Shown here piece after piece: positions 1 to 64,000 of a stretch of 64,000 nt of DNA. Numbering within the stretch: position 1 is the stretch's first letter; every line of letters starts with the position of its first letter. Under the pieces are notes generated by a model. The model did not search any database, had not been told where the DNA came from, and saw only the letters and a program-made list of their open reading frames with translations. This DNA comes from a virus. The DNA lies in IMG/VR virus record IMGVR_UViG_3300042922_000707, positions 12,233-76,232 of that record; one strand, 5' to 3'. The position numbers and the translations under genes are program-made.

Positions 1-100
1 AACTGTGTCCCCTCGTGTAACTATATGGTAACTTCACACCAGGTGGTAGACTAAACATCCAACCCAGCATACTTACCAATTTCTTAAATATGGATTTCAT
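1..100 (-). CDS. Hypothetical protein, truncated by window edge (MKSIFKKLVSML...)
   Basis: ATG at 100 with GGAGG upstream; frame stays open to position 1. Confidence 0.5.
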   Translation of the reverse strand, partial: MKSIFKKLVSMLGWMFSLPPGVKLPYSYTRGHS

Positions 101-120
101 TCCTCGCATCCCTCCACAAA

Positions 121-336
121 TTACTCTTTTTTACTCCACTGTATGATACCCCACACGTTTAATCCAGTATAGAATATATACATAGCCAATTGAGCATAAT
201 CTCTTCTAATAATGCTATAGAATACCCAAATTAGCCCCGCTATCATCCAAATCCACATGCCCCATAATCTTTTGTATATGACGCCCACATTTCCAATTAT
301 ACTACCAATTGTGGCAACCCAAGACATAAACAACAT
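121..336 (-). CDS. Small membrane protein, PnuC-like
   Basis: Three hydrophobic segments, W-rich, ends LNVWGIIQWSK; TAATG coupling to the dnaX-like gene. Confidence 0.5.
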   Translation of the reverse strand: MLFMSWVATIGSIIGNVGVIYKRLWGMWIWMIAGLIWVFYSIIRRDYAQLAMYIFYTGLNVWGIIQWSKKE

Positions 337-1361
337 TAATTTCTCCCCAGTCCTAATTTAAGTAACTCATTTTGTATTAAAAGATATTCATTGTCACTGT
401 ATCGTAATTCTGTGTCTAGCTCCTGCAAAGCCTCCAGAAATTTGAAGTCTACAATAGTTGAGTGCCTTTTAATGTCCACCAAGTTCTCGGGACTAGAATT
501 GATATAGTCAAGCGACTCCTCACCCAGTTTACTATAAATCAAACAATCGTTGCAGTAGTTAAACAAGTCCTTTATAAATTGTCTCATATCCACACCACTG
601 TAATAAATTGACTTCAACTGCTTAAGTAACTCTGGTGGATTGCTTATATTATTCATAACACCCAAAATGGTATCCATGCCAACACTACCCAATATTTTAA
701 GTATATCAGAATATGTTATACCTTCCTTATAGTTCCTAACCTGGTCAAATATACTAATAGCATCCCTCATACTACCCTTGCCCATTTTAGCAATGTACAT
801 AAGAGCAGTATCTTCCATTTCGATACCCTCTTGTCCGGCAATGTACTTTACACGCCCAAATAGGTCCTTAACGTCAAAACGTTGTAAATCAAAGCGTTGG
901 CATCTGGAGAGTATAGTCGCTGGAATCTTCTGTGGGTCTGTCGTACATAACATGAATATTATATGTGCGGGTGGCTCTTCCAAAGTCTTCAACAGGGCGT
1001 TAAATGCTCCTGTACTCAACATATGAACCTCGTCTATTATGTAAATCTTAAACTTACCCTTGCTTGGTCTGTGATTAACTTCCTGCCTTATATTTCTAAT
1101 GTTCTCGACGCCGTTATTAGATGCTCCATCTATCTCAATTATGTTCATGTCAAGTTCCTGGCGTGTAAGAACTCCGTCCTCATTTACCATTCTAGCTAGG
1201 ATTCTAGCCGTAGTAGTTTTACCTATTCCACGTGTTCCTGTGAATAAATAGGAGTGACTTATTTCATCATTCTTAATTTGATTTTGCAGTATAATTTTAA
1301 CATGGTCCTGTCCACAAACGTCCTCAAATACTTGAGGTCTATATTTCTGATATAAACTCAT
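336..1361 (-). CDS. dnaX: DNA polymerase III gamma/tau-like clamp loader ATPase
   Basis: LYQKYRP, Walker A GTRGIGKT, IIDEVHML, NALLKTLEEPP, SRC motif; start moved to MSLY (AGGAGG RBS). Confidence 0.92.
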   Translation of the reverse strand: MSLYQKYRPQVFEDVCGQDHVKIILQNQIKNDEISHSYLFTGTRGIGKTTTARILARMVNEDGVLTRQELDMNIIEIDGASNNGVENIRNIRQEVNHRPSKGKFKIYIIDEVHMLSTGAFNALLKTLEEPPAHIIFMLCTTDPQKIPATILSRCQRFDLQRFDVKDLFGRVKYIAGQEGIEMEDTALMYIAKMGKGSMRDAISIFDQVRNYKEGITYSDILKILGSVGMDTILGVMNNISNPPELLKQLKSIYYSGVDMRQFIKDLFNYCNDCLIYSKLGEESLDYINSSPENLVDIKRHSTIVDFKFLEALQELDTELRYSDNEYLLIQNELLKLGLGRN

Positions 1362-1623
1362 TAGCCTCTTCCTCCTGCTGTGCAAATTTCTTAAATGGGC
1401 CGTCAAATGAAAAATCCGATAATTTGTGGTTTAGTAATTTTTCTCTTGCCTCATATTTATCCTTCAAAGTGCTTACTAAAATTTTAACAGGTAGACGTTT
1501 ATCCAGTGATGCACCATTTTCCCAATTACTTCCCCTCAATGACGCTAAGCCTTTTTCAATCTCTTCAATGTCCCTATCCAGTTGCCCAAACTCTTCAAGT
1601 ATCTGTTTTACAGTTATATCCAT
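1339..1623 (-). CDS. Hypothetical coiled-coil protein
   Basis: 94-aa ORF with GGAGGT RBS. Confidence 0.7.
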   Translation of the reverse strand: MDITVKQILEEFGQLDRDIEEIEKGLASLRGSNWENGASLDKRLPVKILVSTLKDKYEAREKLLNHKLSDFSFDGPFKKFAQQEEEANEFISEI

Positions 1624-1675
1624 AACTTACCTCCATTTTTATTTTATATTGTGCAGTACACCCCCAAAATAAGTA

Positions 1676-1726
1676 CCTTAATTCTACCATTATAGCCCTT
1701 TTTATGGGGGTGTAATACATTTATAC
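1676..1726 (-). repeat. 51-bp bipartite intergenic element, copy
   Basis: GTATAAATGTATTAC-N19-TAAT-GGTAGAATTAAGG on minus strand; same spacing as copies at 38747 and 61659. Confidence 0.8.
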
Positions 1727-1736
1727 TGTAATATTT

Positions 1737-4157
1737 TTATGCAAACACGCTCTCTTCATACTCATCCTGCACTTCCGACTCTTCTTCACCCAAATCATCA
1801 TCCAATTCCTCAAGAATTAGTTTTTCATTGTCCTCTCCAACTTCTTCATGCCCTTCCCAATGATATACTGGTCCATACCATTGCTCACTTACTTCAGCAT
1901 CTACTTTTATAACTATACCGCCTCTTTCAATAAGTCTACTACATGCGTCAATCATGCACTGCTTAATAATTGGTATAGCCTCTACCAAGTTAGCTTTTGG
2001 TATGGAAGTAATAACCTCGTCATGCACTGTAGATATAAGAGTAACATCCAATTCTCTCAGTCGCCTATTGGCATATATGAATGCCATGGCTCTTTTAGTT
2101 ATCTCAGCACTGGAGCCCTGCATTATAGAGTTTACACACTGTCTCTCAGCATCTGAGCGTATCCATGCACGGCTGTCCTGCAAATCCGGAAGTCTTCTTT
2201 TTGTATGGTACAGCATTTCCACGTATCCTTTTTCATATGCGGAGTCCAGCACGCTTTGAGTGAACTCTTTAATTGCAGGAAAGGTGTCAAAGTATCGCTC
2301 AATCTCTCGTTTAGCCTCTGTCTCAGTACAATCCAGTCCCTCTGCAAGTCCAACCTCAGTCATACCATAGTTAAGTCCAAGGACTATTGCCTTAACCTTA
2401 CCTCTCCATGGGCTTTTATACCCTGTGTCGTCATTGTCCAAGTACTCCTGTTCTGGGTGCCCGGGAAAGAATAATACTGCCTGTTGTACATACACATCCT
2501 TGGCATTCCTATATGCGTCAAGCATCGTCTCATCTCCGGACAGTACAGCTAGAATACGTGGCTCTATTTGTGAGTAGTCAGTGGAGCATAGGACATTTCC
2601 TTCCTCTGCAATAAAGCAACGTCGTATCTTCTTACCAAAGTCAACCTTAACTTCCTGCCCCTCTATTAATAATTTCTTTGACTTAGAAGGGATATTTTGT
2701 AGATTAGGGTCGGAACTTGAAAACCGGTTGGTAACTGCCTTATAGGGGTTAAAGGAAGTATGAACTCTTCCGTCAACTGGACTAATAGCCTCCAACAGAC
2801 CATCACAGTAAGTTCCTATCATTTTCTTAACTGTTCTATATGCTAAAATGCTTTTGCATACTGAAAATTGTTTAGCGAGCCTTTGCATAACCTTCTCGTT
2901 TGTAGCCTTGCCGTCCTTCTTAGTAGTTGGCCAACCCCATATTGAGAAAAATAAGTCACCTAACTGTGGGGGGCTGTTTATGTTCAACCCAGGTATAAAA
3001 GATGTCCTTAAAGTGTTCCTGTCAAATACCTTAGCCTTACCATTCTTTGTGCTAGGCGGAACATTAACAACCTGCACATGGGGATTATCGTCCAGGAATT
3101 TATCCATCAATTCCTGCAATTGGGTTTTTATTGTCTTCTCAATGGCAACCTTGTACCCCTCAAATTCTTCCTTGTTTGCATTTACTCTATCCACGTCAAG
3201 TAACATACCTCTACGCTCTGCCGCAATTACTGATGGCAAAACCTGTAACTGTATTACATAGTAGGACTCAGCAAGACCGGGTCTCTTCTTTATGTGGCTT
3301 TCCGCAAACTCCATCCATTCCCAATGAAGTATGGCATCTTTGCATGCATAATAGCCAACCATCCATATTGGAAAGTATGCACATGGCGTCTTTTCAAATA
3401 TCTCATCAAATTTGTCCAATGGATTTTGTTGGTACTGTTTGAGCCACTTATTACACAAGGGCTTCAATTTATTTACTGGCTCATTTTCATTTAATACCCT
3501 TGATGCTAAATATCCCTCAAACGCAATATCTGGCATTTCAATGCCCAGATTTATCCAAACTACATGGCTGTCAAACTTACCATTGAATGTTACAACACCA
3601 CAGTATTCATCGGACATGTCTATGTCGTCAATACTGTTTAGAGTTCGCATACTGTACGCAAGAGATTCTTCTCTTTTCTTTCTCATAACAGGTGCCATAT
3701 TTTCTTTTATAAATTCCACAGGTAATTGCTTACCCTCCACAGGCTCTATACAGTCAAGGTGATGTATCGGTATATACCAGGCATTACCATCACATGGCGT
3801 ATAAAAAGATATGCCTACTATGTTGTCGCCATGCCATATCTTTAGACCCATAGTCTCTGTATCGTATGAAAATCTTCTGCACTCCTCAATAGAGCGAAGT
3901 AGTCTATCCAACTTCTCGTCCGTGTCCACTATTATGTAATTGCTGGGCCACTCTGAAAGTACGTTTGGGTGCTTTTTCTTAAACTCATCCACAAGTATGG
4001 AAACCGTTTGTTTTATCTTACCAATACTTTTTCCAGCTCCGGACTTCTTAACAGTCCTTTTCTCAGTCATGGAGGATATAATTTTATTTATTTCTTTAGG
4101 ATTTATTACATCCCTCTTTAGATTATTATCAACACCAAAAAGTAAATTACGTTTCAA
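1737..4157 (-). CDS. polA: Family A DNA polymerase with 3'-5' exonuclease
   Basis: Exo I YDTETMG, SSSDPNLQNIP, motif A DYSQIEPR, motif B KAIVLGLNYG, motif C TVHDEV; no 5'-3' exonuclease domain. Confidence 0.95.
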   Translation of the reverse strand: MKRNLLFGVDNNLKRDVINPKEINKIISSMTEKRTVKKSGAGKSIGKIKQTVSILVDEFKKKHPNVLSEWPSNYIIVDTDEKLDRLLRSIEECRRFSYDTETMGLKIWHGDNIVGISFYTPCDGNAWYIPIHHLDCIEPVEGKQLPVEFIKENMAPVMRKKREESLAYSMRTLNSIDDIDMSDEYCGVVTFNGKFDSHVVWINLGIEMPDIAFEGYLASRVLNENEPVNKLKPLCNKWLKQYQQNPLDKFDEIFEKTPCAYFPIWMVGYYACKDAILHWEWMEFAESHIKKRPGLAESYYVIQLQVLPSVIAAERRGMLLDVDRVNANKEEFEGYKVAIEKTIKTQLQELMDKFLDDNPHVQVVNVPPSTKNGKAKVFDRNTLRTSFIPGLNINSPPQLGDLFFSIWGWPTTKKDGKATNEKVMQRLAKQFSVCKSILAYRTVKKMIGTYCDGLLEAISPVDGRVHTSFNPYKAVTNRFSSSDPNLQNIPSKSKKLLIEGQEVKVDFGKKIRRCFIAEEGNVLCSTDYSQIEPRILAVLSGDETMLDAYRNAKDVYVQQAVLFFPGHPEQEYLDNDDTGYKSPWRGKVKAIVLGLNYGMTEVGLAEGLDCTETEAKREIERYFDTFPAIKEFTQSVLDSAYEKGYVEMLYHTKRRLPDLQDSRAWIRSDAERQCVNSIMQGSSAEITKRAMAFIYANRRLRELDVTLISTVHDEVITSIPKANLVEAIPIIKQCMIDACSRLIERGGIVIKVDAEVSEQWYGPVYHWEGHEEVGEDNEKLILEELDDDLGEEESEVQDEYEESVFA

Positions 4158-4160
4158 TCT

Positions 4161-4250
4161 CTACCATCCTTTCTTTCTGTTCGCGTATGGGCAGTCTCTT
4201 CTTCCACCACAGCTACCACATCCATAAGCTATCTTGTATGCACATTTCAT
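4161..4250 (-). CDS. 29-aa four-cysteine peptide (not in ORF track)
   Basis: MKCAYKIAYGCGSCGGRRDCPYANRKKGW*; GGAGGT RBS; lies between a promoter and polA. Confidence 0.6.
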   Translation of the reverse strand: MKCAYKIAYGCGSCGGRRDCPYANRKKGW

Positions 4251-4279
4251 TCCTTCCACCTCCAATTAGTATACAATGC

Positions 4280-4309
4280 AGTATAAAAGGTTTCAATTTA
4301 TATTGTAAC
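4280..4309 (-). promoter_or_regulatory. 18-bp-spacer class promoter (peptide/polA)
   Basis: GTTACA-N18-TATACT, GA at spacer positions 10-11. Confidence 0.75.
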
Positions 4310-4311
4310 AT

Positions 4312-4340
4312 AAAAAAGGATGGAATATTAAATTCCACCC
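4312..4340 (-). terminator. Intrinsic terminator after ssb
   Basis: GGGTGGAAT/ATTCCATCC stem followed by T6. Confidence 0.75.
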
Positions 4341-4356
4341 CCTTAGCCAGCTCTAG

Positions 4357-5025
4357 TTAAAATGGTATGTCTTCATCATCGTCAATTGGCTTAAACCTAT
4401 TAGTCGCACCCTGTCTTTTTGTTGGAGTTGAGCTTGCCGCTCCTGCCCCACCCTTTAGCAATGCAACCATTTCATCATAGTCCTTCTTTAGTACAAAGTC
4501 ATAGATGTCTGGTCTCTCTGGTAACTTCTCAATTGGTATTAATAATTCACTTTCATCATATGGGTCGATGTCATAGGAAGTTCCAGTATCACCGGATTTA
4601 CCGTTTCTAAGTATTTCATACACATGCTTTCTTAAGTCTTTTTTCTTGCTTATTAAGTTAAGGATACGATTTATTACATCCCTACCTCTATCCCATAACT
4701 CTATCTTTGGTTCCTTTGGTACTTTTCCCTTTTCGTCTGGTCTCCAGCTTAACAGATACAGGAATAATCTTAGTGATGTCTTGCTACCCTGCTCACACAT
4801 TGCACAAGGTTTCTCATACATCTTTAGGCACTCCACATATCTCTTCTTTCCGTCCACCTCTATTTGGTGCGTAAGTAATACGTTTAGGTCATCCGCATCC
4901 TTGTGCAGGAATTGAACATCTGCTCTGTCCCCATCCTCTTTCAACCCAAAAAATCCGACATTTGCTCCAGTGGCAAAAGTGTCAATTGCGCCTTTAATTG
5001 CATCAATACCTTTAAAACCTGCCAT
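4357..5025 (-). CDS. gp32-like single-stranded DNA-binding protein
   Basis: His/Cys putative Zn ligands (H...C...CxxC), acidic tail DDDEDIPF; replication module context. Confidence 0.8.
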   Translation of the reverse strand: MAGFKGIDAIKGAIDTFATGANVGFFGLKEDGDRADVQFLHKDADDLNVLLTHQIEVDGKKRYVECLKMYEKPCAMCEQGSKTSLRLFLYLLSWRPDEKGKVPKEPKIELWDRGRDVINRILNLISKKKDLRKHVYEILRNGKSGDTGTSYDIDPYDESELLIPIEKLPERPDIYDFVLKKDYDEMVALLKGGAGAASSTPTKRQGATNRFKPIDDDEDIPF

Positions 5026-5087
5026 AAATAATTTCCACCTTTCTTGTTTTAAGTTTTTTAGTTTGGAAAGTGTTTAAAGTGTTTTGG

Positions 5088-5249
5088 TTAGGAATTAAGT
5101 TGTTGGTTAAATTGATTAATGACTAGTTTGAGTCTATTTTCAGGCATTATCCCATCGGCACTAACTTTTCCATCCTTCTCAGTAATGATTACAAAGTTAC
5201 CCCATAAAATATGTCTCGTCTTTTTTAGTACTGTGATAAGTCTTTTCAT
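5088..5249 (-). CDS. 53-aa hypothetical protein (not in ORF track)
   Basis: MKRLITVLKK...QQLNS*; AGGGAGG RBS. Confidence 0.6.
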   Translation of the reverse strand: MKRLITVLKKTRHILWGNFVIITEKDGKVSADGIMPENRLKLVINQFNQQLNS

Positions 5250-5287
5250 AGACCAATTCCCTCCCTAACAAATTACCTACGTTCCGT

Positions 5288-5341
5288 AAAATAAAAATAG
5301 GCTTTATACTGTACTTGTATTTTACAATGCAGTATAAAGCC
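5288..5341 (-). terminator. Long hairpin terminator overlapping the -10 of the next promoter
   Basis: GGCTTTATACTG...CAGTATAAAGCC inverted repeat followed by TATTTTTATTTT. Confidence 0.65.
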
Positions 5342-5360
5342 ATTCGTTCGTTTATGTAAA
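5331..5360 (-). promoter_or_regulatory. 18-bp-spacer class promoter (ssb operon)
   Basis: TTTACA-N18-TATACT, GA at spacer positions 10-11. Confidence 0.8.
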
Positions 5361-5367
5361 CTGGTTT

Positions 5368-5985
5368 TTAAAAATTATCTGCTGTGCATAACTGACTTGC
5401 TAGAAAAGGCTTAACCTTTCTCCATAGTAGACTAATGTATGCTCTGCTGTACCCTAGTAGCCTGGCAATCTCTGCGTCTGGCATTTCCGGGCTTTCCATT
5501 TTATACTTAACAATGCCCATAGTTATATCATCAAAGCCGTTGTGTTTTAGCATCATCTCAATTTCAACTCTTTCAAATCCATCCTCTTCATTACATTGGA
5601 ATTTTATAAATGCACTTCCTTCTTCCGAAGTACTTTCACCTTCACCGCATATACTAAATTCGTAACTGAAGCAATTTGAGTAGTTATTTGCCTTCTCATT
5701 GTCGTTTGTACTTCTTCTGCACAAGTTCTTTATCATGTTCTGTGTATGTGCATAGTACAATGTCGTAAATTTACCCTTCTCCGGATTATAGTTTCTTAAT
5801 GCCTCCCAACACCAGATACTGCATAGCTGTCTTTTCTCCTCAATTTCTCTCCCGTCCATGAGTCCCACCTTTTGGTACCATTTGTAGGAAGCATCCTCAA
5901 TTATTTTCTTACAGCCAATTATGAAGTCCTCTTCACCCATTTCACCATTTTTAACCATTAATGCCATTTCTTGAACATTGTTCAT
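5368..5985 (-). CDS. Phage sigma-70-like RNA polymerase sigma factor
   Basis: Region 2-like WEALRNYNPEKGKFTTL; region 4 HTH DAEIARLLGYSRAYIS. Confidence 0.8.
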   Translation of the reverse strand: MNNVQEMALMVKNGEMGEEDFIIGCKKIIEDASYKWYQKVGLMDGREIEEKRQLCSIWCWEALRNYNPEKGKFTTLYYAHTQNMIKNLCRRSTNDNEKANNYSNCFSYEFSICGEGESTSEEGSAFIKFQCNEEDGFERVEIEMMLKHNGFDDITMGIVKYKMESPEMPDAEIARLLGYSRAYISLLWRKVKPFLASQLCTADNF

Positions 5986-6209
5986 TTGTAAATCCTCCTA
6001 GTTTAGTTTAGTTTGTTATATCAAATCACACTTGTAGCGTGAATGTTGAAATTTTACCCAAAAATATCACCCATTTAATAATTCTCTGTCTAATATTACG
6101 CACCAAGCCAATTATCAAATGGGCTAAATTTTAATAGTTCAATTCTTAGTACTATAAGTAGGGTGCTTGCCGTCTATGTAATTTCATTATGTATTAACTT
6201 TACAATATT

Positions 6210-6238
6210 ATTATACAACATTATTTTACATATTACAA
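6210..6238 (-). promoter_or_regulatory. SigA-like promoter for the sigma gene (17-bp spacer)
   Basis: TTGTAA-N17-TATAAT in AT-rich intergenic DNA. Confidence 0.55.
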
Positions 6239-6390
6239 CAAATTTTTACTTATTTTTAAAAATTATGTATAATTTAAAAGTTATTTGCAAAAATAAGTAA
6301 TTTACACATATTGCCCTAATATGAGTTCCTTGATAAACTATTATATTCATTTGTCAATGTTCTTTTCTAAATAGTGCCTGCTAGTGCCTG

Positions 6391-6591
6391 CTACCATTGT
6401 CGCTGTTCCTTTATAAAATTAACCTGCTCGAATTCCATACAGCCACAGTCAACTGTGAACCCATCGTTTATGGACACATACTGTTCTACCAGAGCTTTTG
6501 CCTTATCCACAGCCTCTTCCTTGGTGTCTCCCTCTGCAACAACACTGACGCCAAGTTTGTAACTCATTTCCACATCCCATTTATTTTTCAT
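6391..6591 (-). CDS. Hypothetical protein
   Basis: GGAGGT RBS before MKNKW. Confidence 0.65.
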   Translation of the reverse strand: MKNKWDVEMSYKLGVSVVAEGDTKEEAVDKAKALVEQYVSINDGFTVDCGCMEFEQVNFIKEQRQW

Positions 6592-6607
6592 ACCTAGCAC
6601 CTCCCCG

Positions 6608-7657
6608 CTACAAGAATTTCAATACTTCAACACCTTTTCCATTTTTAACTACATCGTTCATGTCCTTCGCCCAGTCAGGGTACTTAATTAAATTTAATCT
6701 AAATGTACTTGAGTAATTGTCTATTATTCTAGCAGTTTCTTTTTGTCCATAGTCATCATTATCCAAGCCCAAGTTTATATTCTTCACACCCATTGTGGCA
6801 AGTACTTTAGCCTGCTCCTTAAAAAATATCCTACCTCCTATCCCGGTAGTAGGCATTCTCAATGTCCACCCACTTGCAACATCTATTTCACCTTCAACAA
6901 GAGTAATTCCATTCTTCTGTATCATGTCCGACATCCATTTCTTTGGTGTAGCAACATAGTCCCTATAAATGTAGTAGGCTCCGAACATCAAATGTTTCTT
7001 TGGTATATCCTTTACATTAGTATATCTTACATCATTATAGGAAGTGATTGGACGTTTTTTAATAAAGAAAATATTTCCCTTTAAGTCTCTCATAGGAAAT
7101 ACAACGCTGTTGGTTGATTTATCATACCCTATCTCTAGATAGTCCTGCATTTTTTGTGGTATAAATCTAACCTCTTCCATGTAAGGATGCACATACTCAT
7201 AGTATTGCTCCAAGTCGCTTTCCGGAACGAATCTATCAAATCTTTCACTCGTTCTAGATTGACCAAGTCCCAATCCAGGTCGTTCACCCTGCACCGCTAA
7301 ATTGAACTTCTTTAGTAGCCACTTGTAACCCAGTTCTGGCTTAGGGGGAACAACAATTCCACCGGAGGAATCCCTTTTAACACCCAAGTCCAGGCATTTT
7401 GCAACAAACATTGGTAAATTGTCTCCATGTTCCCCACATGTGAAACAGTTATACTGACCATCATCAACACGAACACCCATACTGGGTTTTCTCTCCTGCC
7501 CATCCTTGTGAAATGGGCACTTTACCATCAAGTTACTACCGCTCTCTACTGGCCTACCAAAGTATTCTCTGCCATGCAGTTCTTCCATTTCTTGGGCCAA
7601 TAAGTGCAATACTACTTCCAACTCAACAATGAGGGGCGTATCCCATACAACGAGCAT
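6608..7657 (-). CDS. DNA primase (CHC2 zinc finger + TOPRIM)
   Basis: CPFH...CFTC, LVEGEIDV, LGLDNDDYG. Confidence 0.9.
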   Translation of the reverse strand: MLVVWDTPLIVELEVVLHLLAQEMEELHGREYFGRPVESGSNLMVKCPFHKDGQERKPSMGVRVDDGQYNCFTCGEHGDNLPMFVAKCLDLGVKRDSSGGIVVPPKPELGYKWLLKKFNLAVQGERPGLGLGQSRTSERFDRFVPESDLEQYYEYVHPYMEEVRFIPQKMQDYLEIGYDKSTNSVVFPMRDLKGNIFFIKKRPITSYNDVRYTNVKDIPKKHLMFGAYYIYRDYVATPKKWMSDMIQKNGITLVEGEIDVASGWTLRMPTTGIGGRIFFKEQAKVLATMGVKNINLGLDNDDYGQKETARIIDNYSSTFRLNLIKYPDWAKDMNDVVKNGKGVEVLKFL

Positions 7658-7884
7658 TATTTATCACCACCCAATACAGTTTTAAGTCTCTCATTGTGCT
7701 TAACTGCAAATGAATTCAATTGCTCTTCATTGAAATTAAAATCTTCCTTAAGTGTTTCCAAACTTGCTAATAGTGATGCCTGTAATACCTGAAGTCTATT
7801 TTGAACTACAAACTCGGAAAACTCCTTAGAGTTATTCGCCAGCTTTCCAGCCCTTCTTCTTTCCTGTCTATTCAATTTTTTCAC
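7657..7884 (-). CDS. Hypothetical protein
   Basis: Translationally coupled to both neighbours. Confidence 0.65.
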   Translation of the reverse strand: MKKLNRQERRRAGKLANNSKEFSEFVVQNRLQVLQASLLASLETLKEDFNFNEEQLNSFAVKHNERLKTVLGGDK

Positions 7885-8371
7885 CCCCTTTCTTTACTCT
7901 ATACTCGCATTCAGTAGCCTCACAGTCAAATGGCTCCAAATCCAGTTGTCTAAATATTTCTCTTAGTACGCATTCATCACAGTTTACCACGTTACACGGA
8001 TTGCACCAGTCCATCGCACGTTGTGCCAGTTCGTCAATTGCATCCCTTGACACTTTAATAAGTTCATTTGATAGTACTTCTTTCTCAAATCTATCCTTCT
8101 TTAATTTTGCTTCTGACTTAGGTAAGCAGAATAGGTCTGTTGCTTTCATATCCCTAATTAAGCGTTGCCTTAAATTTCCATCTATCCTACCCATTATTGA
8201 GTCTGTTACTTTCAACGCAAGTGTTATTGAGGTTTTGATATACTTTCTCTCTTCCGCTGTCAAGTTACCTCTCTCATCCCAGTCCTTTAAAAATTGTTCC
8301 TGCATTGTACCAATTAAACAGTAAAGCATTACTACATCCTTACGCTCGGACTCGTTAAGGAAAGTTTTCAT
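7868..8371 (-). CDS. Conserved phage protein with C-terminal Cys cluster (DUF5651-like, tentative)
   Basis: CNPC...CDECVLR...CEY; strong RBS. Confidence 0.55.
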   Translation of the reverse strand: MKTFLNESERKDVVMLYCLIGTMQEQFLKDWDERGNLTAEERKYIKTSITLALKVTDSIMGRIDGNLRQRLIRDMKATDLFCLPKSEAKLKKDRFEKEVLSNELIKVSRDAIDELAQRAMDWCNPCNVVNCDECVLREIFRQLDLEPFDCEATECEYRVKKGGEKIE

Positions 8372-8386
8372 ATGTTATCACCTCCA

Positions 8387-9760
8387 CTAAAATATGTACT
8401 CACTTGTCTGTATTACTTTGTTTTCTTTCTTATCCTTGGAACCTCGCTTTGCCTGTGGTTGCTCGTCTTCCTCCTCTTCCGGTCTGTCGAAAAGATTTAT
8501 AAAGCCCCTATCTATGTCCCACACAAATTCCTGCTTTCCACCAATGCCGTATCTATTCTTCGGAACATTTATCATAACTATGTTTCCTTTTCTTGCAAAT
8601 GTAACAACACGGGTGGCATCCTCACCTGCACTGTTACTCTCCATGAACTGGTGAGTCTCTGGTGCATCTATCTGGTCACTGCCATTCTTTTTGTTCTTGT
8701 CCCTACCCTTTGCCCAGTCTCTTCCTATCTGACCCGTAACTAATATAGGTATTCTCTTTTTGCTGGACAGTCTGTAAAAGTTTCTAGTAAGGAATATATA
8801 CCTCTCTCTTATTGTTCCAAACTTCTTAACTGTACCTATTAAGGAAAGTTGGTCAATGCCAACAATATCTGGCTTAATAATATCAATTAAATTCTCAATG
8901 TCCTCAAAAGTACATTGAGCGTTGTCCTCATTTGTGTAAACCATAAAATCTGGATTGTCTTCATCCTTAAGCTCTTCAAGATACTTAATATAGTCGTCCT
9001 TTGATAAATCAATTGGTACTATTCTACCCCCAACACTTTTATCAACTTTTCCGAGCTCTGTATTACCTTTCATAAGCCCAAGGTTACTAAAATTTCCATT
9101 CCATGTATCAAAACGGAAACCCACAAGGACTTTGCCCATCTCTCTACTTATTAAAAGTACTTTCTTTTTTGACCTACCCCATGCCGCCCACAAAAGGAAT
9201 AAAAGCAGCCATGACTTACCTTCACCAAGGTAACCACCAAGCATTACAAAGTCTTCTTCTTGCCAACCGTTAGTCAGGTCATCCAACCATTCCAAACCAG
9301 TGGGTATCCCTGTCAGACCCTTCATTTCCATTCTTTTCAAATAGTCATCTTTTCTAACATCTGTGTCTTTCGCTAAATTGTGACCCACATGCCTAAAGTC
9401 AAGCGTTTCTGCAATTTCCCTTAGTTGTGCCCTTAGGAAGTCAACGGCGTCAAAACTATCCTCTCTTAGCTTTTCGTCACCTTCTTTAAGTATTGGAACT
9501 ATTTTATTATAGACATACTGCTCTCGTAGTGAATTTACTAAATATTCCTCCGACTCACCTACCTTAAACACCTCAAAATCAGGGTATTTTGCAAGGAACG
9601 TGTGTATATCAGGAACCTGTCCTACTTTTCTCCAATGCGTATGTATAAATTCAAATTCTTCTTTACAAAATTCAAAATAAGTTTCATTTATTTTGTTTCT
9701 CTGTATTATACCAATATCTTTCTGCTCCAAAATGTGATTAATTATTTGATACTCTACCAA
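8387..9760 (-). CDS. DnaB-like replicative helicase
   Basis: GIPTG..LD, Walker A GYLGEGKS, ISREM, Walker B IVGIDQL, KNRYG; start moved to TTG at 9760 (AGGGAGGT RBS). Confidence 0.92.
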   Translation of the reverse strand: MVEYQIINHILEQKDIGIIQRNKINETYFEFCKEEFEFIHTHWRKVGQVPDIHTFLAKYPDFEVFKVGESEEYLVNSLREQYVYNKIVPILKEGDEKLREDSFDAVDFLRAQLREIAETLDFRHVGHNLAKDTDVRKDDYLKRMEMKGLTGIPTGLEWLDDLTNGWQEEDFVMLGGYLGEGKSWLLLFLLWAAWGRSKKKVLLISREMGKVLVGFRFDTWNGNFSNLGLMKGNTELGKVDKSVGGRIVPIDLSKDDYIKYLEELKDEDNPDFMVYTNEDNAQCTFEDIENLIDIIKPDIVGIDQLSLIGTVKKFGTIRERYIFLTRNFYRLSSKKRIPILVTGQIGRDWAKGRDKNKKNGSDQIDAPETHQFMESNSAGEDATRVVTFARKGNIVMINVPKNRYGIGGKQEFVWDIDRGFINLFDRPEEEEDEQPQAKRGSKDKKENKVIQTSEYIF

Positions 9761-9782
9761 GTCAATGACCTCCCTACAATAT

Positions 9783-9812
9783 AGTATAAACGAACTCAAC
9801 TACTTTTGTATT
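9783..9812 (-). promoter_or_regulatory. 18-bp-spacer class promoter (helicase-primase)
   Basis: AATACA-N18-TATACT, GA at spacer positions 10-11. Confidence 0.65.
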
Positions 9813-9861
9813 ATGCAAAATATACTGTACCTTTGCATTGTGTTTAATGCTACTGGTACGC

Positions 9862-9914
9862 CTTTAATTCTGCCCATGTAATACCATTTCGTGTTACAGG
9901 TATAAAGTTACAAC
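9862..9914 (-). repeat. Variant copy of the bipartite intergenic element
   Basis: GGCAGAATTAAAG half plus a pseudo-palindromic GTTGTAACTTTATAC half about 40 bp upstream. Confidence 0.55.
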
Positions 9915-9930
9915 CCCAATTTACAGCCCG

Positions 9931-10650
9931 CTAAAAGCTCGAACGTAAGTCGGAGGACCTAACTTCATAGCACTCACACCCATTTACTATTCTGCTGTGC
10001 AACCTACTACCCAACACACCCTGCAATTTCTGTGGCGGTAGGTTACCAGTTAATATAAGTCCCCTGTCATTTGACAATGCAGAGTCTACAATATTAAAAA
10101 GTAAATCTAAGGTAGTTTTAGTCTGACCGTCAAACCCAATGTCATCAATCATTACTAAGTGGCTCTTATAAATGTTGTTATTTATTAATTCCAAAAAGTC
10201 GGACTTGTTTGAAAACCTAGCTTTATAAGTCTCTGCATATTGGCTGAATGGAACAAACAGCACAGGAGTAAATTCATTCTCAACGTACTCCATTATCCTA
10301 TACTCATTAATCATCCTTCTAAGGAAGTCGTTTAGCAGTACCAAGCCAAGTGAAGTTTTGCCCGAACCTACGTTTCCATATAGGTATATGCCCTTTGTAT
10401 AGTTAGCGTCGGATGTCAATCTCTTTATGTGCTCTACACCAAGGTCCACATCCTCCCTCACAATTTTGGATAAATCCTCTGGAACCCAATCCCTATACTT
10501 CTTAGGGACATTGTTTATTCCATAAATGTACTCTGTTTTATAGTAAACAGCACAGCCATCGTTGCACTGCCCTCTTCTGCACGTTCTGGAAACAGTGCAT
10601 TTATTCCTATCAAATACAAAGTCCTGTTCATCAAAACTCGTAAACTTCAT
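9931..10650 (-). CDS. DnaC/IstB-like helicase loader ATPase
   Basis: GIYLYGNVGSGKT, VMIDDIG, LTGN, RLHSRI. Confidence 0.88.
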   Translation of the reverse strand: MKFTSFDEQDFVFDRNKCTVSRTCRRGQCNDGCAVYYKTEYIYGINNVPKKYRDWVPEDLSKIVREDVDLGVEHIKRLTSDANYTKGIYLYGNVGSGKTSLGLVLLNDFLRRMINEYRIMEYVENEFTPVLFVPFSQYAETYKARFSNKSDFLELINNNIYKSHLVMIDDIGFDGQTKTTLDLLFNIVDSALSNDRGLILTGNLPPQKLQGVLGSRLHSRIVNGCECYEVRSSDLRSSF

Positions 10651-12263
10651 TATACCAAGCCTCCTATCCTTATATCTGTCCCGATACCATACACTTTCTC
10701 ATGTATAGCCTTTTGTATTTCATCGTATTCCTCATTTGCAGGTATCATAACATTTTCTACATAGTCCTCTAAATACATAAAGTCCTGTGAAGATATTTTA
10801 TCCTTAACCTCATCTGTAAGATATCCATTAACAAACCACCTACTTATGTACCTACCAAAACTTGGTATATCGTCATCCTCAAAGTAGTCATTTGGAACCC
10901 ATTTGATACGCCTCATATAATTTCTATCTTCTTTTCCATCAATAAGCCCGTACTTCTTTAGCCACTTGGGTTTCTCATGTTTCCACAACTCCATCAACTC
11001 AGGGAGCTTATCTCTATAGTCACTATCTTCTTTGTATACAACACTGCCTGACCCTGCCACAGTAGGAACTCCTGAATACTCGGACAAGTTTATTATCTGT
11101 TTTAAAATACTACCCTTATTATTTAATAGTAAATGAGCATAGATTGGATTTGGATAGCTTTCTAAGTCTAGTCCCTTTATCTTACCTTCACGGTAAGTCT
11201 CTAAAAATACATCAACCACCTTTGCCAGCTGTTCCATTGTTAATCCATAGGAACCATTCTGCTCATACAGTAGTTTAAATGTTCTGAAACTCCTTTCGCT
11301 TACCTTACATGCGGTGCCATAAATTTCCTTTAGTCGATGCTCATAGTATAAACATAACTCATCCACATTGAAATTCTTAAATTCCTTTTTACTTAATTTA
11401 TCTAAAAACTCTTGAGAAATTTTATCCTTCTTTTCTTGATGCTCTTTTTTCTTTTTCTGCTCTTTTAAACTTTTGGCTTCCTTATAGGACAAAGGTTTAT
11501 CAAAGTCCTCTTTTTTGATGTCTGTATTTAGAAGGTGAGTAAAAAATGATTTAGACTGAAAATGCGTAGCATTATTATTTTTTATATTTGTATTTTTTAT
11601 ATTTGTATGTTTCTGTGTGCGAGTTTCCGCATACGGTGGTGTGCGAGTTTCCGCACACGGGGGTGTGCAATTTCCCGTAACTTCCTTATTTCCTAAGTAC
11701 TCATCCAGCTCTTCCTTATCCTCAATACCACGTAAGCTATCAAAATACTCAATAAATTCATTTCTTTCTTTTAGCATTTCTTCATAATCTATCTCACTGT
11801 CTATGCCATTGTACCGCATAATTTCTTCTTTAGATAAACATTTCCATAAATCAAGGAAGTATAAAGTAGCCTCATTTATATGTAGGTCAAAGAATTTATT
11901 TATGTATTCTATGCTGTCATAGTAATCAATAATGCTCCTGTTTGAAATTCTGTAGATGTACCCCTTTTCCTCAATTCCTAATATCTTATCAAAAACCTGT
12001 CTTCTAGATATACCTAAATCACTTGCTATAGTTTCAACCCTTGGAAAAACAAAACCCTTGTAGCCAACTCCAGAATTTTTAAAATTGTATGATATCAAAT
12101 AAGCTATAACAAGCCTTTCATCTAATTTAAGTGCCTGGTCGGTCAATAGACTATTGGGTATAACTGTAACTCCATCACATCTTCCCATAAAATTATGGTT
12201 TATCCAATACCCCTTGACACTTGCTTTAAGCGACAATTCTGCGGTATTTTTGAAGTAGTTCAT
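10650..12263 (-). CDS. Phage replication initiator (N-terminal wHTH, lambda O-like architecture)
   Basis: FPRVETIASDLGISRRQV...EEKGYI HTH; internal iterons; adjacent to loader; start moved to MNYF (AAGGAGG RBS). Confidence 0.78.
   Translation of the reverse strand: MNYFKNTAELSLKASVKGYWINHNFMGRCDGVTVIPNSLLTDQALKLDERLVIAYLISYNFKNSGVGYKGFVFPRVETIASDLGISRRQVFDKILGIEEKGYIYRISNRSIIDYYDSIEYINKFFDLHINEATLYFLDLWKCLSKEEIMRYNGIDSEIDYEEMLKERNEFIEYFDSLRGIEDKEELDEYLGNKEVTGNCTPPCAETRTPPYAETRTQKHTNIKNTNIKNNNATHFQSKSFFTHLLNTDIKKEDFDKPLSYKEAKSLKEQKKKKEHQEKKDKISQEFLDKLSKKEFKNFNVDELCLYYEHRLKEIYGTACKVSERSFRTFKLLYEQNGSYGLTMEQLAKVVDVFLETYREGKIKGLDLESYPNPIYAHLLLNNKGSILKQIINLSEYSGVPTVAGSGSVVYKEDSDYRDKLPELMELWKHEKPKWLKKYGLIDGKEDRNYMRRIKWVPNDYFEDDDIPSFGRYISRWFVNGYLTDEVKDKISSQDFMYLEDYVENVMIPANEEYDEIQKAIHEKVYGIGTDIRIGGLV
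11571..11677. other. Putative phage replication origin (iterons plus AT-rich tract) inside the initiator gene
   Basis: 24-bp period repeats GTGTGCGAGTTTCCGCAYACGGKG at 11615 and 11639, partial at 11663; adjacent AT-rich TTTTTATATTTGTAT x2. Confidence 0.7.
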
Positions 12264-12780
12264 ATGCCTCCTCCTTATCCTTTGCGTCAATTATTATACT
12301 AAGTTGTGTATTGGATAATTCAGTTATTAGTACCGGGTAATCAAAATATGCGTGGGATAATGTTATGCCCTGTAACTCCTTAACCATACTAAAGAAGTCC
12401 CTCCAGTTGCCCATATAATTATCACACACCTTTAGCCAATCAAGTTCATAGAAGTCAAAGTAATGAGCAATTCCCATCAAGTAGCAGTACAACTTCAATT
12501 GCTCTGAACTAAGTTTCATTGCCAGTTCTATGGGAAGGTGTAACAAATTGCCCTTAGTGAACTCTTCACATTCTAAAAATGACTTGTAGTTTTCTGGCTC
12601 TGGTAACTCTCTTTTGCCAAAATTTAAGTGCATTGGACTACAGAAATCCACTATATGTATGTCTATTTTTATAAACTTTTTTGTCCTGTCATATATCATC
12701 TCTTGTTCCAATTTGGATATTTTTCTAAGTATGTGGTGAGACAATTCCGTACCATATAACTCAATGCCATCTAACTTCAT
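12226..12780 (-). CDS. Hypothetical protein
   Basis: AAGGAGG RBS; directly upstream of the initiator. Confidence 0.7.
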   Translation of the reverse strand: MKLDGIELYGTELSHHILRKISKLEQEMIYDRTKKFIKIDIHIVDFCSPMHLNFGKRELPEPENYKSFLECEEFTKGNLLHLPIELAMKLSSEQLKLYCYLMGIAHYFDFYELDWLKVCDNYMGNWRDFFSMVKELQGITLSHAYFDYPVLITELSNTQLSIIIDAKDKEEAYELLQKYRRIVA

Positions 12781-12826
12781 ATTATCCTCCTTTGCATGAT
12801 AAAAATTAGCTGTAAATCAGCTAATT

Positions 12827-13027
12827 TTAGTCTTTGGCATATTCCATTATAACTCTTTCCACTTCCCTACTACATGCATTCCATCCCTGTTCCCAAACCT
12901 TGTCAATTTCCTCTTTTGTTTCATCACCTGTTAATACTAATTCCACCTCTGCAGATGGCTTTATGTACTGTGTTCCAATTTGAGCTGTAATGCCCAAACC
13001 AACCTTAATTCTTCTTAAGCTAGCCAT
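12827..13027 (-). CDS. Hypothetical protein
   Basis: AGGAGGT RBS before MASLRR. Confidence 0.7.
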   Translation of the reverse strand: MASLRRIKVGLGITAQIGTQYIKPSAEVELVLTGDETKEEIDKVWEQGWNACSREVERVIMEYAKD

Positions 13028-13062
13028 GTCTAACACCTCCTAAACAAATTATTTTGTATTGC

Positions 13063-13092
13063 AGTATAAAGCCAATCTACCCTTAATGTAAA
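13063..13092 (-). promoter_or_regulatory. 18-bp-spacer class promoter (initiator operon)
   Basis: TTTACA-N18-TATACT, GA at spacer positions 10-11. Confidence 0.8.
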
Positions 13093-13113
13093 GCGAATTC
13101 CTTCCACTCAGGC

Positions 13114-13156
13114 AAAAATAAATACCGCTATAGGTCGCCAACCCTTAACGGCATTT
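13114..13156 (-). terminator. Intrinsic terminator
   Basis: AAATGCCGTTA/TAGCGGTATTT stem (with GU pairs) followed by ATTTTT. Confidence 0.6.
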
Positions 13157-13180
13157 AATGGGGGTATATTAAAATGTATG

Positions 13181-13828
13181 CTATTTTTCTGACTTAGGCC
13201 CACTCTTCGGCTTTTTCATCATCAATGCATAAGTTATATTAACTATTGTCGCATCTGCAATGTCGGACATTGTAAGTGAGCCTAACGATACAGCTTCCTT
13301 AACAGCGTCCTCATTTGGTATTTCTTTTACCTCAATGCACTTCTTAACGGAATTCCATAAATCATATTTATCTGAGGCTGGAATTGGAGTTGCACTTGAA
13401 AATGCGTCAAGTGCCTGCTCTTCTGTAAAATTGAAATGTTCCATAAGGTATTCTCTTGCTGTCTGCAAATCTGAAAATACTTCTCCGTTCATTTCCACAC
13501 GTACAAGCTCCTCTGCATTTTTATACATAAGGCTAGTAAGTTGAATACCATTTATTTCCTTTTGCACTTTAAATAAATCCAGCTCGAAATGTCCAAGTCT
13601 GCTCTTTAGAACATTAAGTAGCTTTTCCGAGTCAATCTTACTTCTGTCCTGTGCAACTAACTCTAAATCCTTTCCCTCATGGGTTACTTTCTTCATTGCT
13701 TTTTCCTGCATGTAGGGCTTTATTTCGGATTTTATTGTTTCCAGTTCCTTTGTATACTTGTCCACAATTGCGTGAATTTCTGCATACCGCTTTACTTTCT
13801 CATTAAACTGAATTTCATTTTCTATCAT
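13181..13828 (-). CDS. Coiled-coil protein, possibly Gam/Gp157-like
   Basis: N-terminal coiled coil then short beta segment; family assignment weak. Confidence 0.4.
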   Translation of the reverse strand: MIENEIQFNEKVKRYAEIHAIVDKYTKELETIKSEIKPYMQEKAMKKVTHEGKDLELVAQDRSKIDSEKLLNVLKSRLGHFELDLFKVQKEINGIQLTSLMYKNAEELVRVEMNGEVFSDLQTAREYLMEHFNFTEEQALDAFSSATPIPASDKYDLWNSVKKCIEVKEIPNEDAVKEAVSLGSLTMSDIADATIVNITYALMMKKPKSGPKSEK

Positions 13829-13856
13829 TTAATACTGCCTCCTTGTTGTTTAGTAC

Positions 13857-13886
13857 ATTATAAAACAACTCAAGGGTTATTGTAAA
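13857..13886 (-). promoter_or_regulatory. 18-bp-spacer class promoter
   Basis: TTTACA-N18-TATAAT, GA at spacer positions 10-11. Confidence 0.8.
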
Positions 13887-13896
13887 CGGAAGTAAC

Positions 13897-14205
13897 TTAA
13901 TCGGGTTGGTTTTTATAATTAGGTAAATGTTTACCTCTGTCACCCCACTCAGCTCGATTAAAGTATGCAAGTTCTCCGTATTTGTCTTTATCCTTATACT
14001 TCTCTATTTCTTCTATTTGAGCGTCATTCCAATATCTTATACCACGTGTCCCGGGTCTATAAGATTTCGGTATGGGCCTTTGTTGCCCTTCTTCCTCCAG
14101 CTTGTCTCCGAATTTATCCCAATTTCGTAAAGTGTTGGGATGAACATCAACAATCTTAGCGACTTCACTAATTTTTCTGTAGGGCATGCCCTTTATATAT
14201 ATCAT
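13897..14205 (-). CDS. MerR-family HTH DNA-binding protein
   Basis: ISEVAKIVDVHPNTLRNWD...R.GTRGIRYW; no effector domain. Confidence 0.85.
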   Translation of the reverse strand: MIYIKGMPYRKISEVAKIVDVHPNTLRNWDKFGDKLEEEGQQRPIPKSYRPGTRGIRYWNDAQIEEIEKYKDKDKYGELAYFNRAEWGDRGKHLPNYKNQPD

Positions 14206-14259
14206 GTTATACACCTCCTGTCCAGTGATATTGATTTGTTGTGGCTACACTACAATACT

Positions 14260-14288
14260 ATTATACAATATTTCTATACTAATGTAAA
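14260..14288 (-). promoter_or_regulatory. SigA-like promoter for the merR-like gene (17-bp spacer)
   Basis: TTTACA-N17-TATAAT. Confidence 0.7.
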
Positions 14289-14301
14289 GTTTTATTTATT
14301 T

Positions 14302-16029
14302 TTAAATGGCGTCCAATATGTCCTTAATTTCGTTTGGTGTAATTGCCCGCTTGCCTGTTATTATTTCATCAAAAATCTGCTGTTTACGTGATAGAACTTC
14401 ATTGACTATATACTCATCTATGGAGCCCCTACACAAGAGTCGAATAATTGTTACATTATTCTTTTGTCCTATACGATAGGCTCTATCCTCTGCCTGTGCT
14501 ATGTAGGCGGGTGCCCATTCCAGGTCCATAAATATTACATAGGTAGCCACAGTTAAATTCAATCCCTCTCTGCATGACTGGGAAGTACCAATAAATACTT
14601 TACAGCTATCATCATCTTGAAATTTGTCTGCCTGCTTTTTCCTGTCCTGTGGAGCAACTACTCCTGTGACATACGCAGGATTGTATTCGGCAAGCAGTAA
14701 CTTCAGTCTTTGTGTCTCTTCCTCAAATTGACTGAATACAATTGCCTTCTCACCATTTTTTACTATATCTGAAATAATGTCAATTAGTTCCTCATGTTTT
14801 ACACTTGGAGCATCACTACCTATTAATTCCGGGTTAGTTGTAACTTGCTTTAGTCTTAGCAGTTTTACCATGGGATTGGAAAGCCCTCTACCTATACCCA
14901 ATTCTGAAAGCTCTTGTTTTATCCGGTCTCTTACCGCCTTGTAAATCTGTGTCTGTTTACCACCCATCTCGACATAAACATTCTTATAATTCTTTTCCGG
15001 CATGTCCATAACTTCCGACTTTGTTCTTCTAAGCATATTGGACCTAACTATCTTACCCAACTCATCCAATTTTCTAGTACCCGTTATCTCTCTTCCAAAT
15101 CTACCCTTAACTGACTCATAATAGGACCACTTGAAGTGGTGAAATTCCCTACTCTCAACACCAATAAAAGTTAAAGGTGTCCAGGCCTCTTCATGGTTAT
15201 TTATAATGTAGGTACCCGACATGACTACCTTAAATGGTATATCCCGCAACTGACTCAATGCTCCCCAAACAGCCCCACTCGGGTTTTTCATTTTGTGGCT
15301 TTCATCTATTGCTATACCATCTATTGGTATTAGTTCAAGTTGCTGAATATGGTTTTTGACCTGCTCATAACCCATAATAAAATATACAAGCTCTTTGCAT
15401 GTATATACATTTCTTAATTGCTCCAACCGCTTTTTGCTGTCACCCTCTATGGTTATTACTTTTGCATTGGGTAACCAGAATTTAATTTCATCCCTTACAT
15501 TATACTTTAAGCCAGCTTTAGTTACATACAAAACCTTGCTAAACCCATCTCCATATTTTTTCCTTCTCCACTCACAGCCACTGATAAACTCCAACGTTTT
15601 CCCGAGTCCCATGTCATCCCCAAGTAGGAAGGAATTTCTATTCATCATATAGTGAAACGCTTCTATTTGGTGACCATAGGGTTTTAATTGAATGTCACCT
15701 TTGAAGGGCATTTCGATTGGGTATTCCTCGACACATTCCAAATTTGTGTAGTACTCTCTTTTTGTCATGTCCCTCTTCATCTTCATTAATTTAAGTTCCG
15801 GTATGTCCCCAATAATTTCAATCTGCTCAAAGGTTCTCAGCACTTTGGTTATGTCCAATAACGGTACTTCTATCTCACCGGAGGAAAGATTTTTCCACTT
15901 TCTAGGTAGCTCCTGTACCTTGTCCTTATAGTACTTACTATCAGGAACTTTTAGAAACAGACTGTACTCACAGATATGTTTCATATCCACTGCATCTCTC
16001 TTTTCCATGGATACATTCATTATCATCAT
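14302..16029 (-). CDS. SNF2-family helicase/translocase
   Basis: LGDDMGLGKT, AIDESH, SGT, MLRRTK, IVFSQF, EGLNLT, QAEDRAYRIGQ. Confidence 0.93.
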   Translation of the reverse strand: MMIMNVSMEKRDAVDMKHICEYSLFLKVPDSKYYKDKVQELPRKWKNLSSGEIEVPLLDITKVLRTFEQIEIIGDIPELKLMKMKRDMTKREYYTNLECVEEYPIEMPFKGDIQLKPYGHQIEAFHYMMNRNSFLLGDDMGLGKTLEFISGCEWRRKKYGDGFSKVLYVTKAGLKYNVRDEIKFWLPNAKVITIEGDSKKRLEQLRNVYTCKELVYFIMGYEQVKNHIQQLELIPIDGIAIDESHKMKNPSGAVWGALSQLRDIPFKVVMSGTYIINNHEEAWTPLTFIGVESREFHHFKWSYYESVKGRFGREITGTRKLDELGKIVRSNMLRRTKSEVMDMPEKNYKNVYVEMGGKQTQIYKAVRDRIKQELSELGIGRGLSNPMVKLLRLKQVTTNPELIGSDAPSVKHEELIDIISDIVKNGEKAIVFSQFEEETQRLKLLLAEYNPAYVTGVVAPQDRKKQADKFQDDDSCKVFIGTSQSCREGLNLTVATYVIFMDLEWAPAYIAQAEDRAYRIGQKNNVTIIRLLCRGSIDEYIVNEVLSRKQQIFDEIITGKRAITPNEIKDILDAI

Positions 16030-16045
16030 GCCACCTCCTTTATAC

Positions 16046-16075
16046 AGTATAAAACCTGTCAGCCTAAAGTGTAAA
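16046..16075 (-). promoter_or_regulatory. 18-bp-spacer class promoter (SNF2)
   Basis: TTTACA-N18-TATACT, GA at spacer positions 10-11. Confidence 0.8.
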
Positions 16076-16220
16076 AGGCAAGTTACTTAGTAATTTTACT
16101 ATTAATATATGTAAGGAACCGCTTTGTACACACCTTAATTCTAGCCTAGTGCTACGAAAAACAAGTTTAAATAATTTGCTACACTGCTAAACAGCAGGCC
16201 TTTTTACGCTCCCGTCAAAT

Positions 16221-16261
16221 AAAAAAAAAAAGAATAGAGCCTCACTTCAAAGCTCTATTCT
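16221..16261 (-). terminator. Intrinsic terminator after the endolysin
   Basis: AGAATAGAGC/GCTCTATTCT stem followed by a long T run. Confidence 0.88.
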
Positions 16262-16268
16262 CATTAAC

Positions 16269-16832
16269 CTACTTTTTCAACATCTTGCTGAATAAAGAAC
16301 CCGGGTATGGATGCCCATCGAAAAACTTCATTGTGCCATCATCAAATCCAAATGAGGACTGAACTTTAGCTCTAAGCTCTGCTGTGTGCTTAATTTCCCA
16401 TGCCTCTAATATCTTGAAATATTCCAAAGGGTCTATGGACACATTGTCTGACTTCCTTCTTACTTCAAAATGTAAATGACTACCAGCCGCATTTTGTGGG
16501 TACACATACCCTGTATAACCCTCTACCCCAATTCTAGAATACTTATCCACCTTCTGACCAACTTTCACTGCCCTGCTACCCAAGTGGCAGAAGAGTAGAT
16601 AATACCCATTAAGGTCATCCATTTTAACATAGTTACCCCACTCCCAGGTAGTGCTACCCTTATCCAGTATAATCTGGGAGGACACAATTTTTCCATTTGT
16701 GGGTGCCACTATGTTTTTGTTACCGATGCCCACACAGTCAATCCCTTTGTGGGGCCTTTTGTCCCCATTGGGTAAAATACGTGGACCAAAGTTCGAGGTT
16801 ATTTTATACTCGCCTTCATATAACTTATACAT
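16269..16832 (-). CDS. M23 metallopeptidase endolysin
   Basis: HKGID (HxxxD), WGNYV, FCHL, GSHLHFEV; follows holin-like genes; start moved to MYKLY. Confidence 0.88.
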   Translation of the reverse strand: MYKLYEGEYKITSNFGPRILPNGDKRPHKGIDCVGIGNKNIVAPTNGKIVSSQIILDKGSTTWEWGNYVKMDDLNGYYLLFCHLGSRAVKVGQKVDKYSRIGVEGYTGYVYPQNAAGSHLHFEVRRKSDNVSIDPLEYFKILEAWEIKHTAELRAKVQSSFGFDDGTMKFFDGHPYPGSLFSKMLKK

Positions 16833-17046
16833 CGCTGTCACTTCCCTTATTACTGTCTCTATTGGCGTCGACCATGCCTTCTCCAATAATATAGGCTACC
16901 AATGTTGCACATGCTGAAACTACTGCTACAACTTGCTCTATTGTTAAGTCCGGTACCTTGAACGCTACCATTAAAGCAGTTAAAAATCCAGTTACAGCTA
17001 CCCAAAATTTACGGGATGTCAACTTCTGTTTCCAATTGATTTTCAT
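16825..17046 (-). CDS. Holin
   Basis: INWKQKLTSRKFW plus two TM helices; adjacent to endolysin. Confidence 0.8.
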   Translation of the reverse strand: MKINWKQKLTSRKFWVAVTGFLTALMVAFKVPDLTIEQVVAVVSACATLVAYIIGEGMVDANRDSNKGSDSDV

Positions 17047-17293
17047 TATCCTCACTCCTTCCTATCTTAACTACATTCTCATTCTTTGCCTTCCAATAAT
17101 AAAAACCGGTACTTGCGGCGACTTCCGCAAACAGCCCCGTTATTATGTAGCTTAGTGGTGAAAGGTCACCAGTTCGCCACATTAATACAAATGCAAGGGC
17201 AACAACAATCGTGGTACTAATCCAAACTGTGTACAGAATCTTCTTTGAAAACTCCGTCTTGTACTTAATCTTAGAAATTGGCATTCTATTCAC
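17009..17293 (-). CDS. Two-TM holin-like membrane protein
   Basis: FSKKIL-TM-TM-FYYWKAKNEN; lysis cassette context. Confidence 0.6.
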   Translation of the reverse strand: MNRMPISKIKYKTEFSKKILYTVWISTTIVVALAFVLMWRTGDLSPLSYIITGLFAEVAASTGFYYWKAKNENVVKIGRSEDNENQLETEVDIP

Positions 17294-17307
17294 CTAAACC
17301 ATCCTTT

Positions 17308-17619
17308 CTATTTTGGTGGCTCTGTTGGTAAGTCCAGAATTTCCTCACATAATTTTTCCATAACTCCATTCTGACCTAACCCATGATACTGAGTGTACAT
17401 GTTTCGAATATTCTCTTTGGCGTAAATGGGACAATAACCCTTTTCCATCCAATAGTTATATTCTTTAATAATCTCATTCCTTAGCAAAGCCTGTAGCCCA
17501 AGCTCGACCGCCTCCAGGCGTACAAATTTCTTCTTGACCCATACGACTAGAGCAGTGAAGCAACTTATTACGCCACCAAATAAAGCTTTCACCCAGTACT
17601 CTTTCACCCAATCTTCCAT
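17308..17619 (-). CDS. Single-TM lysis-associated protein
   Basis: N-terminal TM, LLRNEI...YHGLGQNG; start moved to MEDW. Confidence 0.6.
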   Translation of the reverse strand: MEDWVKEYWVKALFGGVISCFTALVVWVKKKFVRLEAVELGLQALLRNEIIKEYNYWMEKGYCPIYAKENIRNMYTQYHGLGQNGVMEKLCEEILDLPTEPPK

Positions 17620-17727
17620 ATACCACTCCCAAAAGTTTATTATTTTAGTTATATAAAGTGAGCCCAGTAGCCTTTTATTGAGGGACCACATGGACTCATT
17701 AACTAACCTGGTTGTAATTATGGACTT

Positions 17728-17756
17728 ATTATAACATTCCCTAGTATAATTGTAAA
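17728..17756 (-). promoter_or_regulatory. SigA-like promoter of the lysis cassette
   Basis: TTTACA-N17-TATAAT with extended TGn. Confidence 0.65.
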
Positions 17757-17765
17757 TAATTACTA

Positions 17766-19679
17766 TTAATCATTTATAAAATTTTCCCTCACCCAGAGGC
17801 GAGGAAGTTTTCTATCCGTATAATTGAAGGTTGACTGCCCATGCACATTAGGAATCCACTTTCGTGCCGACGTATTTATTAGGGCTTTGGAGCTAAAGTA
17901 ATTATACTCACGTCTCCTTATAACAGCAACACTTGGTAATCGTCTGAAACTCTTTGCCAGTCCTAATAAAGCGTGGCTCTCTACCTCGGACAAGTCAAAT
18001 TGCCTAATTATTCCGTGGGAGTTCAACAAGGTATTTTGCAGAATATATGCCACAGCAGGTAAGTCCAATGGTAACTTAATGTCCAGAGTGGAACTTATTT
18101 CATACTGGCTTGCCCTAAGGATAGTTGCCCCACTTGGTAAATTCACAACCTCTCTGGAAACTGTGGTAGCCGTGGAACTCATATCCGAATGCACTCTTCC
18201 CATAATCCATGCATACCCAGACAACTCAGTTGACTTACCAAGTCGGTAACTACTTAGTAAAGAACCTCCAATTATCTCAGCACTGCCTGGCATAATGGAA
18301 CCTCTCATTTCCCGAAGGACTGCCTGTGAGTGCAATTCATTTTCTAACTTCAAAATTTCCACTTTAGAGTTTAGGTTACTTAAATCAGACGCAATCAAGA
18401 CTGCCCTTGATTCCATTGTAAATGTATTAAGAATATTTACCAAGGATTTCAAACTATTTAATAGGATGTCCGCTCTGCCCTCAAGACTATCCGACATGGT
18501 TTCACTTAGTATGGTTGTAGTGCTATACATTTCACTTGTTATCTTTAAGTTAGCTGTACCTGGTTGATGTGTCGTTGGCTGATAGTAGGTTGAGTGCTTG
18601 TCATTTGAATGTAGCATACTTTTTACCGTGGCACTTGAGTATAAGTCACCCCTAAGCTTGTTGGTAATTATCTTACTTCTCATATTGCTGTAACCATAGT
18701 CGCTTTGTACATGGGCTGTGGATGCAAGATTGTCCTCAAGTTTCTTTATAATTGCACTAGAGTTAAGTACAAACTTGTTCAGTATGTTAATTATGGATGG
18801 AAAGTCGTTAAGTGTCTTTGCTTGAATTATGGCACTACTCATCATATGGTATTCATCTGAAAATGCCATCCAATTTGGGTCACTATATCTAAATCTAATG
18901 CGGGGTGGTAGCTCTGACTCCCTTGAACGTATAAAAAACAGACTGTCACTCTTAACTGCTATGTTAAGCCTTGTCTTTCCTGACTGAATTAGGTTAAGGA
19001 CTATCTGTGCTATGTCAACCGTTATGGCTGTATTGGTCACATCAATTTCCATTAATGGGTCACCCAAGGTCATGGGCGTCAGCCATGTTGCTGAATACTC
19101 ATCCCAACTATTTAGACACTCAATAATTTCAATCTTCCCAAGTCCCTCTACCGCAAGATTTAACATTAGCTCAATGGATTTATTTATCATGCCCTCATTA
19201 ATAAGTATCTGCTTTATAAAGGAAATGTCTATGTCTATATAGGATATGTAACTACCCTCGGGCAGGACACCAGTTATTAAAGTCTCTCTCCCACCATGGT
19301 TTAGGGTAGGTCGGCTTTCCCTTGTGTAAGTGTCCCGTACTGCGGCTAAAATTTCTTCTTGCCTTGGGGCCTGAATAAGGCGGTAGGCAACGTCCAATTC
19401 CGAGGTACCCGCCACCTTCAATGTACTTGCCAGGACATTTTGGTATGGTATTAAAAACCGGGATAGAAAGTCAAAGTCGATTGGCTTAATTACTGCGGTG
19501 CTGTATTTATCTCTTTTAAATGGTATCTTTGCACTACCCTTTAGATTTCTTATCCCATCTCCGTACAGTGCGTTAAATAGAACATCCAATTCATTTCGGT
19601 AGCCAAGTTTCGCAATTCCTTGCCCATCCCCACTACCATGCCCTCTTACCACTGCGGTGGAAGTAATTATTGTATCCAA
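17766..19679 (-). CDS. Tail-associated protein, DNRLRE-like domain plus short degenerate repeats
   Basis: RDTYTRESRPTLNHGG...WDEYSATW; C-terminal LxSxAxI repeats. Confidence 0.55.
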   Translation of the reverse strand: MDTIITSTAVVRGHGSGDGQGIAKLGYRNELDVLFNALYGDGIRNLKGSAKIPFKRDKYSTAVIKPIDFDFLSRFLIPYQNVLASTLKVAGTSELDVAYRLIQAPRQEEILAAVRDTYTRESRPTLNHGGRETLITGVLPEGSYISYIDIDISFIKQILINEGMINKSIELMLNLAVEGLGKIEIIECLNSWDEYSATWLTPMTLGDPLMEIDVTNTAITVDIAQIVLNLIQSGKTRLNIAVKSDSLFFIRSRESELPPRIRFRYSDPNWMAFSDEYHMMSSAIIQAKTLNDFPSIINILNKFVLNSSAIIKKLEDNLASTAHVQSDYGYSNMRSKIITNKLRGDLYSSATVKSMLHSNDKHSTYYQPTTHQPGTANLKITSEMYSTTTILSETMSDSLEGRADILLNSLKSLVNILNTFTMESRAVLIASDLSNLNSKVEILKLENELHSQAVLREMRGSIMPGSAEIIGGSLLSSYRLGKSTELSGYAWIMGRVHSDMSSTATTVSREVVNLPSGATILRASQYEISSTLDIKLPLDLPAVAYILQNTLLNSHGIIRQFDLSEVESHALLGLAKSFRRLPSVAVIRRREYNYFSSKALINTSARKWIPNVHGQSTFNYTDRKLPRLWVRENFIND

Positions 19680-19714
19680 TTCTGTTCACCTCCTGTCCAC
19701 GCAAAACAGACCAT

Positions 19715-21214
19715 TTAAATAGGCCTACTAATTAACTTTACTTGGAATATCTCATTACCAGTGTTTACCATCTGTGGTAAAACCCTAATATAGACAATTC
19801 TCCTCTGACCTGCATTAAGCCTGAACCTAACTGGGTACATTGGAGAAAATGGATTTTCAATAAGGGACATTTCAATTTTAGTTCTGTACTCTGGGATAAT
19901 GGAGTCATCCAAAAGCACATAATTTCCCTGTTGTATTCCAGCTCTACCATCCTTCGTCACACTTAACTCTATATTAAAGTCACCCGTCTCGTAACCACTT
20001 ATAACTTCTACTGCCATCACGTTGGATTGATGACCACCTACCAATGTTCCAAAACTTAAAGGTCGGAGTTTTATTCTATCCGGTGTTGTGTACATGTCAT
20101 AATCTACATTGACATCATCAAATGCCATTCCAGTTTCCAATGAAAGCATGTAGACTTGTGTATCAACATCTAAACTCTTTTTGAACCCCTCTTCCGGTGT
20201 TGCAATTTCCAATAACTCTGACACCGTTGCTGTTATATCCGCAAAGCTAACAGAAATCCTCTTAAGCAGTGGCTCGTTCTCACGTTCATTGTGAATCCCA
20301 CACAGTAGTATAAATTTACTTAAGTACAGGTCATTAGAAAGTTCCCCCCATTGTGCTTCTGTTATTTTCTGGAGTGTGGAACTGTTCATACCTGAGTTGA
20401 GTATTTCCTGCTTTGGTACAGTAACCCACTGCCCATCCGCATAAGATTTGCACACAATGCCATCCAATGATACTAGGAATCTTACTCTCGACTTAGTCAG
20501 TACCGACTGAGATATCACTGGTGCTTGCTCCATTGCCGTGTAGGTTATTAGCGTTGGAGACTCAAGTAATTTGTATGGTTGGAATAATGGAACAGTGAGT
20601 GACAATTTTGGAGCATTGACAGTGTCCTCCCATGCAATTAGGTCAAAGGTACTGCCCAACTCTTTCCATCTGTCTTCGGGTATCACGGACAGGTCCAGTA
20701 CCCCAAACTGAAGGAAATCCTGCCTAACCAATGGCTCAGCAAGTCCAGTGTCAACCCATTCTCCATATGCAAAGCTGTAAATTATTCCATTATACTTTAT
20801 TAAAAATTCCGCCATGGGCATGTAGTTGGATAAATCATATTCAACCTCCAACCCATCCCCATTTACAGTGACTGTATATGCCACCTTATAGTCTATTCCG
20901 TTCCGTGACATTTGAATAGTATAAGGCTTGCCACCCGTGGTGTTAGGCCAATTGGTAAGTCTTATCATTTTAGTCCGGTCTGGAATTTTAAATATGTAGT
21001 AGGCAGTGCCAGTTGATGCTCCATAGTAGGGCACTAACAGGGATTCCCCAGAAAACAGATAATCATAATTTATGTCCTCCACTCTTGCCGTCATATTATC
21101 GTCCACTATTATGCTTCTATCCACCATTATTTGGGCACCATATCTATCATAAAATTTTATTAAAGACATAAAACCCATCATACCGCCTGCATTTGCTAAA
21201 AGTTTTAAATGCAC
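19715..21214 (-). CDS. Tail-associated structural protein
   Basis: Tail cluster; GAGGTGA RBS before GTG at 21214. Confidence 0.6.
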   Translation of the reverse strand: MHLKLLANAGGMMGFMSLIKFYDRYGAQIMVDRSIIVDDNMTARVEDINYDYLFSGESLLVPYYGASTGTAYYIFKIPDRTKMIRLTNWPNTTGGKPYTIQMSRNGIDYKVAYTVTVNGDGLEVEYDLSNYMPMAEFLIKYNGIIYSFAYGEWVDTGLAEPLVRQDFLQFGVLDLSVIPEDRWKELGSTFDLIAWEDTVNAPKLSLTVPLFQPYKLLESPTLITYTAMEQAPVISQSVLTKSRVRFLVSLDGIVCKSYADGQWVTVPKQEILNSGMNSSTLQKITEAQWGELSNDLYLSKFILLCGIHNERENEPLLKRISVSFADITATVSELLEIATPEEGFKKSLDVDTQVYMLSLETGMAFDDVNVDYDMYTTPDRIKLRPLSFGTLVGGHQSNVMAVEVISGYETGDFNIELSVTKDGRAGIQQGNYVLLDDSIIPEYRTKIEMSLIENPFSPMYPVRFRLNAGQRRIVYIRVLPQMVNTGNEIFQVKLISRPI

Positions 21215-21233
21215 CTTGCTCACCTCATTCCAT

Positions 21234-21983
21234 TTACAGTATACCTTTAATTTCACCATATTTACCCGTATCCAGGGTTAACTTATACAATGCACCTTCT
21301 GATAAATCCTCTGACTTTGGCATTGCCAACACCAATGCATCTGTACTATTAATCAAGTCAAATAATGAAACGCCGTATTGAATAAAATTTGCCTCCGTTA
21401 ACTCTACTTCAATGAACTCTTTATTCTTATATGTATAGTATTTACCATTTGAGATAACTAAGTGAGTACCTGTTCCATATGGAGAGTACCCGTCTGGAAT
21501 CCCATATAGAAATTCAGAGTCCCCAAAATTCACGTTACACTGATTACCGGAAGTACTTGAACCACTTGATACCGCGGGATATACCAATCCCATGCTGATA
21601 ATGTCCGAGTGAGAAACACCAACCAGCACTCCATTTTTGTAAAAGGACAGCGTGCCAATATCTAAATCTATTGCCACCCCAATAACGTCGTTCACACCAA
21701 AAGTGGGACCATAACTTAGGGCTCCAGGATACTTAGGTCCTGTATTATAGTAATATCTAGTATTAGAGGTTGTGTAGCTAGATGCATTCAAATTTGCCAA
21801 AGCATTCACAATACCAACCATTGCTGAGGAAAGTTGGACAAAGCTAATCTCCCAATACCACTTACCACTGCTTTTACCCTTATTGGCACGAACTGTACTG
21901 TTGTAATTAGGTATTACAGCAGTAAGGTCTTTATTACTCAATGATGCTCCACTACCTTTATTAATAGGGTCCCAGGTAATCAT
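21234..21983 (-). CDS. SPRY/B30.2-domain tail-associated protein
   Basis: SGKWYWEI...VGI...DVIGVAIDLDIGTLSFYKNG...VYPAVS...VNFG. Confidence 0.88.
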   Translation of the reverse strand: MITWDPINKGSGASLSNKDLTAVIPNYNSTVRANKGKSSGKWYWEISFVQLSSAMVGIVNALANLNASSYTTSNTRYYYNTGPKYPGALSYGPTFGVNDVIGVAIDLDIGTLSFYKNGVLVGVSHSDIISMGLVYPAVSSGSSTSGNQCNVNFGDSEFLYGIPDGYSPYGTGTHLVISNGKYYTYKNKEFIEVELTEANFIQYGVSLFDLINSTDALVLAMPKSEDLSEGALYKLTLDTGKYGEIKGIL

Positions 21984-23053
21984 ATCGGTGTAACCTCCAA
22001 TCTTTGAATTGACTCATATTCGGTTAGGAGTCTACTCGTGTACAATTTTCCAGCACCTAGGTCCTGTATGTAAAGCATTTCTTCGTCAAACTCCGTTATG
22101 CTTGAGTACTGCAATTTGGATGATATTAATCTAAGTTCTGCCACTCTGACATAGTTCGCAGTTCCATGCTTTTCCACTATAAGTATCCGGTAGTATAAGT
22201 AAGAGCCGGGAGTTTTTATTTCATATGCCTCCCATACATTTGTAACCGGTATTGGAATATCTATCCGGATGTCCAAAGTATCCCAAACCAACCCATCCTT
22301 GGAGCCTTCAAATCTCCATGACCTGGGTGCCTGATTAGCAGTAACGGGCCCCCTCAACCTGTACTCCTCTACGTGTTGCGGATAGGGAAGTTTAACTTGT
22401 AGCCATTGTGGTGCCACCCACGACGTAGAACTAGATACCCAAGCATCCGCATCAATCGCGTTGAGCCCGTTGAAGGCCTTCCAGGCCGAATAAGTCACAT
22501 TGTAGACACTGCTTGCACTGGCTTCAAATCCATCCTGAATATTGGACAGCATTGTTGGTATTATAGATATACCATCAATTGGCTCCGTTATGCCAATACT
22601 CTTTATATTACTGCGTGAGGCGGTTGGAATTTCTATTTCAAGCTCTGCATCCCAAGAACCCACTACCAATAATCCTTCCCCATACGTTACTGCAATGTTT
22701 TCATTTGACATGTAGTCCTCTTTAAAATCAAACTGCCTATGGAAGACTGGTGTACCTGTGTCCTCTTTTGCAATGGGGTACTCAAAGAATACATTAGCAC
22801 TGTCTTCAGAATCTATTTCAAGCCTAACTAAATTGTCACCAATATTCAAGTAATCCAGTGGTATGATTGCACTTATATTAAGCGGTGGTTCCTGGAATTC
22901 ATTTGAACTTTGGAACTCCACACTATTTATCAGTATACGGTACTTTATTCCTACCCCAACGGTGCCACTGGCTATAGAGCTAAATTCTATTCCATCAGTA
23001 TCCATGTACCATGTATTTGTCTTTGAGAAATGCACGCTTACTATAGTAGCCAT
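21980..23053 (-). CDS. Discoidin (F5/8 type C) domain tail-associated protein
   Basis: ASASS...AWKAFNG...PQWLQV...PRSWRFEGSKDG..W..LD...YLYYRI. Confidence 0.85.
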   Translation of the reverse strand: MATIVSVHFSKTNTWYMDTDGIEFSSIASGTVGVGIKYRILINSVEFQSSNEFQEPPLNISAIIPLDYLNIGDNLVRLEIDSEDSANVFFEYPIAKEDTGTPVFHRQFDFKEDYMSNENIAVTYGEGLLVVGSWDAELEIEIPTASRSNIKSIGITEPIDGISIIPTMLSNIQDGFEASASSVYNVTYSAWKAFNGLNAIDADAWVSSSTSWVAPQWLQVKLPYPQHVEEYRLRGPVTANQAPRSWRFEGSKDGLVWDTLDIRIDIPIPVTNVWEAYEIKTPGSYLYYRILIVEKHGTANYVRVAELRLISSKLQYSSITEFDEEMLYIQDLGAGKLYTSRLLTEYESIQRLEVTPI

Positions 23054-23070
23054 TTATTCTACCTCCTTCC

Positions 23071-24096
23071 TCAACTGAGTGTTACTTCAATTTCATATAT
23101 ATAATTGGTACTGGGTGAAACTGTTTCGTCCATAAATGACATAATCCCGTCGTCTTGCGTTTCAAAAATTACTACCCCATCTCTCTTCAGCACAAGCCCT
23201 CGAAAGAACTCATCCGTCAAAATAGGTAACCAATTTAAGGAAACAACTTTATGTGCATGTATTTTCTCCGGAAGTAGGAGTCTGGTAGGCACCCACTCCA
23301 CTAAGTGAGAGATGATGTTCACTAAAAACTCGTTGCCCCACAAAGCAATTCCATGCGTCCCATACATATCGGATACATCAAACTCCAATATACTTGCCTC
23401 AGTGAACTCAATAGTTCTCGGTGTGGCTATGTTAGGGCAATTAGCATAAGTTACTGTATCCAAGTCCCATGGCTGTGTTATCTTACCCACTCTTACACTT
23501 CCGGCTGACTGCAACTGTGCCAAGCTAAGTTTCATTAAAAGCTGTTCAAGGTACCCACTTCCCATTATAGTTGGCCTCCACAGTAAAATCGCTGTGCTGT
23601 GCAAACGCAATGGCTGTCCATTGAAGTTATCATTTGGATAGTTGGGGTCAACTATAACTGCTTCCTGCCCTGTAGGAGCAATTTCTCTGTATGGAAATAA
23701 TGCACTGCTGACATCGATGTCTATTGCATTAAAATAGTAGGCGCCTGTTCCATCCCCAGATATCACTACACTATGCTCCCCATAGGGTAGGTTCAGTAAC
23801 TCGTAATCCAGTGCAGTCTCAACAAGCACCGGGCCTGCCTGTGTAAATGTGTCAATTAATATTCCATCTATGGTGACATTATTTATACATCTATTGGGGG
23901 AACGTCTACCAATTAGCCTTAGCTTGTCACCAACAAAATTAAACTTAACAGAAATTGCATTTGTCATATTAGCAACGTAGTAACACCCAAATCCAGATGT
24001 AAAGGTTGCTCCTTCATAGCTTATCAGTTTATCAGTTTCTTGATATCTCTTCCATCCGGCTTCCGGATTTGGTAGAGACTGCCCAATTACTGCCAT
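23071..24096 (-). CDS. Tail-associated beta-sandwich protein
   Basis: IGQSLPNPEAGWKRY N-terminus, jelly-roll-like domain, FnIII-like C-terminus. Confidence 0.55.
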   Translation of the reverse strand: MAVIGQSLPNPEAGWKRYQETDKLISYEGATFTSGFGCYYVANMTNAISVKFNFVGDKLRLIGRRSPNRCINNVTIDGILIDTFTQAGPVLVETALDYELLNLPYGEHSVVISGDGTGAYYFNAIDIDVSSALFPYREIAPTGQEAVIVDPNYPNDNFNGQPLRLHSTAILLWRPTIMGSGYLEQLLMKLSLAQLQSAGSVRVGKITQPWDLDTVTYANCPNIATPRTIEFTEASILEFDVSDMYGTHGIALWGNEFLVNIISHLVEWVPTRLLLPEKIHAHKVVSLNWLPILTDEFFRGLVLKRDGVVIFETQDDGIMSFMDETVSPSTNYIYEIEVTLS

Positions 24097-24109
24097 GTAC
24101 TCACCCCAC

Positions 24110-24853
24110 TTATCCTATCACATTCAAGACTCTTTTAGTCTGCATTGGGCTATTCTCAGTTAATTTAACTGGTATGGATGATACCTTGCCTCCATATGAT
24201 AAAAATATCTTACCTGAAATGCCCTTATTGCATCTTATAATTAAATCCAGCATTACACACCTGTTCATCAAGTCATACACAATTTCATACTTTAAATTAA
24301 ATTCTAAGTCTTTGTGTTTGTGCTCTTTTGTGTACCCAATAACATAATTAAGCGTCTTTTCATTTTTATTGACTGGCTTGCTTCCCCTCATCCTTATTTC
24401 TGAGAGCCCATTCGCATATTGGATTATGTTATTATAAGGGGGCTGTTCCTTGAATTCAATTGCCTGTCCCTCATACTCAAATCCTGCAAACAGAATTTCC
24501 CCATTTACATTAAAAATACCCGACTGGTCAAACTCTATAAAGTAGTAGACAGTTTTATCCTTTAGCATAATCTTGTCATAAAGTTCTAAAGACTCTTTAT
24601 CCAATTTAAAAAATCCATTCTTTTTGTCAAATATAAACTTCAGCTGTGCCTTGTCATCCAATGACTGTATCTGCTGTAGGTCCAAGTTAGTGAATCGGAT
24701 AATTCCACTGTCGCTAGAAAATGGTACTGCTATACTACCACCAGACTCTGTAATTCTAAATTTTTCCACATTCTGAATGTCAAGCATGCCAAAATGTATC
24801 TCTTCCGATTCCTTAATAACTGTACCATCTTTCATATGTGCTACCCAATTCAC
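24110..24853 (-). CDS. Hypothetical tail-cluster protein
   Basis: GGGAGGT RBS; tail cluster. Confidence 0.6.
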   Translation of the reverse strand: MNWVAHMKDGTVIKESEEIHFGMLDIQNVEKFRITESGGSIAVPFSSDSGIIRFTNLDLQQIQSLDDKAQLKFIFDKKNGFFKLDKESLELYDKIMLKDKTVYYFIEFDQSGIFNVNGEILFAGFEYEGQAIEFKEQPPYNNIIQYANGLSEIRMRGSKPVNKNEKTLNYVIGYTKEHKHKDLEFNLKYEIVYDLMNRCVMLDLIIRCNKGISGKIFLSYGGKVSSIPVKLTENSPMQTKRVLNVIG

Positions 24854-24867
24854 TAACAGCACCTCCC

Positions 24868-25401
24868 TTATTGATATTGGTAACTTATTCTAGTCAACCA
24901 ATCCACCTGTCCTGCACCGGCAGTAGGCTTTGCGTATAACTTTAATTTTATTTTAGCATAGTTTCCTTTGTCTGTGTTAACATTTCCTGTGTTGGCTTGC
25001 CCTAAAATTGTACGCTGGTCACCTGCACAAGAAATCACTGGGCAGGCATCATCGTGTCTTAATGACCTCCAATAGTCACCTTCCCAAAGTCCAGTCGTGT
25101 CATTAATAGCTCCCCACTGTCCTGCACCCGCTAATTTTGCACTGTCAAAGAATTGGGCAGACACAATTGCCTCTGTTTGACCCGCTACCCTTAAGTCCGT
25201 TGTCTGACCATTTATATCCCTTACAGTCAAATCAACATTTATCATGTCTGCTACAGCTGATGCTCCTGCTCTGTTGTTCCATACGTGGAATACGGTAGGT
25301 ATACTATCACTACCTGCATCTACAACCCCGGCGTCCCATTGTGCCTGTTGGGCAGTTTCTGCTTCATTCCACCATTGTACGATTGGTGGTAAAGATGCCA
25401 T
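24868..25401 (-). CDS. Virion structural protein (beta-rich)
   Basis: DAGVVDAG...VWNNR; AAGGAGG RBS. Confidence 0.6.
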   Translation of the reverse strand: MASLPPIVQWWNEAETAQQAQWDAGVVDAGSDSIPTVFHVWNNRAGASAVADMINVDLTVRDINGQTTDLRVAGQTEAIVSAQFFDSAKLAGAGQWGAINDTTGLWEGDYWRSLRHDDACPVISCAGDQRTILGQANTGNVNTDKGNYAKIKLKLYAKPTAGAGQVDWLTRISYQYQ

Positions 25402-25415
25402 ATTACATTCCTCCT

Positions 25416-26294
25416 TTATTCGATAACATAAATTTGTAATTCAAAAGTTGTGTCATTTCCATTGTTGCTTATTTCTATATAAATGGAGTTGCTACCTGAT
25501 TCATCAATGAATGGTATGTCCATTATATCCCACAAAATACTGTCCACTAATCCAGATGCATAAACCCACTTACCACCAGAATCTTTTGTTTTAATCTTTA
25601 ATTCAAACTGCCCTACATAGCCATCTGATGGTGTTAACCTAATGCCCTTTATCATCCCCATTGGAACAAATTGTAACCAACCAACATAGGAACCTGCATT
25701 TGCAACAAATTGGGTACCATTTACCTCAGTCAATGAAGTGTTTGCACTTGCTGTCCTAAATACAATTCCAAGTTCATTGTCGGACACAGTAGCAACCTTA
25801 CCGGACATACCGCTGTAGTTATTGGGTACGTCTTTTAGCTGTGTAAACTTTATAATTCCATCATGTACTACACTTCCAAACGTTTCGCTAGTTAGCGTAC
25901 CCCCTAAAATTACAAACACCTTATCGCCCGAATTAAGAGGGTAGTTGAACGTAAGCGTCGTCTCTGTTGACTGAATGTAATCCTCTTCAATGCCCTCAAA
26001 AACAAACATTCCATTCTTTATGACAAGCAATTTATCCAGTACTGGGTTGTAGGAAAAGTCGGTAAGCATTATAGTTGTCTGACCTTGAGTTATAGTTGGG
26101 AAATATTCAAATACTAAGTTACTCCCCATTGCCCTAATTTCATCCAATACGTCCGGTAGTGGCTTTTTATCCAGAAACCTGTATATGGCATCCATTGGGT
26201 GTTGTTCTGCCGCAGTTCTTCCAAACAGTCTACGATGGTCGCCGTCTATTAAATTTGTCTGCTTCTGGGACATTCTTAAATTACTGCCACCCAT
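25416..26294 (-). CDS. Tail fibre-related protein
   Basis: AEQHPMDAI and FTQLKDVPNNYSG repeats typical of phage fibres. Confidence 0.6.
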   Translation of the reverse strand: MGGSNLRMSQKQTNLIDGDHRRLFGRTAAEQHPMDAIYRFLDKKPLPDVLDEIRAMGSNLVFEYFPTITQGQTTIMLTDFSYNPVLDKLLVIKNGMFVFEGIEEDYIQSTETTLTFNYPLNSGDKVFVILGGTLTSETFGSVVHDGIIKFTQLKDVPNNYSGMSGKVATVSDNELGIVFRTASANTSLTEVNGTQFVANAGSYVGWLQFVPMGMIKGIRLTPSDGYVGQFELKIKTKDSGGKWVYASGLVDSILWDIMDIPFIDESGSNSIYIEISNNGNDTTFELQIYVIE

Positions 26295-26308
26295 TAAATC
26301 ACCCCCTA

Positions 26309-27421
26309 CTAATCATTCATTACAATTAAAGCAAATCTGTATGGGTCTACAGACGCAGTTAAATGATTTGTGTCACGTGTTACTTTAACCCAAAAGTATT
26401 TGGACTCTCCATTGGGTAGGTCACCCAATTCCACAGGACTTGCAAATGTACCCGCCACACCGGCTACATCCTCGGCAAGCGTAACCCACTGGTAGCCAAA
26501 ATTGGCATCATATTGTACTGCACCCACAGATATATTATGGAAGGTGTTTGGCGTACTGTTATGAATTCTGAATTTCTGTAGTATGTTACCATTGGACATT
26601 GTACCAAGAGATATATCTTGAGTAGGCAACAGAAACTCCTCACCCTCATCTGTTATACGATAGACATCAAGAACATCTCCGTAATAGTATATATCACCCT
26701 GCTGTACTTGTATTGCAGTATATAGCAATTCCTCACCCAGTGCATTAACGATTCTTAAGTTAGCATCAAAAGGACCCAGGTAATTTGTCAAGTCCAATTT
26801 TGCACCATTCTCAGCCCCTACAGTTACCTCCTCCAGCAACTCAGCTGTACTAGAAAACAACTGTACAACATAACCCGTGTTAAGATTCGTTACTTGTAGG
26901 TACTTATTTCTGAATATCTTTACATAGTCTACGTCAAATGGAACACTTTCATCTTCCAAAGGCCCGTTTATAACTAAGCCTATCTTACCCGCTCCAACCA
27001 TTTTTATAGTTCCAATTAAAGTCCATGTCTCACCATCCTGGCTACCATACCCCGTATAGGAAAGTCCAACTTTTTCAAGTCTCATATAGGGGTAAGTCAT
27101 TGCAGTATCCTGGCTTGTGTCGTACCATTCAAGTAGTTCCACGTAGTCATCCATACTTTTCCATGCAACTATGCCGGAAAAATCCGATTCCAATACGGGT
27201 AGGTAGCTGTTTGATATCTCAAATACAAAGTCTGTATCCGGTGTATCCAACAGCACTAAAAACGTATCCGCCCCATGCTTAAGTCTTAGGAATCCGGGTC
27301 TTTCCGTTAAGGAGTATCTTTCTGGGTCGGAGGAGGATAAAGTATATTCCATTCCTAATGATGTTGAATTAAAGTCATCCATAAACATCAGTCCATTTAG
27401 TACTTTATTAAGTTTGGGCAT
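26309..27421 (-). CDS. ConA/LamG-like cell-adhesion tail protein
   Basis: DDFNS...RYSLTERPGFLRL...YMRLEK.G..YTGYGSQDGETW. Confidence 0.7.
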   Translation of the reverse strand: MPKLNKVLNGLMFMDDFNSTSLGMEYTLSSSDPERYSLTERPGFLRLKHGADTFLVLLDTPDTDFVFEISNSYLPVLESDFSGIVAWKSMDDYVELLEWYDTSQDTAMTYPYMRLEKVGLSYTGYGSQDGETWTLIGTIKMVGAGKIGLVINGPLEDESVPFDVDYVKIFRNKYLQVTNLNTGYVVQLFSSTAELLEEVTVGAENGAKLDLTNYLGPFDANLRIVNALGEELLYTAIQVQQGDIYYYGDVLDVYRITDEGEEFLLPTQDISLGTMSNGNILQKFRIHNSTPNTFHNISVGAVQYDANFGYQWVTLAEDVAGVAGTFASPVELGDLPNGESKYFWVKVTRDTNHLTASVDPYRFALIVMND

Positions 27422-27448
27422 ATTATCTCTCCTCTCTGTTTATATTTT

Positions 27449-27754
27449 CTATGAAAGTATTTTAAAGTGTTGTTCCATATTGACTGTTCTGTTTAGGTGA
27501 ATCATGGAAAGTGGGTGTCCTTCATCCATCAACTCTCTGACTTTACCAACTGCTTCTTCCAGTGAGTCAGTTTCTAAAACATTTCTCCAGTGCTCTTTTC
27601 CTGTACCATTCATTGTATTATAGGTACCATCTACTCTTTCTGACGTGTAAACGGTGCCACCAAAATAGGTGTAAACCGTCTCGTCGCCACTTGTGTCAAC
27701 AAAATGTGTTCTCAAATATACTGCAAACTGTTTTACCTTTCTATGTGCTGGCAT
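27449..27754 (-). CDS. Hypothetical protein, paralog of 27769..28077
   Basis: Shared RxVKxFxVY, YxGG, GxGxEHW, DS..xA, GH motifs. Confidence 0.75.
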   Translation of the reverse strand: MPAHRKVKQFAVYLRTHFVDTSGDETVYTYFGGTVYTSERVDGTYNTMNGTGKEHWRNVLETDSLEEAVGKVRELMDEGHPLSMIHLNRTVNMEQHFKILS

Positions 27755-27768
27755 ACTGTATCCCTCCT

Positions 27769-28077
27769 TTATACCATAATTTCAAAATTCTCATCCAATT
27801 GTACTCTTTGTTCCAACTTAATACGCTGGAATGTATGTCCCAATGCAACCTGCTTTTTAACTTCCCTAATTGCATCAACAATTGAGTCAATTTCTGCTAC
27901 TAATTTCCAATGCTCCGAGCCAACACCAACCATTTTATTGGAATAGGGCGCTCCTGGCATGGAGTCCATTATGTCACCGCCATAGTAAAAGAAATTTTCC
28001 TCTCCACCAGACTCTACAGTGTAGTTCATTTGAACGTATACACCAAAATTCTTTACTCTTCTGTAATCAACTGGCAT
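27769..28077 (-). CDS. Hypothetical protein, paralog of 27449..27754
   Basis: Same shared motifs. Confidence 0.75.
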   Translation of the reverse strand: MPVDYRRVKNFGVYVQMNYTVESGGEENFFYYGGDIMDSMPGAPYSNKMVGVGSEHWKLVAEIDSIVDAIREVKKQVALGHTFQRIKLEQRVQLDENFEIMV

Positions 28078-28078
28078 A

Positions 28079-31000
28079 TTATATTTCCTCCTTTTTTAAT
28101 AGTTTGTTACTCTTTTGAATACTTCTTCTTCTAAAGCCCTTAAGTTTGTCAAGCTTTAGGTCCTCATCCGAGTGGTGGCTCTTGTAATACTCAATCATTT
28201 TATCAATAATGTTTCTTACATACTTAGCCCCCTTTAAGCCCGTTTTCTCGGATTCCGTTATATTGTTTAAAATACCCTCGGAATACCATCTAACATGTCT
28301 AAATATTTTCCAATAGTCCTGCCTACCTTCCATGTTTGGATTATTATATCTATCATAGCTGTCCGGGTAAAACTCTGGAATTTTATCCTCTGTGTCTGGT
28401 ATTTGATGGTCGAGCCAATCAAACAGTGCTGTTATGAAATGCTTTATTGCCTGCTCCGGTGTACATCCTGCGTATCCGGATAGATTTGTTCTAAATAGCA
28501 GTTCCATAAAATCTATTACATTTTTGAGTATGTCCAAATCAACAAGGACTCTGCCCTTGCCCTCATCCTTTCCCGGTAATGGGTCTACCATAAATCCATT
28601 TATTGGGTTATTTATGTAGTCCCAATTATCATTTGGTACAAGCGGGTCATCATATGGACCATCACTGGGCATAAAGTACCACCTTCTGTACATCTCATCA
28701 AATAGGAACCCAATTTCTACTATAACTTCCTTTAGCTTGTCTAACTCTGCATCATCCAAAGTCACGCCGTTCTTTATCTTCTCAACCAGCTCCTGTCCAA
28801 GTTGGTACAGTTCCTCTGTCCCGTCACGTTCCAAAAGTAGTTCATGGAATACGGAAACCAACTCTCGTTTATCATCTGACAATTGGTAAATTTTATCCAC
28901 AAATGTAAGTTTTTCCTTGGAGCCCTGAAGTAGTCTTTCCATATCCAATCCTAAGATTTCCTTGTCCCCCACTTTAATTCCCTGAAGTAGACTTTTAATG
29001 TCCGGTGCAGGCTTGTCTAACTTGTCCAGACGCTCTTGAATCTCGATTAAGTCTATCAAATACTCCCCATCATCCACTGCGGTTATAAGCCGACCACCAC
29101 CAACTGCGTCCCTAAGTTTTAGGCTAAGTTGCAACATTATCACTAAATTGAGTAACTCCCGTGGTCCCTTGTCCGCATGCCCTATGTGAGTTCTATCTAT
29201 TTGGGTTAACTGCCTAAATTGAGCACCTATGTGCATTATATATATCTTTCTCCAAGACTTTAGAACTCGGGCACTGTCTTTTATTATATCAATGTCCCTT
29301 GACTGTTTATCTAACTCCGTAGGGTCTTTAGCACATACGGAATCTTTCTCTTTTCTTGTCAATTGGTGTAAGCGTTTTATAATCCTAATTTCCACCATTT
29401 GCCTTTCAAACTCTATTAAGAATTCCTGTAGTAATACGTCTCTGTCCTTGCTATCCGCTTGGTACTCCAAGTCCAGTTGCTCCATTTCCTTCCTTAGTTT
29501 ACCATCCAAATGGTGCATTGAGTAGTCAAGCAGTAATTCTTTTTGCTCTGTAGTAGCGGAATCCTTCAATCCTTCCTGTGCTATCAGTTGCCTTAACGTT
29601 TTGTCAAGGAGTTCAAATGGCTTGGACTGTGTGAATTTCTTAATTTCGGGGTCTCCGGTAAGCATACCACGTATTATATATGGCATTTTATTTGAGAAAT
29701 CATAGCCCGCAATTTTGGAATTTATAATACCTTTTTGTTCCTTTGATAGCATATAGGACCTAGCCAGCAGTTCCTGAAATATTGACTTTACTTCTGTACT
29801 TAATACGCCTGACTGCAATATGGATATGTCCTTCAAGGATTTGGATAACCTGTGTGGTGGCATATTTATTACTGCCCCAATCATCAATCTGGTTGCACTA
29901 TGTAAATGCTTCTGTAGTGTAAATTCCTTTCCAAATTTTAGATAGTTGTCCAGTGCCTGGGGTACAGAAGAATCCTTAAATTTTCTAAACAGCCCCATCA
30001 TTTCCCTGTCCGTAAATACCTGCTTTGTATGATGTAGCTCTGAAGACACTTGACTTGTATTTAGAATCTCTCTGATTGTGTTTAGGTAGGACTCAATTAG
30101 TTTGTCCAACTTTATCTCTCTCTCCGTTCCAATATCCAGAATCAACAGATGAGTAATTTCATCCACCCATTGCTCTATTGTAGCGGCGTCTATATATCCT
30201 AGGGCAAGTTCACGCTCCGATTTACTAATTCCAGTATAAGTGGACAAAATAAACTCTTCCCCTTCCGCCCGCAGTGAATACATGTCCTTAACAAGCGTAG
30301 CCTCACTTTCACCTTCCAAACCATATGAAATATCATCCACTATCAATTGGTACAATGCTCGTTCAAACCATCCCATTACACTCAGCTTAGCCTCTCTTAG
30401 CTCATAGGAGCCTGTGTACTGTTCCTGTTCAATTCGTGCATTTTTTAATTCGCTTGAGCTTAGTAGGCCCTTCCCTATAAACTGCAACTGCTTAACTATC
30501 TCTGCTGGGTTTTCCATATCCAGCGGGGTTCCCATTTCCTTTTCCGGGTAAGCTCCCAATTCCATACTATTAACTGGAATATATATTCCAGTACTATCAA
30601 CAGTGGCACCATTAAGGTACTGCAAGAATTCATTTAACTCTACTTCACCTATAGTTGCACTCAGCCCACTTATTAGGGCATAATCCATAATCTCGGTAGT
30701 TTTAAGTCTATCCGTTTTCTCCACATGGGTAATTAAAATTTCTTGGAGCCCTCTAAACAGATTTTGCCATTTAATTCTCTGCACCACCAATTCCGGATTT
30801 GATTTTTCTGTGCTTATACCTTTGCTAACTTGTGCAGACTTTAGTTTTCCGAGTTCCAACATCCTGTTAATGTATAATACCTTGCTTATTACTAACATGG
30901 GTAAACCAGTGCTGTTTATGTAGCCCTCACAAGCCTTAATTCTGTCCGTTTCCATTGTTCCCGTAAGGGTTAAACTAAATGCACCTTCCGTTTTTATTGC

Positions 31001-31384
31001 CTGTTTAATGAGCTCGTTCTGCACTTCCTTCATTTTAGTAGCATGCAGGACATTAAAAATTTCAACTAACTTGGACTTATCTGTAAACAGTGTGCCATGG
31101 CTGTTCAGTTTAGTTTCCTTGGCAGCCACCTTATCCAACATTAGTCCCCACTGCTTTTCAATGGCCTCAATTTCTATATTTCTGTCTAGTAGTAGCATTC
31201 CGCTAAAGACATCCCCCACTCGCTTTTCAAATGGTAAATAGGCAAAATATAAGTATTTCCAAAGGGCAGTGGGTAGAAAGGAAAATGAATATGAATTGTC
31301 GTAGCCACCTTGAAAAGATATTCCGTATGCGTTAAAATTCTTGCCTGACTTTAATAGTTCTTCAAAGAAATTACCATAATTCAT
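28079..31384 (-). CDS. 1101-aa tail-cluster protein with degenerate short repeats
   Basis: Long ORF with RBS; recurrent DKxx(R/K)(E/D) units. Confidence 0.7.
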   Translation of the reverse strand: MNYGNFFEELLKSGKNFNAYGISFQGGYDNSYSFSFLPTALWKYLYFAYLPFEKRVGDVFSGMLLLDRNIEIEAIEKQWGLMLDKVAAKETKLNSHGTLFTDKSKLVEIFNVLHATKMKEVQNELIKQAIKTEGAFSLTLTGTMETDRIKACEGYINSTGLPMLVISKVLYINRMLELGKLKSAQVSKGISTEKSNPELVVQRIKWQNLFRGLQEILITHVEKTDRLKTTEIMDYALISGLSATIGEVELNEFLQYLNGATVDSTGIYIPVNSMELGAYPEKEMGTPLDMENPAEIVKQLQFIGKGLLSSSELKNARIEQEQYTGSYELREAKLSVMGWFERALYQLIVDDISYGLEGESEATLVKDMYSLRAEGEEFILSTYTGISKSERELALGYIDAATIEQWVDEITHLLILDIGTEREIKLDKLIESYLNTIREILNTSQVSSELHHTKQVFTDREMMGLFRKFKDSSVPQALDNYLKFGKEFTLQKHLHSATRLMIGAVINMPPHRLSKSLKDISILQSGVLSTEVKSIFQELLARSYMLSKEQKGIINSKIAGYDFSNKMPYIIRGMLTGDPEIKKFTQSKPFELLDKTLRQLIAQEGLKDSATTEQKELLLDYSMHHLDGKLRKEMEQLDLEYQADSKDRDVLLQEFLIEFERQMVEIRIIKRLHQLTRKEKDSVCAKDPTELDKQSRDIDIIKDSARVLKSWRKIYIMHIGAQFRQLTQIDRTHIGHADKGPRELLNLVIMLQLSLKLRDAVGGGRLITAVDDGEYLIDLIEIQERLDKLDKPAPDIKSLLQGIKVGDKEILGLDMERLLQGSKEKLTFVDKIYQLSDDKRELVSVFHELLLERDGTEELYQLGQELVEKIKNGVTLDDAELDKLKEVIVEIGFLFDEMYRRWYFMPSDGPYDDPLVPNDNWDYINNPINGFMVDPLPGKDEGKGRVLVDLDILKNVIDFMELLFRTNLSGYAGCTPEQAIKHFITALFDWLDHQIPDTEDKIPEFYPDSYDRYNNPNMEGRQDYWKIFRHVRWYSEGILNNITESEKTGLKGAKYVRNIIDKMIEYYKSHHSDEDLKLDKLKGFRRRSIQKSNKLLKKEEI

Positions 31385-31412
31385 ATAACTGTTCCCTCCA
31401 TAAAATATTAAG

Positions 31413-31434
31413 CAAGGGGGAATGAACCCCCTTG
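31413..31434 (-). terminator. Hairpin terminator
   Basis: CAAGGGGG/CCCCCTTG stem followed by a T-rich tail. Confidence 0.6.
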
Positions 31435-31437
31435 TCT

Positions 31438-32424
31438 TTATACGACGCTTGGTTTAAGTATTGCAACCCCATATTGAACGTTTGAAGAGTTATTAAACAT
31501 GGAATATGGAGCATTCAGTGCAAAATACTTATAAACTTTTTCCGGCTTTTCTGGGTCCACCGAACCCTTATTGATAATAAGCTCGTCCTGATGAACAACA
31601 GAACTTCTGTCTGTTACAATTATGGCATCCAGCTCACCTCTGTAGCCATCCAATCCATGCCACATGTAAGCAGGTGACATATGATATTTGTGCGTCCAAT
31701 TGGAAGGTCCTAGGATGTGCTTGTCCACAAATTCATCTGGAGTTGTTATACTTAACACATGTGCCTGGAATGGATATCCTGAACGAGTCTTCAGCATACA
31801 AACATCAGTTACTGCATTACCCGTCTTATCTCCAAAAGTTCTTGGGTAATTTGGAACCATGTCACTAGATACTGTCATTCCAAAGTTGCCCTCTGTGTCC
31901 GGGTCAGCTCCTTCAAACCCCTTAACCATACCAAAATAACCAAATGATATCAAATAGTCATCAAAGTTGGCATTCGGGTCTCCCATTAATACTGAAGCGA
32001 TTGTGTCCTTGGATAAATACATCCAGAATGATATTGGTAACCACCCCTTAACAGTTGCCTCCGTATCTCGTCTAAACCACGCCCATTCAGCGTACTCACT
32101 TACATTGTCTGCAGACCAAGTGTCGGTCTCTGCGTCATAACTATGACCAAATCTAGTTTTAACCATGTAGTGGTTTGGTTCTTCCACTGCATCCACTGTG
32201 ACCATTGCTGGTTTCATAAATTCCACATATACTGTAGCACCACCTGTGGTAGTAGTCTTAATTACAAACTTGTCCACCATTGCGTCAATTTGTTCTTGTA
32301 GTGTACCCCCTACTGGGTAGGCAATTGCCCAAGCGTCTGCACCATGAGCGGCATCCGTTACTGTCGTAAGTATGGACCTTAGAAAGTTAGTTGCATTTGT
32401 GTAACCTGTAATCCATTTTGGCAT
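31438..32424 (-). CDS. Probable virion structural protein
   Basis: AAGGAGGT RBS, own terminator, tail cluster. Confidence 0.6.
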   Translation of the reverse strand: MPKWITGYTNATNFLRSILTTVTDAAHGADAWAIAYPVGGTLQEQIDAMVDKFVIKTTTTGGATVYVEFMKPAMVTVDAVEEPNHYMVKTRFGHSYDAETDTWSADNVSEYAEWAWFRRDTEATVKGWLPISFWMYLSKDTIASVLMGDPNANFDDYLISFGYFGMVKGFEGADPDTEGNFGMTVSSDMVPNYPRTFGDKTGNAVTDVCMLKTRSGYPFQAHVLSITTPDEFVDKHILGPSNWTHKYHMSPAYMWHGLDGYRGELDAIIVTDRSSVVHQDELIINKGSVDPEKPEKVYKYFALNAPYSMFNNSSNVQYGVAILKPSVV

Positions 32425-32440
32425 TATAATACCTCCTTAA

Positions 32441-32854
32441 TTATGGTAAATTCTTTGACATAAAATCCAAGTCAACCCATATCACCTTAGATGTTCCAGA
32501 TACGTTGTTATATCTAAGTTCTAGAGACTGACCAAAATCAACTCTTTTGACACCTTTGAGTGTCTTTATTTGACCCAACTCCTTTGTATATATAGTATCC
32601 AAAATAACTGAATTGTCCATATACAGTGACCAGTAATCCATATCATCAAAACCACTCTGCATCACTGTAACTTCTAGTAGCTCCAGTTCTGAATTTGGAA
32701 GTAGGTTACCTGGTGACCCCAACTGAAAGTTAATTGGGCCTACAAGGGGTGGGATATGAAATCTATAACCCTTTGTATAAGTATTCTTAAATTTAGGGTA
32801 CAGCGGGTAGGGTAATTTACTTATCTTACCATCTAAAACTATTACTCCTGACAT
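32441..32854 (-). CDS. Hypothetical structural protein
   Basis: Tail cluster, beta-rich. Confidence 0.6.
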   Translation of the reverse strand: MSGVIVLDGKISKLPYPLYPKFKNTYTKGYRFHIPPLVGPINFQLGSPGNLLPNSELELLEVTVMQSGFDDMDYWSLYMDNSVILDTIYTKELGQIKTLKGVKRVDFGQSLELRYNNVSGTSKVIWVDLDFMSKNLP

Positions 32855-32865
32855 AAAACCACCCC

Positions 32866-33288
32866 TTAAATTAAGTCCAATTTTATTATGTTTCCTTTAT
32901 CCTCAACCAGTCCACCAACTGACGGATTGTACCTTTGATAGAATATACCAACAGTGTACGTCGTTGAGAAAAGGAATGTTACTTTTATCTGTGTATAATC
33001 ATCATATATGTCTTTTATAAACCTAAACTGCAACTCTTGTGATTCTCCTATGTCTATGCCTATAACGTCATCGTCTTCATTGTATAGAAATACCTGTGGG
33101 TGTGTTAGCCTAAAGTCCAGTTCACTGAAAACATGTGTATGCTCCGGGACTCCGCCATTGCCTGGCCCGCTACTTCCTCCCCCGCCATCTCCCACATATC
33201 CAAAGAATCCAGCTATTCCGGGGTCGCCTGTTTTCTCAAATATCATTTTAAGTATTGGCTCATAAAGCCCATTTGGCTGCCAAGACAT
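32866..33288 (-). CDS. Hypothetical structural protein
   Basis: Gly-rich linker and HTH fibre-type motif. Confidence 0.6.
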   Translation of the reverse strand: MSWQPNGLYEPILKMIFEKTGDPGIAGFFGYVGDGGGGSSGPGNGGVPEHTHVFSELDFRLTHPQVFLYNEDDDVIGIDIGESQELQFRFIKDIYDDYTQIKVTFLFSTTYTVGIFYQRYNPSVGGLVEDKGNIIKLDLI

Positions 33289-33316
33289 ATAATCACCTTC
33301 CTATTTTTACAAAATA

Positions 33317-33345
33317 ATTATAGCACAGTAAAAAGTCTAATGCAA
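33317..33345 (-). promoter_or_regulatory. 17-bp-spacer promoter for the tail appendage genes
   Basis: TTGCAT-N17-TATAAT with TGn. Confidence 0.65.
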
Positions 33346-33364
33346 TATATTCTTTTTCATATGC

Positions 33365-35083
33365 CTAGAAACATATAGATTTGATTTCCCACCCAATTGT
33401 TTGATTGCTTGGACTCAAATCCGCATAGCCAGTTATGTTTAAAAGGGTCAACCTTATCTGGTCCGATGGAAATAGTTTAGTCTGTGTAGTACATTTGATT
33501 AACGCAATAAAGCTTGAATTTACGGGCACAGGGTCAGCACTGCTCAAGTATAGTATACTTCCTCCATACACTTCCTGAATAGTGTTTTTAAGTGCAAGTC
33601 CCGCCTCATAGGTTGGGATTCCCTTTTTATTGAGCTCTGTGCTGTCTGCAAGTCCCTCCGGATTAGCTTGCTCTAATATGTCGTCATAGCTGAAATCGGA
33701 AGTAATGCTCCAACCTGAGCCATCTACTTTCAACATGTTAATGATTGCTCCAATAACATCGTCGTCCAATGAGGAATGAATTGATATACGGGCCTCGTTA
33801 AATATGCCTCTCATGTCTAAAACTATATTATAGGATTCTCTTGGTTGTAACCATACATCTTTTGTCTTCCATGTTGCAGTAGCCTGCCCAAAATACCTAC
33901 CCGTCGACTTTGCTACTATGTTATCTGCATTCACAAAAGCTTCCAACTCTATAGTATCAAAGAATGTTCCATCGCTTAATTCTGTCTTTATTGCCGTTAT
34001 TCTGTATATGTCCGAAGCTGTGCTTACCCGCTCACTTAACCTTGCGACATCGCCTATTTGCAGTGCGGGGTGAGCAACTGCCACTATTGATATTCTACGT
34101 GTTACCCTTAACATCATTGCAAAGGCACTCTGTGCCGCAAGTTTTCTTTTCTGTGGTGTGTTTGCCCATGGTATCGTAATCTTTGCCGCTCTCGGGAAAG
34201 TAGGCCTTAGCCAATCCGCAAACTGCTTATTCTCAAATTCTTCCCATCCTGTGTCAGACGCTATGATTAAAGTATCTCGTGCATCCTGTGTGTCTATTAC
34301 AAAATCACCAGAGGATAGATTTAAATAATCCTTAAATACCACAACTGGCTCTGCTGTCCCCGAGGGGTATATATTTCTCTCCGCCCTAATTGTACCAATA
34401 TTAGTAGCATAAATCTTGTATCCGATTGAGTCAGTGAGTTGTTTAATTGCGTCTATATACTTTAGACCAAGCTCAAAGCTTAGGTCGGATGTTATAGTGT
34501 ATGCAGAGCCGTCTTCAAACTTTGACTCTTCTACCTCAGCTACAAGCCCTGCCTTATTGATTAGGTCAGCAATCAATGCACTAATTAATAATGGTGCATC
34601 TGGGTCATACTCATAAGTCAATTCCTTTGCATCATCTGGAATAATTTGTTGGTCCAGCAAGTACTTCATATTGTCTCTAGCTGTAACCTCAAGCTCTGAA
34701 TTGTCTGCACTTATTTTTACCTTATCAATCACACCAGTGAAAACATGCAGTCTCTCATCTCCATAGCCCACCCAAGCCTCTACTTTGTTTTCCGGGTACA
34801 TTGAGTATTGGTATCCGGAACGCTCCAAGTCTAAATGTGGAAATTTGTCAGGTAGGTAATGAGGACTTTTTGTGCCGTCCGTATTTTCAATAACAAACGT
34901 AATTTCGGATGCAAGTGAATCCTCTCTCCTGTCCCAACCAAATGACTTTACATTTCTCAGTACCCTTGGTGTGTCATTAAGTACTTGATTATTCCAAACA
35001 CTTATTTCAATTGTGGGCATTGCTTTGTCCACCTGTAAATGCTCTCTTATATAATCCTTTATAGCTCCTTCAAAGTGTAACAT
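33365..35083 (-). CDS. Baseplate hub / Tal-like tail tip protein
   Basis: VEAWVGY...VFTGVIDKV...LEVTARD.MKYL and HPALQIGD; second gene after the tape measure. Confidence 0.72.
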   Translation of the reverse strand: MLHFEGAIKDYIREHLQVDKAMPTIEISVWNNQVLNDTPRVLRNVKSFGWDRREDSLASEITFVIENTDGTKSPHYLPDKFPHLDLERSGYQYSMYPENKVEAWVGYGDERLHVFTGVIDKVKISADNSELEVTARDNMKYLLDQQIIPDDAKELTYEYDPDAPLLISALIADLINKAGLVAEVEESKFEDGSAYTITSDLSFELGLKYIDAIKQLTDSIGYKIYATNIGTIRAERNIYPSGTAEPVVVFKDYLNLSSGDFVIDTQDARDTLIIASDTGWEEFENKQFADWLRPTFPRAAKITIPWANTPQKRKLAAQSAFAMMLRVTRRISIVAVAHPALQIGDVARLSERVSTASDIYRITAIKTELSDGTFFDTIELEAFVNADNIVAKSTGRYFGQATATWKTKDVWLQPRESYNIVLDMRGIFNEARISIHSSLDDDVIGAIINMLKVDGSGWSITSDFSYDDILEQANPEGLADSTELNKKGIPTYEAGLALKNTIQEVYGGSILYLSSADPVPVNSSFIALIKCTTQTKLFPSDQIRLTLLNITGYADLSPSNQTIGWEIKSICF

Positions 35084-35808
35084 TACCAACCCACCCCCGC
35101 CTGATAAGGTGCATTAAATATGCAGTCAACGTAAAAACAGTCCTCTGAAATCATTGTAACATCCTCAACTACTATTACACCCCTATAGAAAATCCCCAAT
35201 TCATCTTTAACAGCATGCACCTTATAGGCGTTTGCCATAAAATCCAGATACGCATTGGGGCTATTGAAGTACAGGCTAAATTTACTGGTTGCGTGCCCTC
35301 TGCCTGTCTGCTGGAATACACTGAATCCCCTAAGTATCCCATGGGTTGTTGGTGTTGCTTCCTGTCTGAACGGTATTGGCTTTCTAAATAGGCAGTTTAT
35401 CTCGTCATACCCAATTATCTTTATCTCACCCAAGCTTGCATCACTTCCACCATCTGACTCAATTTTAATGTCTCTCCACCCCGGCAAAGCTTTTATGGAT
35501 GGTGAAAATTCCCATGCGGCTGGTCCTTCAATTGTATGTAAAACAGCCCCATCAATTGACATCTCAAGACTACCGCCCCCCATAATCGCCCTTGTAAATT
35601 TGATTTCCGATAATGGATGCATTAGATTTATAGTTTCTCTGGCATACGCACCATTGTTATTCATTCCAATAACACTCCAATCAACGCCATTGGCATCGGT
35701 GCCCGAAAGTATTAGGGCACCTCCACCAAGAGTTAAACCACTCCAATTGTTATCCGGATAGTATCTTCTTTCCATTTCCGCCATTCTATATAATCTACGT
35801 CTAGCCAT
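35083..35808 (-). CDS. Distal tail (Dit-like) protein
   Basis: Position between tape measure and hub. Confidence 0.5.
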   Translation of the reverse strand: MARRRLYRMAEMERRYYPDNNWSGLTLGGGALILSGTDANGVDWSVIGMNNNGAYARETINLMHPLSEIKFTRAIMGGGSLEMSIDGAVLHTIEGPAAWEFSPSIKALPGWRDIKIESDGGSDASLGEIKIIGYDEINCLFRKPIPFRQEATPTTHGILRGFSVFQQTGRGHATSKFSLYFNSPNAYLDFMANAYKVHAVKDELGIFYRGVIVVEDVTMISEDCFYVDCIFNAPYQAGVGW

Positions 35809-37926
35809 CTAGCCTCTCCTCCTTCTGTTGTCTAAAAAGTGTGCAAGTGCATCTTCAGAAGTTTTGAATATGTCTTTCCAGTCATCCTCTGTACGAGGTG
35901 CCTCTTGTAACTCAAACACGAAGTTTGCACCACTTACTGTAAACCCAGCTGAAGTAGCCATCGTGGACGCCCTAAACTGCTTCAATGATGTGGAATTGAT
36001 AAATGATGGGGTTCCAAAGTCCTGCACCAATTTTGCGGTGTTGTCCTTTATTTCTTCTGTTATATCCTGAATACGATTTAATATCTCGTATTTTTTGGCT
36101 TCCGCTTTTTCCTGTAGCTTACCGGTTGCCGTACTTGCAATAGCTGTAACCTCTTGTAACTTAGCCTTCAAAACCTCTACAGTGCTCAACATCAATTGTT
36201 TCCACATGGTTTTGTTGGTGTCATTGTCATGTAGGTTAGCTTTTCCCTCTGAAATTTGTATCTGATACTTGTACTCATCGTCTATAAGGTCAATTGCGTC
36301 CTGTGATTTCTTTTTACCACTACCACCCCTTGAGCCAAGTCCCTCAAATTTAGGTACATCGCCTGCTCCCGGAGCTTCCATGTCCAAAGTTGGCGGGCCT
36401 TCTGGTAATGCTACATCCTTCATTGCCTCACTGGCAGTTAATGCCGCATTCCTCAGCTCAGCCATTCTATTAATAGTATCATCTATCCCTGTCCTAACTG
36501 ATGCAAGTGCATCATTAGTAGCTTGAGCCGCAATCTCCATTGCATCCCCTATACCTGGTATCCAAGAAGTCATCCAGGCAATCATCTGCATAATTAAGTT
36601 TATTGCCACCATTATGCCGTAGCCCATCATTTGGAATGCCAACAATACCGCATTGCATCCGTATAGTATCCAATTCTTAGCTGAATCCCAATTTTGAACA
36701 AGTTTCACAATGGCTAGAATTACCAACCCAATAATTGCAATTATCCAACCAATTCCTACCGCCTTCAGTGCAACTCCGAATGCCGCCGTGATACCAGTTG
36801 CTACAGTTGTGGCACTGCTATAGGCTGTCATCATTCCACTCAAAACAGATATTGCAGTTGCAACACCATAGATTATCGGCTCCACTGCCATGGACGCCTT
36901 AAATATTAGCCAAGCCTGCACTGCAAACAGAATAGCCTCAGAAATCCAGTACCAGTTGTCCCCAAACCATTTAAAGAATCCCGCAAGTTTATTACCCGTT
37001 TGTTCTATATCTGCCACAAATTTAGTCAGTTGCTCAAACACCCAAGATAAGGCATCTCCAATACGCTGTGTCCACACATCTAAAGTGCCATCGTCTCTCA
37101 ACCTTTGTAGCTCATTAATAAATGTTATTGCGGACTCCTTAGCATTGTCAAGAGACTTAAATCCTATATCCCTACCAAACTCGCCCAAGACGTCCTGTAT
37201 AGTGCTCCAGAGTCCCTTGCCCGTTACTGCTAACTTATCCATCATACCCGGGTACTTGGATTGCATGTGCGTGGCCAGTGCATTCATTAAGTCATCCAGA
37301 CTTCCCACGTATGCACCTGCATTATCAAATTCTAGACCCATTGCCTGTAACTGTGTTCTGGTTACAATACTCATCTCGGCGAGCCTCATTAAGCCATAAC
37401 CAGTATCCCCAGAGGCAATACGCCCTAACCAGAAAGCAACTTCCTCAATCTCTTGCCCAGTTCCTGCCGCGGCATCACCCGCAACCCTTAGTAATTCTAT
37501 ACTACGAATTCCGTAACTTTCAAGGAGCAAGTCTGCTTTTACTACCTCATCTAATTGGTATGGGGTAAATATTGCAAAGTCTCTCATTTCTTGCATACGT
37601 TCCTGAGCGGCATCCATAGACTTTAATAAAACGCTGTATCTGAGTAGGTAATTTTCAAACTCTGACGCATTGCCTATAGTAAAGTCTATCAACTTTTTAC
37701 CTGCATACATGCTGAATAGTGAGCCTATTAACATCCTTAGTCCTTCCAACTCACCTCTTGCATTCCTTACAGACGAGTTCATCTGTTGGAACATTTGCCT
37801 ACCCTGCTTGCCTGCCTGGCTACTTACCTTGCCCAAATCCTGTAGCTGTGTCTTTGCCTGACCAATTCCTTTAGTAAAATTAGTCAAAACTGCCTCAAGA
37901 ATAACCCTTACTCTGCTATCTGCCAT
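35809..37926 (-). CDS. Tape measure protein
   Basis: FAIFTPYQLDEV tape-measure domain, Ala-rich helices, TM segments, follows chaperones. Confidence 0.9.
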   Translation of the reverse strand: MADSRVRVILEAVLTNFTKGIGQAKTQLQDLGKVSSQAGKQGRQMFQQMNSSVRNARGELEGLRMLIGSLFSMYAGKKLIDFTIGNASEFENYLLRYSVLLKSMDAAQERMQEMRDFAIFTPYQLDEVVKADLLLESYGIRSIELLRVAGDAAAGTGQEIEEVAFWLGRIASGDTGYGLMRLAEMSIVTRTQLQAMGLEFDNAGAYVGSLDDLMNALATHMQSKYPGMMDKLAVTGKGLWSTIQDVLGEFGRDIGFKSLDNAKESAITFINELQRLRDDGTLDVWTQRIGDALSWVFEQLTKFVADIEQTGNKLAGFFKWFGDNWYWISEAILFAVQAWLIFKASMAVEPIIYGVATAISVLSGMMTAYSSATTVATGITAAFGVALKAVGIGWIIAIIGLVILAIVKLVQNWDSAKNWILYGCNAVLLAFQMMGYGIMVAINLIMQMIAWMTSWIPGIGDAMEIAAQATNDALASVRTGIDDTINRMAELRNAALTASEAMKDVALPEGPPTLDMEAPGAGDVPKFEGLGSRGGSGKKKSQDAIDLIDDEYKYQIQISEGKANLHDNDTNKTMWKQLMLSTVEVLKAKLQEVTAIASTATGKLQEKAEAKKYEILNRIQDITEEIKDNTAKLVQDFGTPSFINSTSLKQFRASTMATSAGFTVSGANFVFELQEAPRTEDDWKDIFKTSEDALAHFLDNRRRRG

Positions 37927-37938
37927 ACGTTCACCTCC

Positions 37939-38358
37939 TTACTGTAGTCCATTTTGTTGACGCTTGTTTTTCAACCTATCCAGTTGCTCCAAGCCTGCCT
38001 CTCCATCATACATGAGCTTATGTCGCTTTTGCTTTTTGCCCGCCGTCTGTAATTCCTCAAACTTGTCTTTAAATGAGGAAGCAAGTTCCTCTGGTTTGTC
38101 TGCATGAACAATATTCAATAGAGTATAATAGTCCATAAACTTGCTGGAAACTTCGGCAACCGCTCTCCGTTTTATCAACTTAAAGTACCTAAATATATCA
38201 TCTATGTCACATTGCCCCAATTGATTGGGCGACCATTTGTATTCATAATATATAGTGTCCTCTACTGTAGCAAACATACCCAGAACATCAATCTTTCCTT
38301 CTTTACCGGTGGCCCCTAGATTGCTTGGTTCTGACGTATGTTGTTCTTGAAAAAACCC
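37939..38358 (-). CDS. Tail assembly chaperone, -1 frameshift extension (gpGT-like)
   Basis: -1 frame is open from the slippery site GGGTTTTTTC through ORF 37939..38277. Confidence 0.8.
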   Translation of the reverse strand, partial: GFFQEQHTSEPSNLGATGKEGKIDVLGMFATVEDTIYYEYKWSPNQLGQCDIDDIFRYFKLIKRRAVAEVSSKFMDYYTLLNIVHADKPEELASSFKDKFEELQTAGKKQKRHKLMYDGEAGLEQLDRLKNKRQQNGLQ

Positions 38359-38675
38359 ACTATTACCTCTTTGTCAATTCCATATAGGTTCAAGAGCTCT
38401 TCAAATATTACTATGAAGTCCGTTATGTAAATTTCCTCTATTGTCTCTGTTGTCAAGTCTGTTAACTCATACATAACTTGCTCTACTTGTCCTATATTGT
38501 CGCCTATGTAGCCAACTATCCCATCAGCTAATTTGCTGTCATCCTCCACATCCAATAATGCAAAAAGTCCCAAGACTAATCCAGAGAATTTAGAAACAAC
38601 TTTCTTAAATTTTCCATACTTGAGTACCTTGAGTTCTACATTAATATCATCTAACTCTATCTGCTTTGTTTTCAT
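38316..38675 (-). CDS. Tail assembly chaperone (gpG-like)
   Basis: Between tail tube and tape measure; AGGAGG RBS before MKTKQ. Confidence 0.8.
   Translation of the reverse strand: MKTKQIELDDINVELKVLKYGKFKKVVSKFSGLVLGLFALLDVEDDSKLADGIVGYIGDNIGQVEQVMYELTDLTTETIEEIYITDFIVIFEELLNLYGIDKEVIVGFFKNNIRQNQAI
38349..38358 (-). other. Programmed -1 ribosomal frameshift site
   Basis: G GGT TTT TTC fits X XXY YYZ in the frame of the chaperone. Confidence 0.8.
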
Positions 38676-38746
38676 GCTCGCTCCTCCTAGAATATGCACA
38701 ATTATTTTATTATAGCAAAGGGGTGCCGTTTCCATGCACGAACACC

Positions 38747-38797
38747 CCTTAATTCTGCCATTACTGCCCTTTCATACAAGGGGTAATATATTTATAC
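38747..38797 (-). repeat. 51-bp bipartite intergenic element, copy
   Basis: GTATAAATATATTAC-N19-TAAT-GGCAGAATTAAGG. Confidence 0.8.
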
Positions 38798-38816
38798 TAC
38801 TTGTAAATTTTGCCCA

Positions 38817-39620
38817 CTAGCTTACGGTTACTGTCGTGCTGGTTGTATAACCACCATATGTGGCAGTTACAGTCGCTATACCAGCTCCAATACCCTCTCC
38901 ACTTCCGGCATTACTGATTGTAAGTACAGTCTCCTTGGAAGAAGTCCATACACACTCATCTGTAACGTCCTCAGTTGTCCCGTCTTCATAAACAGCATTG
39001 GCACTGAATGCCTGTGTCTGTGCTACGGTAATTGTAGGGTTACTTGGTGTTAAATAGAAATTAATTAGTCTCTTCGTTGGGCCTGGCAATACAGCACTTT
39101 CATCCCCAATCCTAAACAATTGGTCGCCCAATGGTCTTTCCTCATCTGGATATGCCGCCCACTCACAAGGCACAACCCACTCAGAATCCAATTTGTACTG
39201 AAGATTCAAGTTAGTCTTACTACCCGCCTTGTAAATTATAACATCTCTAGACTTATCATTGAATCCTGCACTTACAGGATGTATTCTAAGTCTTCCCGCC
39301 AATGGTTGCATTCTAAGTCCTGGACGCTGTCCAAACGTTAGTGCCTGTCCATCTGCATCGCTGGCAGTTGGTGCAACTCTCTTTATTGCAACTAGGCTTG
39401 TGTCTACAACGTTTGTCTTGTAGGATGCCTTCTCACCAATTAAAATACTGTCAACAATTGTAGTGCCAAACTGGTCAATCTCATTTATATCATGCCAGTC
39501 AGCCTCATAATTGAACTCTCCACCACCTTTGGTTAAACCCAAGTAGACCTCAACGCCACCTCCTGGTGGTGTGTAATACAAGTCTGCAACTCCAATGGTA
39601 ATTTTATCAATTTGTCCCAT
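38817..39620 (-). CDS. Major tail tube protein with C-terminal Ig-like (Big_2) domain
   Basis: YLGLTKGG...DQFG..VD tube-type N-terminus; YEDGTTEDVT...WTSS Ig domain. Confidence 0.82.
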   Translation of the reverse strand: MGQIDKITIGVADLYYTPPGGGVEVYLGLTKGGGEFNYEADWHDINEIDQFGTTIVDSILIGEKASYKTNVVDTSLVAIKRVAPTASDADGQALTFGQRPGLRMQPLAGRLRIHPVSAGFNDKSRDVIIYKAGSKTNLNLQYKLDSEWVVPCEWAAYPDEERPLGDQLFRIGDESAVLPGPTKRLINFYLTPSNPTITVAQTQAFSANAVYEDGTTEDVTDECVWTSSKETVLTISNAGSGEGIGAGIATVTATYGGYTTSTTVTVS

Positions 39621-39856
39621 TATTTTTTACCTCCCTTCATTAGTATAGCCTGTCTTGCTTCATTGTCCTTCTTTATTTGCTCTCTAGTCTTTGAAACATC
39701 TAGGCTACCATCATTTATATCAACTGCTAAATGGTTGTTTATGAGTTCGTCTGCTACAGCGTCCTCGCATACCATAACGTCTCCATTTACATATTGATTG
39801 CCATTGTGACTATAATTGCCCTGTGGGCCTAAGCCAGTAAATAATACATTTTTCAT
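39620..39856 (-). CDS. Hypothetical neck-region protein
   Basis: GGAGGTG RBS. Confidence 0.65.
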   Translation of the reverse strand: MKNVLFTGLGPQGNYSHNGNQYVNGDVMVCEDAVADELINNHLAVDINDGSLDVSKTREQIKKDNEARQAILMKGGKK

Positions 39857-39867
39857 TTAATCACCTC

Positions 39868-40374
39868 CTAGCCTGCAAAGGTACGGAAGAATATGTCGAA
39901 ATCTATTTGCACAACACATGCAGGTACCTTAATCTGTGCAAATAACTCTGTTGATATATTATCAAATCGAATTCCACGTACTCTTCTGTATACTACCATT
40001 CCACCTGCCTCCGTCTCGGAAGGGTCTATTCTAAATGAGCTTAGGACTGGTGTCGCTCTTAACACGTTTGCTATGAGCTCAGCTTCCTTTATTTTTGGTA
40101 GCATTTCTTCCTGAGTCTCATAAGAATATGGGGCAGTGTAAAGAATTTGGAATGGGTATTGTTCTGCCTCTATGTCAAGTACTTCATTGGCAGACTCTGT
40201 ATCTATTTCTATGGGTTCTATAAATACAGCGGGTAGATACTCTTTTATTACTTCCGGTGCAGGAAGAAGTCTAAATCCGCCTATATTTATGTTCTTTACC
40301 GTCAAGGGAAGTTCAGTGTCAAGTACTTCCTTTATTTTCTTAGTTATTTCAGTTGTATAATAAAAATTCTTCAT
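39868..40374 (-). CDS. Tail terminator-like protein
   Basis: LPAVFI motif; synteny. Confidence 0.55.
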   Translation of the reverse strand: MKNFYYTTEITKKIKEVLDTELPLTVKNINIGGFRLLPAPEVIKEYLPAVFIEPIEIDTESANEVLDIEAEQYPFQILYTAPYSYETQEEMLPKIKEAELIANVLRATPVLSSFRIDPSETEAGGMVVYRRVRGIRFDNISTELFAQIKVPACVVQIDFDIFFRTFAG

Positions 40375-40895
40375 TACTCAGCACCTGCCCTCTGAATTTG
40401 TGTTACAAAGTTGTTTAAGTGTTTTTGGTAGGGTTGCTCAAGGAACTTAGTAGCCTCAATGCCCACTGTTATACCTCTAATTGGCTGTCCGGTTATAGTG
40501 CTAATGAACTGCTTACCCTTCATTGTTATCAATCCGTGTGACCTTGCCCACCATATTAGGTCCAGCCTATCCATACCATTCCTATCCACGAATGGCACAT
40601 AGTGCCTACGTGTCCCCTCATGTATATAAATCGCATAGTCCACACCGGAAAACACTTCACCCACAATATGGTCGCCTGAAGTACTTACTCTATTGAGTAT
40701 GCTGTTAATTAAACGCCCCTGCCAAATATGCTCTGTACTTCTTATTATTTCCCTTGCATCATCTCTTATGTCCCTTGTAACAAGATTCATTATTTGTGTC
40801 ACACGACGTTTGGTGCTTTCTTCCTTACCAGTTAAGTACTTTACAGCCTGCTCATTCTCTATTATTATTCTAAAGCTATCTGCCACTTGTACCAA
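40374..40895 (-). CDS. HK97 gp10-like tail completion protein
   Basis: GRLINSI...VDYAIYIHEGT...FLEQP. Confidence 0.72.
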   Translation of the reverse strand: MVQVADSFRIIIENEQAVKYLTGKEESTKRRVTQIMNLVTRDIRDDAREIIRSTEHIWQGRLINSILNRVSTSGDHIVGEVFSGVDYAIYIHEGTRRHYVPFVDRNGMDRLDLIWWARSHGLITMKGKQFISTITGQPIRGITVGIEATKFLEQPYQKHLNNFVTQIQRAGAE

Positions 40896-40898
40896 CCC

Positions 40899-41180
40899 CT
40901 ATACATTCTTGTCTTCCAGCTTAAGCTTATACACGTCTCCCATGATAAAAACTTCTTGAACTGTGAATTGAGCTCCGGTAGCCTCGTTTGTTATGACGTC
41001 ACCACGTTTGATTGCAATTTCATCATCTATAGTTATATAACCTATGTCATCACTTGTTATAAGGGCTGGAATGCCCCTCATGGAACCTTCCTGTGCCTGT
41101 TTATATACAGCAGAGCGGTTGCTTACAGTATGCGTGGCGGGTATAATGGTTATGCTTGTATTAAACAATTCATGAATCAT
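40899..41180 (-). CDS. Head closure protein (putative)
   Basis: Synteny; IKRGDVI...FTV motif. Confidence 0.5.
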   Translation of the reverse strand: MIHELFNTSITIIPATHTVSNRSAVYKQAQEGSMRGIPALITSDDIGYITIDDEIAIKRGDVITNEATGAQFTVQEVFIMGDVYKLKLEDKNV

Positions 41181-41527
41181 AGATACCCACCTCTTACTTT
41201 TGAGATACCATAGTTCATAGGTGCCCCACCATTTTTAATTCTGTCCTTGTCCAACTTAGCTAGAATTGTGGCAAGTGCTTTCTCATTCAACTTGTAGGAA
41301 TAGTCGTCAACTTGTTCACTTTGGTAAGTCCTATCCTTACTCAAATAAAGTATGAGTTCTGTTGATACAAGTTTAATCAGTGCATTTGTTGTTTCGTAGG
41401 GCTTCAACACATACTCATCAATGATAATGGTTGAGGCTTCCACTAACAATTCTAGTTTGTCATCCGGAACTTTGGGCTTTGGTAACTTTGTCAAAGAACG
41501 TGCTTCTGTCAACGTTAAATATGCCAT
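41177..41527 (-). CDS. Head-tail connector/adaptor
   Basis: MAYLTLTE...AS.IIDEY...QSEQVDDYSY. Confidence 0.72.
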   Translation of the reverse strand: MAYLTLTEARSLTKLPKPKVPDDKLELLVEASTIIIDEYVLKPYETTNALIKLVSTELILYLSKDRTYQSEQVDDYSYKLNEKALATILAKLDKDRIKNGGAPMNYGISKVRGGYL

Positions 41528-41531
41528 ATCC

Positions 41532-41699
41532 TCAACCTCCTAATTTAAACCCGTTGTCTAAGATGTATTTTACAAGCTCCACCTTAGTTGGGAACTTATC
41601 TACTGGAAGTGGTATTTTCTTTTCCACTGCCATTTCAGCAATTTCTTCATAGCTGTGATAACTTACAAACTTGGTCAGCATCATCCTAGTATGTGCCAT
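41532..41699 (-). CDS. 55-aa HeH/Rho-N-like protein (not in ORF track)
   Basis: ...TKVELVKYILDNGFKLGG*, similar to the C-terminus of the upstream gene. Confidence 0.65.
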   Translation of the reverse strand: MAHTRMMLTKFVSYHSYEEIAEMAVEKKIPLPVDKFPTKVELVKYILDNGFKLGG

Positions 41700-41700
41700 A

Positions 41701-42222
41701 CTATTCACCTATGTTAAAACCGTTGTCTATAAGGAATTGAAATACGTCTGACTTCTTCTTAAGGAAATCCGGAATATCAATTCCGCTCTCACCAGCTTGT
41801 TTCATCATTTGCTGTAATGTAGTTTCCTTATAATAAGCTTCCTGCTTTTCTGTTAGCTCCGCATCCGTGTCTGACTCATCCGGTAGCTTATTTTCTGGGT
41901 CTTCATCTTCCGGTAGCTTATCTTCCGGTAGCTTATCTTCTGGGCTTACCTCTTCTGGTAGTTTATCTTCAGGTGTAGTAGTCTCTTCCTTTTTTACTTC
42001 CACAATAGCTGTGTTTTGAGGTGCTCCTTGCCCTTCAATTCTACCCGTGTCGCCCTTTTCCTCGGGCTCTGTAGCTTTTATAATACGGAGTACAGTGTAC
42101 CCGTCCTTCGGTAATTGTCTTACTATGTCATCACTCAGTGTCACTTCTTCATTTTTTACTAGCTTCACTACACCAGCAATTTCATGGGTTAATGAACCTG
42201 TCCATTTTATTATCTTTGGCAT
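41701..42222 (-). CDS. Post-capsid protein with EDKLP repeats and a helical C-terminal domain
   Basis: PEDKLPE repeats; AAGGAG RBS. Confidence 0.7.
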   Translation of the reverse strand: MPKIIKWTGSLTHEIAGVVKLVKNEEVTLSDDIVRQLPKDGYTVLRIIKATEPEEKGDTGRIEGQGAPQNTAIVEVKKEETTTPEDKLPEEVSPEDKLPEDKLPEDEDPENKLPDESDTDAELTEKQEAYYKETTLQQMMKQAGESGIDIPDFLKKKSDVFQFLIDNGFNIGE

Positions 42223-42249
42223 TACTAAACAACTCCTTCCAAATGTGAG

Positions 42250-42278
42250 TAAAGTTTAGGAGGATTTCCCTCCTAAAC
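42250..42278 (-). terminator. Terminator after the major capsid gene
   Basis: GTTTAGGAGG/CCTCCTAAAC stem followed by TTT. Confidence 0.75.
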
Positions 42279-42295
42279 AGTCTCCAATTTTATTC

Positions 42296-43270
42296 TTATG
42301 CTAATGCTGGCTTTATGTTATAAACATAACCTGAAGCCTGAATTTCCTCAATTGCTACATCCAACTTCATTGTTAACACAATGATATACTGTCTTGCAGT
42401 AATGTCCTTGTCAGTCTCAACCTGTATCTTTCTAGAAATACCTGTAATGATATTTTTAGGGTGTATCAAGATTGATTGTCCAAGACCAGTGATTGGAGCT
42501 CCTGCACCTTCACCATCTTCATCATATGATAAGTTACTTGGCATTAATGATACTCTTTGTATTGGCACACCAAGAGCAGAAGTGTTAGTGTTTTCCAGCA
42601 AGTATCTATCGCCAACTGCTGTGTTTCTCTGAGCAATTAATTGTCTCCATCTAAGCTCTGTAGTTCTGTCAGTGTAGAATTTATACTGCTCAGGAACTCT
42701 TATAAACTTCTCAGGAACTTTTAAATAAGTCTCTGCCCATAAAGAATCACTAATTGGTTGTGCTTTCCAGTCCAATGAGTTTCCAGCCTTAACCTGCTTA
42801 ATTACGCCGTTAAGAAGTGCTAAATAGTCGTCAGTTGCATTTGCTGTGTCGCCATTAATTATAAGCTCTTCCAAGTCTACAGCGGCTCTTTCAGCAATCA
42901 ACTGCATAATAGTATCCTTGAATCCTTCTTGCTCAATGTTTGCTTCAATAGTGTCATAAGAAAGTCTAATTTCTGCAATAACTTCCTTTGTAGTTAACTG
43001 AACTGTACCTGAAGTTGGTTTAGCTCTCTTGTCAGCCGCTAAAGCAGTATTCTCAATACCCCTTCTTAAAATTCTGTCTGCAAATCCAATCTTCTCAACT
43101 TTCATTGAGTCACCTGGGAATGTAATTACACGACAGTCCTTCATAATTGTAGGAGTATCCTGTACCATTCTAAGGAATTTGTCTCCTTGCTGTGGGTCTA
43201 AGTAACCCCCATTAGTTTTAAGATCTGATAACACTAAGTCCGCTTTTTGAATAATTTCGTTATTTGTCAT
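42296..43270 (-). CDS. Major capsid protein (XkdG-like, HK97 fold)
   Basis: GGYLDPQQ..KF, IENIE-like segment, AAVDLEELIINGD, LIHPKNI. Confidence 0.88.
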   Translation of the reverse strand: MTNNEIIQKADLVLSDLKTNGGYLDPQQGDKFLRMVQDTPTIMKDCRVITFPGDSMKVEKIGFADRILRRGIENTALAADKRAKPTSGTVQLTTKEVIAEIRLSYDTIEANIEQEGFKDTIMQLIAERAAVDLEELIINGDTANATDDYLALLNGVIKQVKAGNSLDWKAQPISDSLWAETYLKVPEKFIRVPEQYKFYTDRTTELRWRQLIAQRNTAVGDRYLLENTNTSALGVPIQRVSLMPSNLSYDEDGEGAGAPITGLGQSILIHPKNIITGISRKIQVETDKDITARQYIIVLTMKLDVAIEEIQASGYVYNIKPALA

Positions 43271-43305
43271 TATAAATTCCTCCATTCTATCCTATGATTT
43301 TTTTT

Positions 43306-44286
43306 TTACTTACCGCTGAATCCAAATGCACTGTCAAACACTCCTGCAGTCTTCTTAACTTCTTTCCCGCCTGCTGGTTCATCTCCACTAACGCTTGAAG
43401 ACTTTCTTACACTTTCCAACTTTTCAACTCTTTCTGAAACTGACTTAACTGTTTCTGAAATTCCAGACAACGTCTCAGCTATTGGACCAAGTGCAGACTT
43501 AATTACCTCTTCCGCAGTTTTCTCAACTTGCCCTGTTACTTCACCTGCTGTCTTAGTTGCATCTTCTGCCTTTTGCACAGCATCCTCTGTTCCTTTTTCC
43601 AGCACTCCAACCTTCTCACTTACTTTGCCCAAATCAGATTTTAATGACTCAATGCCTTCTGTTAATGGTGCTAACACTTGTTCCATTGCCTTTTGAATAT
43701 CTTCTGCTTTCATCTCGTCCTCCTCTTTTATTACATCTCCAGATTTAATTTCTGAAAACACATTGTTAAGTTTACTTATCCCCTGCTCAAATTCTTTTAG
43801 AAGTTTAGCATTAACAGGGCTTTCTGTCTTCTGGACCTTAATTGACTTTTCCTTATCCGCCTTGACAAGTTCTGCACTCTTCTCGATACCCACTGTACCT
43901 AAAGTTTCTAGAATGTACTTTTTGAACTCATCCAACTCTTTTTCTATGTCCGCTTTGGGTGTCTCAGAATTTGTCCACCACAGTATGTCATACATTACAT
44001 CTCGCATTACATTGTAAGAGTCCCATAAGCTATTCCATGCCTTTTGTCTTTCCATTGTTACTCTAAAGGACGGTTTATCATCCTCTTTAATAAGCACACC
44101 CTTAACAGCACTCATAACCTTTTCCAATAGTGTTGCGTTGCTCTTTTGTACTGGCTCTGCCACCACTACCTTTTCTTCTTCCGGTTGATAGTCATCACTC
44201 TTATAGAGCATTAACTTCTGTTTATTAGCTCCTTTATTTACAAGGCTAATATATTGAACTTCTACATCCTTAAGTTCTCTTGGCAT
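43306..44286 (-). CDS. Scaffold protein carrying an N-terminal protease strand
   Basis: MPRELKDVEVQYISLVNKGAN followed by coiled coil; precedes capsid gene. Confidence 0.75.
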   Translation of the reverse strand: MPRELKDVEVQYISLVNKGANKQKLMLYKSDDYQPEEEKVVVAEPVQKSNATLLEKVMSAVKGVLIKEDDKPSFRVTMERQKAWNSLWDSYNVMRDVMYDILWWTNSETPKADIEKELDEFKKYILETLGTVGIEKSAELVKADKEKSIKVQKTESPVNAKLLKEFEQGISKLNNVFSEIKSGDVIKEEDEMKAEDIQKAMEQVLAPLTEGIESLKSDLGKVSEKVGVLEKGTEDAVQKAEDATKTAGEVTGQVEKTAEEVIKSALGPIAETLSGISETVKSVSERVEKLESVRKSSSVSGDEPAGGKEVKKTAGVFDSAFGFSGK

Positions 44287-44702
44287 TAATCCTCACCTCC
44301 CACATCTGGAATTATTTCATGCTCTTCTACTGAACGAGCAAAACCAGCAAGACTAAGTCCTGTTATTTCTTCATTTTCAACCTGTTCCCAAGTTTCCTCT
44401 TTTTCTACCTTTATGGCAACAATCCAACTGCCTTCCACAAATCCATCCGGGTCATCTTTCTGTGCTAAGTAGCTTTCACATACATAGCCCTCGTCTGGGT
44501 CAAAGTCATGTTGTTTATCCACATTGTGCAGGTTCATCTTTTTCATAAACCCGTACGCCATTTTCTCTATTTCTTCGGATGTCATAAAGTCACCCTGTGT
44601 ATCTTCCTCCAGTGGAACATATACTGGACACTTTATAATTCTCTTGCTGTCATTCTTTACAAGTCTTGTTATAGTGTTGTTAAATTTTCCCATTAGTTTC
44701 AC
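44286..44702 (-). CDS. XkdF-like prohead serine protease (core fragment)
   Basis: VYVPLEEDTQGDFMTSEEIEKMAYGF...VDKQH...ESY...GSWIV...ITGLSLAG. Confidence 0.85.
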   Translation of the reverse strand: MKLMGKFNNTITRLVKNDSKRIIKCPVYVPLEEDTQGDFMTSEEIEKMAYGFMKKMNLHNVDKQHDFDPDEGYVCESYLAQKDDPDGFVEGSWIVAIKVEKEETWEQVENEEITGLSLAGFARSVEEHEIIPDVGGED

Positions 44703-44705
44703 CTC

Positions 44706-45581
44706 CTACTCCAATGAATTATATTCCTCTTGTGTCAAGTACTCAAGTCCACATCGGCAGTTTATTATTTCTTCTGCTGGTGCACCATGCTCTGTGTCAC
44801 CCGGATACATTAGTTGAAAACCACCCACGTTAAACGTCTCATTTATTAATACCACTTGACCCTCTGCCAATTGGTGAGTCTTTCTTACACTCTCGTCCAA
44901 GGAAGTTCTCCACTTCTTAGCATAATATATTCCAGTGTTCACATTGTAGTAAAAATCCACATGGTTTGTGGCACCAAGTATTTCTGTTCTCGCCACTGTT
45001 ATGGCCCGGTTTATGCTGAATGCTGGCAAGTCCTTAATTTCTTGTGCTATTTCAGTAAAATGCCTTCCTTCCTCATATCCCTTGACTAAAAATTCCCTAA
45101 CTGCCTTCTCTGTAGTTTGATTTACCTGCTGTGCCCACTTAATGGACTTTGTCTCCAAGAAATTACTTATATGTATATCAAACTTGTTTAGGTCTATGTC
45201 AAACCCAATCTCTTTTATAAGTAGTTCCACAGTGTCCGACATAAGTCGAAACATTGTACTGTAGTATAGACCCTGTAGTTCATCCTGCCATGTATTGGAG
45301 TCGTTTGTTATGTATTCCCTAACAAATCCCTCATAGCTCGTGACTTCTATTTCTAATTCCTTAACTACAGGAACATACTTGTTTACCCTATCCGAGTACG
45401 CTTGCATTTGGTTGCCCAATTGAGTGTGTATAATGTCAATAAAAGTATCTATCTCATTTACAGCAAAGTCTGCCCATACTGGGTTTGTTACTATTCCCTT
45501 TATCCATTCCTCGGTGGTTTCCATTTTCAGTAATGCAGTTTCTATAATGGATGCCATCTTTAGTAGCTTAGTCTTCTTCAT
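44706..45581 (-). CDS. Minor head morphogenesis protein (Mu gpF / SPP1 gp7 family)
   Basis: RAITVARTE, KKW...D..VR.TH, PGD...EIINCRC. Confidence 0.9.
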   Translation of the reverse strand: MKKTKLLKMASIIETALLKMETTEEWIKGIVTNPVWADFAVNEIDTFIDIIHTQLGNQMQAYSDRVNKYVPVVKELEIEVTSYEGFVREYITNDSNTWQDELQGLYYSTMFRLMSDTVELLIKEIGFDIDLNKFDIHISNFLETKSIKWAQQVNQTTEKAVREFLVKGYEEGRHFTEIAQEIKDLPAFSINRAITVARTEILGATNHVDFYYNVNTGIYYAKKWRTSLDESVRKTHQLAEGQVVLINETFNVGGFQLMYPGDTEHGAPAEEIINCRCGLEYLTQEEYNSLE

Positions 45582-47193
45582 ACTCCGCCACCTTCTTTAT
45601 CTCGTAAAGAACTTCTTTTAGGATTGTAGTTACTTCTTGCTTGCTAAAGTTGTTTGACTTCTGTACTTCGCCTTCTTCTATTTCTTCCTCTGGCTCATCC
45701 ACAAGTGCCCCACCTATACGACTTGCAATTGACTCTATTTCCATTTTCTTAATTGTCATGGATAGTGGTAAGTCTCCCCACTCCTCTTCAATTACATTCA
45801 TCTTCCTGCCCAACAAGTCACTTAATGCCTCAACCAATGTGTTTGGTGTAGCAACTCCACTGGTTATGTATGGTGCAAGTGCCTTACTTAGTTCATACTT
45901 GTCAGTCAATTTAGGGGACTTGAATCTAAACTCAACTAAGTCGTACCCTAAGTCTCTTAGTATTCTGTTAAACGGTTCGGACAGTTCTTGGCGTTCTGGC
46001 TCAAATACAAGTGCTTCTGCAACTGCTCTGGCTGTCTGTGCCGTAGATTTACTATAGTCCTGTGATTCCCCTGTGTAGATTGGTGGTATCCTGTAACTAG
46101 AGCGTATCTTATTTCTGTTGTTCTTGTCATAGTCTTGGAATAGTCCATCCTGCTGTATGAGCTCTGTTAATGGCTTTACATCTATCTTGACGTTACTATT
46201 TCGCTTATTCTCTGACTCAACAATGGAATCGTCTTCCTGAAAAGATTCAGCTTCCAGCAGTAGGAATCTAAATGCTTTCGCATTACCATGCAGTTCCGAA
46301 ATGGCATCGTGTGCCTCTTGTGTTAATTGCCCATTTTCTATTAATATAGCCGCTGGAACAATTCTACCATTGTCGAAAAATGAGATATTCAGCTCTTCCG
46401 ACTTTCTACTGCCCACAATGCTTGGAACTTTTCCAATGTACCTAGGTACTCCATAGTGATTATAAATGGACTCTATCTTAAAGTGTATTAAGCAACTTGC
46501 TTTATTTTCCTCATTGATGCTATCCCCATATTCACCCGTATGTTTGTCCATAGGACGTGGGTCTCCATACTCTTTGAAGAATATTCTTTTGCCCCCATCA
46601 TTCATTGCGTAACGGTGGAATCTGACTGGTATGGTCATGTTCTTAGTCTTTTTACGCCCTTCGCCATACTTGACTTCCATTGATATGTCCACTGCATTGA
46701 TTGGTTTAAGGATTCTAACCTTACTGCTGTTGTTTACAAACTCAAACCCGCATGGAACACCATTCACGTTCTCAATTACTTCCAGGTACGCATTACCGTT
46801 CCTCTCTCTATTATCAACTACCTTTTTAGTTAATTGTGTAAAACTTTCTTTGTAGTTGGCATAATGAAAAAGTAATTCAGCTTCCTCTTTTTGCTGTAGA
46901 GCAACGGCCTCCAGCTTCTTGTCATAGCTTGTACTATTTGTATCTATTACGGGCACAATCTCCCAACCAAATCCAGTTATGTTGTTTTTATATGCATCAA
47001 TGCATTCCCCAAGTATATTACTGTACTCTGGAAATTTAAGTAGTGCATATAAATCATATGGTGGTGTATATGCACCTCCACCGTAGTCAAATGTATCTTC
47101 TGGCTCTGATACTTGAGCATTTGCAGGCAATAACTTATTTTCTATTACTGACGCTTTTATCAAGCTTCTTGTTGCATTTTGTATGCCACTCAA
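45568..47193 (-). CDS. Portal protein (PBSX XkdE-like)
   Basis: CIDAYKNNI.GFG, GNAYLEV, YGVPRY, FFDNG, YRIPPIYTG. Confidence 0.9.
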   Translation of the reverse strand: MSGIQNATRSLIKASVIENKLLPANAQVSEPEDTFDYGGGAYTPPYDLYALLKFPEYSNILGECIDAYKNNITGFGWEIVPVIDTNSTSYDKKLEAVALQQKEEAELLFHYANYKESFTQLTKKVVDNRERNGNAYLEVIENVNGVPCGFEFVNNSSKVRILKPINAVDISMEVKYGEGRKKTKNMTIPVRFHRYAMNDGGKRIFFKEYGDPRPMDKHTGEYGDSINEENKASCLIHFKIESIYNHYGVPRYIGKVPSIVGSRKSEELNISFFDNGRIVPAAILIENGQLTQEAHDAISELHGNAKAFRFLLLEAESFQEDDSIVESENKRNSNVKIDVKPLTELIQQDGLFQDYDKNNRNKIRSSYRIPPIYTGESQDYSKSTAQTARAVAEALVFEPERQELSEPFNRILRDLGYDLVEFRFKSPKLTDKYELSKALAPYITSGVATPNTLVEALSDLLGRKMNVIEEEWGDLPLSMTIKKMEIESIASRIGGALVDEPEEEIEEGEVQKSNNFSKQEVTTILKEVLYEIKKVAEYEED

Positions 47194-47259
47194 AATCTCA
47201 CCCCATTTGGTTTGTTAAAGTCATTTAATGTAACTTCTGACTATATATCTTACAAACAT

Positions 47260-47288
47260 ATTATAATATAAAAATTTCCATTATGCAA
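47260..47288 (-). promoter_or_regulatory. 17-bp-spacer promoter for head genes
   Basis: TTGCAT-N17-TATAAT. Confidence 0.65.
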
Positions 47289-47323
47289 CATATTTTGGAA
47301 AAATTTATTCAAAACTTTTTAAT

Positions 47324-47623
47324 CTATTTATTTTCCACAGTAGCTCCAGTTTTGGAGTTAGGATTCCTGTTTATAATTATCTGCCTTAGCTTTAAAGAGT
47401 ACTCAATATCGTTGCTTAGTCTGGCTAAACTCTCAAGAAAGTAGTTACTGCTCCTGGTAGGAATAATCTTTCTCTGCACCAACTTTATAGCCTTCTTTCC
47501 CGCATTAAAATTGTTTAGGTGTGTATGGCCACCTTTAAAATCCTTTGCTCTATTATACACTACAAAACCCTTACCACTTCTGAATATCATAAAACTACCG
47601 CTAATATATATGGTTCCGCTCAT
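47324..47623 (-). CDS. Basic hypothetical protein between terminase and portal
   Basis: GGAGGT RBS; YN..K.FKGGHTHL motif. Confidence 0.7.
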   Translation of the reverse strand: MSGTIYISGSFMIFRSGKGFVVYNRAKDFKGGHTHLNNFNAGKKAIKLVQRKIIPTRSSNYFLESLARLSNDIEYSLKLRQIIINRNPNSKTGATVENK

Positions 47624-47670
47624 ATACTACCTCCGTCGTACAAAACGCAGTAAGGGCTCGTTATAGTGTG

Positions 47671-47721
47671 CCTTAATTCTGCCATTTTGCGGTTTTATTG
47701 CACCCCTTAATAGTAAAATAC
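47671..47721 (-). repeat. 51-bp bipartite intergenic element, degenerate copy
   Basis: GTATtttacTATTAa-N19-AAAT-GGCAGAATTAAGG, same spacing. Confidence 0.65.
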
Positions 47722-47743
47722 TACCCATTTTTTGGGTAGTATT
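47715..47743 (-). terminator. Terminator after terminase
   Basis: AATACTACCC/GGGTAGTATT stem followed by TT. Confidence 0.65.
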
Positions 47744-47748
47744 CATTA

Positions 47749-49368
47749 TTATGGTACAATGGCAGACTTCCCAGTCTGTCTTCTTCCTTGCAATCCCTCT
47801 TTCCTTGAAACTGGCTTAACTATATCTAATAGGTAGCACAGTGAGTCAAGTAAGTCGTCTCCTGTCTTAGCCAGTGGAAAGAATATATACTGGTCCAAGA
47901 ACTCTTTTACCACATCAATTGTTTTATTTTCCCAATTCTTTTTGATAAGTGCTGGTGGTAGATACACACATGCATTCTCGAATCTTGGTACAAGCCCACG
48001 TATTCTATCCTCTTTTGACCTTGCCCTTGGTGCTAAAGCCCTTATGGAGAAGAAGTCATTTTCTATGCCCATTTTTTCTTGTGCGTAGAATTTAATGGTC
48101 TCCTGAAATCCGACTTCCTCGATTGCATAGACGTCTATTTTCCATTTATTCCTTAATTCAAATATTATGTCAACTCTTTCCTTTGGGTTCATCTTATCGT
48201 AAACTATGTCTAAAACAAACCAATGATTGTTGCGTGTTATTGCTGTAACCCATATAGCATTGTGGTCATTTTTCTTCTTCTTTTTTGACGCAGGGTCATA
48301 CGTCATTATTATTGTAACCTTTTCCCTTCTTGGCTTATCCAAGAGCTTCCAACCTTCACCCGGTATGTAGATTTCCCTTACAATTAGGTAGTGTGTCATA
48401 CCACTTCCCAACTCACCCAAATGAAAAACGTCACCCCTCCAATGTCTAATCCATCCATTTTTAAAGTCAGCCTTAGCCTCATCCAGTGGATTCAGCATGT
48501 ACTGGCAATTGAATATATAGTTACCTTGGATTCTTCTTTGCTCCTCAAGGAACTCTGGTGTTAGACGTTCTGGAAAGCTTAGTGTTCCATCCGCCATAAC
48601 TGCGGGCATAATGATAGCGTCAAATAGGTCTTTATACTCATCCCCTAACAACATGCTATACAAGTCGTTATAATGGAAACGTGTTCCTATAACTATCAAC
48701 TCTCTATAGATGTGTGGTGCCGGTGGGTCGAGTAGTGAGAAAGACAATTTAAAGTGTTGCTTTACTTTTTCAAGTTGCTCTGGTGTAGTAACATTCCTCT
48801 CGGAAACAAGGTCGTCCATTATTATTACATCATAGTGCTGGCCCGTTCTAGTTCTGTCTACTCCGGCACAGGAAACGTTAGGCTCCTTATTCATTAGCGT
48901 GGCATCCTCTCCAGACGGAGTATTAGAAAAAGTAGGATTGCCCACTATTATTAAGGAACTGTCTGTATCTCCACCTGTGATGTCGTCTCTTAATTTTAGG
49001 TGTGGAAATAGTTCTAATAATTTTCGGTTGTTTTTCAATTGCATACGAATTGAAGTTAAGTATGACTTAGCGTTTCCGTAAGTTTCATTGTCTATTAAAA
49101 TACGAACTTCAGGATTCCTTATCATTCGCTGTATGGAGTAACCTATGGTAACCTCTGTACTCTTGAATGTGGAACGTGCCAACTCTATGTGCAAATATCT
49201 CTTTCTGTCTGGTCTATTAATGAATTTATCTACTACTTTGTGTGGCCTAGGTCTCATATCCTTGTATCCTAAAACGTACCGGCACAGGTAGTACAAGTCT
49301 GTTTTACATTTTTCCCGCTCCACATCAAGCAGGTCGTCATTACTTATTGTATCTAGTGCTTGTGACAT
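47749..49368 (-). CDS. Terminase large subunit
   Basis: ARSTFKS Walker A, TGQHYDVIIMDD Walker B, VIGTRFHYND, nuclease YDPA, DDLLDSL. Confidence 0.92.
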   Translation of the reverse strand: MSQALDTISNDDLLDVEREKCKTDLYYLCRYVLGYKDMRPRPHKVVDKFINRPDRKRYLHIELARSTFKSTEVTIGYSIQRMIRNPEVRILIDNETYGNAKSYLTSIRMQLKNNRKLLELFPHLKLRDDITGGDTDSSLIIVGNPTFSNTPSGEDATLMNKEPNVSCAGVDRTRTGQHYDVIIMDDLVSERNVTTPEQLEKVKQHFKLSFSLLDPPAPHIYRELIVIGTRFHYNDLYSMLLGDEYKDLFDAIIMPAVMADGTLSFPERLTPEFLEEQRRIQGNYIFNCQYMLNPLDEAKADFKNGWIRHWRGDVFHLGELGSGMTHYLIVREIYIPGEGWKLLDKPRREKVTIIMTYDPASKKKKKNDHNAIWVTAITRNNHWFVLDIVYDKMNPKERVDIIFELRNKWKIDVYAIEEVGFQETIKFYAQEKMGIENDFFSIRALAPRARSKEDRIRGLVPRFENACVYLPPALIKKNWENKTIDVVKEFLDQYIFFPLAKTGDDLLDSLCYLLDIVKPVSRKEGLQGRRQTGKSAIVP

Positions 49369-49409
49369 TAATTCACCCCCTGTTTTTAAATTCTTTTCTA
49401 CGCAACATT

Positions 49410-49438
49410 ATTATAATACAAAAGCCCATGGAATACAA
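49410..49438 (-). promoter_or_regulatory. 17-bp-spacer promoter for terminase, overlapping an upstream terminator
   Basis: TTGTAT-N17-TATAAT; GCCCATGG/CCATGGGC hairpin at 49424-49450 followed by TTTT. Confidence 0.6.
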
Positions 49439-49487
49439 TATCCCATGGGCCTAATTGATAAATTATATTTAATTGATTTGTAACGGG

Positions 49488-49946
49488 TTACTTCAACTTA
49501 CGCAGTCTTTCTATCAGTTCCTTAGGTGGCACCTCACCTTTATACCTATCCCGAAGTTTTTCTTTATCAATTTCCTGAACTTCCAGGTACAGGGTTTGTG
49601 GGCCATTTCCATTAAAATGAGTTGATGCAGTCCAATTGTCCGCATTTAAAATCTTAACTGGTGATGCTTGATTATTCTCTCTATCGTAGAGGAATACATA
49701 CTCCCCATTCTTTGCATTTCTTTGCTCAATGGTGACATCGTTGTGCCAGTCCACATGCAGTACTGGACAGAATGCCTTACAGCCGTTAGGGCAGTTCATA
49801 CTAAATGGGGAGGGCATGCTGTCTCTTGTAGGACCTTCTACGCCTACTTGCATGTGCATTATAAAAGTTTCTCCGCACACCTCACATCTGTATGTAAATT
49901 TTTTCCATACTACCACTGGTGTTATGAATCTACGCAATCTACTCAC
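49488..49946 (-). CDS. Hypothetical Zn-ribbon protein
   Basis: CEVCG and CPNGC motifs. Confidence 0.65.
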   Translation of the reverse strand: MSRLRRFITPVVVWKKFTYRCEVCGETFIMHMQVGVEGPTRDSMPSPFSMNCPNGCKAFCPVLHVDWHNDVTIEQRNAKNGEYVFLYDRENNQASPVKILNADNWTASTHFNGNGPQTLYLEVQEIDKEKLRDRYKGEVPPKELIERLRKLK

Positions 49947-50420
49947 CTACCTCCATAATCCTTTATTCAAATTAACATTGCTGTAGTTAGCATTACCAGT
50001 AACTTCCAAACCAAACCATGCCGGTGGTATGTAGGCTGCCGCTTTCTCCTCTGTTGGGAACTGGACTTCCACAGTCATAAGCCCATATAGGCTACCCAGA
50101 TACATGTCAACCTCGGCATATAAGTTTTGCTCTAGGTCCAATAGGTACTTGAACCTATTCTTTGACAGCACATTACTACTCTGATTTGCAAACGCTTCAT
50201 ACATCTGTTTGTTTATTGGCATTTCATTCTCATCTCTGTAGTCACCAGAGGGTATCTTTGTGGTAAACGTGTGTTCAGAATACAATCCCCCACTCCTTCT
50301 AACTCTTATTTCTGGAGTCTCGCTTATATAAGCTTGAACGATGTTCGTAACACTCTCAGGTTCAATTGGCAAATCCGGCAACTTTTCTACTAAAAACTTT
50401 CTTTCAATTTCTAATGGCAT
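49947..50420 (-). CDS. CYTH (triphosphate tunnel metalloenzyme) domain protein
   Basis: EIERKFLV, QAY, RVR, KNR, EVD, PAWFGLEVT. Confidence 0.88.
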   Translation of the reverse strand: MPLEIERKFLVEKLPDLPIEPESVTNIVQAYISETPEIRVRRSGGLYSEHTFTTKIPSGDYRDENEMPINKQMYEAFANQSSNVLSKNRFKYLLDLEQNLYAEVDMYLGSLYGLMTVEVQFPTEEKAAAYIPPAWFGLEVTGNANYSNVNLNKGLWR

Positions 50421-50422
50421 AA

Positions 50423-50842
50423 TTATTTCACCTCACTTATATTTTTCCATTGCTCTAAATACTTCCAGTCCTCTAAATAACCGCAGTTATTGGAGTATGG
50501 TATAAAGTTGGGACCTAACTCCGTTGACTCATAATATGGAAATCCCTTGCATACGTTAGGTCTTGCATTATGATTCTTACATTTTAGTGTAACATGGTCA
50601 AAACTATTGCACTTCCACCAGTATGTATCGCCCACCGCCTTAAATACAGCGTTAAATTCTGCCTCTGGGCGTAGTTTAAATGCCTCCAAAGCACTTATAG
50701 GTACCCAGTTTTCCTTAATGAATATAGCGTCTTCATTACCTGAGTCCGCCTCTTTGGCTATGAACTCCGGGGAGCCATGCTTCCCCAGAATTATAGCCTT
50801 ACAACAACTGCCACACATTTTACAATTTCCCAATTGTGCCAT
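50423..50842 (-). CDS. YkgJ-family cysteine cluster protein
   Basis: CKMCGSCC...C...C..H..RPNVCKGFP. Confidence 0.85.
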   Translation of the reverse strand: MAQLGNCKMCGSCCKAIILGKHGSPEFIAKEADSGNEDAIFIKENWVPISALEAFKLRPEAEFNAVFKAVGDTYWWKCNSFDHVTLKCKNHNARPNVCKGFPYYESTELGPNFIPYSNNCGYLEDWKYLEQWKNISEVK

Positions 50843-50847
50843 CTCCC

Positions 50848-51795
50848 TTATGCTACTTTTAGTAATTTCAGGGCACCATCTAATAATGGGTGTCCGTCAA
50901 TAGTTTTTTCAAAGTTCTTTTCATTGTATGTTGGTGTCCATCTAAATGGCTTGGTGTGGGTTGCAAAATCGCTTACTGCATTTATTACACCCCATTGAGT
51001 ACCCTTAAACTTCTTAAGGTCTGGTGCCTCATCATACCTTAGGAAAAACTCATTTCTCAATGCAATTATATTGTCCTCTTTCTGGGCACCTGCCTCGTCC
51101 GGCATTGGTATTAATGCCTCAATAAACTCCACTAACTCCTTTCCACCAATGGACTTATTAACAAGCTTATTCGCGGAAGCCTCCAAGTTACCCATATAAT
51201 TTGCAGTGAGCTCCAATGTTTTTCTGGCTTCCTCCATCTTGTACTCCATTTTACCTATATGGTTTACAGACCAAGTTCTTTTTGCCTGCCCTAAGGCTAA
51301 GTTAAGGGTATTTTGACACACAACTCTAATTGGTGTAACAGCAACCTTAACAGCACCCTTTCCATCATGTCCATTGGTAAATACTAAATAGGGCACAAAT
51401 TCATCTTCTAGAATGTATGTGGAAGGCATTTTAGCAAGTAGCCAAACTCTTCTCCCAAAATTCAAGCTACCAGCAGTTTCATAAGTAACTCCACCACCAA
51501 GTAGTTCATCGGTAAATGCAAACGCATCCTTATTCTGCACTATTTTATATTGTCCTGAAACTATGCCCAGTGGGTGCCCATTGTCACTTCTTACATTGCA
51601 TATGGTATTGGCAATAGTCTGTATGCCCCCACCTTCCTGTGGTACATTAGTAAATACTGGCATTGGTATAACTTCCCAATCCAATCCCGCAAGGTGCATT
51701 GCATCCTCGGAAGTCGGTGCATCCTTAATTACCTGCCCCAGTCCATGCCATGGAACTTGTCTAACACTAAACATTGATTCTACATTAGCCGCCAT
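50848..51795 (-). CDS. DUF932 family phage/plasmid protein
   Basis: MFSVRQVPWHGLG, AGLDWEV, YETAGSL, N.HDG, TPIRVVCQNTLNLAL. Confidence 0.9.
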   Translation of the reverse strand: MAANVESMFSVRQVPWHGLGQVIKDAPTSEDAMHLAGLDWEVIPMPVFTNVPQEGGGIQTIANTICNVRSDNGHPLGIVSGQYKIVQNKDAFAFTDELLGGGVTYETAGSLNFGRRVWLLAKMPSTYILEDEFVPYLVFTNGHDGKGAVKVAVTPIRVVCQNTLNLALGQAKRTWSVNHIGKMEYKMEEARKTLELTANYMGNLEASANKLVNKSIGGKELVEFIEALIPMPDEAGAQKEDNIIALRNEFFLRYDEAPDLKKFKGTQWGVINAVSDFATHTKPFRWTPTYNEKNFEKTIDGHPLLDGALKLLKVA

Positions 51796-51832
51796 CTATT
51801 GTTCCTCCTTAATAAATTAAATGCTTTAATAC

Positions 51833-51862
51833 ATTATACACGGGTTCAGTTATGATTGTAAA
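51833..51862 (-). promoter_or_regulatory. 18-bp-spacer class promoter
   Basis: TTTACA-N18-TATAAT, GA at spacer positions 10-11. Confidence 0.8.
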
Positions 51863-51865
51863 GTG

Positions 51866-51906
51866 AAAAAGTGGATGACTTTTTAAATCACCCACTTTTT
51901 TTTTTT
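51866..51906. terminator. Bidirectional intrinsic terminator
   Basis: AAAAAGTGG.TGA/TCA.CCACTTTTT stem flanked by A and T runs. Confidence 0.75.
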
Positions 51907-51909
51907 GCA

Positions 51910-52164
51910 CTAAAAGTCTATCAACCCTAAAATGCAGTATCCATCTATCAATCCAAATTCTGGACAGTCCTTCAACACATAAGAAACTATCTTAAGTATC
52001 ACCCGACCAGTGTAATCCTGCTCCTTACTCCACTCCTCTAGTAGCAATACATCACCAACTTGATAGTCTCTGTCATTGAGCCTCAGCTCAAATGTCTTAT
52101 GTCCACCTTTAACATCATTAAAATAAGGCTGGAGTGTTTTTACTCTATGCGTCATAGTAGGCAC
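51910..52164 (-). CDS. DUF3850 / ASCH-like protein
   Basis: H.VK..PYF..V..G.KTFELRLNDRDYQVGD...YTGR. Confidence 0.9.
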   Translation of the reverse strand: MPTMTHRVKTLQPYFNDVKGGHKTFELRLNDRDYQVGDVLLLEEWSKEQDYTGRVILKIVSYVLKDCPEFGLIDGYCILGLIDF

Positions 52165-53071
52165 CTAAATCCCACTGGCTAAAATAAGGGCCACATACTT
52201 CCATATTTGATTTTCCATTTTCTTAAAGTGACCTTCATTGGAAAACGGACTGCATTTAGGAAGGCTTAGTCTTGCTATGCTTTTATTAATGTTATGGTAC
52301 AGTTCAAAATCTCCTGTTTCCGTGTGAACTATCAACCCTAAATTGCCATCGTTTCTTATGAAATTGAGCTTTTTATAGTCACCCGTTCTATTGTGTAACC
52401 AATAGCCTCTATCAAGTGCCAACCGCTCAGCTTGGTTAGCCCTTTCTCTTATTTCTACGTCTTCCATACGTGCTCCTTACTACGACATCCAATTTTCTAC
52501 TATCCAAATAGTTTTGCACAAGTGTCCTATCCTTATTTATAAGGGGTAGTCCAACCCTGTCAAACATCCTTGCTTCCTTGGTGTAGTCCGCACCTAGGAA
52601 AAACTTAGCGTGGCAATGCGCCATATGAAATGCCTCCTATGCACATTCTAAATTCTTTTCGATGTACACTTTGTACCTTGGGTCGTATACTGCGACACAC
52701 CATACATCGAACTTGGTGTTCTTCTCAATCTTTCCGGCCTGTATTCCGGACCTTTCCAGAAACTCCTCCAGCCCTTTTTTGTCCTTGCAGTAAACATAAT
52801 AAATCTTGTGGTAAGATACAAAATACTTAGGTGTCACACTCTCTCTATCTACCTTAATTTCCATTTTAATACCTCCGACTTAATTTTGTGGTCCAAAGTG
52901 TTTCATGCATGGATAATCATTACAGAACTCGCAATTGGGCAGTCCACAAGGGGCTTGCCTACCTTCAATTAGACTTTTACACCCAAGGCACCCCTCAATT
53001 TGGCGAGTATTGCAACCCTTTAGGTCAACGCCATATTCCTGATAGCAACAAGCGGGTATAAACTTTTCCAT
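52165..53071 (-). CDS. Cluster of four small hypothetical genes (52165-52467, 52436-52624, 52637-52864, 52880-53071)
   Basis: Each has a purine-rich RBS; the last is Cys-rich. Confidence 0.6.
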
Positions 53072-53281
53072 TTAATCACCTCCTTTATTTTGACACAGCA
53101 CGGCACACTACTCTTACCATACAAAACCCTATAAGAACTCCTATAATGAAATACTTCATAAACAATCACTTCCTTTTACGTGTCATCAAAATTATTATCT
53201 CAACCGCGTCTATAAGTGCGTCAAGGCTCAAATAGACCATGGATGTTAGTGCCAATGCCCTAAGTATAACCATAGGAGCGC

Positions 53282-54631
53282 CTAAAATAGTACGTCATTC
53301 TTTTCCGGGTGTATGCCCTTAAAGACTGGAAATTGTAGACTCAAGTTGCCATTTTTGTCTTTCATTTCTTCATAGTATTGAACCCTTATTACTTTATCTA
53401 TTATTAAGTTTGGATTGTCCCAGAACCTGATACGATGTCCGTCTATTCTTTCCCCGGTCTTTGCATCCTTCTCAAAGGTTTTAAATCCGGAACCTACACC
53501 AACCTTGAATCCTTTATAGTCCACGTACACTCCACCTAACTTGCCCTTTAGGTTTCCTTTTCCCTCAAACACACCTGTGACAACTAAGTCTGTCTCGGTC
53601 ATTTTCTTTATTTTTAGCATATCGGATGACCTGTCCCAATTGTAAGGCACATCAAATTTAACCATCAGACCTTCCCACTTCTTGCTCAACGCCATTTCAA
53701 AGCAGGTGGCTATCTCAAGGTCAGGGTCAATATCCTCTTCAAAATTATACTCAAATACGTTATCCAACAACACCAAATTACTTGCTTTGCTTTCGTAAAG
53801 ATATCCCTGAAGTAATCTATAGCGTAGAAAGTATCCCAACTGGGTTCTCTTTTCTTCCCACTCTGATATGGACATTGTATCCCAGATAAAATAGTTTGCA
53901 CTTGTTTTATCTATAGACTGTTCACTGAATGCTAACTCCTGTATTTTAGAGAACTTGTCATTTTTATCTGCCAGCTCCCCGTCAAATACACATCCCACTG
54001 GTAGGCATTGGGCAACCTGCTGTTTTATAAAGTCGAACCCTGGTATTTGAACGCCATTACTACTCTTAATTACTACACCATCGGGGTAATGAAAGGCAAC
54101 CATACGATAACCATTCATTTTACGCTGTAGCCAAAACGGTCTGTTTATTGACTCTCCGCTCCACAGCTCAGCCTTCATTACATTAAATACTGGTATTAAA
54201 TCCTTAAATACTTGGTTGATTGTCTTTGAGCTCATCCCCATTTTTAAGTCCTTTAGGAATATTCTTCTTGACCACTCAAAAAACAACTCGTCATCCTGAT
54301 TTATAAAGGCTCTCACTGCCGTCATTGCGTTATTGCCAGTTAATTCATTACTGGATAGTTTATCAAGTAGCTCAAATAGCTCACCTGCATCACTGCCTAC
54401 TTTAAACAAAGCTCGGCCGGAACGAAGAGCAACAGGTTTCTGTTCATAATGCCCAACCATCCTTTCTCCTATATTATACACTAAAGCCTTATTAAATGTA
54501 TAGTACAGAATTTGTTTGAGTAGTTCTGATTCATTTTGCTCCAGAAGTGACAACTTTTCATTTCGGCTGGAAGTTTTCTCAATTTGTGAGAACACCTCAA
54601 AGCATTTCTTTAACTCACTAACTTGTGCCAT
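53282..54631 (-). CDS. ATP-dependent DNA ligase
   Basis: Motif I QRKMNGYR, VFDGEL, YFIWD, EGLMVK, MLKIK, VGSGF, SLQFPVF; start moved to MAQV. Confidence 0.92.
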   Translation of the reverse strand: MAQVSELKKCFEVFSQIEKTSSRNEKLSLLEQNESELLKQILYYTFNKALVYNIGERMVGHYEQKPVALRSGRALFKVGSDAGELFELLDKLSSNELTGNNAMTAVRAFINQDDELFFEWSRRIFLKDLKMGMSSKTINQVFKDLIPVFNVMKAELWSGESINRPFWLQRKMNGYRMVAFHYPDGVVIKSSNGVQIPGFDFIKQQVAQCLPVGCVFDGELADKNDKFSKIQELAFSEQSIDKTSANYFIWDTMSISEWEEKRTQLGYFLRYRLLQGYLYESKASNLVLLDNVFEYNFEEDIDPDLEIATCFEMALSKKWEGLMVKFDVPYNWDRSSDMLKIKKMTETDLVVTGVFEGKGNLKGKLGGVYVDYKGFKVGVGSGFKTFEKDAKTGERIDGHRIRFWDNPNLIIDKVIRVQYYEEMKDKNGNLSLQFPVFKGIHPEKNDVLF

Positions 54632-54642
54632 TGTACCCTCCA

Positions 54643-55885
54643 CTATTTTGATTTACCTGAACAGTATTCATATTTTGTAGCCTTATACTGATTGTCCCTT
54701 ACTACATCTGCACTCAATCCGAAGCGTTTTCCGGTTATGCCACATGCACTACACCTATATACATCATGGACTGAATGCTTGCCAACAACTGTGTAGGCGT
54801 TCTGTTTTTCCCAATTGTGGGCAACCTTAGACTGACTGGTATCCTCTAATATTTCCACATAGACTAATTCTCTTGGTGCCTCATTTGGTCGGAGTGTGTT
54901 ATTAAAGTTATCAATTAGGTCTATTGCATACTGCTCTGCATCCGACCCGTCTTTGATATCATACTCCTCTGCCCATTCCATTTGTGTTACCTTGTTTCTA
55001 ACCTTCATTGAGATTTTCATTTTATTCCTCCTCTGCATCCCAATTTTCTAATTCCACATTGAACCCACATTTCTGTAGTATCTCAGTTGATTGTTTATAT
55101 TGGCTACCATAGAATGTGTGTGTGGACAAATAATAGTGCCCCTCAAAGGAGTTGGGGTCCTTTGGGTTTTTTGGCTCTATCCATCCTGAGTACTGCTCTA
55201 TTTTCAGTATGTGCGTCTCGGATTCTTGATTTATTGCCCTAAGCTCTCTCCAATTTCTAATAAGTATGGGTTTTTCATCCTTGTCCATTTCTATCCCTCC
55301 CTGTGTTTTATTTTTAATGACGGTGTGGTTTTTGGGTAACTGTAGCCTTTAAATCCGATACAAACTGCTGAAAGTTCTCTTTTTGCATAGTTATAAAAGA
55401 GCCCTGCTGTAAGTTGCAAGGGACGGAATTAACGCTTAACGTAAACGCAACTTGCTCTTTCATCTCGGAAAGAACTCTTATACTATAAATGTTCTTGGAC
55501 ATTATTATCCACCTCCTCTTTGGCACTGTCCATTGCAATCCCCAACATACAAAATGAGCACCTGTTGTCACAAGTACCCTGGCATTGATGCTCGGAACAA
55601 CTGACAATAAGTGCTTGATATGCTCTTTCAATATCTTGATTTCTTGCCACTGGCATGTTATCTACACTCCTGAACAAGATTTACTATAACAGCATGTGCG
55701 TTGGATAACAAAACAGCGGCTTCCGCTCTAAATGCGTTTGGGTTTAGGCATTCATTTCGGATAGTTCTTATTACCTTTAAAGTAGTTTCCACGTCTGCAT
55801 CTGGCACAACTGCATCTTCATACACATCCATACGATTTAGGTCAACTTTACACTCTGTCTCAAGTTCTAACTCTTTTTCTTCCAT
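54643..55885 (-). CDS. Cluster of small hypothetical early genes (54643-55020, 55022-55288, 55314-55502, 55483-55656, 55658-55885)
   Basis: Tightly packed; starts chosen from RBS positions. Confidence 0.6.
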
Positions 55886-56039
55886 TTCAATACCTCCTCT
55901 ATTGGTGGGGCGGACAGGACTGGCTGCCTGTAAGTCTCTCGGTATTGCATTAAGCAAGTTTGATGGACCTGACTACCACCAAAGGTTGCGACCCTTTTTC
56001 CAAAGCGTGCATTATTTCTGCCACCGCCCCTTATAGTAC

Positions 56040-56069
56040 AGTATAAAACCATTCATTTGCTACTGTAAA
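56040..56069 (-). promoter_or_regulatory. 18-bp-spacer class promoter
   Basis: TTTACA-N18-TATACT, GA at spacer positions 10-11. Confidence 0.8.
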
Positions 56070-56584
56070 ATAATTTTTTGTATGAGTTCCGTATACTTCG
56101 AATCATCAGGCTCCAAATTTAGCAAACTTTCCTGAAAGAAGGTTCCTACGTATTTAAACTCAACCCTCACTACATTCCCATCTTTAGCCTTGTACCACCT
56201 AGGTCCAGTGTTAGTCAGATACTTAAAGTACTCAAAACCACTGCTATTCCACTGTTTAGCAGGAGCGATATCACCCTCACCCCGCTTTACGACAACTAAT
56301 TCACGTGTATCCTGCAGACCATAGTCAATGCTACCATTTGACCTTTTATACTTGTATACCTTACCAGTTACTTTAACTTCCGTACCTACTGTCAACTCTG
56401 TCTTCAGCCACGCTTTTGCCATAGTGAACCATAAATGGTCAGATATTATCTCATCTCCACGCCTAACACCAGTAATTATAGCGGTATTCCACTTTGAGCC
56501 ATCGCCCTCCTTAACACCATACCGAACAAAAGTACCCGTAATAGTAATTAGACTGCCCACAAGTGATTTAAGCTTGTCTCTCAT
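56060..56584 (-). CDS. Hypothetical protein, OB-fold-like N-terminus
   Basis: GTFVRYG...DHLWF...G.V.KY...DYGL. Confidence 0.6.
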   Translation of the reverse strand: MRDKLKSLVGSLITITGTFVRYGVKEGDGSKWNTAIITGVRRGDEIISDHLWFTMAKAWLKTELTVGTEVKVTGKVYKYKRSNGSIDYGLQDTRELVVVKRGEGDIAPAKQWNSSGFEYFKYLTNTGPRWYKAKDGNVVRVEFKYVGTFFQESLLNLEPDDSKYTELIQKIILQ

Positions 56585-57267
56585 TCGGATTACCACCATT
56601 CAATAAGTTTTCCAAGTCTGAGATTACTAAGTTCAGCATATTCATTTGACCGGCATGCAGTCCCTTCTCATAGTCAACCATAAAGGGTGAAAGTGACTTC
56701 CTTAATTCCAGTTTTTTATTGTTGTAATACTGTAGTAAATTTATTATGCCGTCTCGTGTCACTAGAGCTATAGGTACTAAATCAGATGGGCTGAGTCCAT
56801 TCTTTGGGCTTTCCACCTTGCACCTGTATTTGAATCTGATTCTTAATATGAATTGCCCACAAATTGGATCAACCTCCGACTCTGTTCCTATACATACTAT
56901 ACTATCAGGGTCGATGTTTGGAATTTTATCAATCATAGACTGAACTGCCATTGCCTTTTGACCCCTAATAATGGTGTTATCAACCATTGACGTTGACAAT
57001 CTTTCCCACATTGGAAATTTTGCAACATACTGCCATACATTTACTTCATCCTCTTTCATTTTTAACCTCCACTCATCATTAATCCTCTACAACTAGGGTT
57101 GCCTTTTTCTTTAGAACCTTGTGGCTGGGTAAGATATTAGTCTCAGTAAAGTTCTTGCTCAAATTGAACGCCTGTGACCAATTTATTTTGACGTAATAGC
57201 CTGAATCTTCAAATATATCCCCAATTTCAAGGTCCTCAAATTTAGTGTCCTTAACTTTTATATCCAT
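56568..57267 (-). CDS. Two hypothetical genes (56568-57059, 57079-57267)
   Basis: GGAGGT RBSs. Confidence 0.6.
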
Positions 57268-57277
57268 TTTAACCTCC

Positions 57278-57601
57278 TTACTCAAATTCATACATATCAA
57301 TTAGGGCACCCGCTGAAATATCGTCCGCATACACGTAAGCCTTACAGCCAAAGAATGCTTCATTATGGTCATAGGAACAATCTAACTTGCTACGGTCCAA
57401 TTCATCCACATCCACCTCAAATGACACTAAACTTTCTGGACTAAATCCACGTATCATTAAAAACTTAGCCGAGTTATCTACGGAATCCGCCAAGTACACG
57501 ACACCATCACAACTGCGGTTTATTCCTTCCTCTTGAATACTGTCCATATTGTTTTTAAGTGTACAGTGGTACAGTTTTCTAACTTTAATATCGTCGTCCA
57601 T
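57278..57601 (-). CDS. Putative ADP-ribosyltransferase-fold (Tpt1/KptA C-terminal-like) protein
   Basis: LYHCT...SIQEEGI...VYLA...FEVD...YVY..DI. Confidence 0.55.
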   Translation of the reverse strand: MDDDIKVRKLYHCTLKNNMDSIQEEGINRSCDGVVYLADSVDNSAKFLMIRGFSPESLVSFEVDVDELDRSKLDCSYDHNEAFFGCKAYVYADDISAGALIDMYEFE

Positions 57602-57611
57602 TTTATACCTC

Positions 57612-58742
57612 CTAGGATTCTATTTTTATGCCACACTCGGGGCAAAATCTGTAGTGATAGTTATTTATTATTGTATCGCAGTCAGGACATCTATCAAATC
57701 CATCGTCCCTCACTAATTTCTTTCCCGGTATCGTATTATATTCGTAAAGCCCACAACCATTATTTTTGCTTACACCACTATTATAAAATTCACTCTTGGG
57801 ATTCCCACAGCTACAATTTTCCTCATCCGTAGTCATACTACTTGATGGTATTAACGACCTGCCATTAACTACTATTGCAATGCCATTCCACACTTTTAGC
57901 TCAACCTTTGATTTACAATTAAGGCATTTTCCCATTTTCATCACCTCTTATAAATTTAATTCTGCATAAATACAAATTCCAGTGCATATTAATAAGTCTC
58001 TATGTCTAAACCCAAACCCTATCGTTGCCATTCAACTGGCATAGTCCTTAAAAATATTAACACAGCATCTCTAATTTCTTCCATCGTAGTTGCTTTTTGT
58101 AGTGCTTCCTCTATTTTATCATACTCAAACTCATCCATTACATAAATATTAGCCATTCCATCCTCCTAAGCTACCATTCCGTGTAAAATTCTGTCTATAA
58201 TTAACGATTTCAACTGTCTTACATTGCTACACGCTAAAAGGTCCTCTTTACTGATAACAACCCTTCCTTCCTTTGTGTTACCAGGGCTCATAAGTAGTAC
58301 CTGACTGTAGGACACATAAAAATGGTAATACTTTGTAGCCTCTCTAAAAGAATCTACTATAATTAAATACTTAGGGGTACCACGTCTTTGTGCCTCAAAG
58401 GGCTTCCTCAAAAACACATAAATCAATGGGTCAATTTGGTACCTAGCGTCGATTTTGTTCATCTTTTCCTCCTTGGTGTTTCCTAAAATTTCATAGCCCA
58501 GAAATGTAAGCAGTATCCCGATATTCAGTCCCGATGCAAATATTAGAGTCTCTTTAGTCATCCACAGCCTCCACAAGTGATATTATATAACACATAGCGT
58601 CCAGCCTGCAAAACTCTGATTCATCTATTTCTGTAAAGTCCTCCAGCAGTTCTGGGGTGTTCTTACATTCACTTAAATCATCTGACGTTATAAAAAGGGA
58701 TTCCTCTTCATGATTTGCCCAAAATCTACTCAATGTGCTCAC
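57612..58742 (-). CDS. Small hypothetical genes (Zn-ribbon 57612-57941; 58166-58561; 58554-58742)
   Basis: CxxC pairs in the first; N-terminal TM in the second. Confidence 0.55.
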
Positions 58743-58914
58743 CTCTTATATATTCAACAATGCAACCCACTAACTTTCTGGGTAACACTAAAATCTTACT
58801 TATCCTGGCACGAAGTGTTGGGCTATAACAGTTATTGTTCGTCATAAAGTCGCATTTACCACCTAACTTCTTGCATGTTTTACAAACCCATGGCATAGTT
58901 CATTCCTCCTTCAT

Positions 58915-59229
58915 CTACATATCATCCTTACAGTGTATCCCACCCGGATACATATCATACCAAAATTCATCCTCCTCCTGTTCATCCCCAAAACTCAATT
59001 CTAGTGCATTGAATATTAAGGCAGGGTTTGCAATTGCAGTTCCACGCTCCTTTATGGAGTAAGTACGGTGGCAGAACGGATAATTACTGCAACCAAAAAA
59101 TCTTTGTTGTCCCTGTCTCACCACTAAAGTCCCATTTCCACAGTCGCATAGCACATCAGTAGGTGTTCCTTTACCAGCGTTAATCCATTCCCTTAAGGTT
59201 TCTTCACTCACTTGCTTAAAAGTACGCAT
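58915..59229 (-). CDS. Stand-alone topoisomerase-type C4 zinc ribbon protein
   Basis: CDCGNGTLVVRQG..RFFGCSNYPFC. Confidence 0.78.
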   Translation of the reverse strand: MRTFKQVSEETLREWINAGKGTPTDVLCDCGNGTLVVRQGQQRFFGCSNYPFCHRTYSIKERGTAIANPALIFNALELSFGDEQEEDEFWYDMYPGGIHCKDDM

Positions 59230-59233
59230 TTGA

Positions 59234-60203
59234 CTAACACCCATCCTTGGGCAGTAGGTCCGAAGCCTTCCCCATTATTATGTCTACTAATTTGTCTATG
59301 TCTTGCTCGCCTATGGGTCCACCATCCGCTCTGTCCATGTGTATTTCTATTGTGTCATGTACCATACTAAACGGTATTCCAGCCGCAATCAGCCTCTCCG
59401 CAATCTTACCCTCAAACATGACTTGTTCCGCCTGTTTGGACTGTTTTGCAAGGTGCTCAAATTTTACTATGTGCCCGCTTTCACACATTGGGCAACTCGC
59501 CTTTAGTCCCCCATTCGGTATTAAGTGCCTGTGCCCAAATTGGGGTTCAGTATTCAATATCCTAAGTGTTAAATCCTTATCAAACTTACCATTCATTGTA
59601 CGACCTCCTAATCACACATAAATTTCATTACACTAATTATATTAGATATTGCACCGATAGGTGTTGCCTTATCTAAATAAATGTGCTGTTCCCCATTTTT
59701 GCATATAGCCATCTGACCTGTTAGAGTGTTAATTATAAATGTATAGTCGTCAGTTCCGTAGTATTCTTTATTGATAACGCCTATGTTGGTTATAATGTAC
59801 AGCACATTGTCCTTTATTTGAGTCATTTGAGTCTGTTTATGCTCGTCACCCAGCCCAATTTTATTCAGTAACTTCTGTTTTGCCTCTATCAATTCTTTTG
59901 ATTCCTTCTCACAACATTGCAAGCAGAGTACTTCCTCATTTATAACAACTCCGTTGTCAACATTGCACGTAGAACTATCAAAACTTAGTTCCTCTTCACA
60001 TTGGGTACATTTTGTGTACAGTTTCATTATTTTAACCTCCTTAATAATTCTTCCTTTATGCAATCTGCGTAGCCCACTGTGGATATACAGTTTGGATTGA
60101 ATCTTGCCGCTCTCCAAAGGTGTGGGTATACTATAACCAATTCCTCATTTGTTAACTCTTTTGGGTCTCTCGGACCACTAATATCAATTCCTTCAACTTC
60201 CAT
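59234..60203 (-). CDS. Small hypothetical genes (59234-59596, 59608-60027, 60027-60203)
   Basis: RBS-supported; Cys pairs. Confidence 0.6.
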
Positions 60204-60204
60204 C

Positions 60205-60843
60205 TTATTTTTCCTCCAATTTATAAGGTCTATTCCAACATTCAATGCAATTCTTAAATTTAGTGCAGTCTTCCTCAGATGCTTTTCCAAAATAATTTTT
60301 AATGCATGTCTCCGGAATACCCCTCATATTTACGGGTATGTCGGGCAATTTTTCCCTCAGAACGCTTATGTAAGTCGCTACTGGATGCTCCTTAGCCCAG
60401 TTTTTAACCTGGTCAATGAATTTTTTGGGGTCCAGTTGCTCAAGTTCGTGGCAGGAAACATGTCTCTTGTTCATATATACACTGAATGAGCAATATTTGC
60501 ATTCATGTTGCCCAATACCATTACAGCTTTTTGTCATTCTAGCTTTGTGCGTTAAATACTCCAAAGCACTCATTTCCTGAGTTGCTTCTTTCTCTGTCAC
60601 CTCAAACGGCCTAAGTGAAAGGGCAACATATTTGATATATGGTCCGACTTCCTCCTGTCCTTGCACAAATGTAATTTCACGTTTGACTGACTTGCCTATA
60701 TAGATACCCTGTTTGTGCCCTTTTATTACTATCTTGTCTCCGATACTAAAGTATCCGTCGCTCTTTCTGACGATTATAAAATTTACTCTTCCGTCAGCAA
60801 GTGGCTCAAATTTTTCTTTTTGTACTGCAACTGAATGTTCCAT
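60205..60843 (-). CDS. Degenerate DUF3850/ASCH N-terminus fused to a Cys-rich domain
   Basis: F..L.DG...F...K.D..F.IGD...YIGK..R.ITFV; C-terminal C..CW. Confidence 0.55.
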   Translation of the reverse strand: MEHSVAVQKEKFEPLADGRVNFIIVRKSDGYFSIGDKIVIKGHKQGIYIGKSVKREITFVQGQEEVGPYIKYVALSLRPFEVTEKEATQEMSALEYLTHKARMTKSCNGIGQHECKYCSFSVYMNKRHVSCHELEQLDPKKFIDQVKNWAKEHPVATYISVLREKLPDIPVNMRGIPETCIKNYFGKASEEDCTKFKNCIECWNRPYKLEEK

Positions 60844-60986
60844 TTGAATCCTCCCTAGTTATTTATTTTACTCTAATTCTTGTTCCATCATATACGCTCT
60901 ACACAGTTGTTCATCCTCACATAAGTAGCAAACTGCATCCGTATCATCATATGTTCCAAAACATGGCATATAATTACCCAACCTTT

Positions 60987-61533
60987 CTATAATTCCCTGC
61001 CACAGAATGGGCAGTGGGATATATCTATACGCTCTTTGTTTAGTAGAAGGTGCTTACCAAGAGTATCAAACTCCATAACCTTTTCCCTATAGTTTACAAT
61101 GACACGGAACGTTCCGGTTAGGCCCATAGCACATTGAAATATTCTAATCTGACTTGCTATCAAGCACCTGCATGTTGAAGTATGAGAAACTTCACAATCC
61201 GCCGCTCCCTGTTCACTTTCAAACTCAATTCCACATACTTCACATTTCCATTTACTTGCCTTCATCTTTAACTGCCTCCAACTTAAGTCTTTCCTTCAAT
61301 GCCACTATGTCATCAAGCTGTTTATTGATTAGCTTGCGGTCCATTCCCTTGTCAACAAATAACATCAGTACATACAATTCGTAAAGTTCCTCCGGTGTCT
61401 TATCTTTGGCTAAATATTCCATGTCATGCATAAATATTTTAGACTCATAGTTTTGTTTCACCTGCTCACGTACTCTGTGCATTCTCTCTGGACTAAATGG
61501 TTCAAAGACTCCTTTTACCTTAGACATAATCAT
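60987..61533 (-). CDS. Two hypothetical genes (60987-61265 Zn-binding; 61252-61533)
   Basis: CEVCG...CPFCGREL; first genes after the promoter at 61590. Confidence 0.6.
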
Positions 61534-61589
61534 TTCTCCTTTTTATAAAAGTTACCCAAACCGGGCACCTAAATACTTAAACTTAGTAC

Positions 61590-61619
61590 ATTATAAAACC
61601 ACTCAGCGCCAACTGTAAA
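61590..61619 (-). promoter_or_regulatory. 18-bp-spacer class promoter heading the early operon
   Basis: TTTACA-N18-TATAAT, GA at spacer positions 10-11. Confidence 0.8.
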
Positions 61620-61658
61620 CAAATTATATTTAGGAGTTTTGCGAGCAATTTTACGAGG

Positions 61659-61709
61659 GTATAAATGTATTACCCTACTATTTTTTATGCCCTAAAGGCA
61701 GAATTAAGG
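61659..61709 (+). repeat. 51-bp bipartite intergenic element, copy in opposite orientation
   Basis: GTATAAATGTATTAC-N19-TAAA-GGCAGAATTAAGG. Confidence 0.8.
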
Positions 61710-62255
61710 GGCTACAGTATGCACTAAAACAGCGTGGTTGTTATGTTTATTAAGTTTTGGCGAAGCCAACTGATGTGTGAGGGCATTTTCACTCTAAAAA
61801 GCGTGATTTAAGCGGATTAATCTAAAATATTGTGGATACTTCCCTTAATTTAACCTTAGTTAAGATTGTGTGGATACTTCCAACAGTTTGTGCTGTAAAT
61901 TGGCATTCAAGTGCTTACGCCAAACATTCATAACAGGATTTACTTTTATACGGCGTGGTAATGGGGTGGGGGCAACTTTAGACTTTTATATTAGTGCCAG
62001 ATAGTATTTTAGTGCCAGATAGTACAGATTAGCCAGAAATGGCAAAAATTTTACCAGAGGTTGACCAGCGATTTAGTAATTTACGGTTGGGCACTTAAAA
62101 TCAGGGTAAACTTAAGGTGCCAAACAAGGGTGCCAACAGGAAATGCAGGCGTCAAGTCAGAAATGAAGAAATTCACTCAAATTGATATCAAGGACCATGT
62201 TATGCCAGCAGACAGTCGGGGTGTGACTTACGCTCTGGCCGGGTCACTTTCCCAC

Positions 62256-62698
62256 TTATCCACAGGATGTTGACAACTTGGCAGGGGTTGTGGATAACTA
62301 TTCCCGTATTGTGGACAACTTTGTGGATAATTTTAGCCAGGGTGTGGATAAAAATGTGGACAACTTGACGCAACTTTATTGTGGATAACTGTGCCAAACT
62401 GTGGATAACTAGTCAGCATGTGCATAACCCCCTTAAATTGTGGATAACTTGACAGCCTGTGCATAACTGCGATTAACTGTGGATAACTTGCCAGCCTGTG
62501 GATAAGTGTAATAAATTGTGGATAAGTGTTTGGCTTGTGGATAACTGCCAAATATTGTGGATAAGTAAAAAGCTGTGGATAACTTGACTAGCTGTGGATA
62601 AGTAGGCGCCTGTGGATAAAATTGTTAATAAGTTGTTGACAAGCTGTGTATAACTTTGACTGCCTGTGCTGTGGATAACTGCCCTAAACTGTGGATAA
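62256..62698. repeat. Dense DnaA-box array (about 25 boxes)
   Basis: 16 TGTGGATAA plus 1 TTATCCACA perfect; 2 TGTGCATAA, 1 TGTGTATAA, 2 TGTGGACAA, 3 two-mismatch boxes. Confidence 0.95.
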
Positions 62699-62774
62699 AA
62701 ATGGGTATTTTAAGCTAAATATCGAGCTCGTAAAAGGGCATTAAAGGGCAGAAAAAGGAGGCATAATACAAATG

Positions 62775-62944
62775 TACCCCTAAAATAAATGAGCGTCAAA
62801 GGTAATTAACGCATGCCAAAACAATTTTTAGTCGCTTATGCGTTTTCCCTATATATATAGTAATAGCATGGACAATTATAATAAAACAGCTTTGGCACTT
62901 TACCTGCCTTTTGGCACCGGTGTGGCTGTTTTATTTTAGGGGTA
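62775..62944. repeat. Perfect 15-bp inverted repeat, 140-bp spacer
   Basis: TACCCCTAAAATAAA (62775-62789) and TTTATTTTAGGGGTA (62930-62944). Confidence 0.75.
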
Positions 62945-63290
62945 TAAAAGTATGGGCAAGGGTGGGAACGTGTGGCAGTGGCCCGTTTACGAGCTGGCTG
63001 TTTGTGGGCAATTGGAGTGCTTGGCGGAATTAAGGGCTGTGGGAGCTTAAAATCGGATTTAAGGCAAGAACAATTGATATCAGCAGGCAACACAGTCGTT
63101 TTCCAAGTATTGCGTCAAAGTAGCACAAACGAGCTTGAGGGGCATAATACAACAGTTTTCTGGCGTGTATACTATAAAAATAATCTCTCACATTTTACAA
63201 AGTATTATTATACAATATTGTCACATTATTATGCAATAAAACAGTAGTCCACAGCCTAGTCATTGGAGCGTATACAGCCATTGTCTTTGT

Positions 63291-63736
63291 AAGTGCCTAA
63301 AATAGCCTACAGCCCCTATGTACAAACTAATCCTAAAAATGTACAGTTGTACAGTAAGTCGCTTGTCAAAGTGTTTTAAGTGCTGTCACGTTTATGTTTA
63401 CATTTGCTTATATATCTGTTTATGTGTTATTGTTTATATTTGTCGTATATATAATAATAGTTACCTGCCCTATTGATACCCGGCCGCCGTTTTTCCTTAC
63501 TTAATAGCCACAAAGTACTGTAGCCAGCTTTATACAGTTTTCCCATTATTTGCGTGACAGGCAATTTAACGAGCTGTCAAAGGTAAAGGCTGTCAAGTGC
63601 CTAAAATAGCCCACAGTACGTGCCAGCTATTGTTTGGGAAAAATATATAGTTGTTTATGCTTATCCTATTAATGCATGCTATAAACAGTTACCTGCCCTA
63701 TTTGGTACCCGGCCCCGGATTTTTAATACTTAGTGG
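63291..63736 (+). repeat. Two interleaved direct repeat pairs
   Basis: AAGTGCCTAAAATAGCCYACAG at 63291 and 63595; AGTTACCTGCCCTATT...TACCCGGCC at 63459 and 63687. Confidence 0.75.
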
Positions 63737-64000
63737 ACAATAGTTTAAATGGCTACAATAAAGCAATTGCAATATCTACAGGCTACAGTGCCCAAAACGG
63801 CGCCTAACAAATGTTCACATACATGTTAGTATATTTATACCTTAGTGCCAAACATGCATTTTCCAGCCACAAATGCCATAAATTGCCGTTTAATGCATGT
63901 TCGTTATTGCTACATGCTAAAATACTATAATAATTAAATATGTACTAAAAAGCCTGGTACCTGCTCATTTTACCTGCTTTACCGGCTGGCGTACTTTTTA

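Follow-up and report, generated by a model that had tools for sequence, protein, structure and literature searches.

An 18-bp-spacer promoter class in an uncultured soil phage and its relatives, possibly read with a phage sigma factor

The analysed DNA comes from an uncultured soil phage with a genome of 76,232 bp, and the window, i.e. the whole stretch of 64,000 nt considered here, corresponds to bases 12233-76232 of that genome. It carries a replication module, shared with the cultured phages Dp-1, MS1, phiCTP1 and Flasso, which encodes an SNF2 helicase, a MerR-like protein, a DnaC-like loader, DnaB, a primase, a sigma factor, SSB and PolA (Table 1). An initial annotation, whose coordinates give the lower-numbered end of every -10 box, had described nine minus-strand promoters with 18-bp spacers, and all nine were recovered as described when the window sequence was re-examined. 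The -35 box is TTTACA in seven of them (the exceptions are GTTACA at 4309 and AATACA at 9812), all nine have an 18-bp spacer, GA occupies spacer positions 10-11 in 9/9 sites and TGA in 7/9, the spacer ends in TT in eight (TG at 51862), and TATA(C/A)T is followed by G(C/T)A in eight (ATA at 9812). We denote these sites class I. The description of them as heading early or replication operons was roughly right, except that 51862 heads an operon that lies immediately before the terminase gene.

Within the window, the pattern TTTACA-N8-TGA-N5-TTTATAMTGYA gave eight matches with up to two mismatches, and zero were expected by chance (100 shuffles of the window). Four further sites lie in the remaining 12 kb of the genome (genome positions 1196, 6293, 7740 and 9060), so that class I has 13 members in total. 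The spacer is exactly 18 bp in 13/13, the -35 box is TTTACA in 11 and GTTACA or AATACA in the remaining two, and the -10 box is TATACT in nine and TATAAT in four, its second (A) and sixth (T) bases being invariant. The spacer consensus is aTa....TGAnTGGTTT, with TGA at -22 to -20 and TGGTTT at -18 to -13. The GA register is kept in 11/13 sites (chance at any one register, ~8e-10), and an upstream T-run and a G at -6 are conserved as well. A ribosome binding site and start codon follow 16-81 nt downstream of each site, and class I promoters head every non-structural transcription unit of the phage. At least five of the 13 sites stand directly after a terminator-like hairpin; these hairpins are mutually unrelated and carry no sign of mobile units.

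Table 1. Predicted promoters and associated genes in the window. Promoters are named in the text by their higher coordinate, which for these minus-strand sites is the first base of the -35 box.
Feature	Position	Strand	Sequence or evidence	Context
Family-A DNA polymerase	1737-4157	-	Pfam	operon of the 4309 promoter
Class I promoter	4277..4309	-	GTTACA-N18-TATACT-GCA	after terminator hairpin; heads small Cys-rich ORF and family-A DNA polymerase
Class I promoter	5328..5360	-		heads 53-aa ORF and SSB (4357-5025)
Divergent sigma-70-family protein	5368..5985	-	205 aa, regions 2 and 4 only	between primase and SSB
Class II promoter	6210..6238	-	TTGTAA-N17-TATAAT-AATATTG	sigma gene
Class I promoter	9780..9812	-	AATACA; ATA after -10; weakest member	heads DnaB-like helicase (8387-9760)
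DnaC-like loader	9931-10650			operon of the 13092 promoter
HTH_36 protein	10650-12290			operon of the 13092 promoter
Class I promoter	13060..13092	-		heads 66-aa ORF, 184-aa ORF, HTH_36 protein and DnaC-like loader
Class I promoter	13854..13886	-		heads 215-aa ORF (13181-13828)
Short MerR-family HTH protein	13897..14205	-	Pfam MerR_1, 25.8 bits (cut-off 21.6 bits)	
Class II promoter	14260..14288	-	TTTACA-N17-TATAAT	MerR-like gene
Class I promoter	16043..16075	-		heads SNF2-type helicase (14302-16029); -10 to ATG only 16 nt
Class II promoter	17728..17756	-	TTTACA-N17-TATAAT with TGn	before lysis genes
Class II promoter	33317..33345	-	TTGCAT-N17-TATAAT, TGc extended -10	inside tail module
Class II promoter	47260..47288	-	TTGCAT-N17-TATAAT	before portal gene
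Class II promoter	49410..49438	-	TTGTAT-N17-TATAAT	after terminator hairpin; before large terminase gene
Class I promoter	51830..51862	-	spacer end GTG, like Dp-1/MS1 class B	directly after terminator; heads DUF932 gene, CxxCxxCC gene and two ORFs upstream of terminase gene
Class I promoter	56037..56069	-	best matrix match (44.5 bits)	heads small ORFs and ATP-dependent DNA ligase (53282-54643)
Class I promoter	61587..61619	-		first strong promoter of small-ORF region (61527 to about 56900)

A second, host-type set had been set against these promoters, and this contrast was borne out: in the promoter-like sites in front of the sigma, MerR-like, lysis, tail, portal and terminase genes the spacer is 17 bp throughout, the -10 box is exactly TATAAT and GA is not found in register. 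Seven such promoters (class II) lie in the window and another at genome position 8985 likewise has a 17-bp spacer and an exact TATAAT, while one 18-bp look-alike among the host-type set is located at 63236. The promoter of the sigma gene (6238) matches phiCTP1 class A in its proximal spacer and the MS1 sigma promoter in its -35 box. In the small-ORF region at 52-62 kb, class I is the sole strong promoter type.

To delimit class I, a position weight matrix was built from the 13 sites and scanned over the full genome. The sites scored 29.5-44.5 bits and everything else in the genome scored <14 bits, a gap that sets class I apart from the phage's own host-type promoters, with no overlap between the 18-bp and 17-bp sets; Markov shuffles gave 0 matches. 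From copy to copy, neither spacer positions 1-8 nor the flanking sequences are related, while specific positions are invariant, and since positions 1-8 are unrelated the copies are not recent duplicates. Relative to a phage of ~96% identity, substitutions fall on 4 of 325 conserved positions and on 9 of 143 variable core positions (Fisher p = 0.004); at 61619 the -10 box is TATAAT here versus TATACT in that relative. Judged on these sequence patterns, the 13 sites appear to be real promoters that form a discrete class maintained by selection. The exact signature occurs 5 times in the 76-kb phage genome, and in 185,579 prokaryote species genomes (596 Gb) it gave 25 scattered single matches; no cluster of it was seen in the Bacillota genomes of that set. 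Class I would accordingly be phage-specific and not a host promoter type, which supports this part of the proposal in the initial annotation.

The gene at 5368-5985 has hits to phrog_351 (E 2.9e-5) and to TIGR02937 (E 1.2e-4, below that model's cut-off), and a profile search with its product retrieves proteins bearing Sigma70_r2/r4. P0004, the nearest of its distant homologues, scores above the Sigma70_r2 cut-off, and so do the orthologues Dp-1 gp69 and MS1 gp74; as orthologues, Dp-1 gp69 is found at E 5e-4 and the Flasso protein at E 7e-10. Structural matches are weak and mostly to sigma factors, from a model with a mean pLDDT of 56 (low confidence). Taken together, these matches mark the product as a real, if divergent, sigma-70-family protein. 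A second sigma gene was looked for in the analysed phage and not found; Dp-1, MS1 and phiCTP1 carry a second phage sigma (gp24 in Dp-1, gp21 in MS1). The MerR-like protein is a minimal HTH plus helix, and its gene is kept just after the SNF2 helicase gene in MS1 (gp66; tblastn E 8.6e-8), Dp-1 (gp63) and Flasso.

An orthologous sigma gene occupies the same primase-SSB slot in all four cultured relatives, Dp-1, MS1, phiCTP1 and Flasso, and each of them (4/4) has a 17-bp class and a class whose spacer is always 18 bp. The latter reads TWWACA-N18-TATAWT with GAAWTT in mid-spacer in Dp-1 and MS1, TTTAAT-N18-TATAAT in phiCTP1 and CACTTA-N18-CTATAT-GTACT in Flasso (11 sites). The class I matrix does not score the 18-bp promoters of the other phages, and we infer homology to them from geometry, position and partial sequence; class I would then be the local form of an '18-bp class' recurring in a group of Bacillota siphophages with hosts in Streptococcus, Clostridium and Bacillus. 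The Flasso 18-bp class is without a sigma-A-type -35 box and without -11A/-7T of the sigma-A -10 box, hence its reader must be other than sigma-A. The sigma gene stands behind a 17-bp promoter in the analysed phage, MS1, Dp-1 and phiCTP1, and behind only a variant promoter without a -35 box in Flasso. Moreover, an 18-bp promoter begins 5-8 nt past the sigma stop codon in the analysed phage, Dp-1 and MS1: the -35 box of the 5360 promoter starts 8 nt past it, syntenic with the post-sigma promoters at 52652 in Dp-1 and 52260 in MS1. The recognition helix of sigma region 4 begins SR(A/S) in the three phages with a TWWACA -35 box and TSAGV in the two with CACTTA or cacTTTAAT. The helix thus appears to co-vary with the -35 sequence of the 18-bp promoters, in just two phage groups, so that a single evolutionary event could account for it.

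As reader of class I, the initial annotation had proposed host polymerase with a phage factor, or the phage sigma. This part is partly supported, by the 17- and 18-bp classes of the relatives and by the helix co-variation, and we hold with modest confidence that class I depends on a factor supplied by the phage, most probably its sigma. In this scheme, host sigma-A polymerase would read the 17-bp class II promoters, that of the phage sigma gene included, and the phage sigma would then join the host core polymerase, upon which class I would be read. Region 4 of the sigma would take TTTACA and region 2 would take TATAMT and the following G, and the 18-bp spacer would be fixed by the distance between these two domains. 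TGA and TGGTTT in the spacer may be contacted by the holoenzyme, or may set the DNA shape for the 18-bp geometry. Given how similar the class I hexamers are to the sigma-A consensus, sigma-A might also read them weakly at first, with the phage sigma then raising the level.

It is conceivable, though rather unlikely, that host sigma-A polymerase alone reads class I as a constrained, phage-optimised early/middle class, with the upstream T-run, the spacer TGA/TGGTTT and the G at -6 tuning binding, opening or escape. The optimal spacer for sigma-A is 17 bp, and 18 bp is within its tolerated range. Since the class I hexamers (TTTACA, TATAMT) are close to the sigma-A consensus, matching it at 5/6 or 6/6 positions, host polymerase alone could read them; both hexamers are of the sigma-A kind, and the spacer is never at the optimum. 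TTTACA is also the -35 box of three class II promoters of this phage and of the 17-bp class of Flasso. The small-ORF region, headed by class I with no other strong promoter, looks immediate-early, and should suit unmodified host polymerase. These points stand against the sigma reading, as does the second sigma of Dp-1, MS1 and phiCTP1, which could read their 18-bp class. The early promoters of T4 offer a precedent for sigma-A alone, having extra consensus yet being read by sigma-70 (PMC2988021). However, all 13 sites deviate from the optimum twice (the -35 box has T in place of G, and the spacer is 18 instead of 17 bp), and nine have C at -8 while the same genome contains exact 17-bp TATAAT promoters. 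The strict 18/17 split in four relatives, one of them with an 18-bp class unreadable by sigma-A, and a signature that is a promoter type in none of the bacterial genomes searched also argue against sigma-A alone. Moreover, on that reading the phage sigma, itself conserved, would have no conserved class of promoters to act on, since the one other motif that is repeated, AGAATTAAGG, is absent from the relatives.

An accessory phage protein other than the sigma, acting with sigma-A, is improbable as the factor; it could be the MerR-like protein (13897-14205) on an over-long spacer, or some sigma-binding protein with a preference for class I. The MerR-like gene is served by a 17-bp promoter of its own and keeps its place behind the helicase gene in MS1, Dp-1 and Flasso, the conserved bases of class I sit in the spacer, where MerR-type activators bind, and partial dyads can be seen by eye in the 18-bp spacers of Dp-1/MS1 and Flasso (CACG..CGTG, AAAAGT..ACTTTT). 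However, the consensus spacer of class I has no internal dyad, its sole symmetry (TACA ... TGTA) spanning the whole promoter, its 18 bp are short of the 19-20 bp of MerR-type promoters, and an activator cannot substitute for the -10 determinants missing from the Flasso 18-bp class. The MerR-like protein thus seems a less likely factor than the phage sigma. That one promoter cassette recently spread by duplication or recombination, with a functionless 18-bp spacer and GA, is hardly credible: several sites do follow terminator hairpins directly, like mobile promoter/stem-loop cassettes, and some promoter copies in Flasso and Dp-1 have nearly identical spacers, but class I spacer positions 1-8 and flanks are unrelated around invariant positions, substitutions against the relative avoid conserved positions, and the 18-bp geometry outlasts the divergence of promoter sequences across phages.

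Among known systems, the early promoters of T4 are sigma-70-dependent 'uber' UP/-35/TGn/-10 promoters with extra consensus regions, which match host elements very well, TGn included, and are read by unmodified sigma-70 polymerase (Hinton 2010, PMC2988021). Class I resembles them as a large phage promoter set with consensus beyond the hexamers, distinct from the host and heading non-structural genes. Unlike them, it is without TGn, its spacer is fixed at 18 bp with conserved bases from -22 to -16, and the same genome also holds a distinct 17-bp host-type class and encodes a phage sigma.

Phage sigma factors such as SPO1 gp28 and gp33/34 and T4 gp55 read temporal promoter classes. As in these cascades, the sigma-70-family gene of the analysed phage is preceded by a host-type promoter, and later genes are headed by another, discrete class. 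The gp28 and gp34 promoters of SPO1 have hexamers unlike the host consensus, whereas class I has host-like hexamers and is set apart mainly by its spacer, which is one base pair longer and of a different sequence; sequence searches detected no similarity of the phage sigma to gp28, gp34 or gp55.

MerR-regulated promoters (merT, copA, bmr) have a 19-20-bp spacer with a dyad operator inside it. Class I shares with them an over-long spacer, conserved spacer bases and a MerR-family gene in the same module, but its spacer is 18 bp and holds no dyad operator, and the protein is without an effector domain. Two promoter types were tried and rejected as assignments: the MerR-type activated promoter, on the 18-bp spacer in 13/13 sites and the missing dyad, though a MerR-family gene is encoded nearby, and the ECF sigma type, as the class I consensus has neither a GAAC/AAC -35 nor a CGT -10 box 16-17 bp apart. 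The PeSL cassettes, which Arbiol and colleagues are said to have described in 2010, are reportedly promoter/stem-loop units of T4-type phages. Like them, class I includes early-type promoters directly after terminator-like hairpins at gene-block borders; unlike them, just five or so of the 13 sites adjoin hairpins, which are unrelated and give no sign of mobility.

A further comparison is with Dp-1 (NC_015274.1) and MS1 (KY629621.2), which have annotated predicted promoters and share the replication module and sigma slot with the analysed phage. Their TTTACA/TTAACA-N18-TATAWT promoters sit before queuosine, dnaN, dnaC, ssb and portal genes; next to the -10 box their spacer reads GAATTTgGTG versus TGAnTGGTTT in class I, and their GA register varies by one base. 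These records hold generic -35/-10 predictions in which the classes are not separated, and what appears new here is the comparative result, the pairing of a 17- and an 18-bp class beside a shared sigma in the relatives. If a phage factor reads the 18-bp class, spacer length may mark the promoters that are read with it.

All nine minus-strand sites with an exact 18-bp spacer that the initial annotation had reported in the window are present, and every count given for them is right; a consensus pattern allowing up to two mismatches matched 8 times in the window, against zero matches expected. Four further sites were located in the rest of the genome, bringing the total to 13 promoters, here called class I, with the column profile ttTat TTTACA aTa....TGAnTGGTTT TATACT GTAyTa.A. 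Information is high in the -35 box, at spacer positions 9-11 and 13-18, in the -10 box and in the next three to five bases, whereas spacer positions 1-8 carry almost none. When a matrix was made from these 13, it recovered exactly the same sites, at 29.5-44.5 bits, and no other site in the genome scored >=14 bits; therefore class I has no weaker members. The mid-spacer GA had been described as invariant, which holds for the nine original sites, but across the whole genome 11 of 13 sites have it in register (the chance of 11/13 at any register is ∼8e-10). The TGA as a shifted -35 or ECF-type -35 box was rejected, as no conserved bases lie as far downstream as such a box would require. A ribosome-binding site and start codon come 16-81 nt after each window site, and a terminator-like hairpin adjoins at least five class I sites, as would be expected if these are real promoters placed where one transcription unit gives way to the next.

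Class I copies show no relation to one another in their flanks or at the variable spacer positions. A close relative, IMGVR_UViG_3300042922_000600 (75,238 bp, ∼96% identical), retains 13/13 sites, and its substitutions fall at 4 of 325 conserved positions versus 9 of 143 variable core positions (Fisher p = 0.004), one of the four being a change from TATAAT to the class consensus TATACT. This pattern points to selection rather than recent copying as the source of the likeness among class I sites. When 2.9 million viral contigs were searched, the exact signature was found in multiple copies in one contig only, that of the near-identical relative, and 185,579 prokaryote species genomes gave 25 matches, single and in scattered AT-rich taxa. 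Judged by this distribution, the class I signature is not a host promoter type.

The phage genome is 76,232 bp long with 39% G+C, the window covers its bases 12233-76232, and essentially all genes are carried on the minus strand. Measured from the outermost class I promoters, this genome and the ∼96% identical relative start and stop at the same two points (window 64000; genome 1), so that the genome seems to have physical ends at fixed places and not to be circularly permuted at random. No match to the genome came up in a nucleotide search of 50,697 phage records, a protein search with the terminase found relatives only at about 24% identity, and locus searches of metagenome, genome and viral contigs with the sigma alignment or with P0003 or P0004, two homologues of the sigma candidate, found only the near-identical relative. 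A search of public sequencing runs listed one run with DNA of the phage, a soil metagenome, and none with its RNA. A short Cys-rich ORF with CxxC motifs, missing from a simple ORF list, lies between the class I promoter at 4309 and the DNA polymerase gene (Table). A gene-free stretch of 405 nt precedes the sigma gene and has a counterpart of 650 nt at the same place in the Bacillus phage Flasso; both are rich in AT and hold several promoter-like sites, and each may have a regulatory role or contain an origin.

The contrast drawn in the initial annotation between 18-bp and 17-bp promoters is accurate: in seven window promoters (class II) the spacer is exactly 17 bp and the -10 box an exact TATAAT, with -35 boxes TTGCAT, TTGTAT, TTGTAA or TTTACA. 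An additional 17-bp site, at genome position 8985, precedes a gene outside the window. Class II is thus constrained in its own right. Several class II sites carry TTGTAA ∼5 nt past the -10 box, the exact TATAAT often being followed by AaT.TTGTAA. The placement of class II is odd, heading late genes (terminase, portal, tail and lysis) as well as the sigma and MerR-like genes. As the counterparts of class II in the Streptococcus phage Dp-1 head early-type genes and are near-perfect sigma-A promoters, class II was dropped as a target of the phage sigma.

A bipartite element, TATAAATGTATTACCC, about 24 nt and then (GGC)AGAATTAAGG, occurs in six copies, all with an invariant second half and three with a clear first half. 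Of the six, five are co-directional with the genes and stand ahead of the portal-adjacent, tail, DnaB, SNF2 and post-PolA genes, and one is divergent from the class I promoter at 61619, pointing into the DnaA-box region. The element was absent when looked for in Flasso, Dp-1, MS1 and phiCTP1, and AGAATTAAGG was dropped as the sigma's target on that account.

Features of the phage genome and promoter classes of related phages (window coordinates unless a phage is named)
Feature	Position	Sequence or content
Class II, sigma gene	6210-6238	
Class II, MerR-like gene	14260-14288	
Class II, lysis genes	17728-17756	
Class II, tail gene	33317-33345	
Class II, portal gene	47260-47288	
Class II, terminase gene	49410-49438	
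Class II look-alike, far right end	63236-63207	18-bp spacer
Bipartite element copies	38756, 1685, 47680, 9871, 16142 (-); 61700 (+)	
Cys-rich ORF	4158-4250 (-)	
Gene-free stretch upstream of sigma gene	5986-6390	
Gene-poor 2.4-kb region	first in transcription direction	DnaA-box array
Small-ORF region	61.5 to 52 kb	∼25 small ORFs and DNA ligase
DUF932 operon and late genes	51.8 to 16.3 kb	DUF932 operon, then terminase, portal, head, tail, lysis genes
Replication module		SNF2 helicase, MerR-like, HTH_36, DnaC-like loader, DnaB, primase, sigma candidate, SSB, PolA
Clamp-loader and 7-deazaguanine genes	in 12 kb outside window	
17-bp class, Dp-1		TTGACT-TTATTCACTCATTATCG-TATAAT
17-bp class, phiCTP1		TTGNAT-N17-TATAAT-AATATT
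17-bp class, Flasso		TTTACA-N17-TATAAT
18-bp class, Dp-1 (5-6 sites) and MS1 (6 sites)		TWWACA-N18-TATAWT, mid-spacer GAAWTT, GTG before -10 box
18-bp class, phiCTP1 (9 sites)		TTTAAT-N18-TATAAT
18-bp class, Flasso (11 sites)	e.g. 63680, 64708, 67655, 74094	CACTTA-N18-CTATAT-[GA]TACT

The sigma candidate, the product of 5368-5985 on the minus strand, had no match in a Pfam search, and matched the sigma-factor family phrog_351 at E 2.9e-5 and TIGR02937 at E 1.2e-4, below the cut-off of the latter. A profile of the candidate and three close homologues recovers proteins with Sigma70_r2 and r4, the homologues P0002-P0005 are 79-36% identical to it, and the distant homologue P0004 itself exceeds the Sigma70_r2 cut-off. 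The predicted structure (mean pLDDT 56) is of low confidence outside a C-terminal four-helix domain, and a fold search gave no match at E <=0.001, the weak rows being mostly sigma factors. By these profile relationships, the product is a real but very divergent sigma factor. The phiCTP1 protein gp43 (12841-13467), annotated as a putative response regulator, aligns with the family of sigmas encoded between primase and SSB (slot 1; Flasso E 4e-8), and is probably a sigma factor orthologous to the candidate.

Protein searches supplied the phages for comparison, namely Flasso, Dp-1, MS1 (Streptococcus) and phiCTP1 (Clostridium), which have in common with the present phage the module order helicase, MerR-like (4/5 phages), DnaC-like, DnaB, primase, sigma, SSB and PolA. 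Each of the four has two internally uniform promoter-like classes, the second with 18-bp spacing without exception and placed before the gene types that class I heads, namely ssb-polA, dnaC-dnaB, dnaN, clamp loader and deazaguanine synthesis. The sigma gene is preceded by a 17-bp promoter in the present phage, MS1, Dp-1 and phiCTP1, which reads TTGTAA-N17-TATAAT in both the present phage and MS1 and includes the proximal spacer AATAATGTTn-TATAAT-AATATT in both the present phage and phiCTP1; Flasso has at this place only a variant without a -35 box. Immediately beyond the sigma gene, an 18-bp promoter starts 5-8 nt past the stop codon in the present phage, Dp-1 and MS1. Class I has TTTACA, the mid-spacer GA and the GTA after the -10 box in common with the 18-bp family, of which it would be the local member by position, geometry and partial sequence; the kinship rests on these, and in Dp-1, MS1 and Flasso the 18-bp sites get no score from the class I matrix.

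Further details of these phages were noted. The TTGCAT and TTGTAT -35 boxes and the proximal spacer of class II resemble the 17-bp class of phiCTP1. In Dp-1, one 17-bp promoter (TTGACT-N17-TATAAT) is complete only when the record end, 56480-56506, is joined to position 1, and is followed by an 18-bp promoter at position 40; the same tandem recurs at 4788/5287. Flasso's 18-bp sites precede replication and nucleotide-metabolism genes, many with an AAAA..TTTT dyad in the spacer. The temperate B. subtilis phage 268TH007 (38302-40438) has a primase-sigma-SSB-PolA backbone with the arbitrium regulator AimR inserted between primase and sigma; its sigma slot is present, no obvious pair of classes was seen by eye, and it was left out of the promoter-class comparison.

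The initial annotation had interpreted class I as a phage-specific class read by host RNA polymerase with a phage factor, or by the phage sigma, and this is supported in part: the signature is phage-confined, and the host-like hexamers would also fit reading by sigma-A. On balance we somewhat favour the view that class I depends on a phage factor, most likely the phage sigma. One indication comes from Flasso, the 18-bp class of which lacks a sigma-A-type -35 box as well as the -11A and -7T of the sigma-A -10 box and yet is placed as promoters are, between terminator and ribosome-binding site, and so needs a reader other than sigma-A; this non-sigma-A-like class appears undescribed, and the slot-1 sigma is the only conserved candidate found for reading it. 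In the sigma alignment, the region-4 recognition helix starts SR(A/S) in the present phage, Dp-1 and MS1, where the -35 box is TWWACA, and TSAGV in Flasso and phiCTP1, where it is CACTTA or cacTTTAAT, a co-variation that is suggestive and spans just two groups of phages.

That host sigma-A alone reads class I we regard as less likely. T4 early promoters are likewise constrained and are read by the host sigma polymerase (PMC2988021). Such a reading keeps its share of probability because the hexamers resemble those of the host, 18 bp falls inside the range tolerated by sigma-A, TTTACA is reused in 17-bp promoters, the strong promoters of the immediate-early-looking region are of class I type only, and the comparative support is limited, with three relatives owning a second sigma, helix and -35 box co-varying over two groups, and no matrix score for the other 18-bp classes. 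The conserved MerR-like protein (13897-14205, minus strand) is another candidate class I factor, but the spacer length of class I is not that of MerR-type promoters and no dyad is present.

If the phage sigma does read class I, host sigma-A would read the 17-bp promoters, that of the phage sigma gene among them, and the phage sigma would read the 18-bp promoters, host-like hexamers being kept in some lineages including this phage. One additional base pair and a few mid-spacer bases would then determine which holoenzyme fires; a mixed mode, in which weak sigma-A reading comes first and the phage sigma boosts it, may also be envisaged. We propose only tentatively, at below even chances, that spacer length is the code of a sigma cascade in a widespread group of Bacillota siphophages including Dp-1, phiCTP1 and Flasso.

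The comparison makes the question testable in culture, with Dp-1 and MS1 on Streptococcus pneumoniae R6; a pneumococcal phage RNA-seq study (PMC6755750) deals with an unrelated temperate phage. Further culturable systems are Bacillus cereus with Flasso and Clostridium tyrobutyricum with phiCTP1. Moreover, an annotation rule for temporal classes is supplied for the group of phages with 17/18-bp promoters and a slot-1 sigma.

In outline, sigma cascades of phages and promoter classes specific to a phage are familiar from T4 and SPO1. In a literature search, we found no description of a class with host-like hexamers that is set apart by an extra spacer base pair and fixed mid-spacer bases, and the partition into 18-bp and 17-bp promoters with such hexamers appears undescribed. 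It is conserved in phages of four host genera along with one sigma family, and, if the phage sigma reads class I, a minimal two-domain sigma would tell its own promoters from those of the host mainly by geometry.

Follow-up and report, generated by a model that had tools for sequence, protein, structure and literature searches.

Why should a phage that appears to encode its own replication machinery carry a dense array of binding sites for the replication initiator of bacteria? The question is raised by an uncultured siphovirus from soil, the genes of which include those for a large terminase, a portal and a tape measure protein. The window analyzed here, a stretch of 64,000 nucleotides, is the final 64 kb of the 76,232-bp IMG/VR virus record of this phage. 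The original prediction had recognized 17 perfect DnaA boxes within 443 bp of the window and proposed that they act as a DNA decoy for the DnaA protein of the host. A sequence scan verified the position of each of these boxes. One perfect box, TTATCCACA, is located at 62256 on the plus strand, and perfect copies of TGTGGATAA are found at 62289, 62322, 62343, 62380, 62400, 62439, 62478, 62497, 62517, 62536, 62556, 62574, 62593, 62611, 62670 and 62690. They are accompanied by five boxes with one mismatch (62310, 62355, 62419, 62458 and 62645) and three with two mismatches (62268, 62623 and 62634). The shared orientation that had been claimed holds for 24 of the 25 boxes, and those with at most one mismatch occupy 198 of the 443 bp. 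Perfect boxes occur 20 times in the 64-kb window against 0.97 expected from shuffled sequences, none of which reached 20, and their density is 38 per kb in the array versus 0.049 per kb in the remaining window. The array and its parts are as follows:

62256..62698, minus strand: array of 25 DnaA boxes (17 perfect, 5 with one mismatch, 3 with two), of which 24 read as TTATCCACA on the minus strand
62256..62363, minus strand: promoter-proximal quarter of the array, with the inverted perfect box at 62256 and its weak partner at 62268, 3 bp away
62380..62619, minus strand: array core, 13 boxes at steps of 18-20 bp (mean about 19.5)
62611..62653, minus strand: close-packed run of four boxes at steps of 12/11/11 bp
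62670..62698, minus strand: two terminal perfect boxes, 20 bp apart

The minus-strand orientation of the array is also that of the phage genes, and nearly every ORF longer than 170 aa lies on that strand. Past the inverted box, the boxes of the promoter-proximal quarter follow each other at steps of 21/12/21/12 bp, and two pairs (62310+62322 and 62343+62355) are double boxes with 3-bp gaps. The core is built as a 39-bp two-box super-repeat with diverged spacers, and the close-packed run consists, in order, of a perfect box, two boxes with two mismatches and one with a single mismatch. Neither inspection nor a two-mismatch scan found weak boxes concealed in the spacers, which would turn all of the boxes into double boxes. 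We infer that a step of 19.5 bp (about 6.6 nm) would permit each box to be filled independently, without contact between neighbors.

Gene-free context and identity of the phage

The array is located in a gene-free region of 2.5 kb, the only large one, which contains the following elements:

61534..64000, unstranded: gene-free region around the array, extending up to the contig end; the last minus-strand gene starts at 61533
61590..61619, minus strand: promoter TTTACA-N18-TATAAT, the rightmost of the phage's own class TTTACA-N18-TATAMT
61831 and 61869, minus strand: near-boxes GTATCCACA within a 21-nt direct repeat (61823..61881), between array and promoter, kept in a sister phage
61697..61709, plus strand: phage motif GGCAGAATTAAGG, between array and promoter
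63023..63035, plus strand: phage motif GGCGGAATTAAGG, beyond the array

Two short ORFs of 85 and 91 aa are present at 62836-63247; we take them to have arisen by chance and regard 61534-64000 as devoid of a convincing gene. A search of 61400-64000 against Rfam returned zero matches. The phage-specific motif GGCRGAATTAAGG has 7 copies in the window against 0.21 expected, and the claim that it lies on both sides of the array was borne out by the copies at 61697 and 63023, to which five more sites can be added. The far-side copy at 63023 shows that the DNA past the array, as judged from its sequence, is still phage, with at least 1.3 kb of phage-like DNA.

The phage has no close counterpart among cultured viruses. 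A blastn search of 61500-64000 against 50,697 phage records gave no match, no cultured relative exceeded 24% identity in the terminase, and a protein atlas assigned the terminase to 'Viruses' only. Terminase alignments against IMG/VR and metagenomes returned relatives of at most 42% identity only; homologues of the terminase with 86, 80, 66 and 49% identity are also known. Alignment of the ligase against the metagenome collection returned nothing. An M23 peptidase without further domains serves as the endolysin, and SPRY and F5/8 domains are found in the tail proteins. We make no firm host call: the host may be described as 'Bacillota-like' solely on the basis of strong Shine-Dalgarno sites, a GC content of 39% and sigma-70-type promoters. 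By its gene content the phage is virulent-looking, with no sign of lysogeny or of a plasmid state.

Conservation of the boxes in a sister phage

A search for a syntenic array among relatives, as the original prediction had suggested, identified one in a sister phage from another metagenome (IMG/VR contig L123, 75,238 bp). The structural proteins of the two phages are 97-99% identical and their ligases 82% identical. The sister array (L123:1294-1735) has 14 perfect boxes and about 11 with one mismatch, and a single box departs from the common orientation. When both arrays were aligned, 210 of 217 box columns were identical (96.8%), as opposed to 167 of 215 spacer columns (77.7%), a difference with an odds ratio of 8.6 (Fisher p = 7e-10). 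Certain spacers are wholly different although the adjoining boxes are intact. The flanks of the array are 83-86% identical between the two phages, and a 60-bp block after the terminal boxes (62670..62698) is 100% conserved. Two of the five box substitutions are changes from G to A at position 5, and one weak box of the 62611..62653 run is deleted in the sister phage. On this alignment, the boxes are under purifying selection, their conservation being known from one close relative.

Occurrence in other genomes

A search of 185,579 bacterial and archaeal species genomes for four perfect co-oriented boxes at successive steps of 19, 18-20 and 18-20 bp matched just two, in both cases as trivial exact 19-bp tandem repeats, one of them archaeal. 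Therefore, as far as these genomes indicate, the array is not copied from a chromosome. In IMG/VR the same four-box pattern was retrieved from the sister phage only. A looser criterion of three perfect co-oriented boxes at steps of 17-21 bp recovered clusters from at least 119 IMG/VR contigs. These clusters consist of co-oriented perfect boxes in gene-free DNA, mostly at steps of 11-12 and 21 bp, and among the matches listed, seven loci from six phage records carry 12-23 boxes. Also among the matches listed, the cluster lies upstream of the large terminase gene at 33 of 119 loci; these are all of the 33 loci with a terminase in reach, and the distance is 0.24-1.7 kb in 28 of them.

Kin of the array-bearing phages often lack such clusters. 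The 1.1 Mb surrounding 80 terminase relatives contain 17 boxes (0.015 per kb) and no cluster, and the 72.6 kb of a distant relative with a complete genome (41% TerL identity) include 2 boxes. Likewise, the 12 boxes of a complete pelagiphage-like record all fall in one array, and the cultured relative of this phage, Pelagibacter phage Baldr, has zero boxes. These distributions suggest that the array behaves as an accessory feature, with comparable arrays sporadic in unrelated phages and missing from their kin.

Replication genes and the origin question

The phage had been credited with a replication apparatus of its own, and the annotation agrees, as an initiator-like gene, an origin candidate, a loader, a helicase, a primase and a polymerase were all identified. 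The main elements are:

10650..12290, minus strand: putative phage replication initiator, 546 aa, with an HTH_36 domain
9931..10650, minus strand: helicase loader, a 239-aa AAA+ protein of the DnaA/DnaC ATPase type, without the DnaA DNA-binding domain
8387..9799, minus strand: DnaB-type replicative helicase, by domain match
11576..11675, minus strand: the phage's own candidate origin, within the initiator-like (HTH_36) gene

Further replication genes encode a primase, a clamp loader, PolA (a family-A polymerase), an ATP-dependent ligase and an SF2 helicase; a sliding clamp (DNA_pol3_beta/dnaN) was not found in the 76-kb record. The 239-aa loader is the only Bac_DnaA match in the record. The candidate origin combines the features of an iteron origin, that is, repeats inside the initiator gene next to an AT-rich tract: an AT-rich 15-mer, present in 2.5 copies at 11576-11612, adjoins 2.6 copies of a 24-nt iteron at 11615-11675, and the whole is 100% identical in the sister phage.

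Could the array nevertheless serve as a DnaA-dependent auxiliary or first-round origin, at which host DnaA opens nearby DNA for the loader and helicase of the phage as long as the phage initiator is yet to be made? Its co-oriented boxes, two double boxes and strong-weak-weak-medium run resemble an oriC oligomerisation region, its site is the only large gene-free region, and the loader is a DnaA/DnaC-type AAA+ protein. DnaA boxes are, moreover, employed by plasmid and P1 origins, as is well established. Set against this are several properties of the locus. No DnaA-trio-like run is present in 61534-64000, as had been noticed at the outset, and no AT-rich unwinding element abuts the array: GC content is 32-43% at both edges, and the closest strongly AT-rich tract (18% GC, below a threshold of 25%) is 470 bp away. 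The absence of dnaA and dnaN near the array was also confirmed and extends, together with that of DnaA domain IV, to the entire 76-kb record. A textbook candidate, with in-gene iterons and an AT-rich tract, lies 50 kb away in the initiator-like gene, whereas 17 perfect boxes with steps of 18-20 bp are unlike any origin in the 185,579 species genomes, and the complete distant relative has no such array. The variant in which the array would be the origin of a plasmid-prophage state found no support, since neither a tyrosine integrase nor ParA was found. The array is probably not the origin, and an auxiliary or first-round use is unlikely on these features.

Position relative to the early promoter

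The promoter at 61590..61619, the sole strong one in the gene-free region, is the first early promoter. It lies 637 bp downstream of the array, which thus spans 0.64-1.1 kb upstream of it. The two near-boxes at 61831 and 61869 are 212-250 bp upstream of the same promoter. DnaA is known to serve as a transcription factor and to form roadblocks (literature cited in PMC11317965). When bound to the array, it might act in cis as a gate or insulator, either as a boundary or roadblock that separates the gene-free DNA on the right from the early genes, or by coupling the early promoter to the DnaA level of the host. The near-boxes fit such a role, as does a fully conserved promoter-like element, TTTACG-N16-TAAAAT (62734-62707, minus strand), which is directed into the array. 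However, that element matches at 9 of 12 positions, and such matches are not commoner than in shuffles (12 vs 8.0 +/- 3.1). No copy of the TTTACA-N18-TATAMT class is present to the right of the array, and 0.64-1.1 kb is far for direct control of the only strong promoter. Furthermore, we know of no DnaA-regulated promoter that uses anything near 25 sites. We consider a cis-acting transcriptional role to have a low probability.

Candidate binding protein

A logo of the boxes and their flanks showed that information is confined to the 9-mer plus an A at -2, with free spacers. Only two positions of the 9-mer vary: A may be replaced by G at position 3, and C by G or A at position 5. DnaA tolerates changes at these positions, according to the E. 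coli consensus TT(A/T)TNCACA, in which position 5 is written N, and to the high-GC Gram-positive consensus TTGTCCACA. Because the box positions that vary are those known to vary in DnaA boxes, we regard the locus as a selected DnaA-binding array. The GGCRGAATTAAGG-bearing phage itself encodes no DnaA domain IV, i.e., no DnaA DNA-binding domain, and the binder is very likely to be the DnaA of the host, as inferred from the boxes. Since selection preserves the sites, the phage probably captures host DnaA through the array.

The repeats might instead be iterons of a phage-encoded or other protein that merely look like DnaA boxes. Phasing of 18-20 bp is typical of iterons and unlike the spacing that E. 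coli DnaA prefers in vivo, and most of the early proteins have no known family. Nevertheless, iterons are usually conserved across 17-22 bp, whereas here 9-10 bp are conserved, the spacers are free and the initiator-like gene is 50 kb off. The 9-mer is the exact universal DnaA consensus and varies where DnaA tolerates variation, the same 9-mer makes arrays in unrelated phages with unrelated proteins, and the phage has no DnaA domain IV to bind it. An iteron array is therefore improbable.

We also considered a CsrB-type RNA that would act as a sponge for CsrA. This was rejected, as the invariant GGA of each CsrB-type repeat is absent, its second G being the most variable base of the repeat (TGTGCATAA, TGTGTATAA), and there was no Rfam match.

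Genome ends and assembly

The soil metagenome run contains both strains. The contigs of both phages end at the same base at both ends, where exactly 127 identical bases are followed by a mismatch. This is the signature of k=127 de Bruijn graph junctions, at which the paths of the two strains would merge into a shared segment. The possibility that the shared ends and falling depth mark a real DNA terminus was ruled out by this signature; the apparent drop of depth in the last bin reflects the final 97 bases, which have no coverage by contigs of the run. The junctions account for these uncovered bases, for a left end that cuts a Gat-QueC gene in mid-domain, and for the lack of a DpdA/TGT gene from the contig despite the preQ0 pathway. 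Consequently the record is incomplete, whatever the CheckV estimate. No terminal repeat was found in the contig, and a search of IMG/VR for the segment beyond the contig ends returned nothing.

These ends bear on the idea that the array anchors or pauses phage DNA at entry. T5-like phages hold 8 DnaA boxes in the gene-free part of the terminal repeat, and Davison proposed that these injection-stop (iss) boxes bind membrane-associated DnaA (bioRxiv 10.1101/866236). By analogy, membrane-associated DnaA could hold the entering DNA at the array, which is also found where the gene order begins, in DNA devoid of genes. In addition, the region upstream of the large terminase, where 33 of the 119 clusters among the matches listed are found, often adjoins genome ends. 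However, both contig ends of our phage are assembly junctions and not physical genome ends, and the T5 model is itself a proposal. The paired T5 boxes within large inverted repeats are unlike this array, and arrays in other large phage contigs are not significantly close to contig ends (9 vs 4.6 expected within 3 kb, KS p = 0.19). An anchoring role of the T5 kind seems quite improbable.

An artefact, either an assembly chimera with a host oriC or a neutral minisatellite, is suggested by the 39-bp tandem super-repeat and the unclosed contig, yet it is highly improbable given that the array and its flanks recur in a second contig from a different metagenome, that the boxes are kept while the spacers diverge and that neither dnaA nor dnaN is in the record. 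As the original prediction had assumed, the array is contiguous with the phage: contigs of the soil run tile the region with no chimeric join, and together with the phage motif on both sides this makes a host-oriC chimera in particular very unlikely.

A trans-acting DnaA sink as a proposed explanation

Among the roles considered, we tentatively rank first that of a sink for DnaA that would act in trans and grow with the copy number of the phage. This ranking reflects four properties: the sites are overwhelmingly perfect, of the type bound independently of nucleotide state; their number far exceeds promoter or origin use; the array is accessory, being present in some relatives and absent from others; and its dose would follow genome copies. 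Each copy of the phage genome would contribute 22-25 strong DnaA sites, and about 100 copies would bring thousands of sites, which would outnumber the strong ones of a bacterial chromosome. The level of free DnaA would drop as a result, new initiation rounds of the host chromosome would be blocked and genes repressed by DnaA would be de-repressed. In model bacteria, dnaN lies within the dnaA operon, which is autoregulated (repressed) by DnaA. A speculative benefit would arise here, as the phage has a clamp loader without a sliding clamp of its own and might profit from de-repression of the host dnaN. The fullest form of the DnaA sink, in which non-coding DNA is an anti-host weapon that drains the initiator, stops host initiation, de-represses dnaA-dnaN to supply the clamp, and is phased so that boxes fill independently, is a more doubtful possibility. 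The decoy reading of the original prediction is a plausible one, consistent with all tests run on the sequence.

Several observations count against the sink. In vivo, E. coli DnaA prefers double boxes, and only two doubles and one four-box run are close-packed in the array, the other boxes being 18-20 bp apart. One infecting genome brings no more than about 25 sites, and an effect in trans would accordingly come late in infection and be of less benefit to a lytic phage. Moreover, the array stands at the head of the phage genes and precedes the first early promoter by 0.64 kb, a location that would suit a cis role as well.

The phage also carries a 7-deazaguanine (preQ0) pathway, with no DpdA gene in the contig. 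Modification of the three G's of TGTGG could abolish major-groove recognition by DnaA on mature DNA, which would likewise count against the sink.

Known phage attacks on host replication use proteins. A decoy that consists of DNA only, and whose dose increases by itself as the phage replicates, would represent a distinct principle and, if true, the first nucleic-acid decoy against a host replication protein. We found no paper on a phage DnaA-box decoy, and the T5 injection-stop region was the only published case of phage DnaA boxes that we found. No cleaner natural case of numerous perfect DnaA boxes spaced at a non-helical step of 18-20 bp was encountered in this analysis, which makes the array a substrate for comparing DnaA occupancy of single and paired sites.

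Comparison with known DnaA-box systems

E. coli datA, the six DnaA-box clusters of B. subtilis and extra DnaA boxes on plasmids are known to restrain initiation, and the proposed effect of datA and the B. subtilis clusters is to leave less free or active DnaA. Like these, the array is a high-affinity cluster away from the origin, with no unwinding element. Unlike them, it is phage-borne instead of chromosomal, it is phased at 18-20 bp and its dose would climb with phage replication. It also surpasses datA in size, with 25 boxes in 443 bp (17 perfect) against about 5. While datA needs IHF, no IHF consensus site (WATCAANNNNTTR) is present in 61534-64000; the host may not use IHF.

With the oligomerisation regions of oriC the array shares a cluster of co-oriented boxes (25 in total), a few close-packed runs with 2-3-bp gaps and an inverted box at the edge. 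On the other hand, it has no adjoining unwinding element or DnaA-trios and no synteny with dnaA, dnaN or rpmH within the 76-kb record, it has far more perfect boxes, and its dominant step of 18-20 bp is not found in bacterial genomes.

In E. coli, ChIP-seq placed DnaA in vivo mainly at double boxes 2-3 bp apart, with 13 of 32 perfect single boxes bound (Stringer, Fitzgerald and Wade 2024, PMC11317965). The pairs 62310+62322 and 62343+62355 have the preferred 3-bp gap, whereas the boxes of the array are mostly single, 9-11 bp from their neighbors, and none is next to a promoter, in contrast to the DnaA regulon of E. coli. Judged by the double-box rule, the array would be ideal in part only, and this is a real caveat; the host, however, is not E. 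coli.

The iss boxes of T5 are likewise conserved and gene-free, and belong to a virulent phage whose replication is independent of DnaA. The T5 boxes are 8 in number, half of them off-consensus, and form pairs 3 bp apart inside large inverted repeats, while the array has 25 boxes (24 co-oriented) that are mostly perfect and mostly single, with only two 3-bp pairs and no large inverted repeats around it. The clusters of other uncultured phages differ by their steps of mostly 11-12 and 21 bp, and many are 0.2-1.7 kb upstream of the terminase, as opposed to steps of 18-20 bp and a distance of 13 kb from the terminase gene for the array. Among the matches listed, it has more perfect boxes than all phage clusters but one. 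DnaA-box clusters outside origins are already known; what is new here is an extreme, phage-borne and uniquely phased array, which together with T5 and the other phage clusters points to a recurrent, unstudied use of host DnaA by virulent phages.

Conserved sequences around the array

The gene-free right end of the window is 80-88% identical between the two sister phages, except for blocks of near-perfect identity, within which lies a promoter-like sequence directed into the array. The phage-specific motif GGCRGAATTAAGG occurs on the minus strand at five sites among the genes, and on the plus strand in both copies that flank the array.

Features of the region around the array
Window 61640-61960, 62160-62255, 62699-62760, 62830-62870 and 62950-63110: near-identical blocks in the two-phage comparison
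Window 62734-62707, minus strand: promoter-like TTTACG-N16-TAAAAT
Window 61697-61709 and 63023-63035, plus strand: array-flanking copies of GGCRGAATTAAGG

Further along the gene-free end (window 63291-63702), two repeated modules were detected, namely AAGTGCCTAAAATAGCC(T/C)ACAG, with copies at a spacing of 304 bp, and A(T/C)AGTTACCTGCCCTATT, with copies at a spacing of 228 bp, both of which are kept in part in the sister phage.

Candidate origin and replisome

The HTH_36 initiator-like gene contains an AT-rich 15-mer that adjoins a palindrome-containing iteron. This sequence, conserved at 100% identity in the sister phage, is likely the phage's own origin. Since a clamp loader is present and no sliding clamp gene was found in the whole record, the replisome of the phage presumably relies on the clamp of its host.

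Replication features
Window 11576-11675: AT-rich 15-mer (2.5 copies) and 24-nt palindrome-containing iteron (2.6 copies), inside the HTH_36 gene
Window 336-1406: clamp loader, DnaX type

Contig ends and missing segment

Comparison of both ends of the full record (G000) with those of the sister contig (G001) revealed an identical run of exactly 127 bases at each end, followed by mismatch. These shared ends are a junction in the k=127 assembly graph at which two co-occurring strains meet; despite a CheckV value of 100%, G000 is therefore incomplete, and neither of its ends is a terminus of the genome. At the left end of G000, outside the window, a Gat-QueC fusion gene is truncated midway through its QueC domain, where the contig stops. 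The G000 record has the preQ0 pathway but lacks a TGT/DpdA gene; this gene and the remainder of Gat-QueC are presumably located in the missing shared segment.

Contig-end features
Window 63874-64000 and genome 1-127 of G000, and both ends of G001: shared 127-base ends
L124 (left end of G000), 1-1135: partial Gat-QueC fusion gene

DnaA-box clusters elsewhere

A metagenome-assembled genome of a Nitrosopumilaceae archaeon carries a 19-bp tandem repeat in about 30 exact copies, all of which contain TTATCCACA. An archaeon is not expected to have DnaA; the repeat is probably a minisatellite and the box match coincidental.

At least three phased DnaA boxes were found at 119 or more IMG/VR loci. The phage contig IMGVR_UViG_3300043009_000020 packs 23 perfect boxes into 486 bp at irregular steps of 12-46 bp, and 22 of these boxes share one orientation; the proteins flanking this array matched no known family.

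Repeat arrays in other genomes
L282 (Nitrosopumilaceae archaeon), 4883-5761: 19-bp tandem repeat with TTATCCACA
L012 (IMGVR_UViG_3300043009_000020), 12862-13347: 23-box array, reaching the contig end

The complete, pelagiphage-like record G007 (36.4 kb; locus L043) has 12 perfect boxes, all in a single array 242 bp upstream of the terminase gene. Pelagibacter phage Baldr (OQ414636.1; terminase 58% identical), a cultured relative of this record, has zero perfect boxes. Among the 119 loci listed (L004-L122), a large terminase gene was within reach at 33, and the cluster lay upstream of it in every case, at a distance of 0.24-1.7 kb in 28. The DnaA-box cluster upstream of the terminase looks like a positionally conserved module of a large, mostly marine phage clade.
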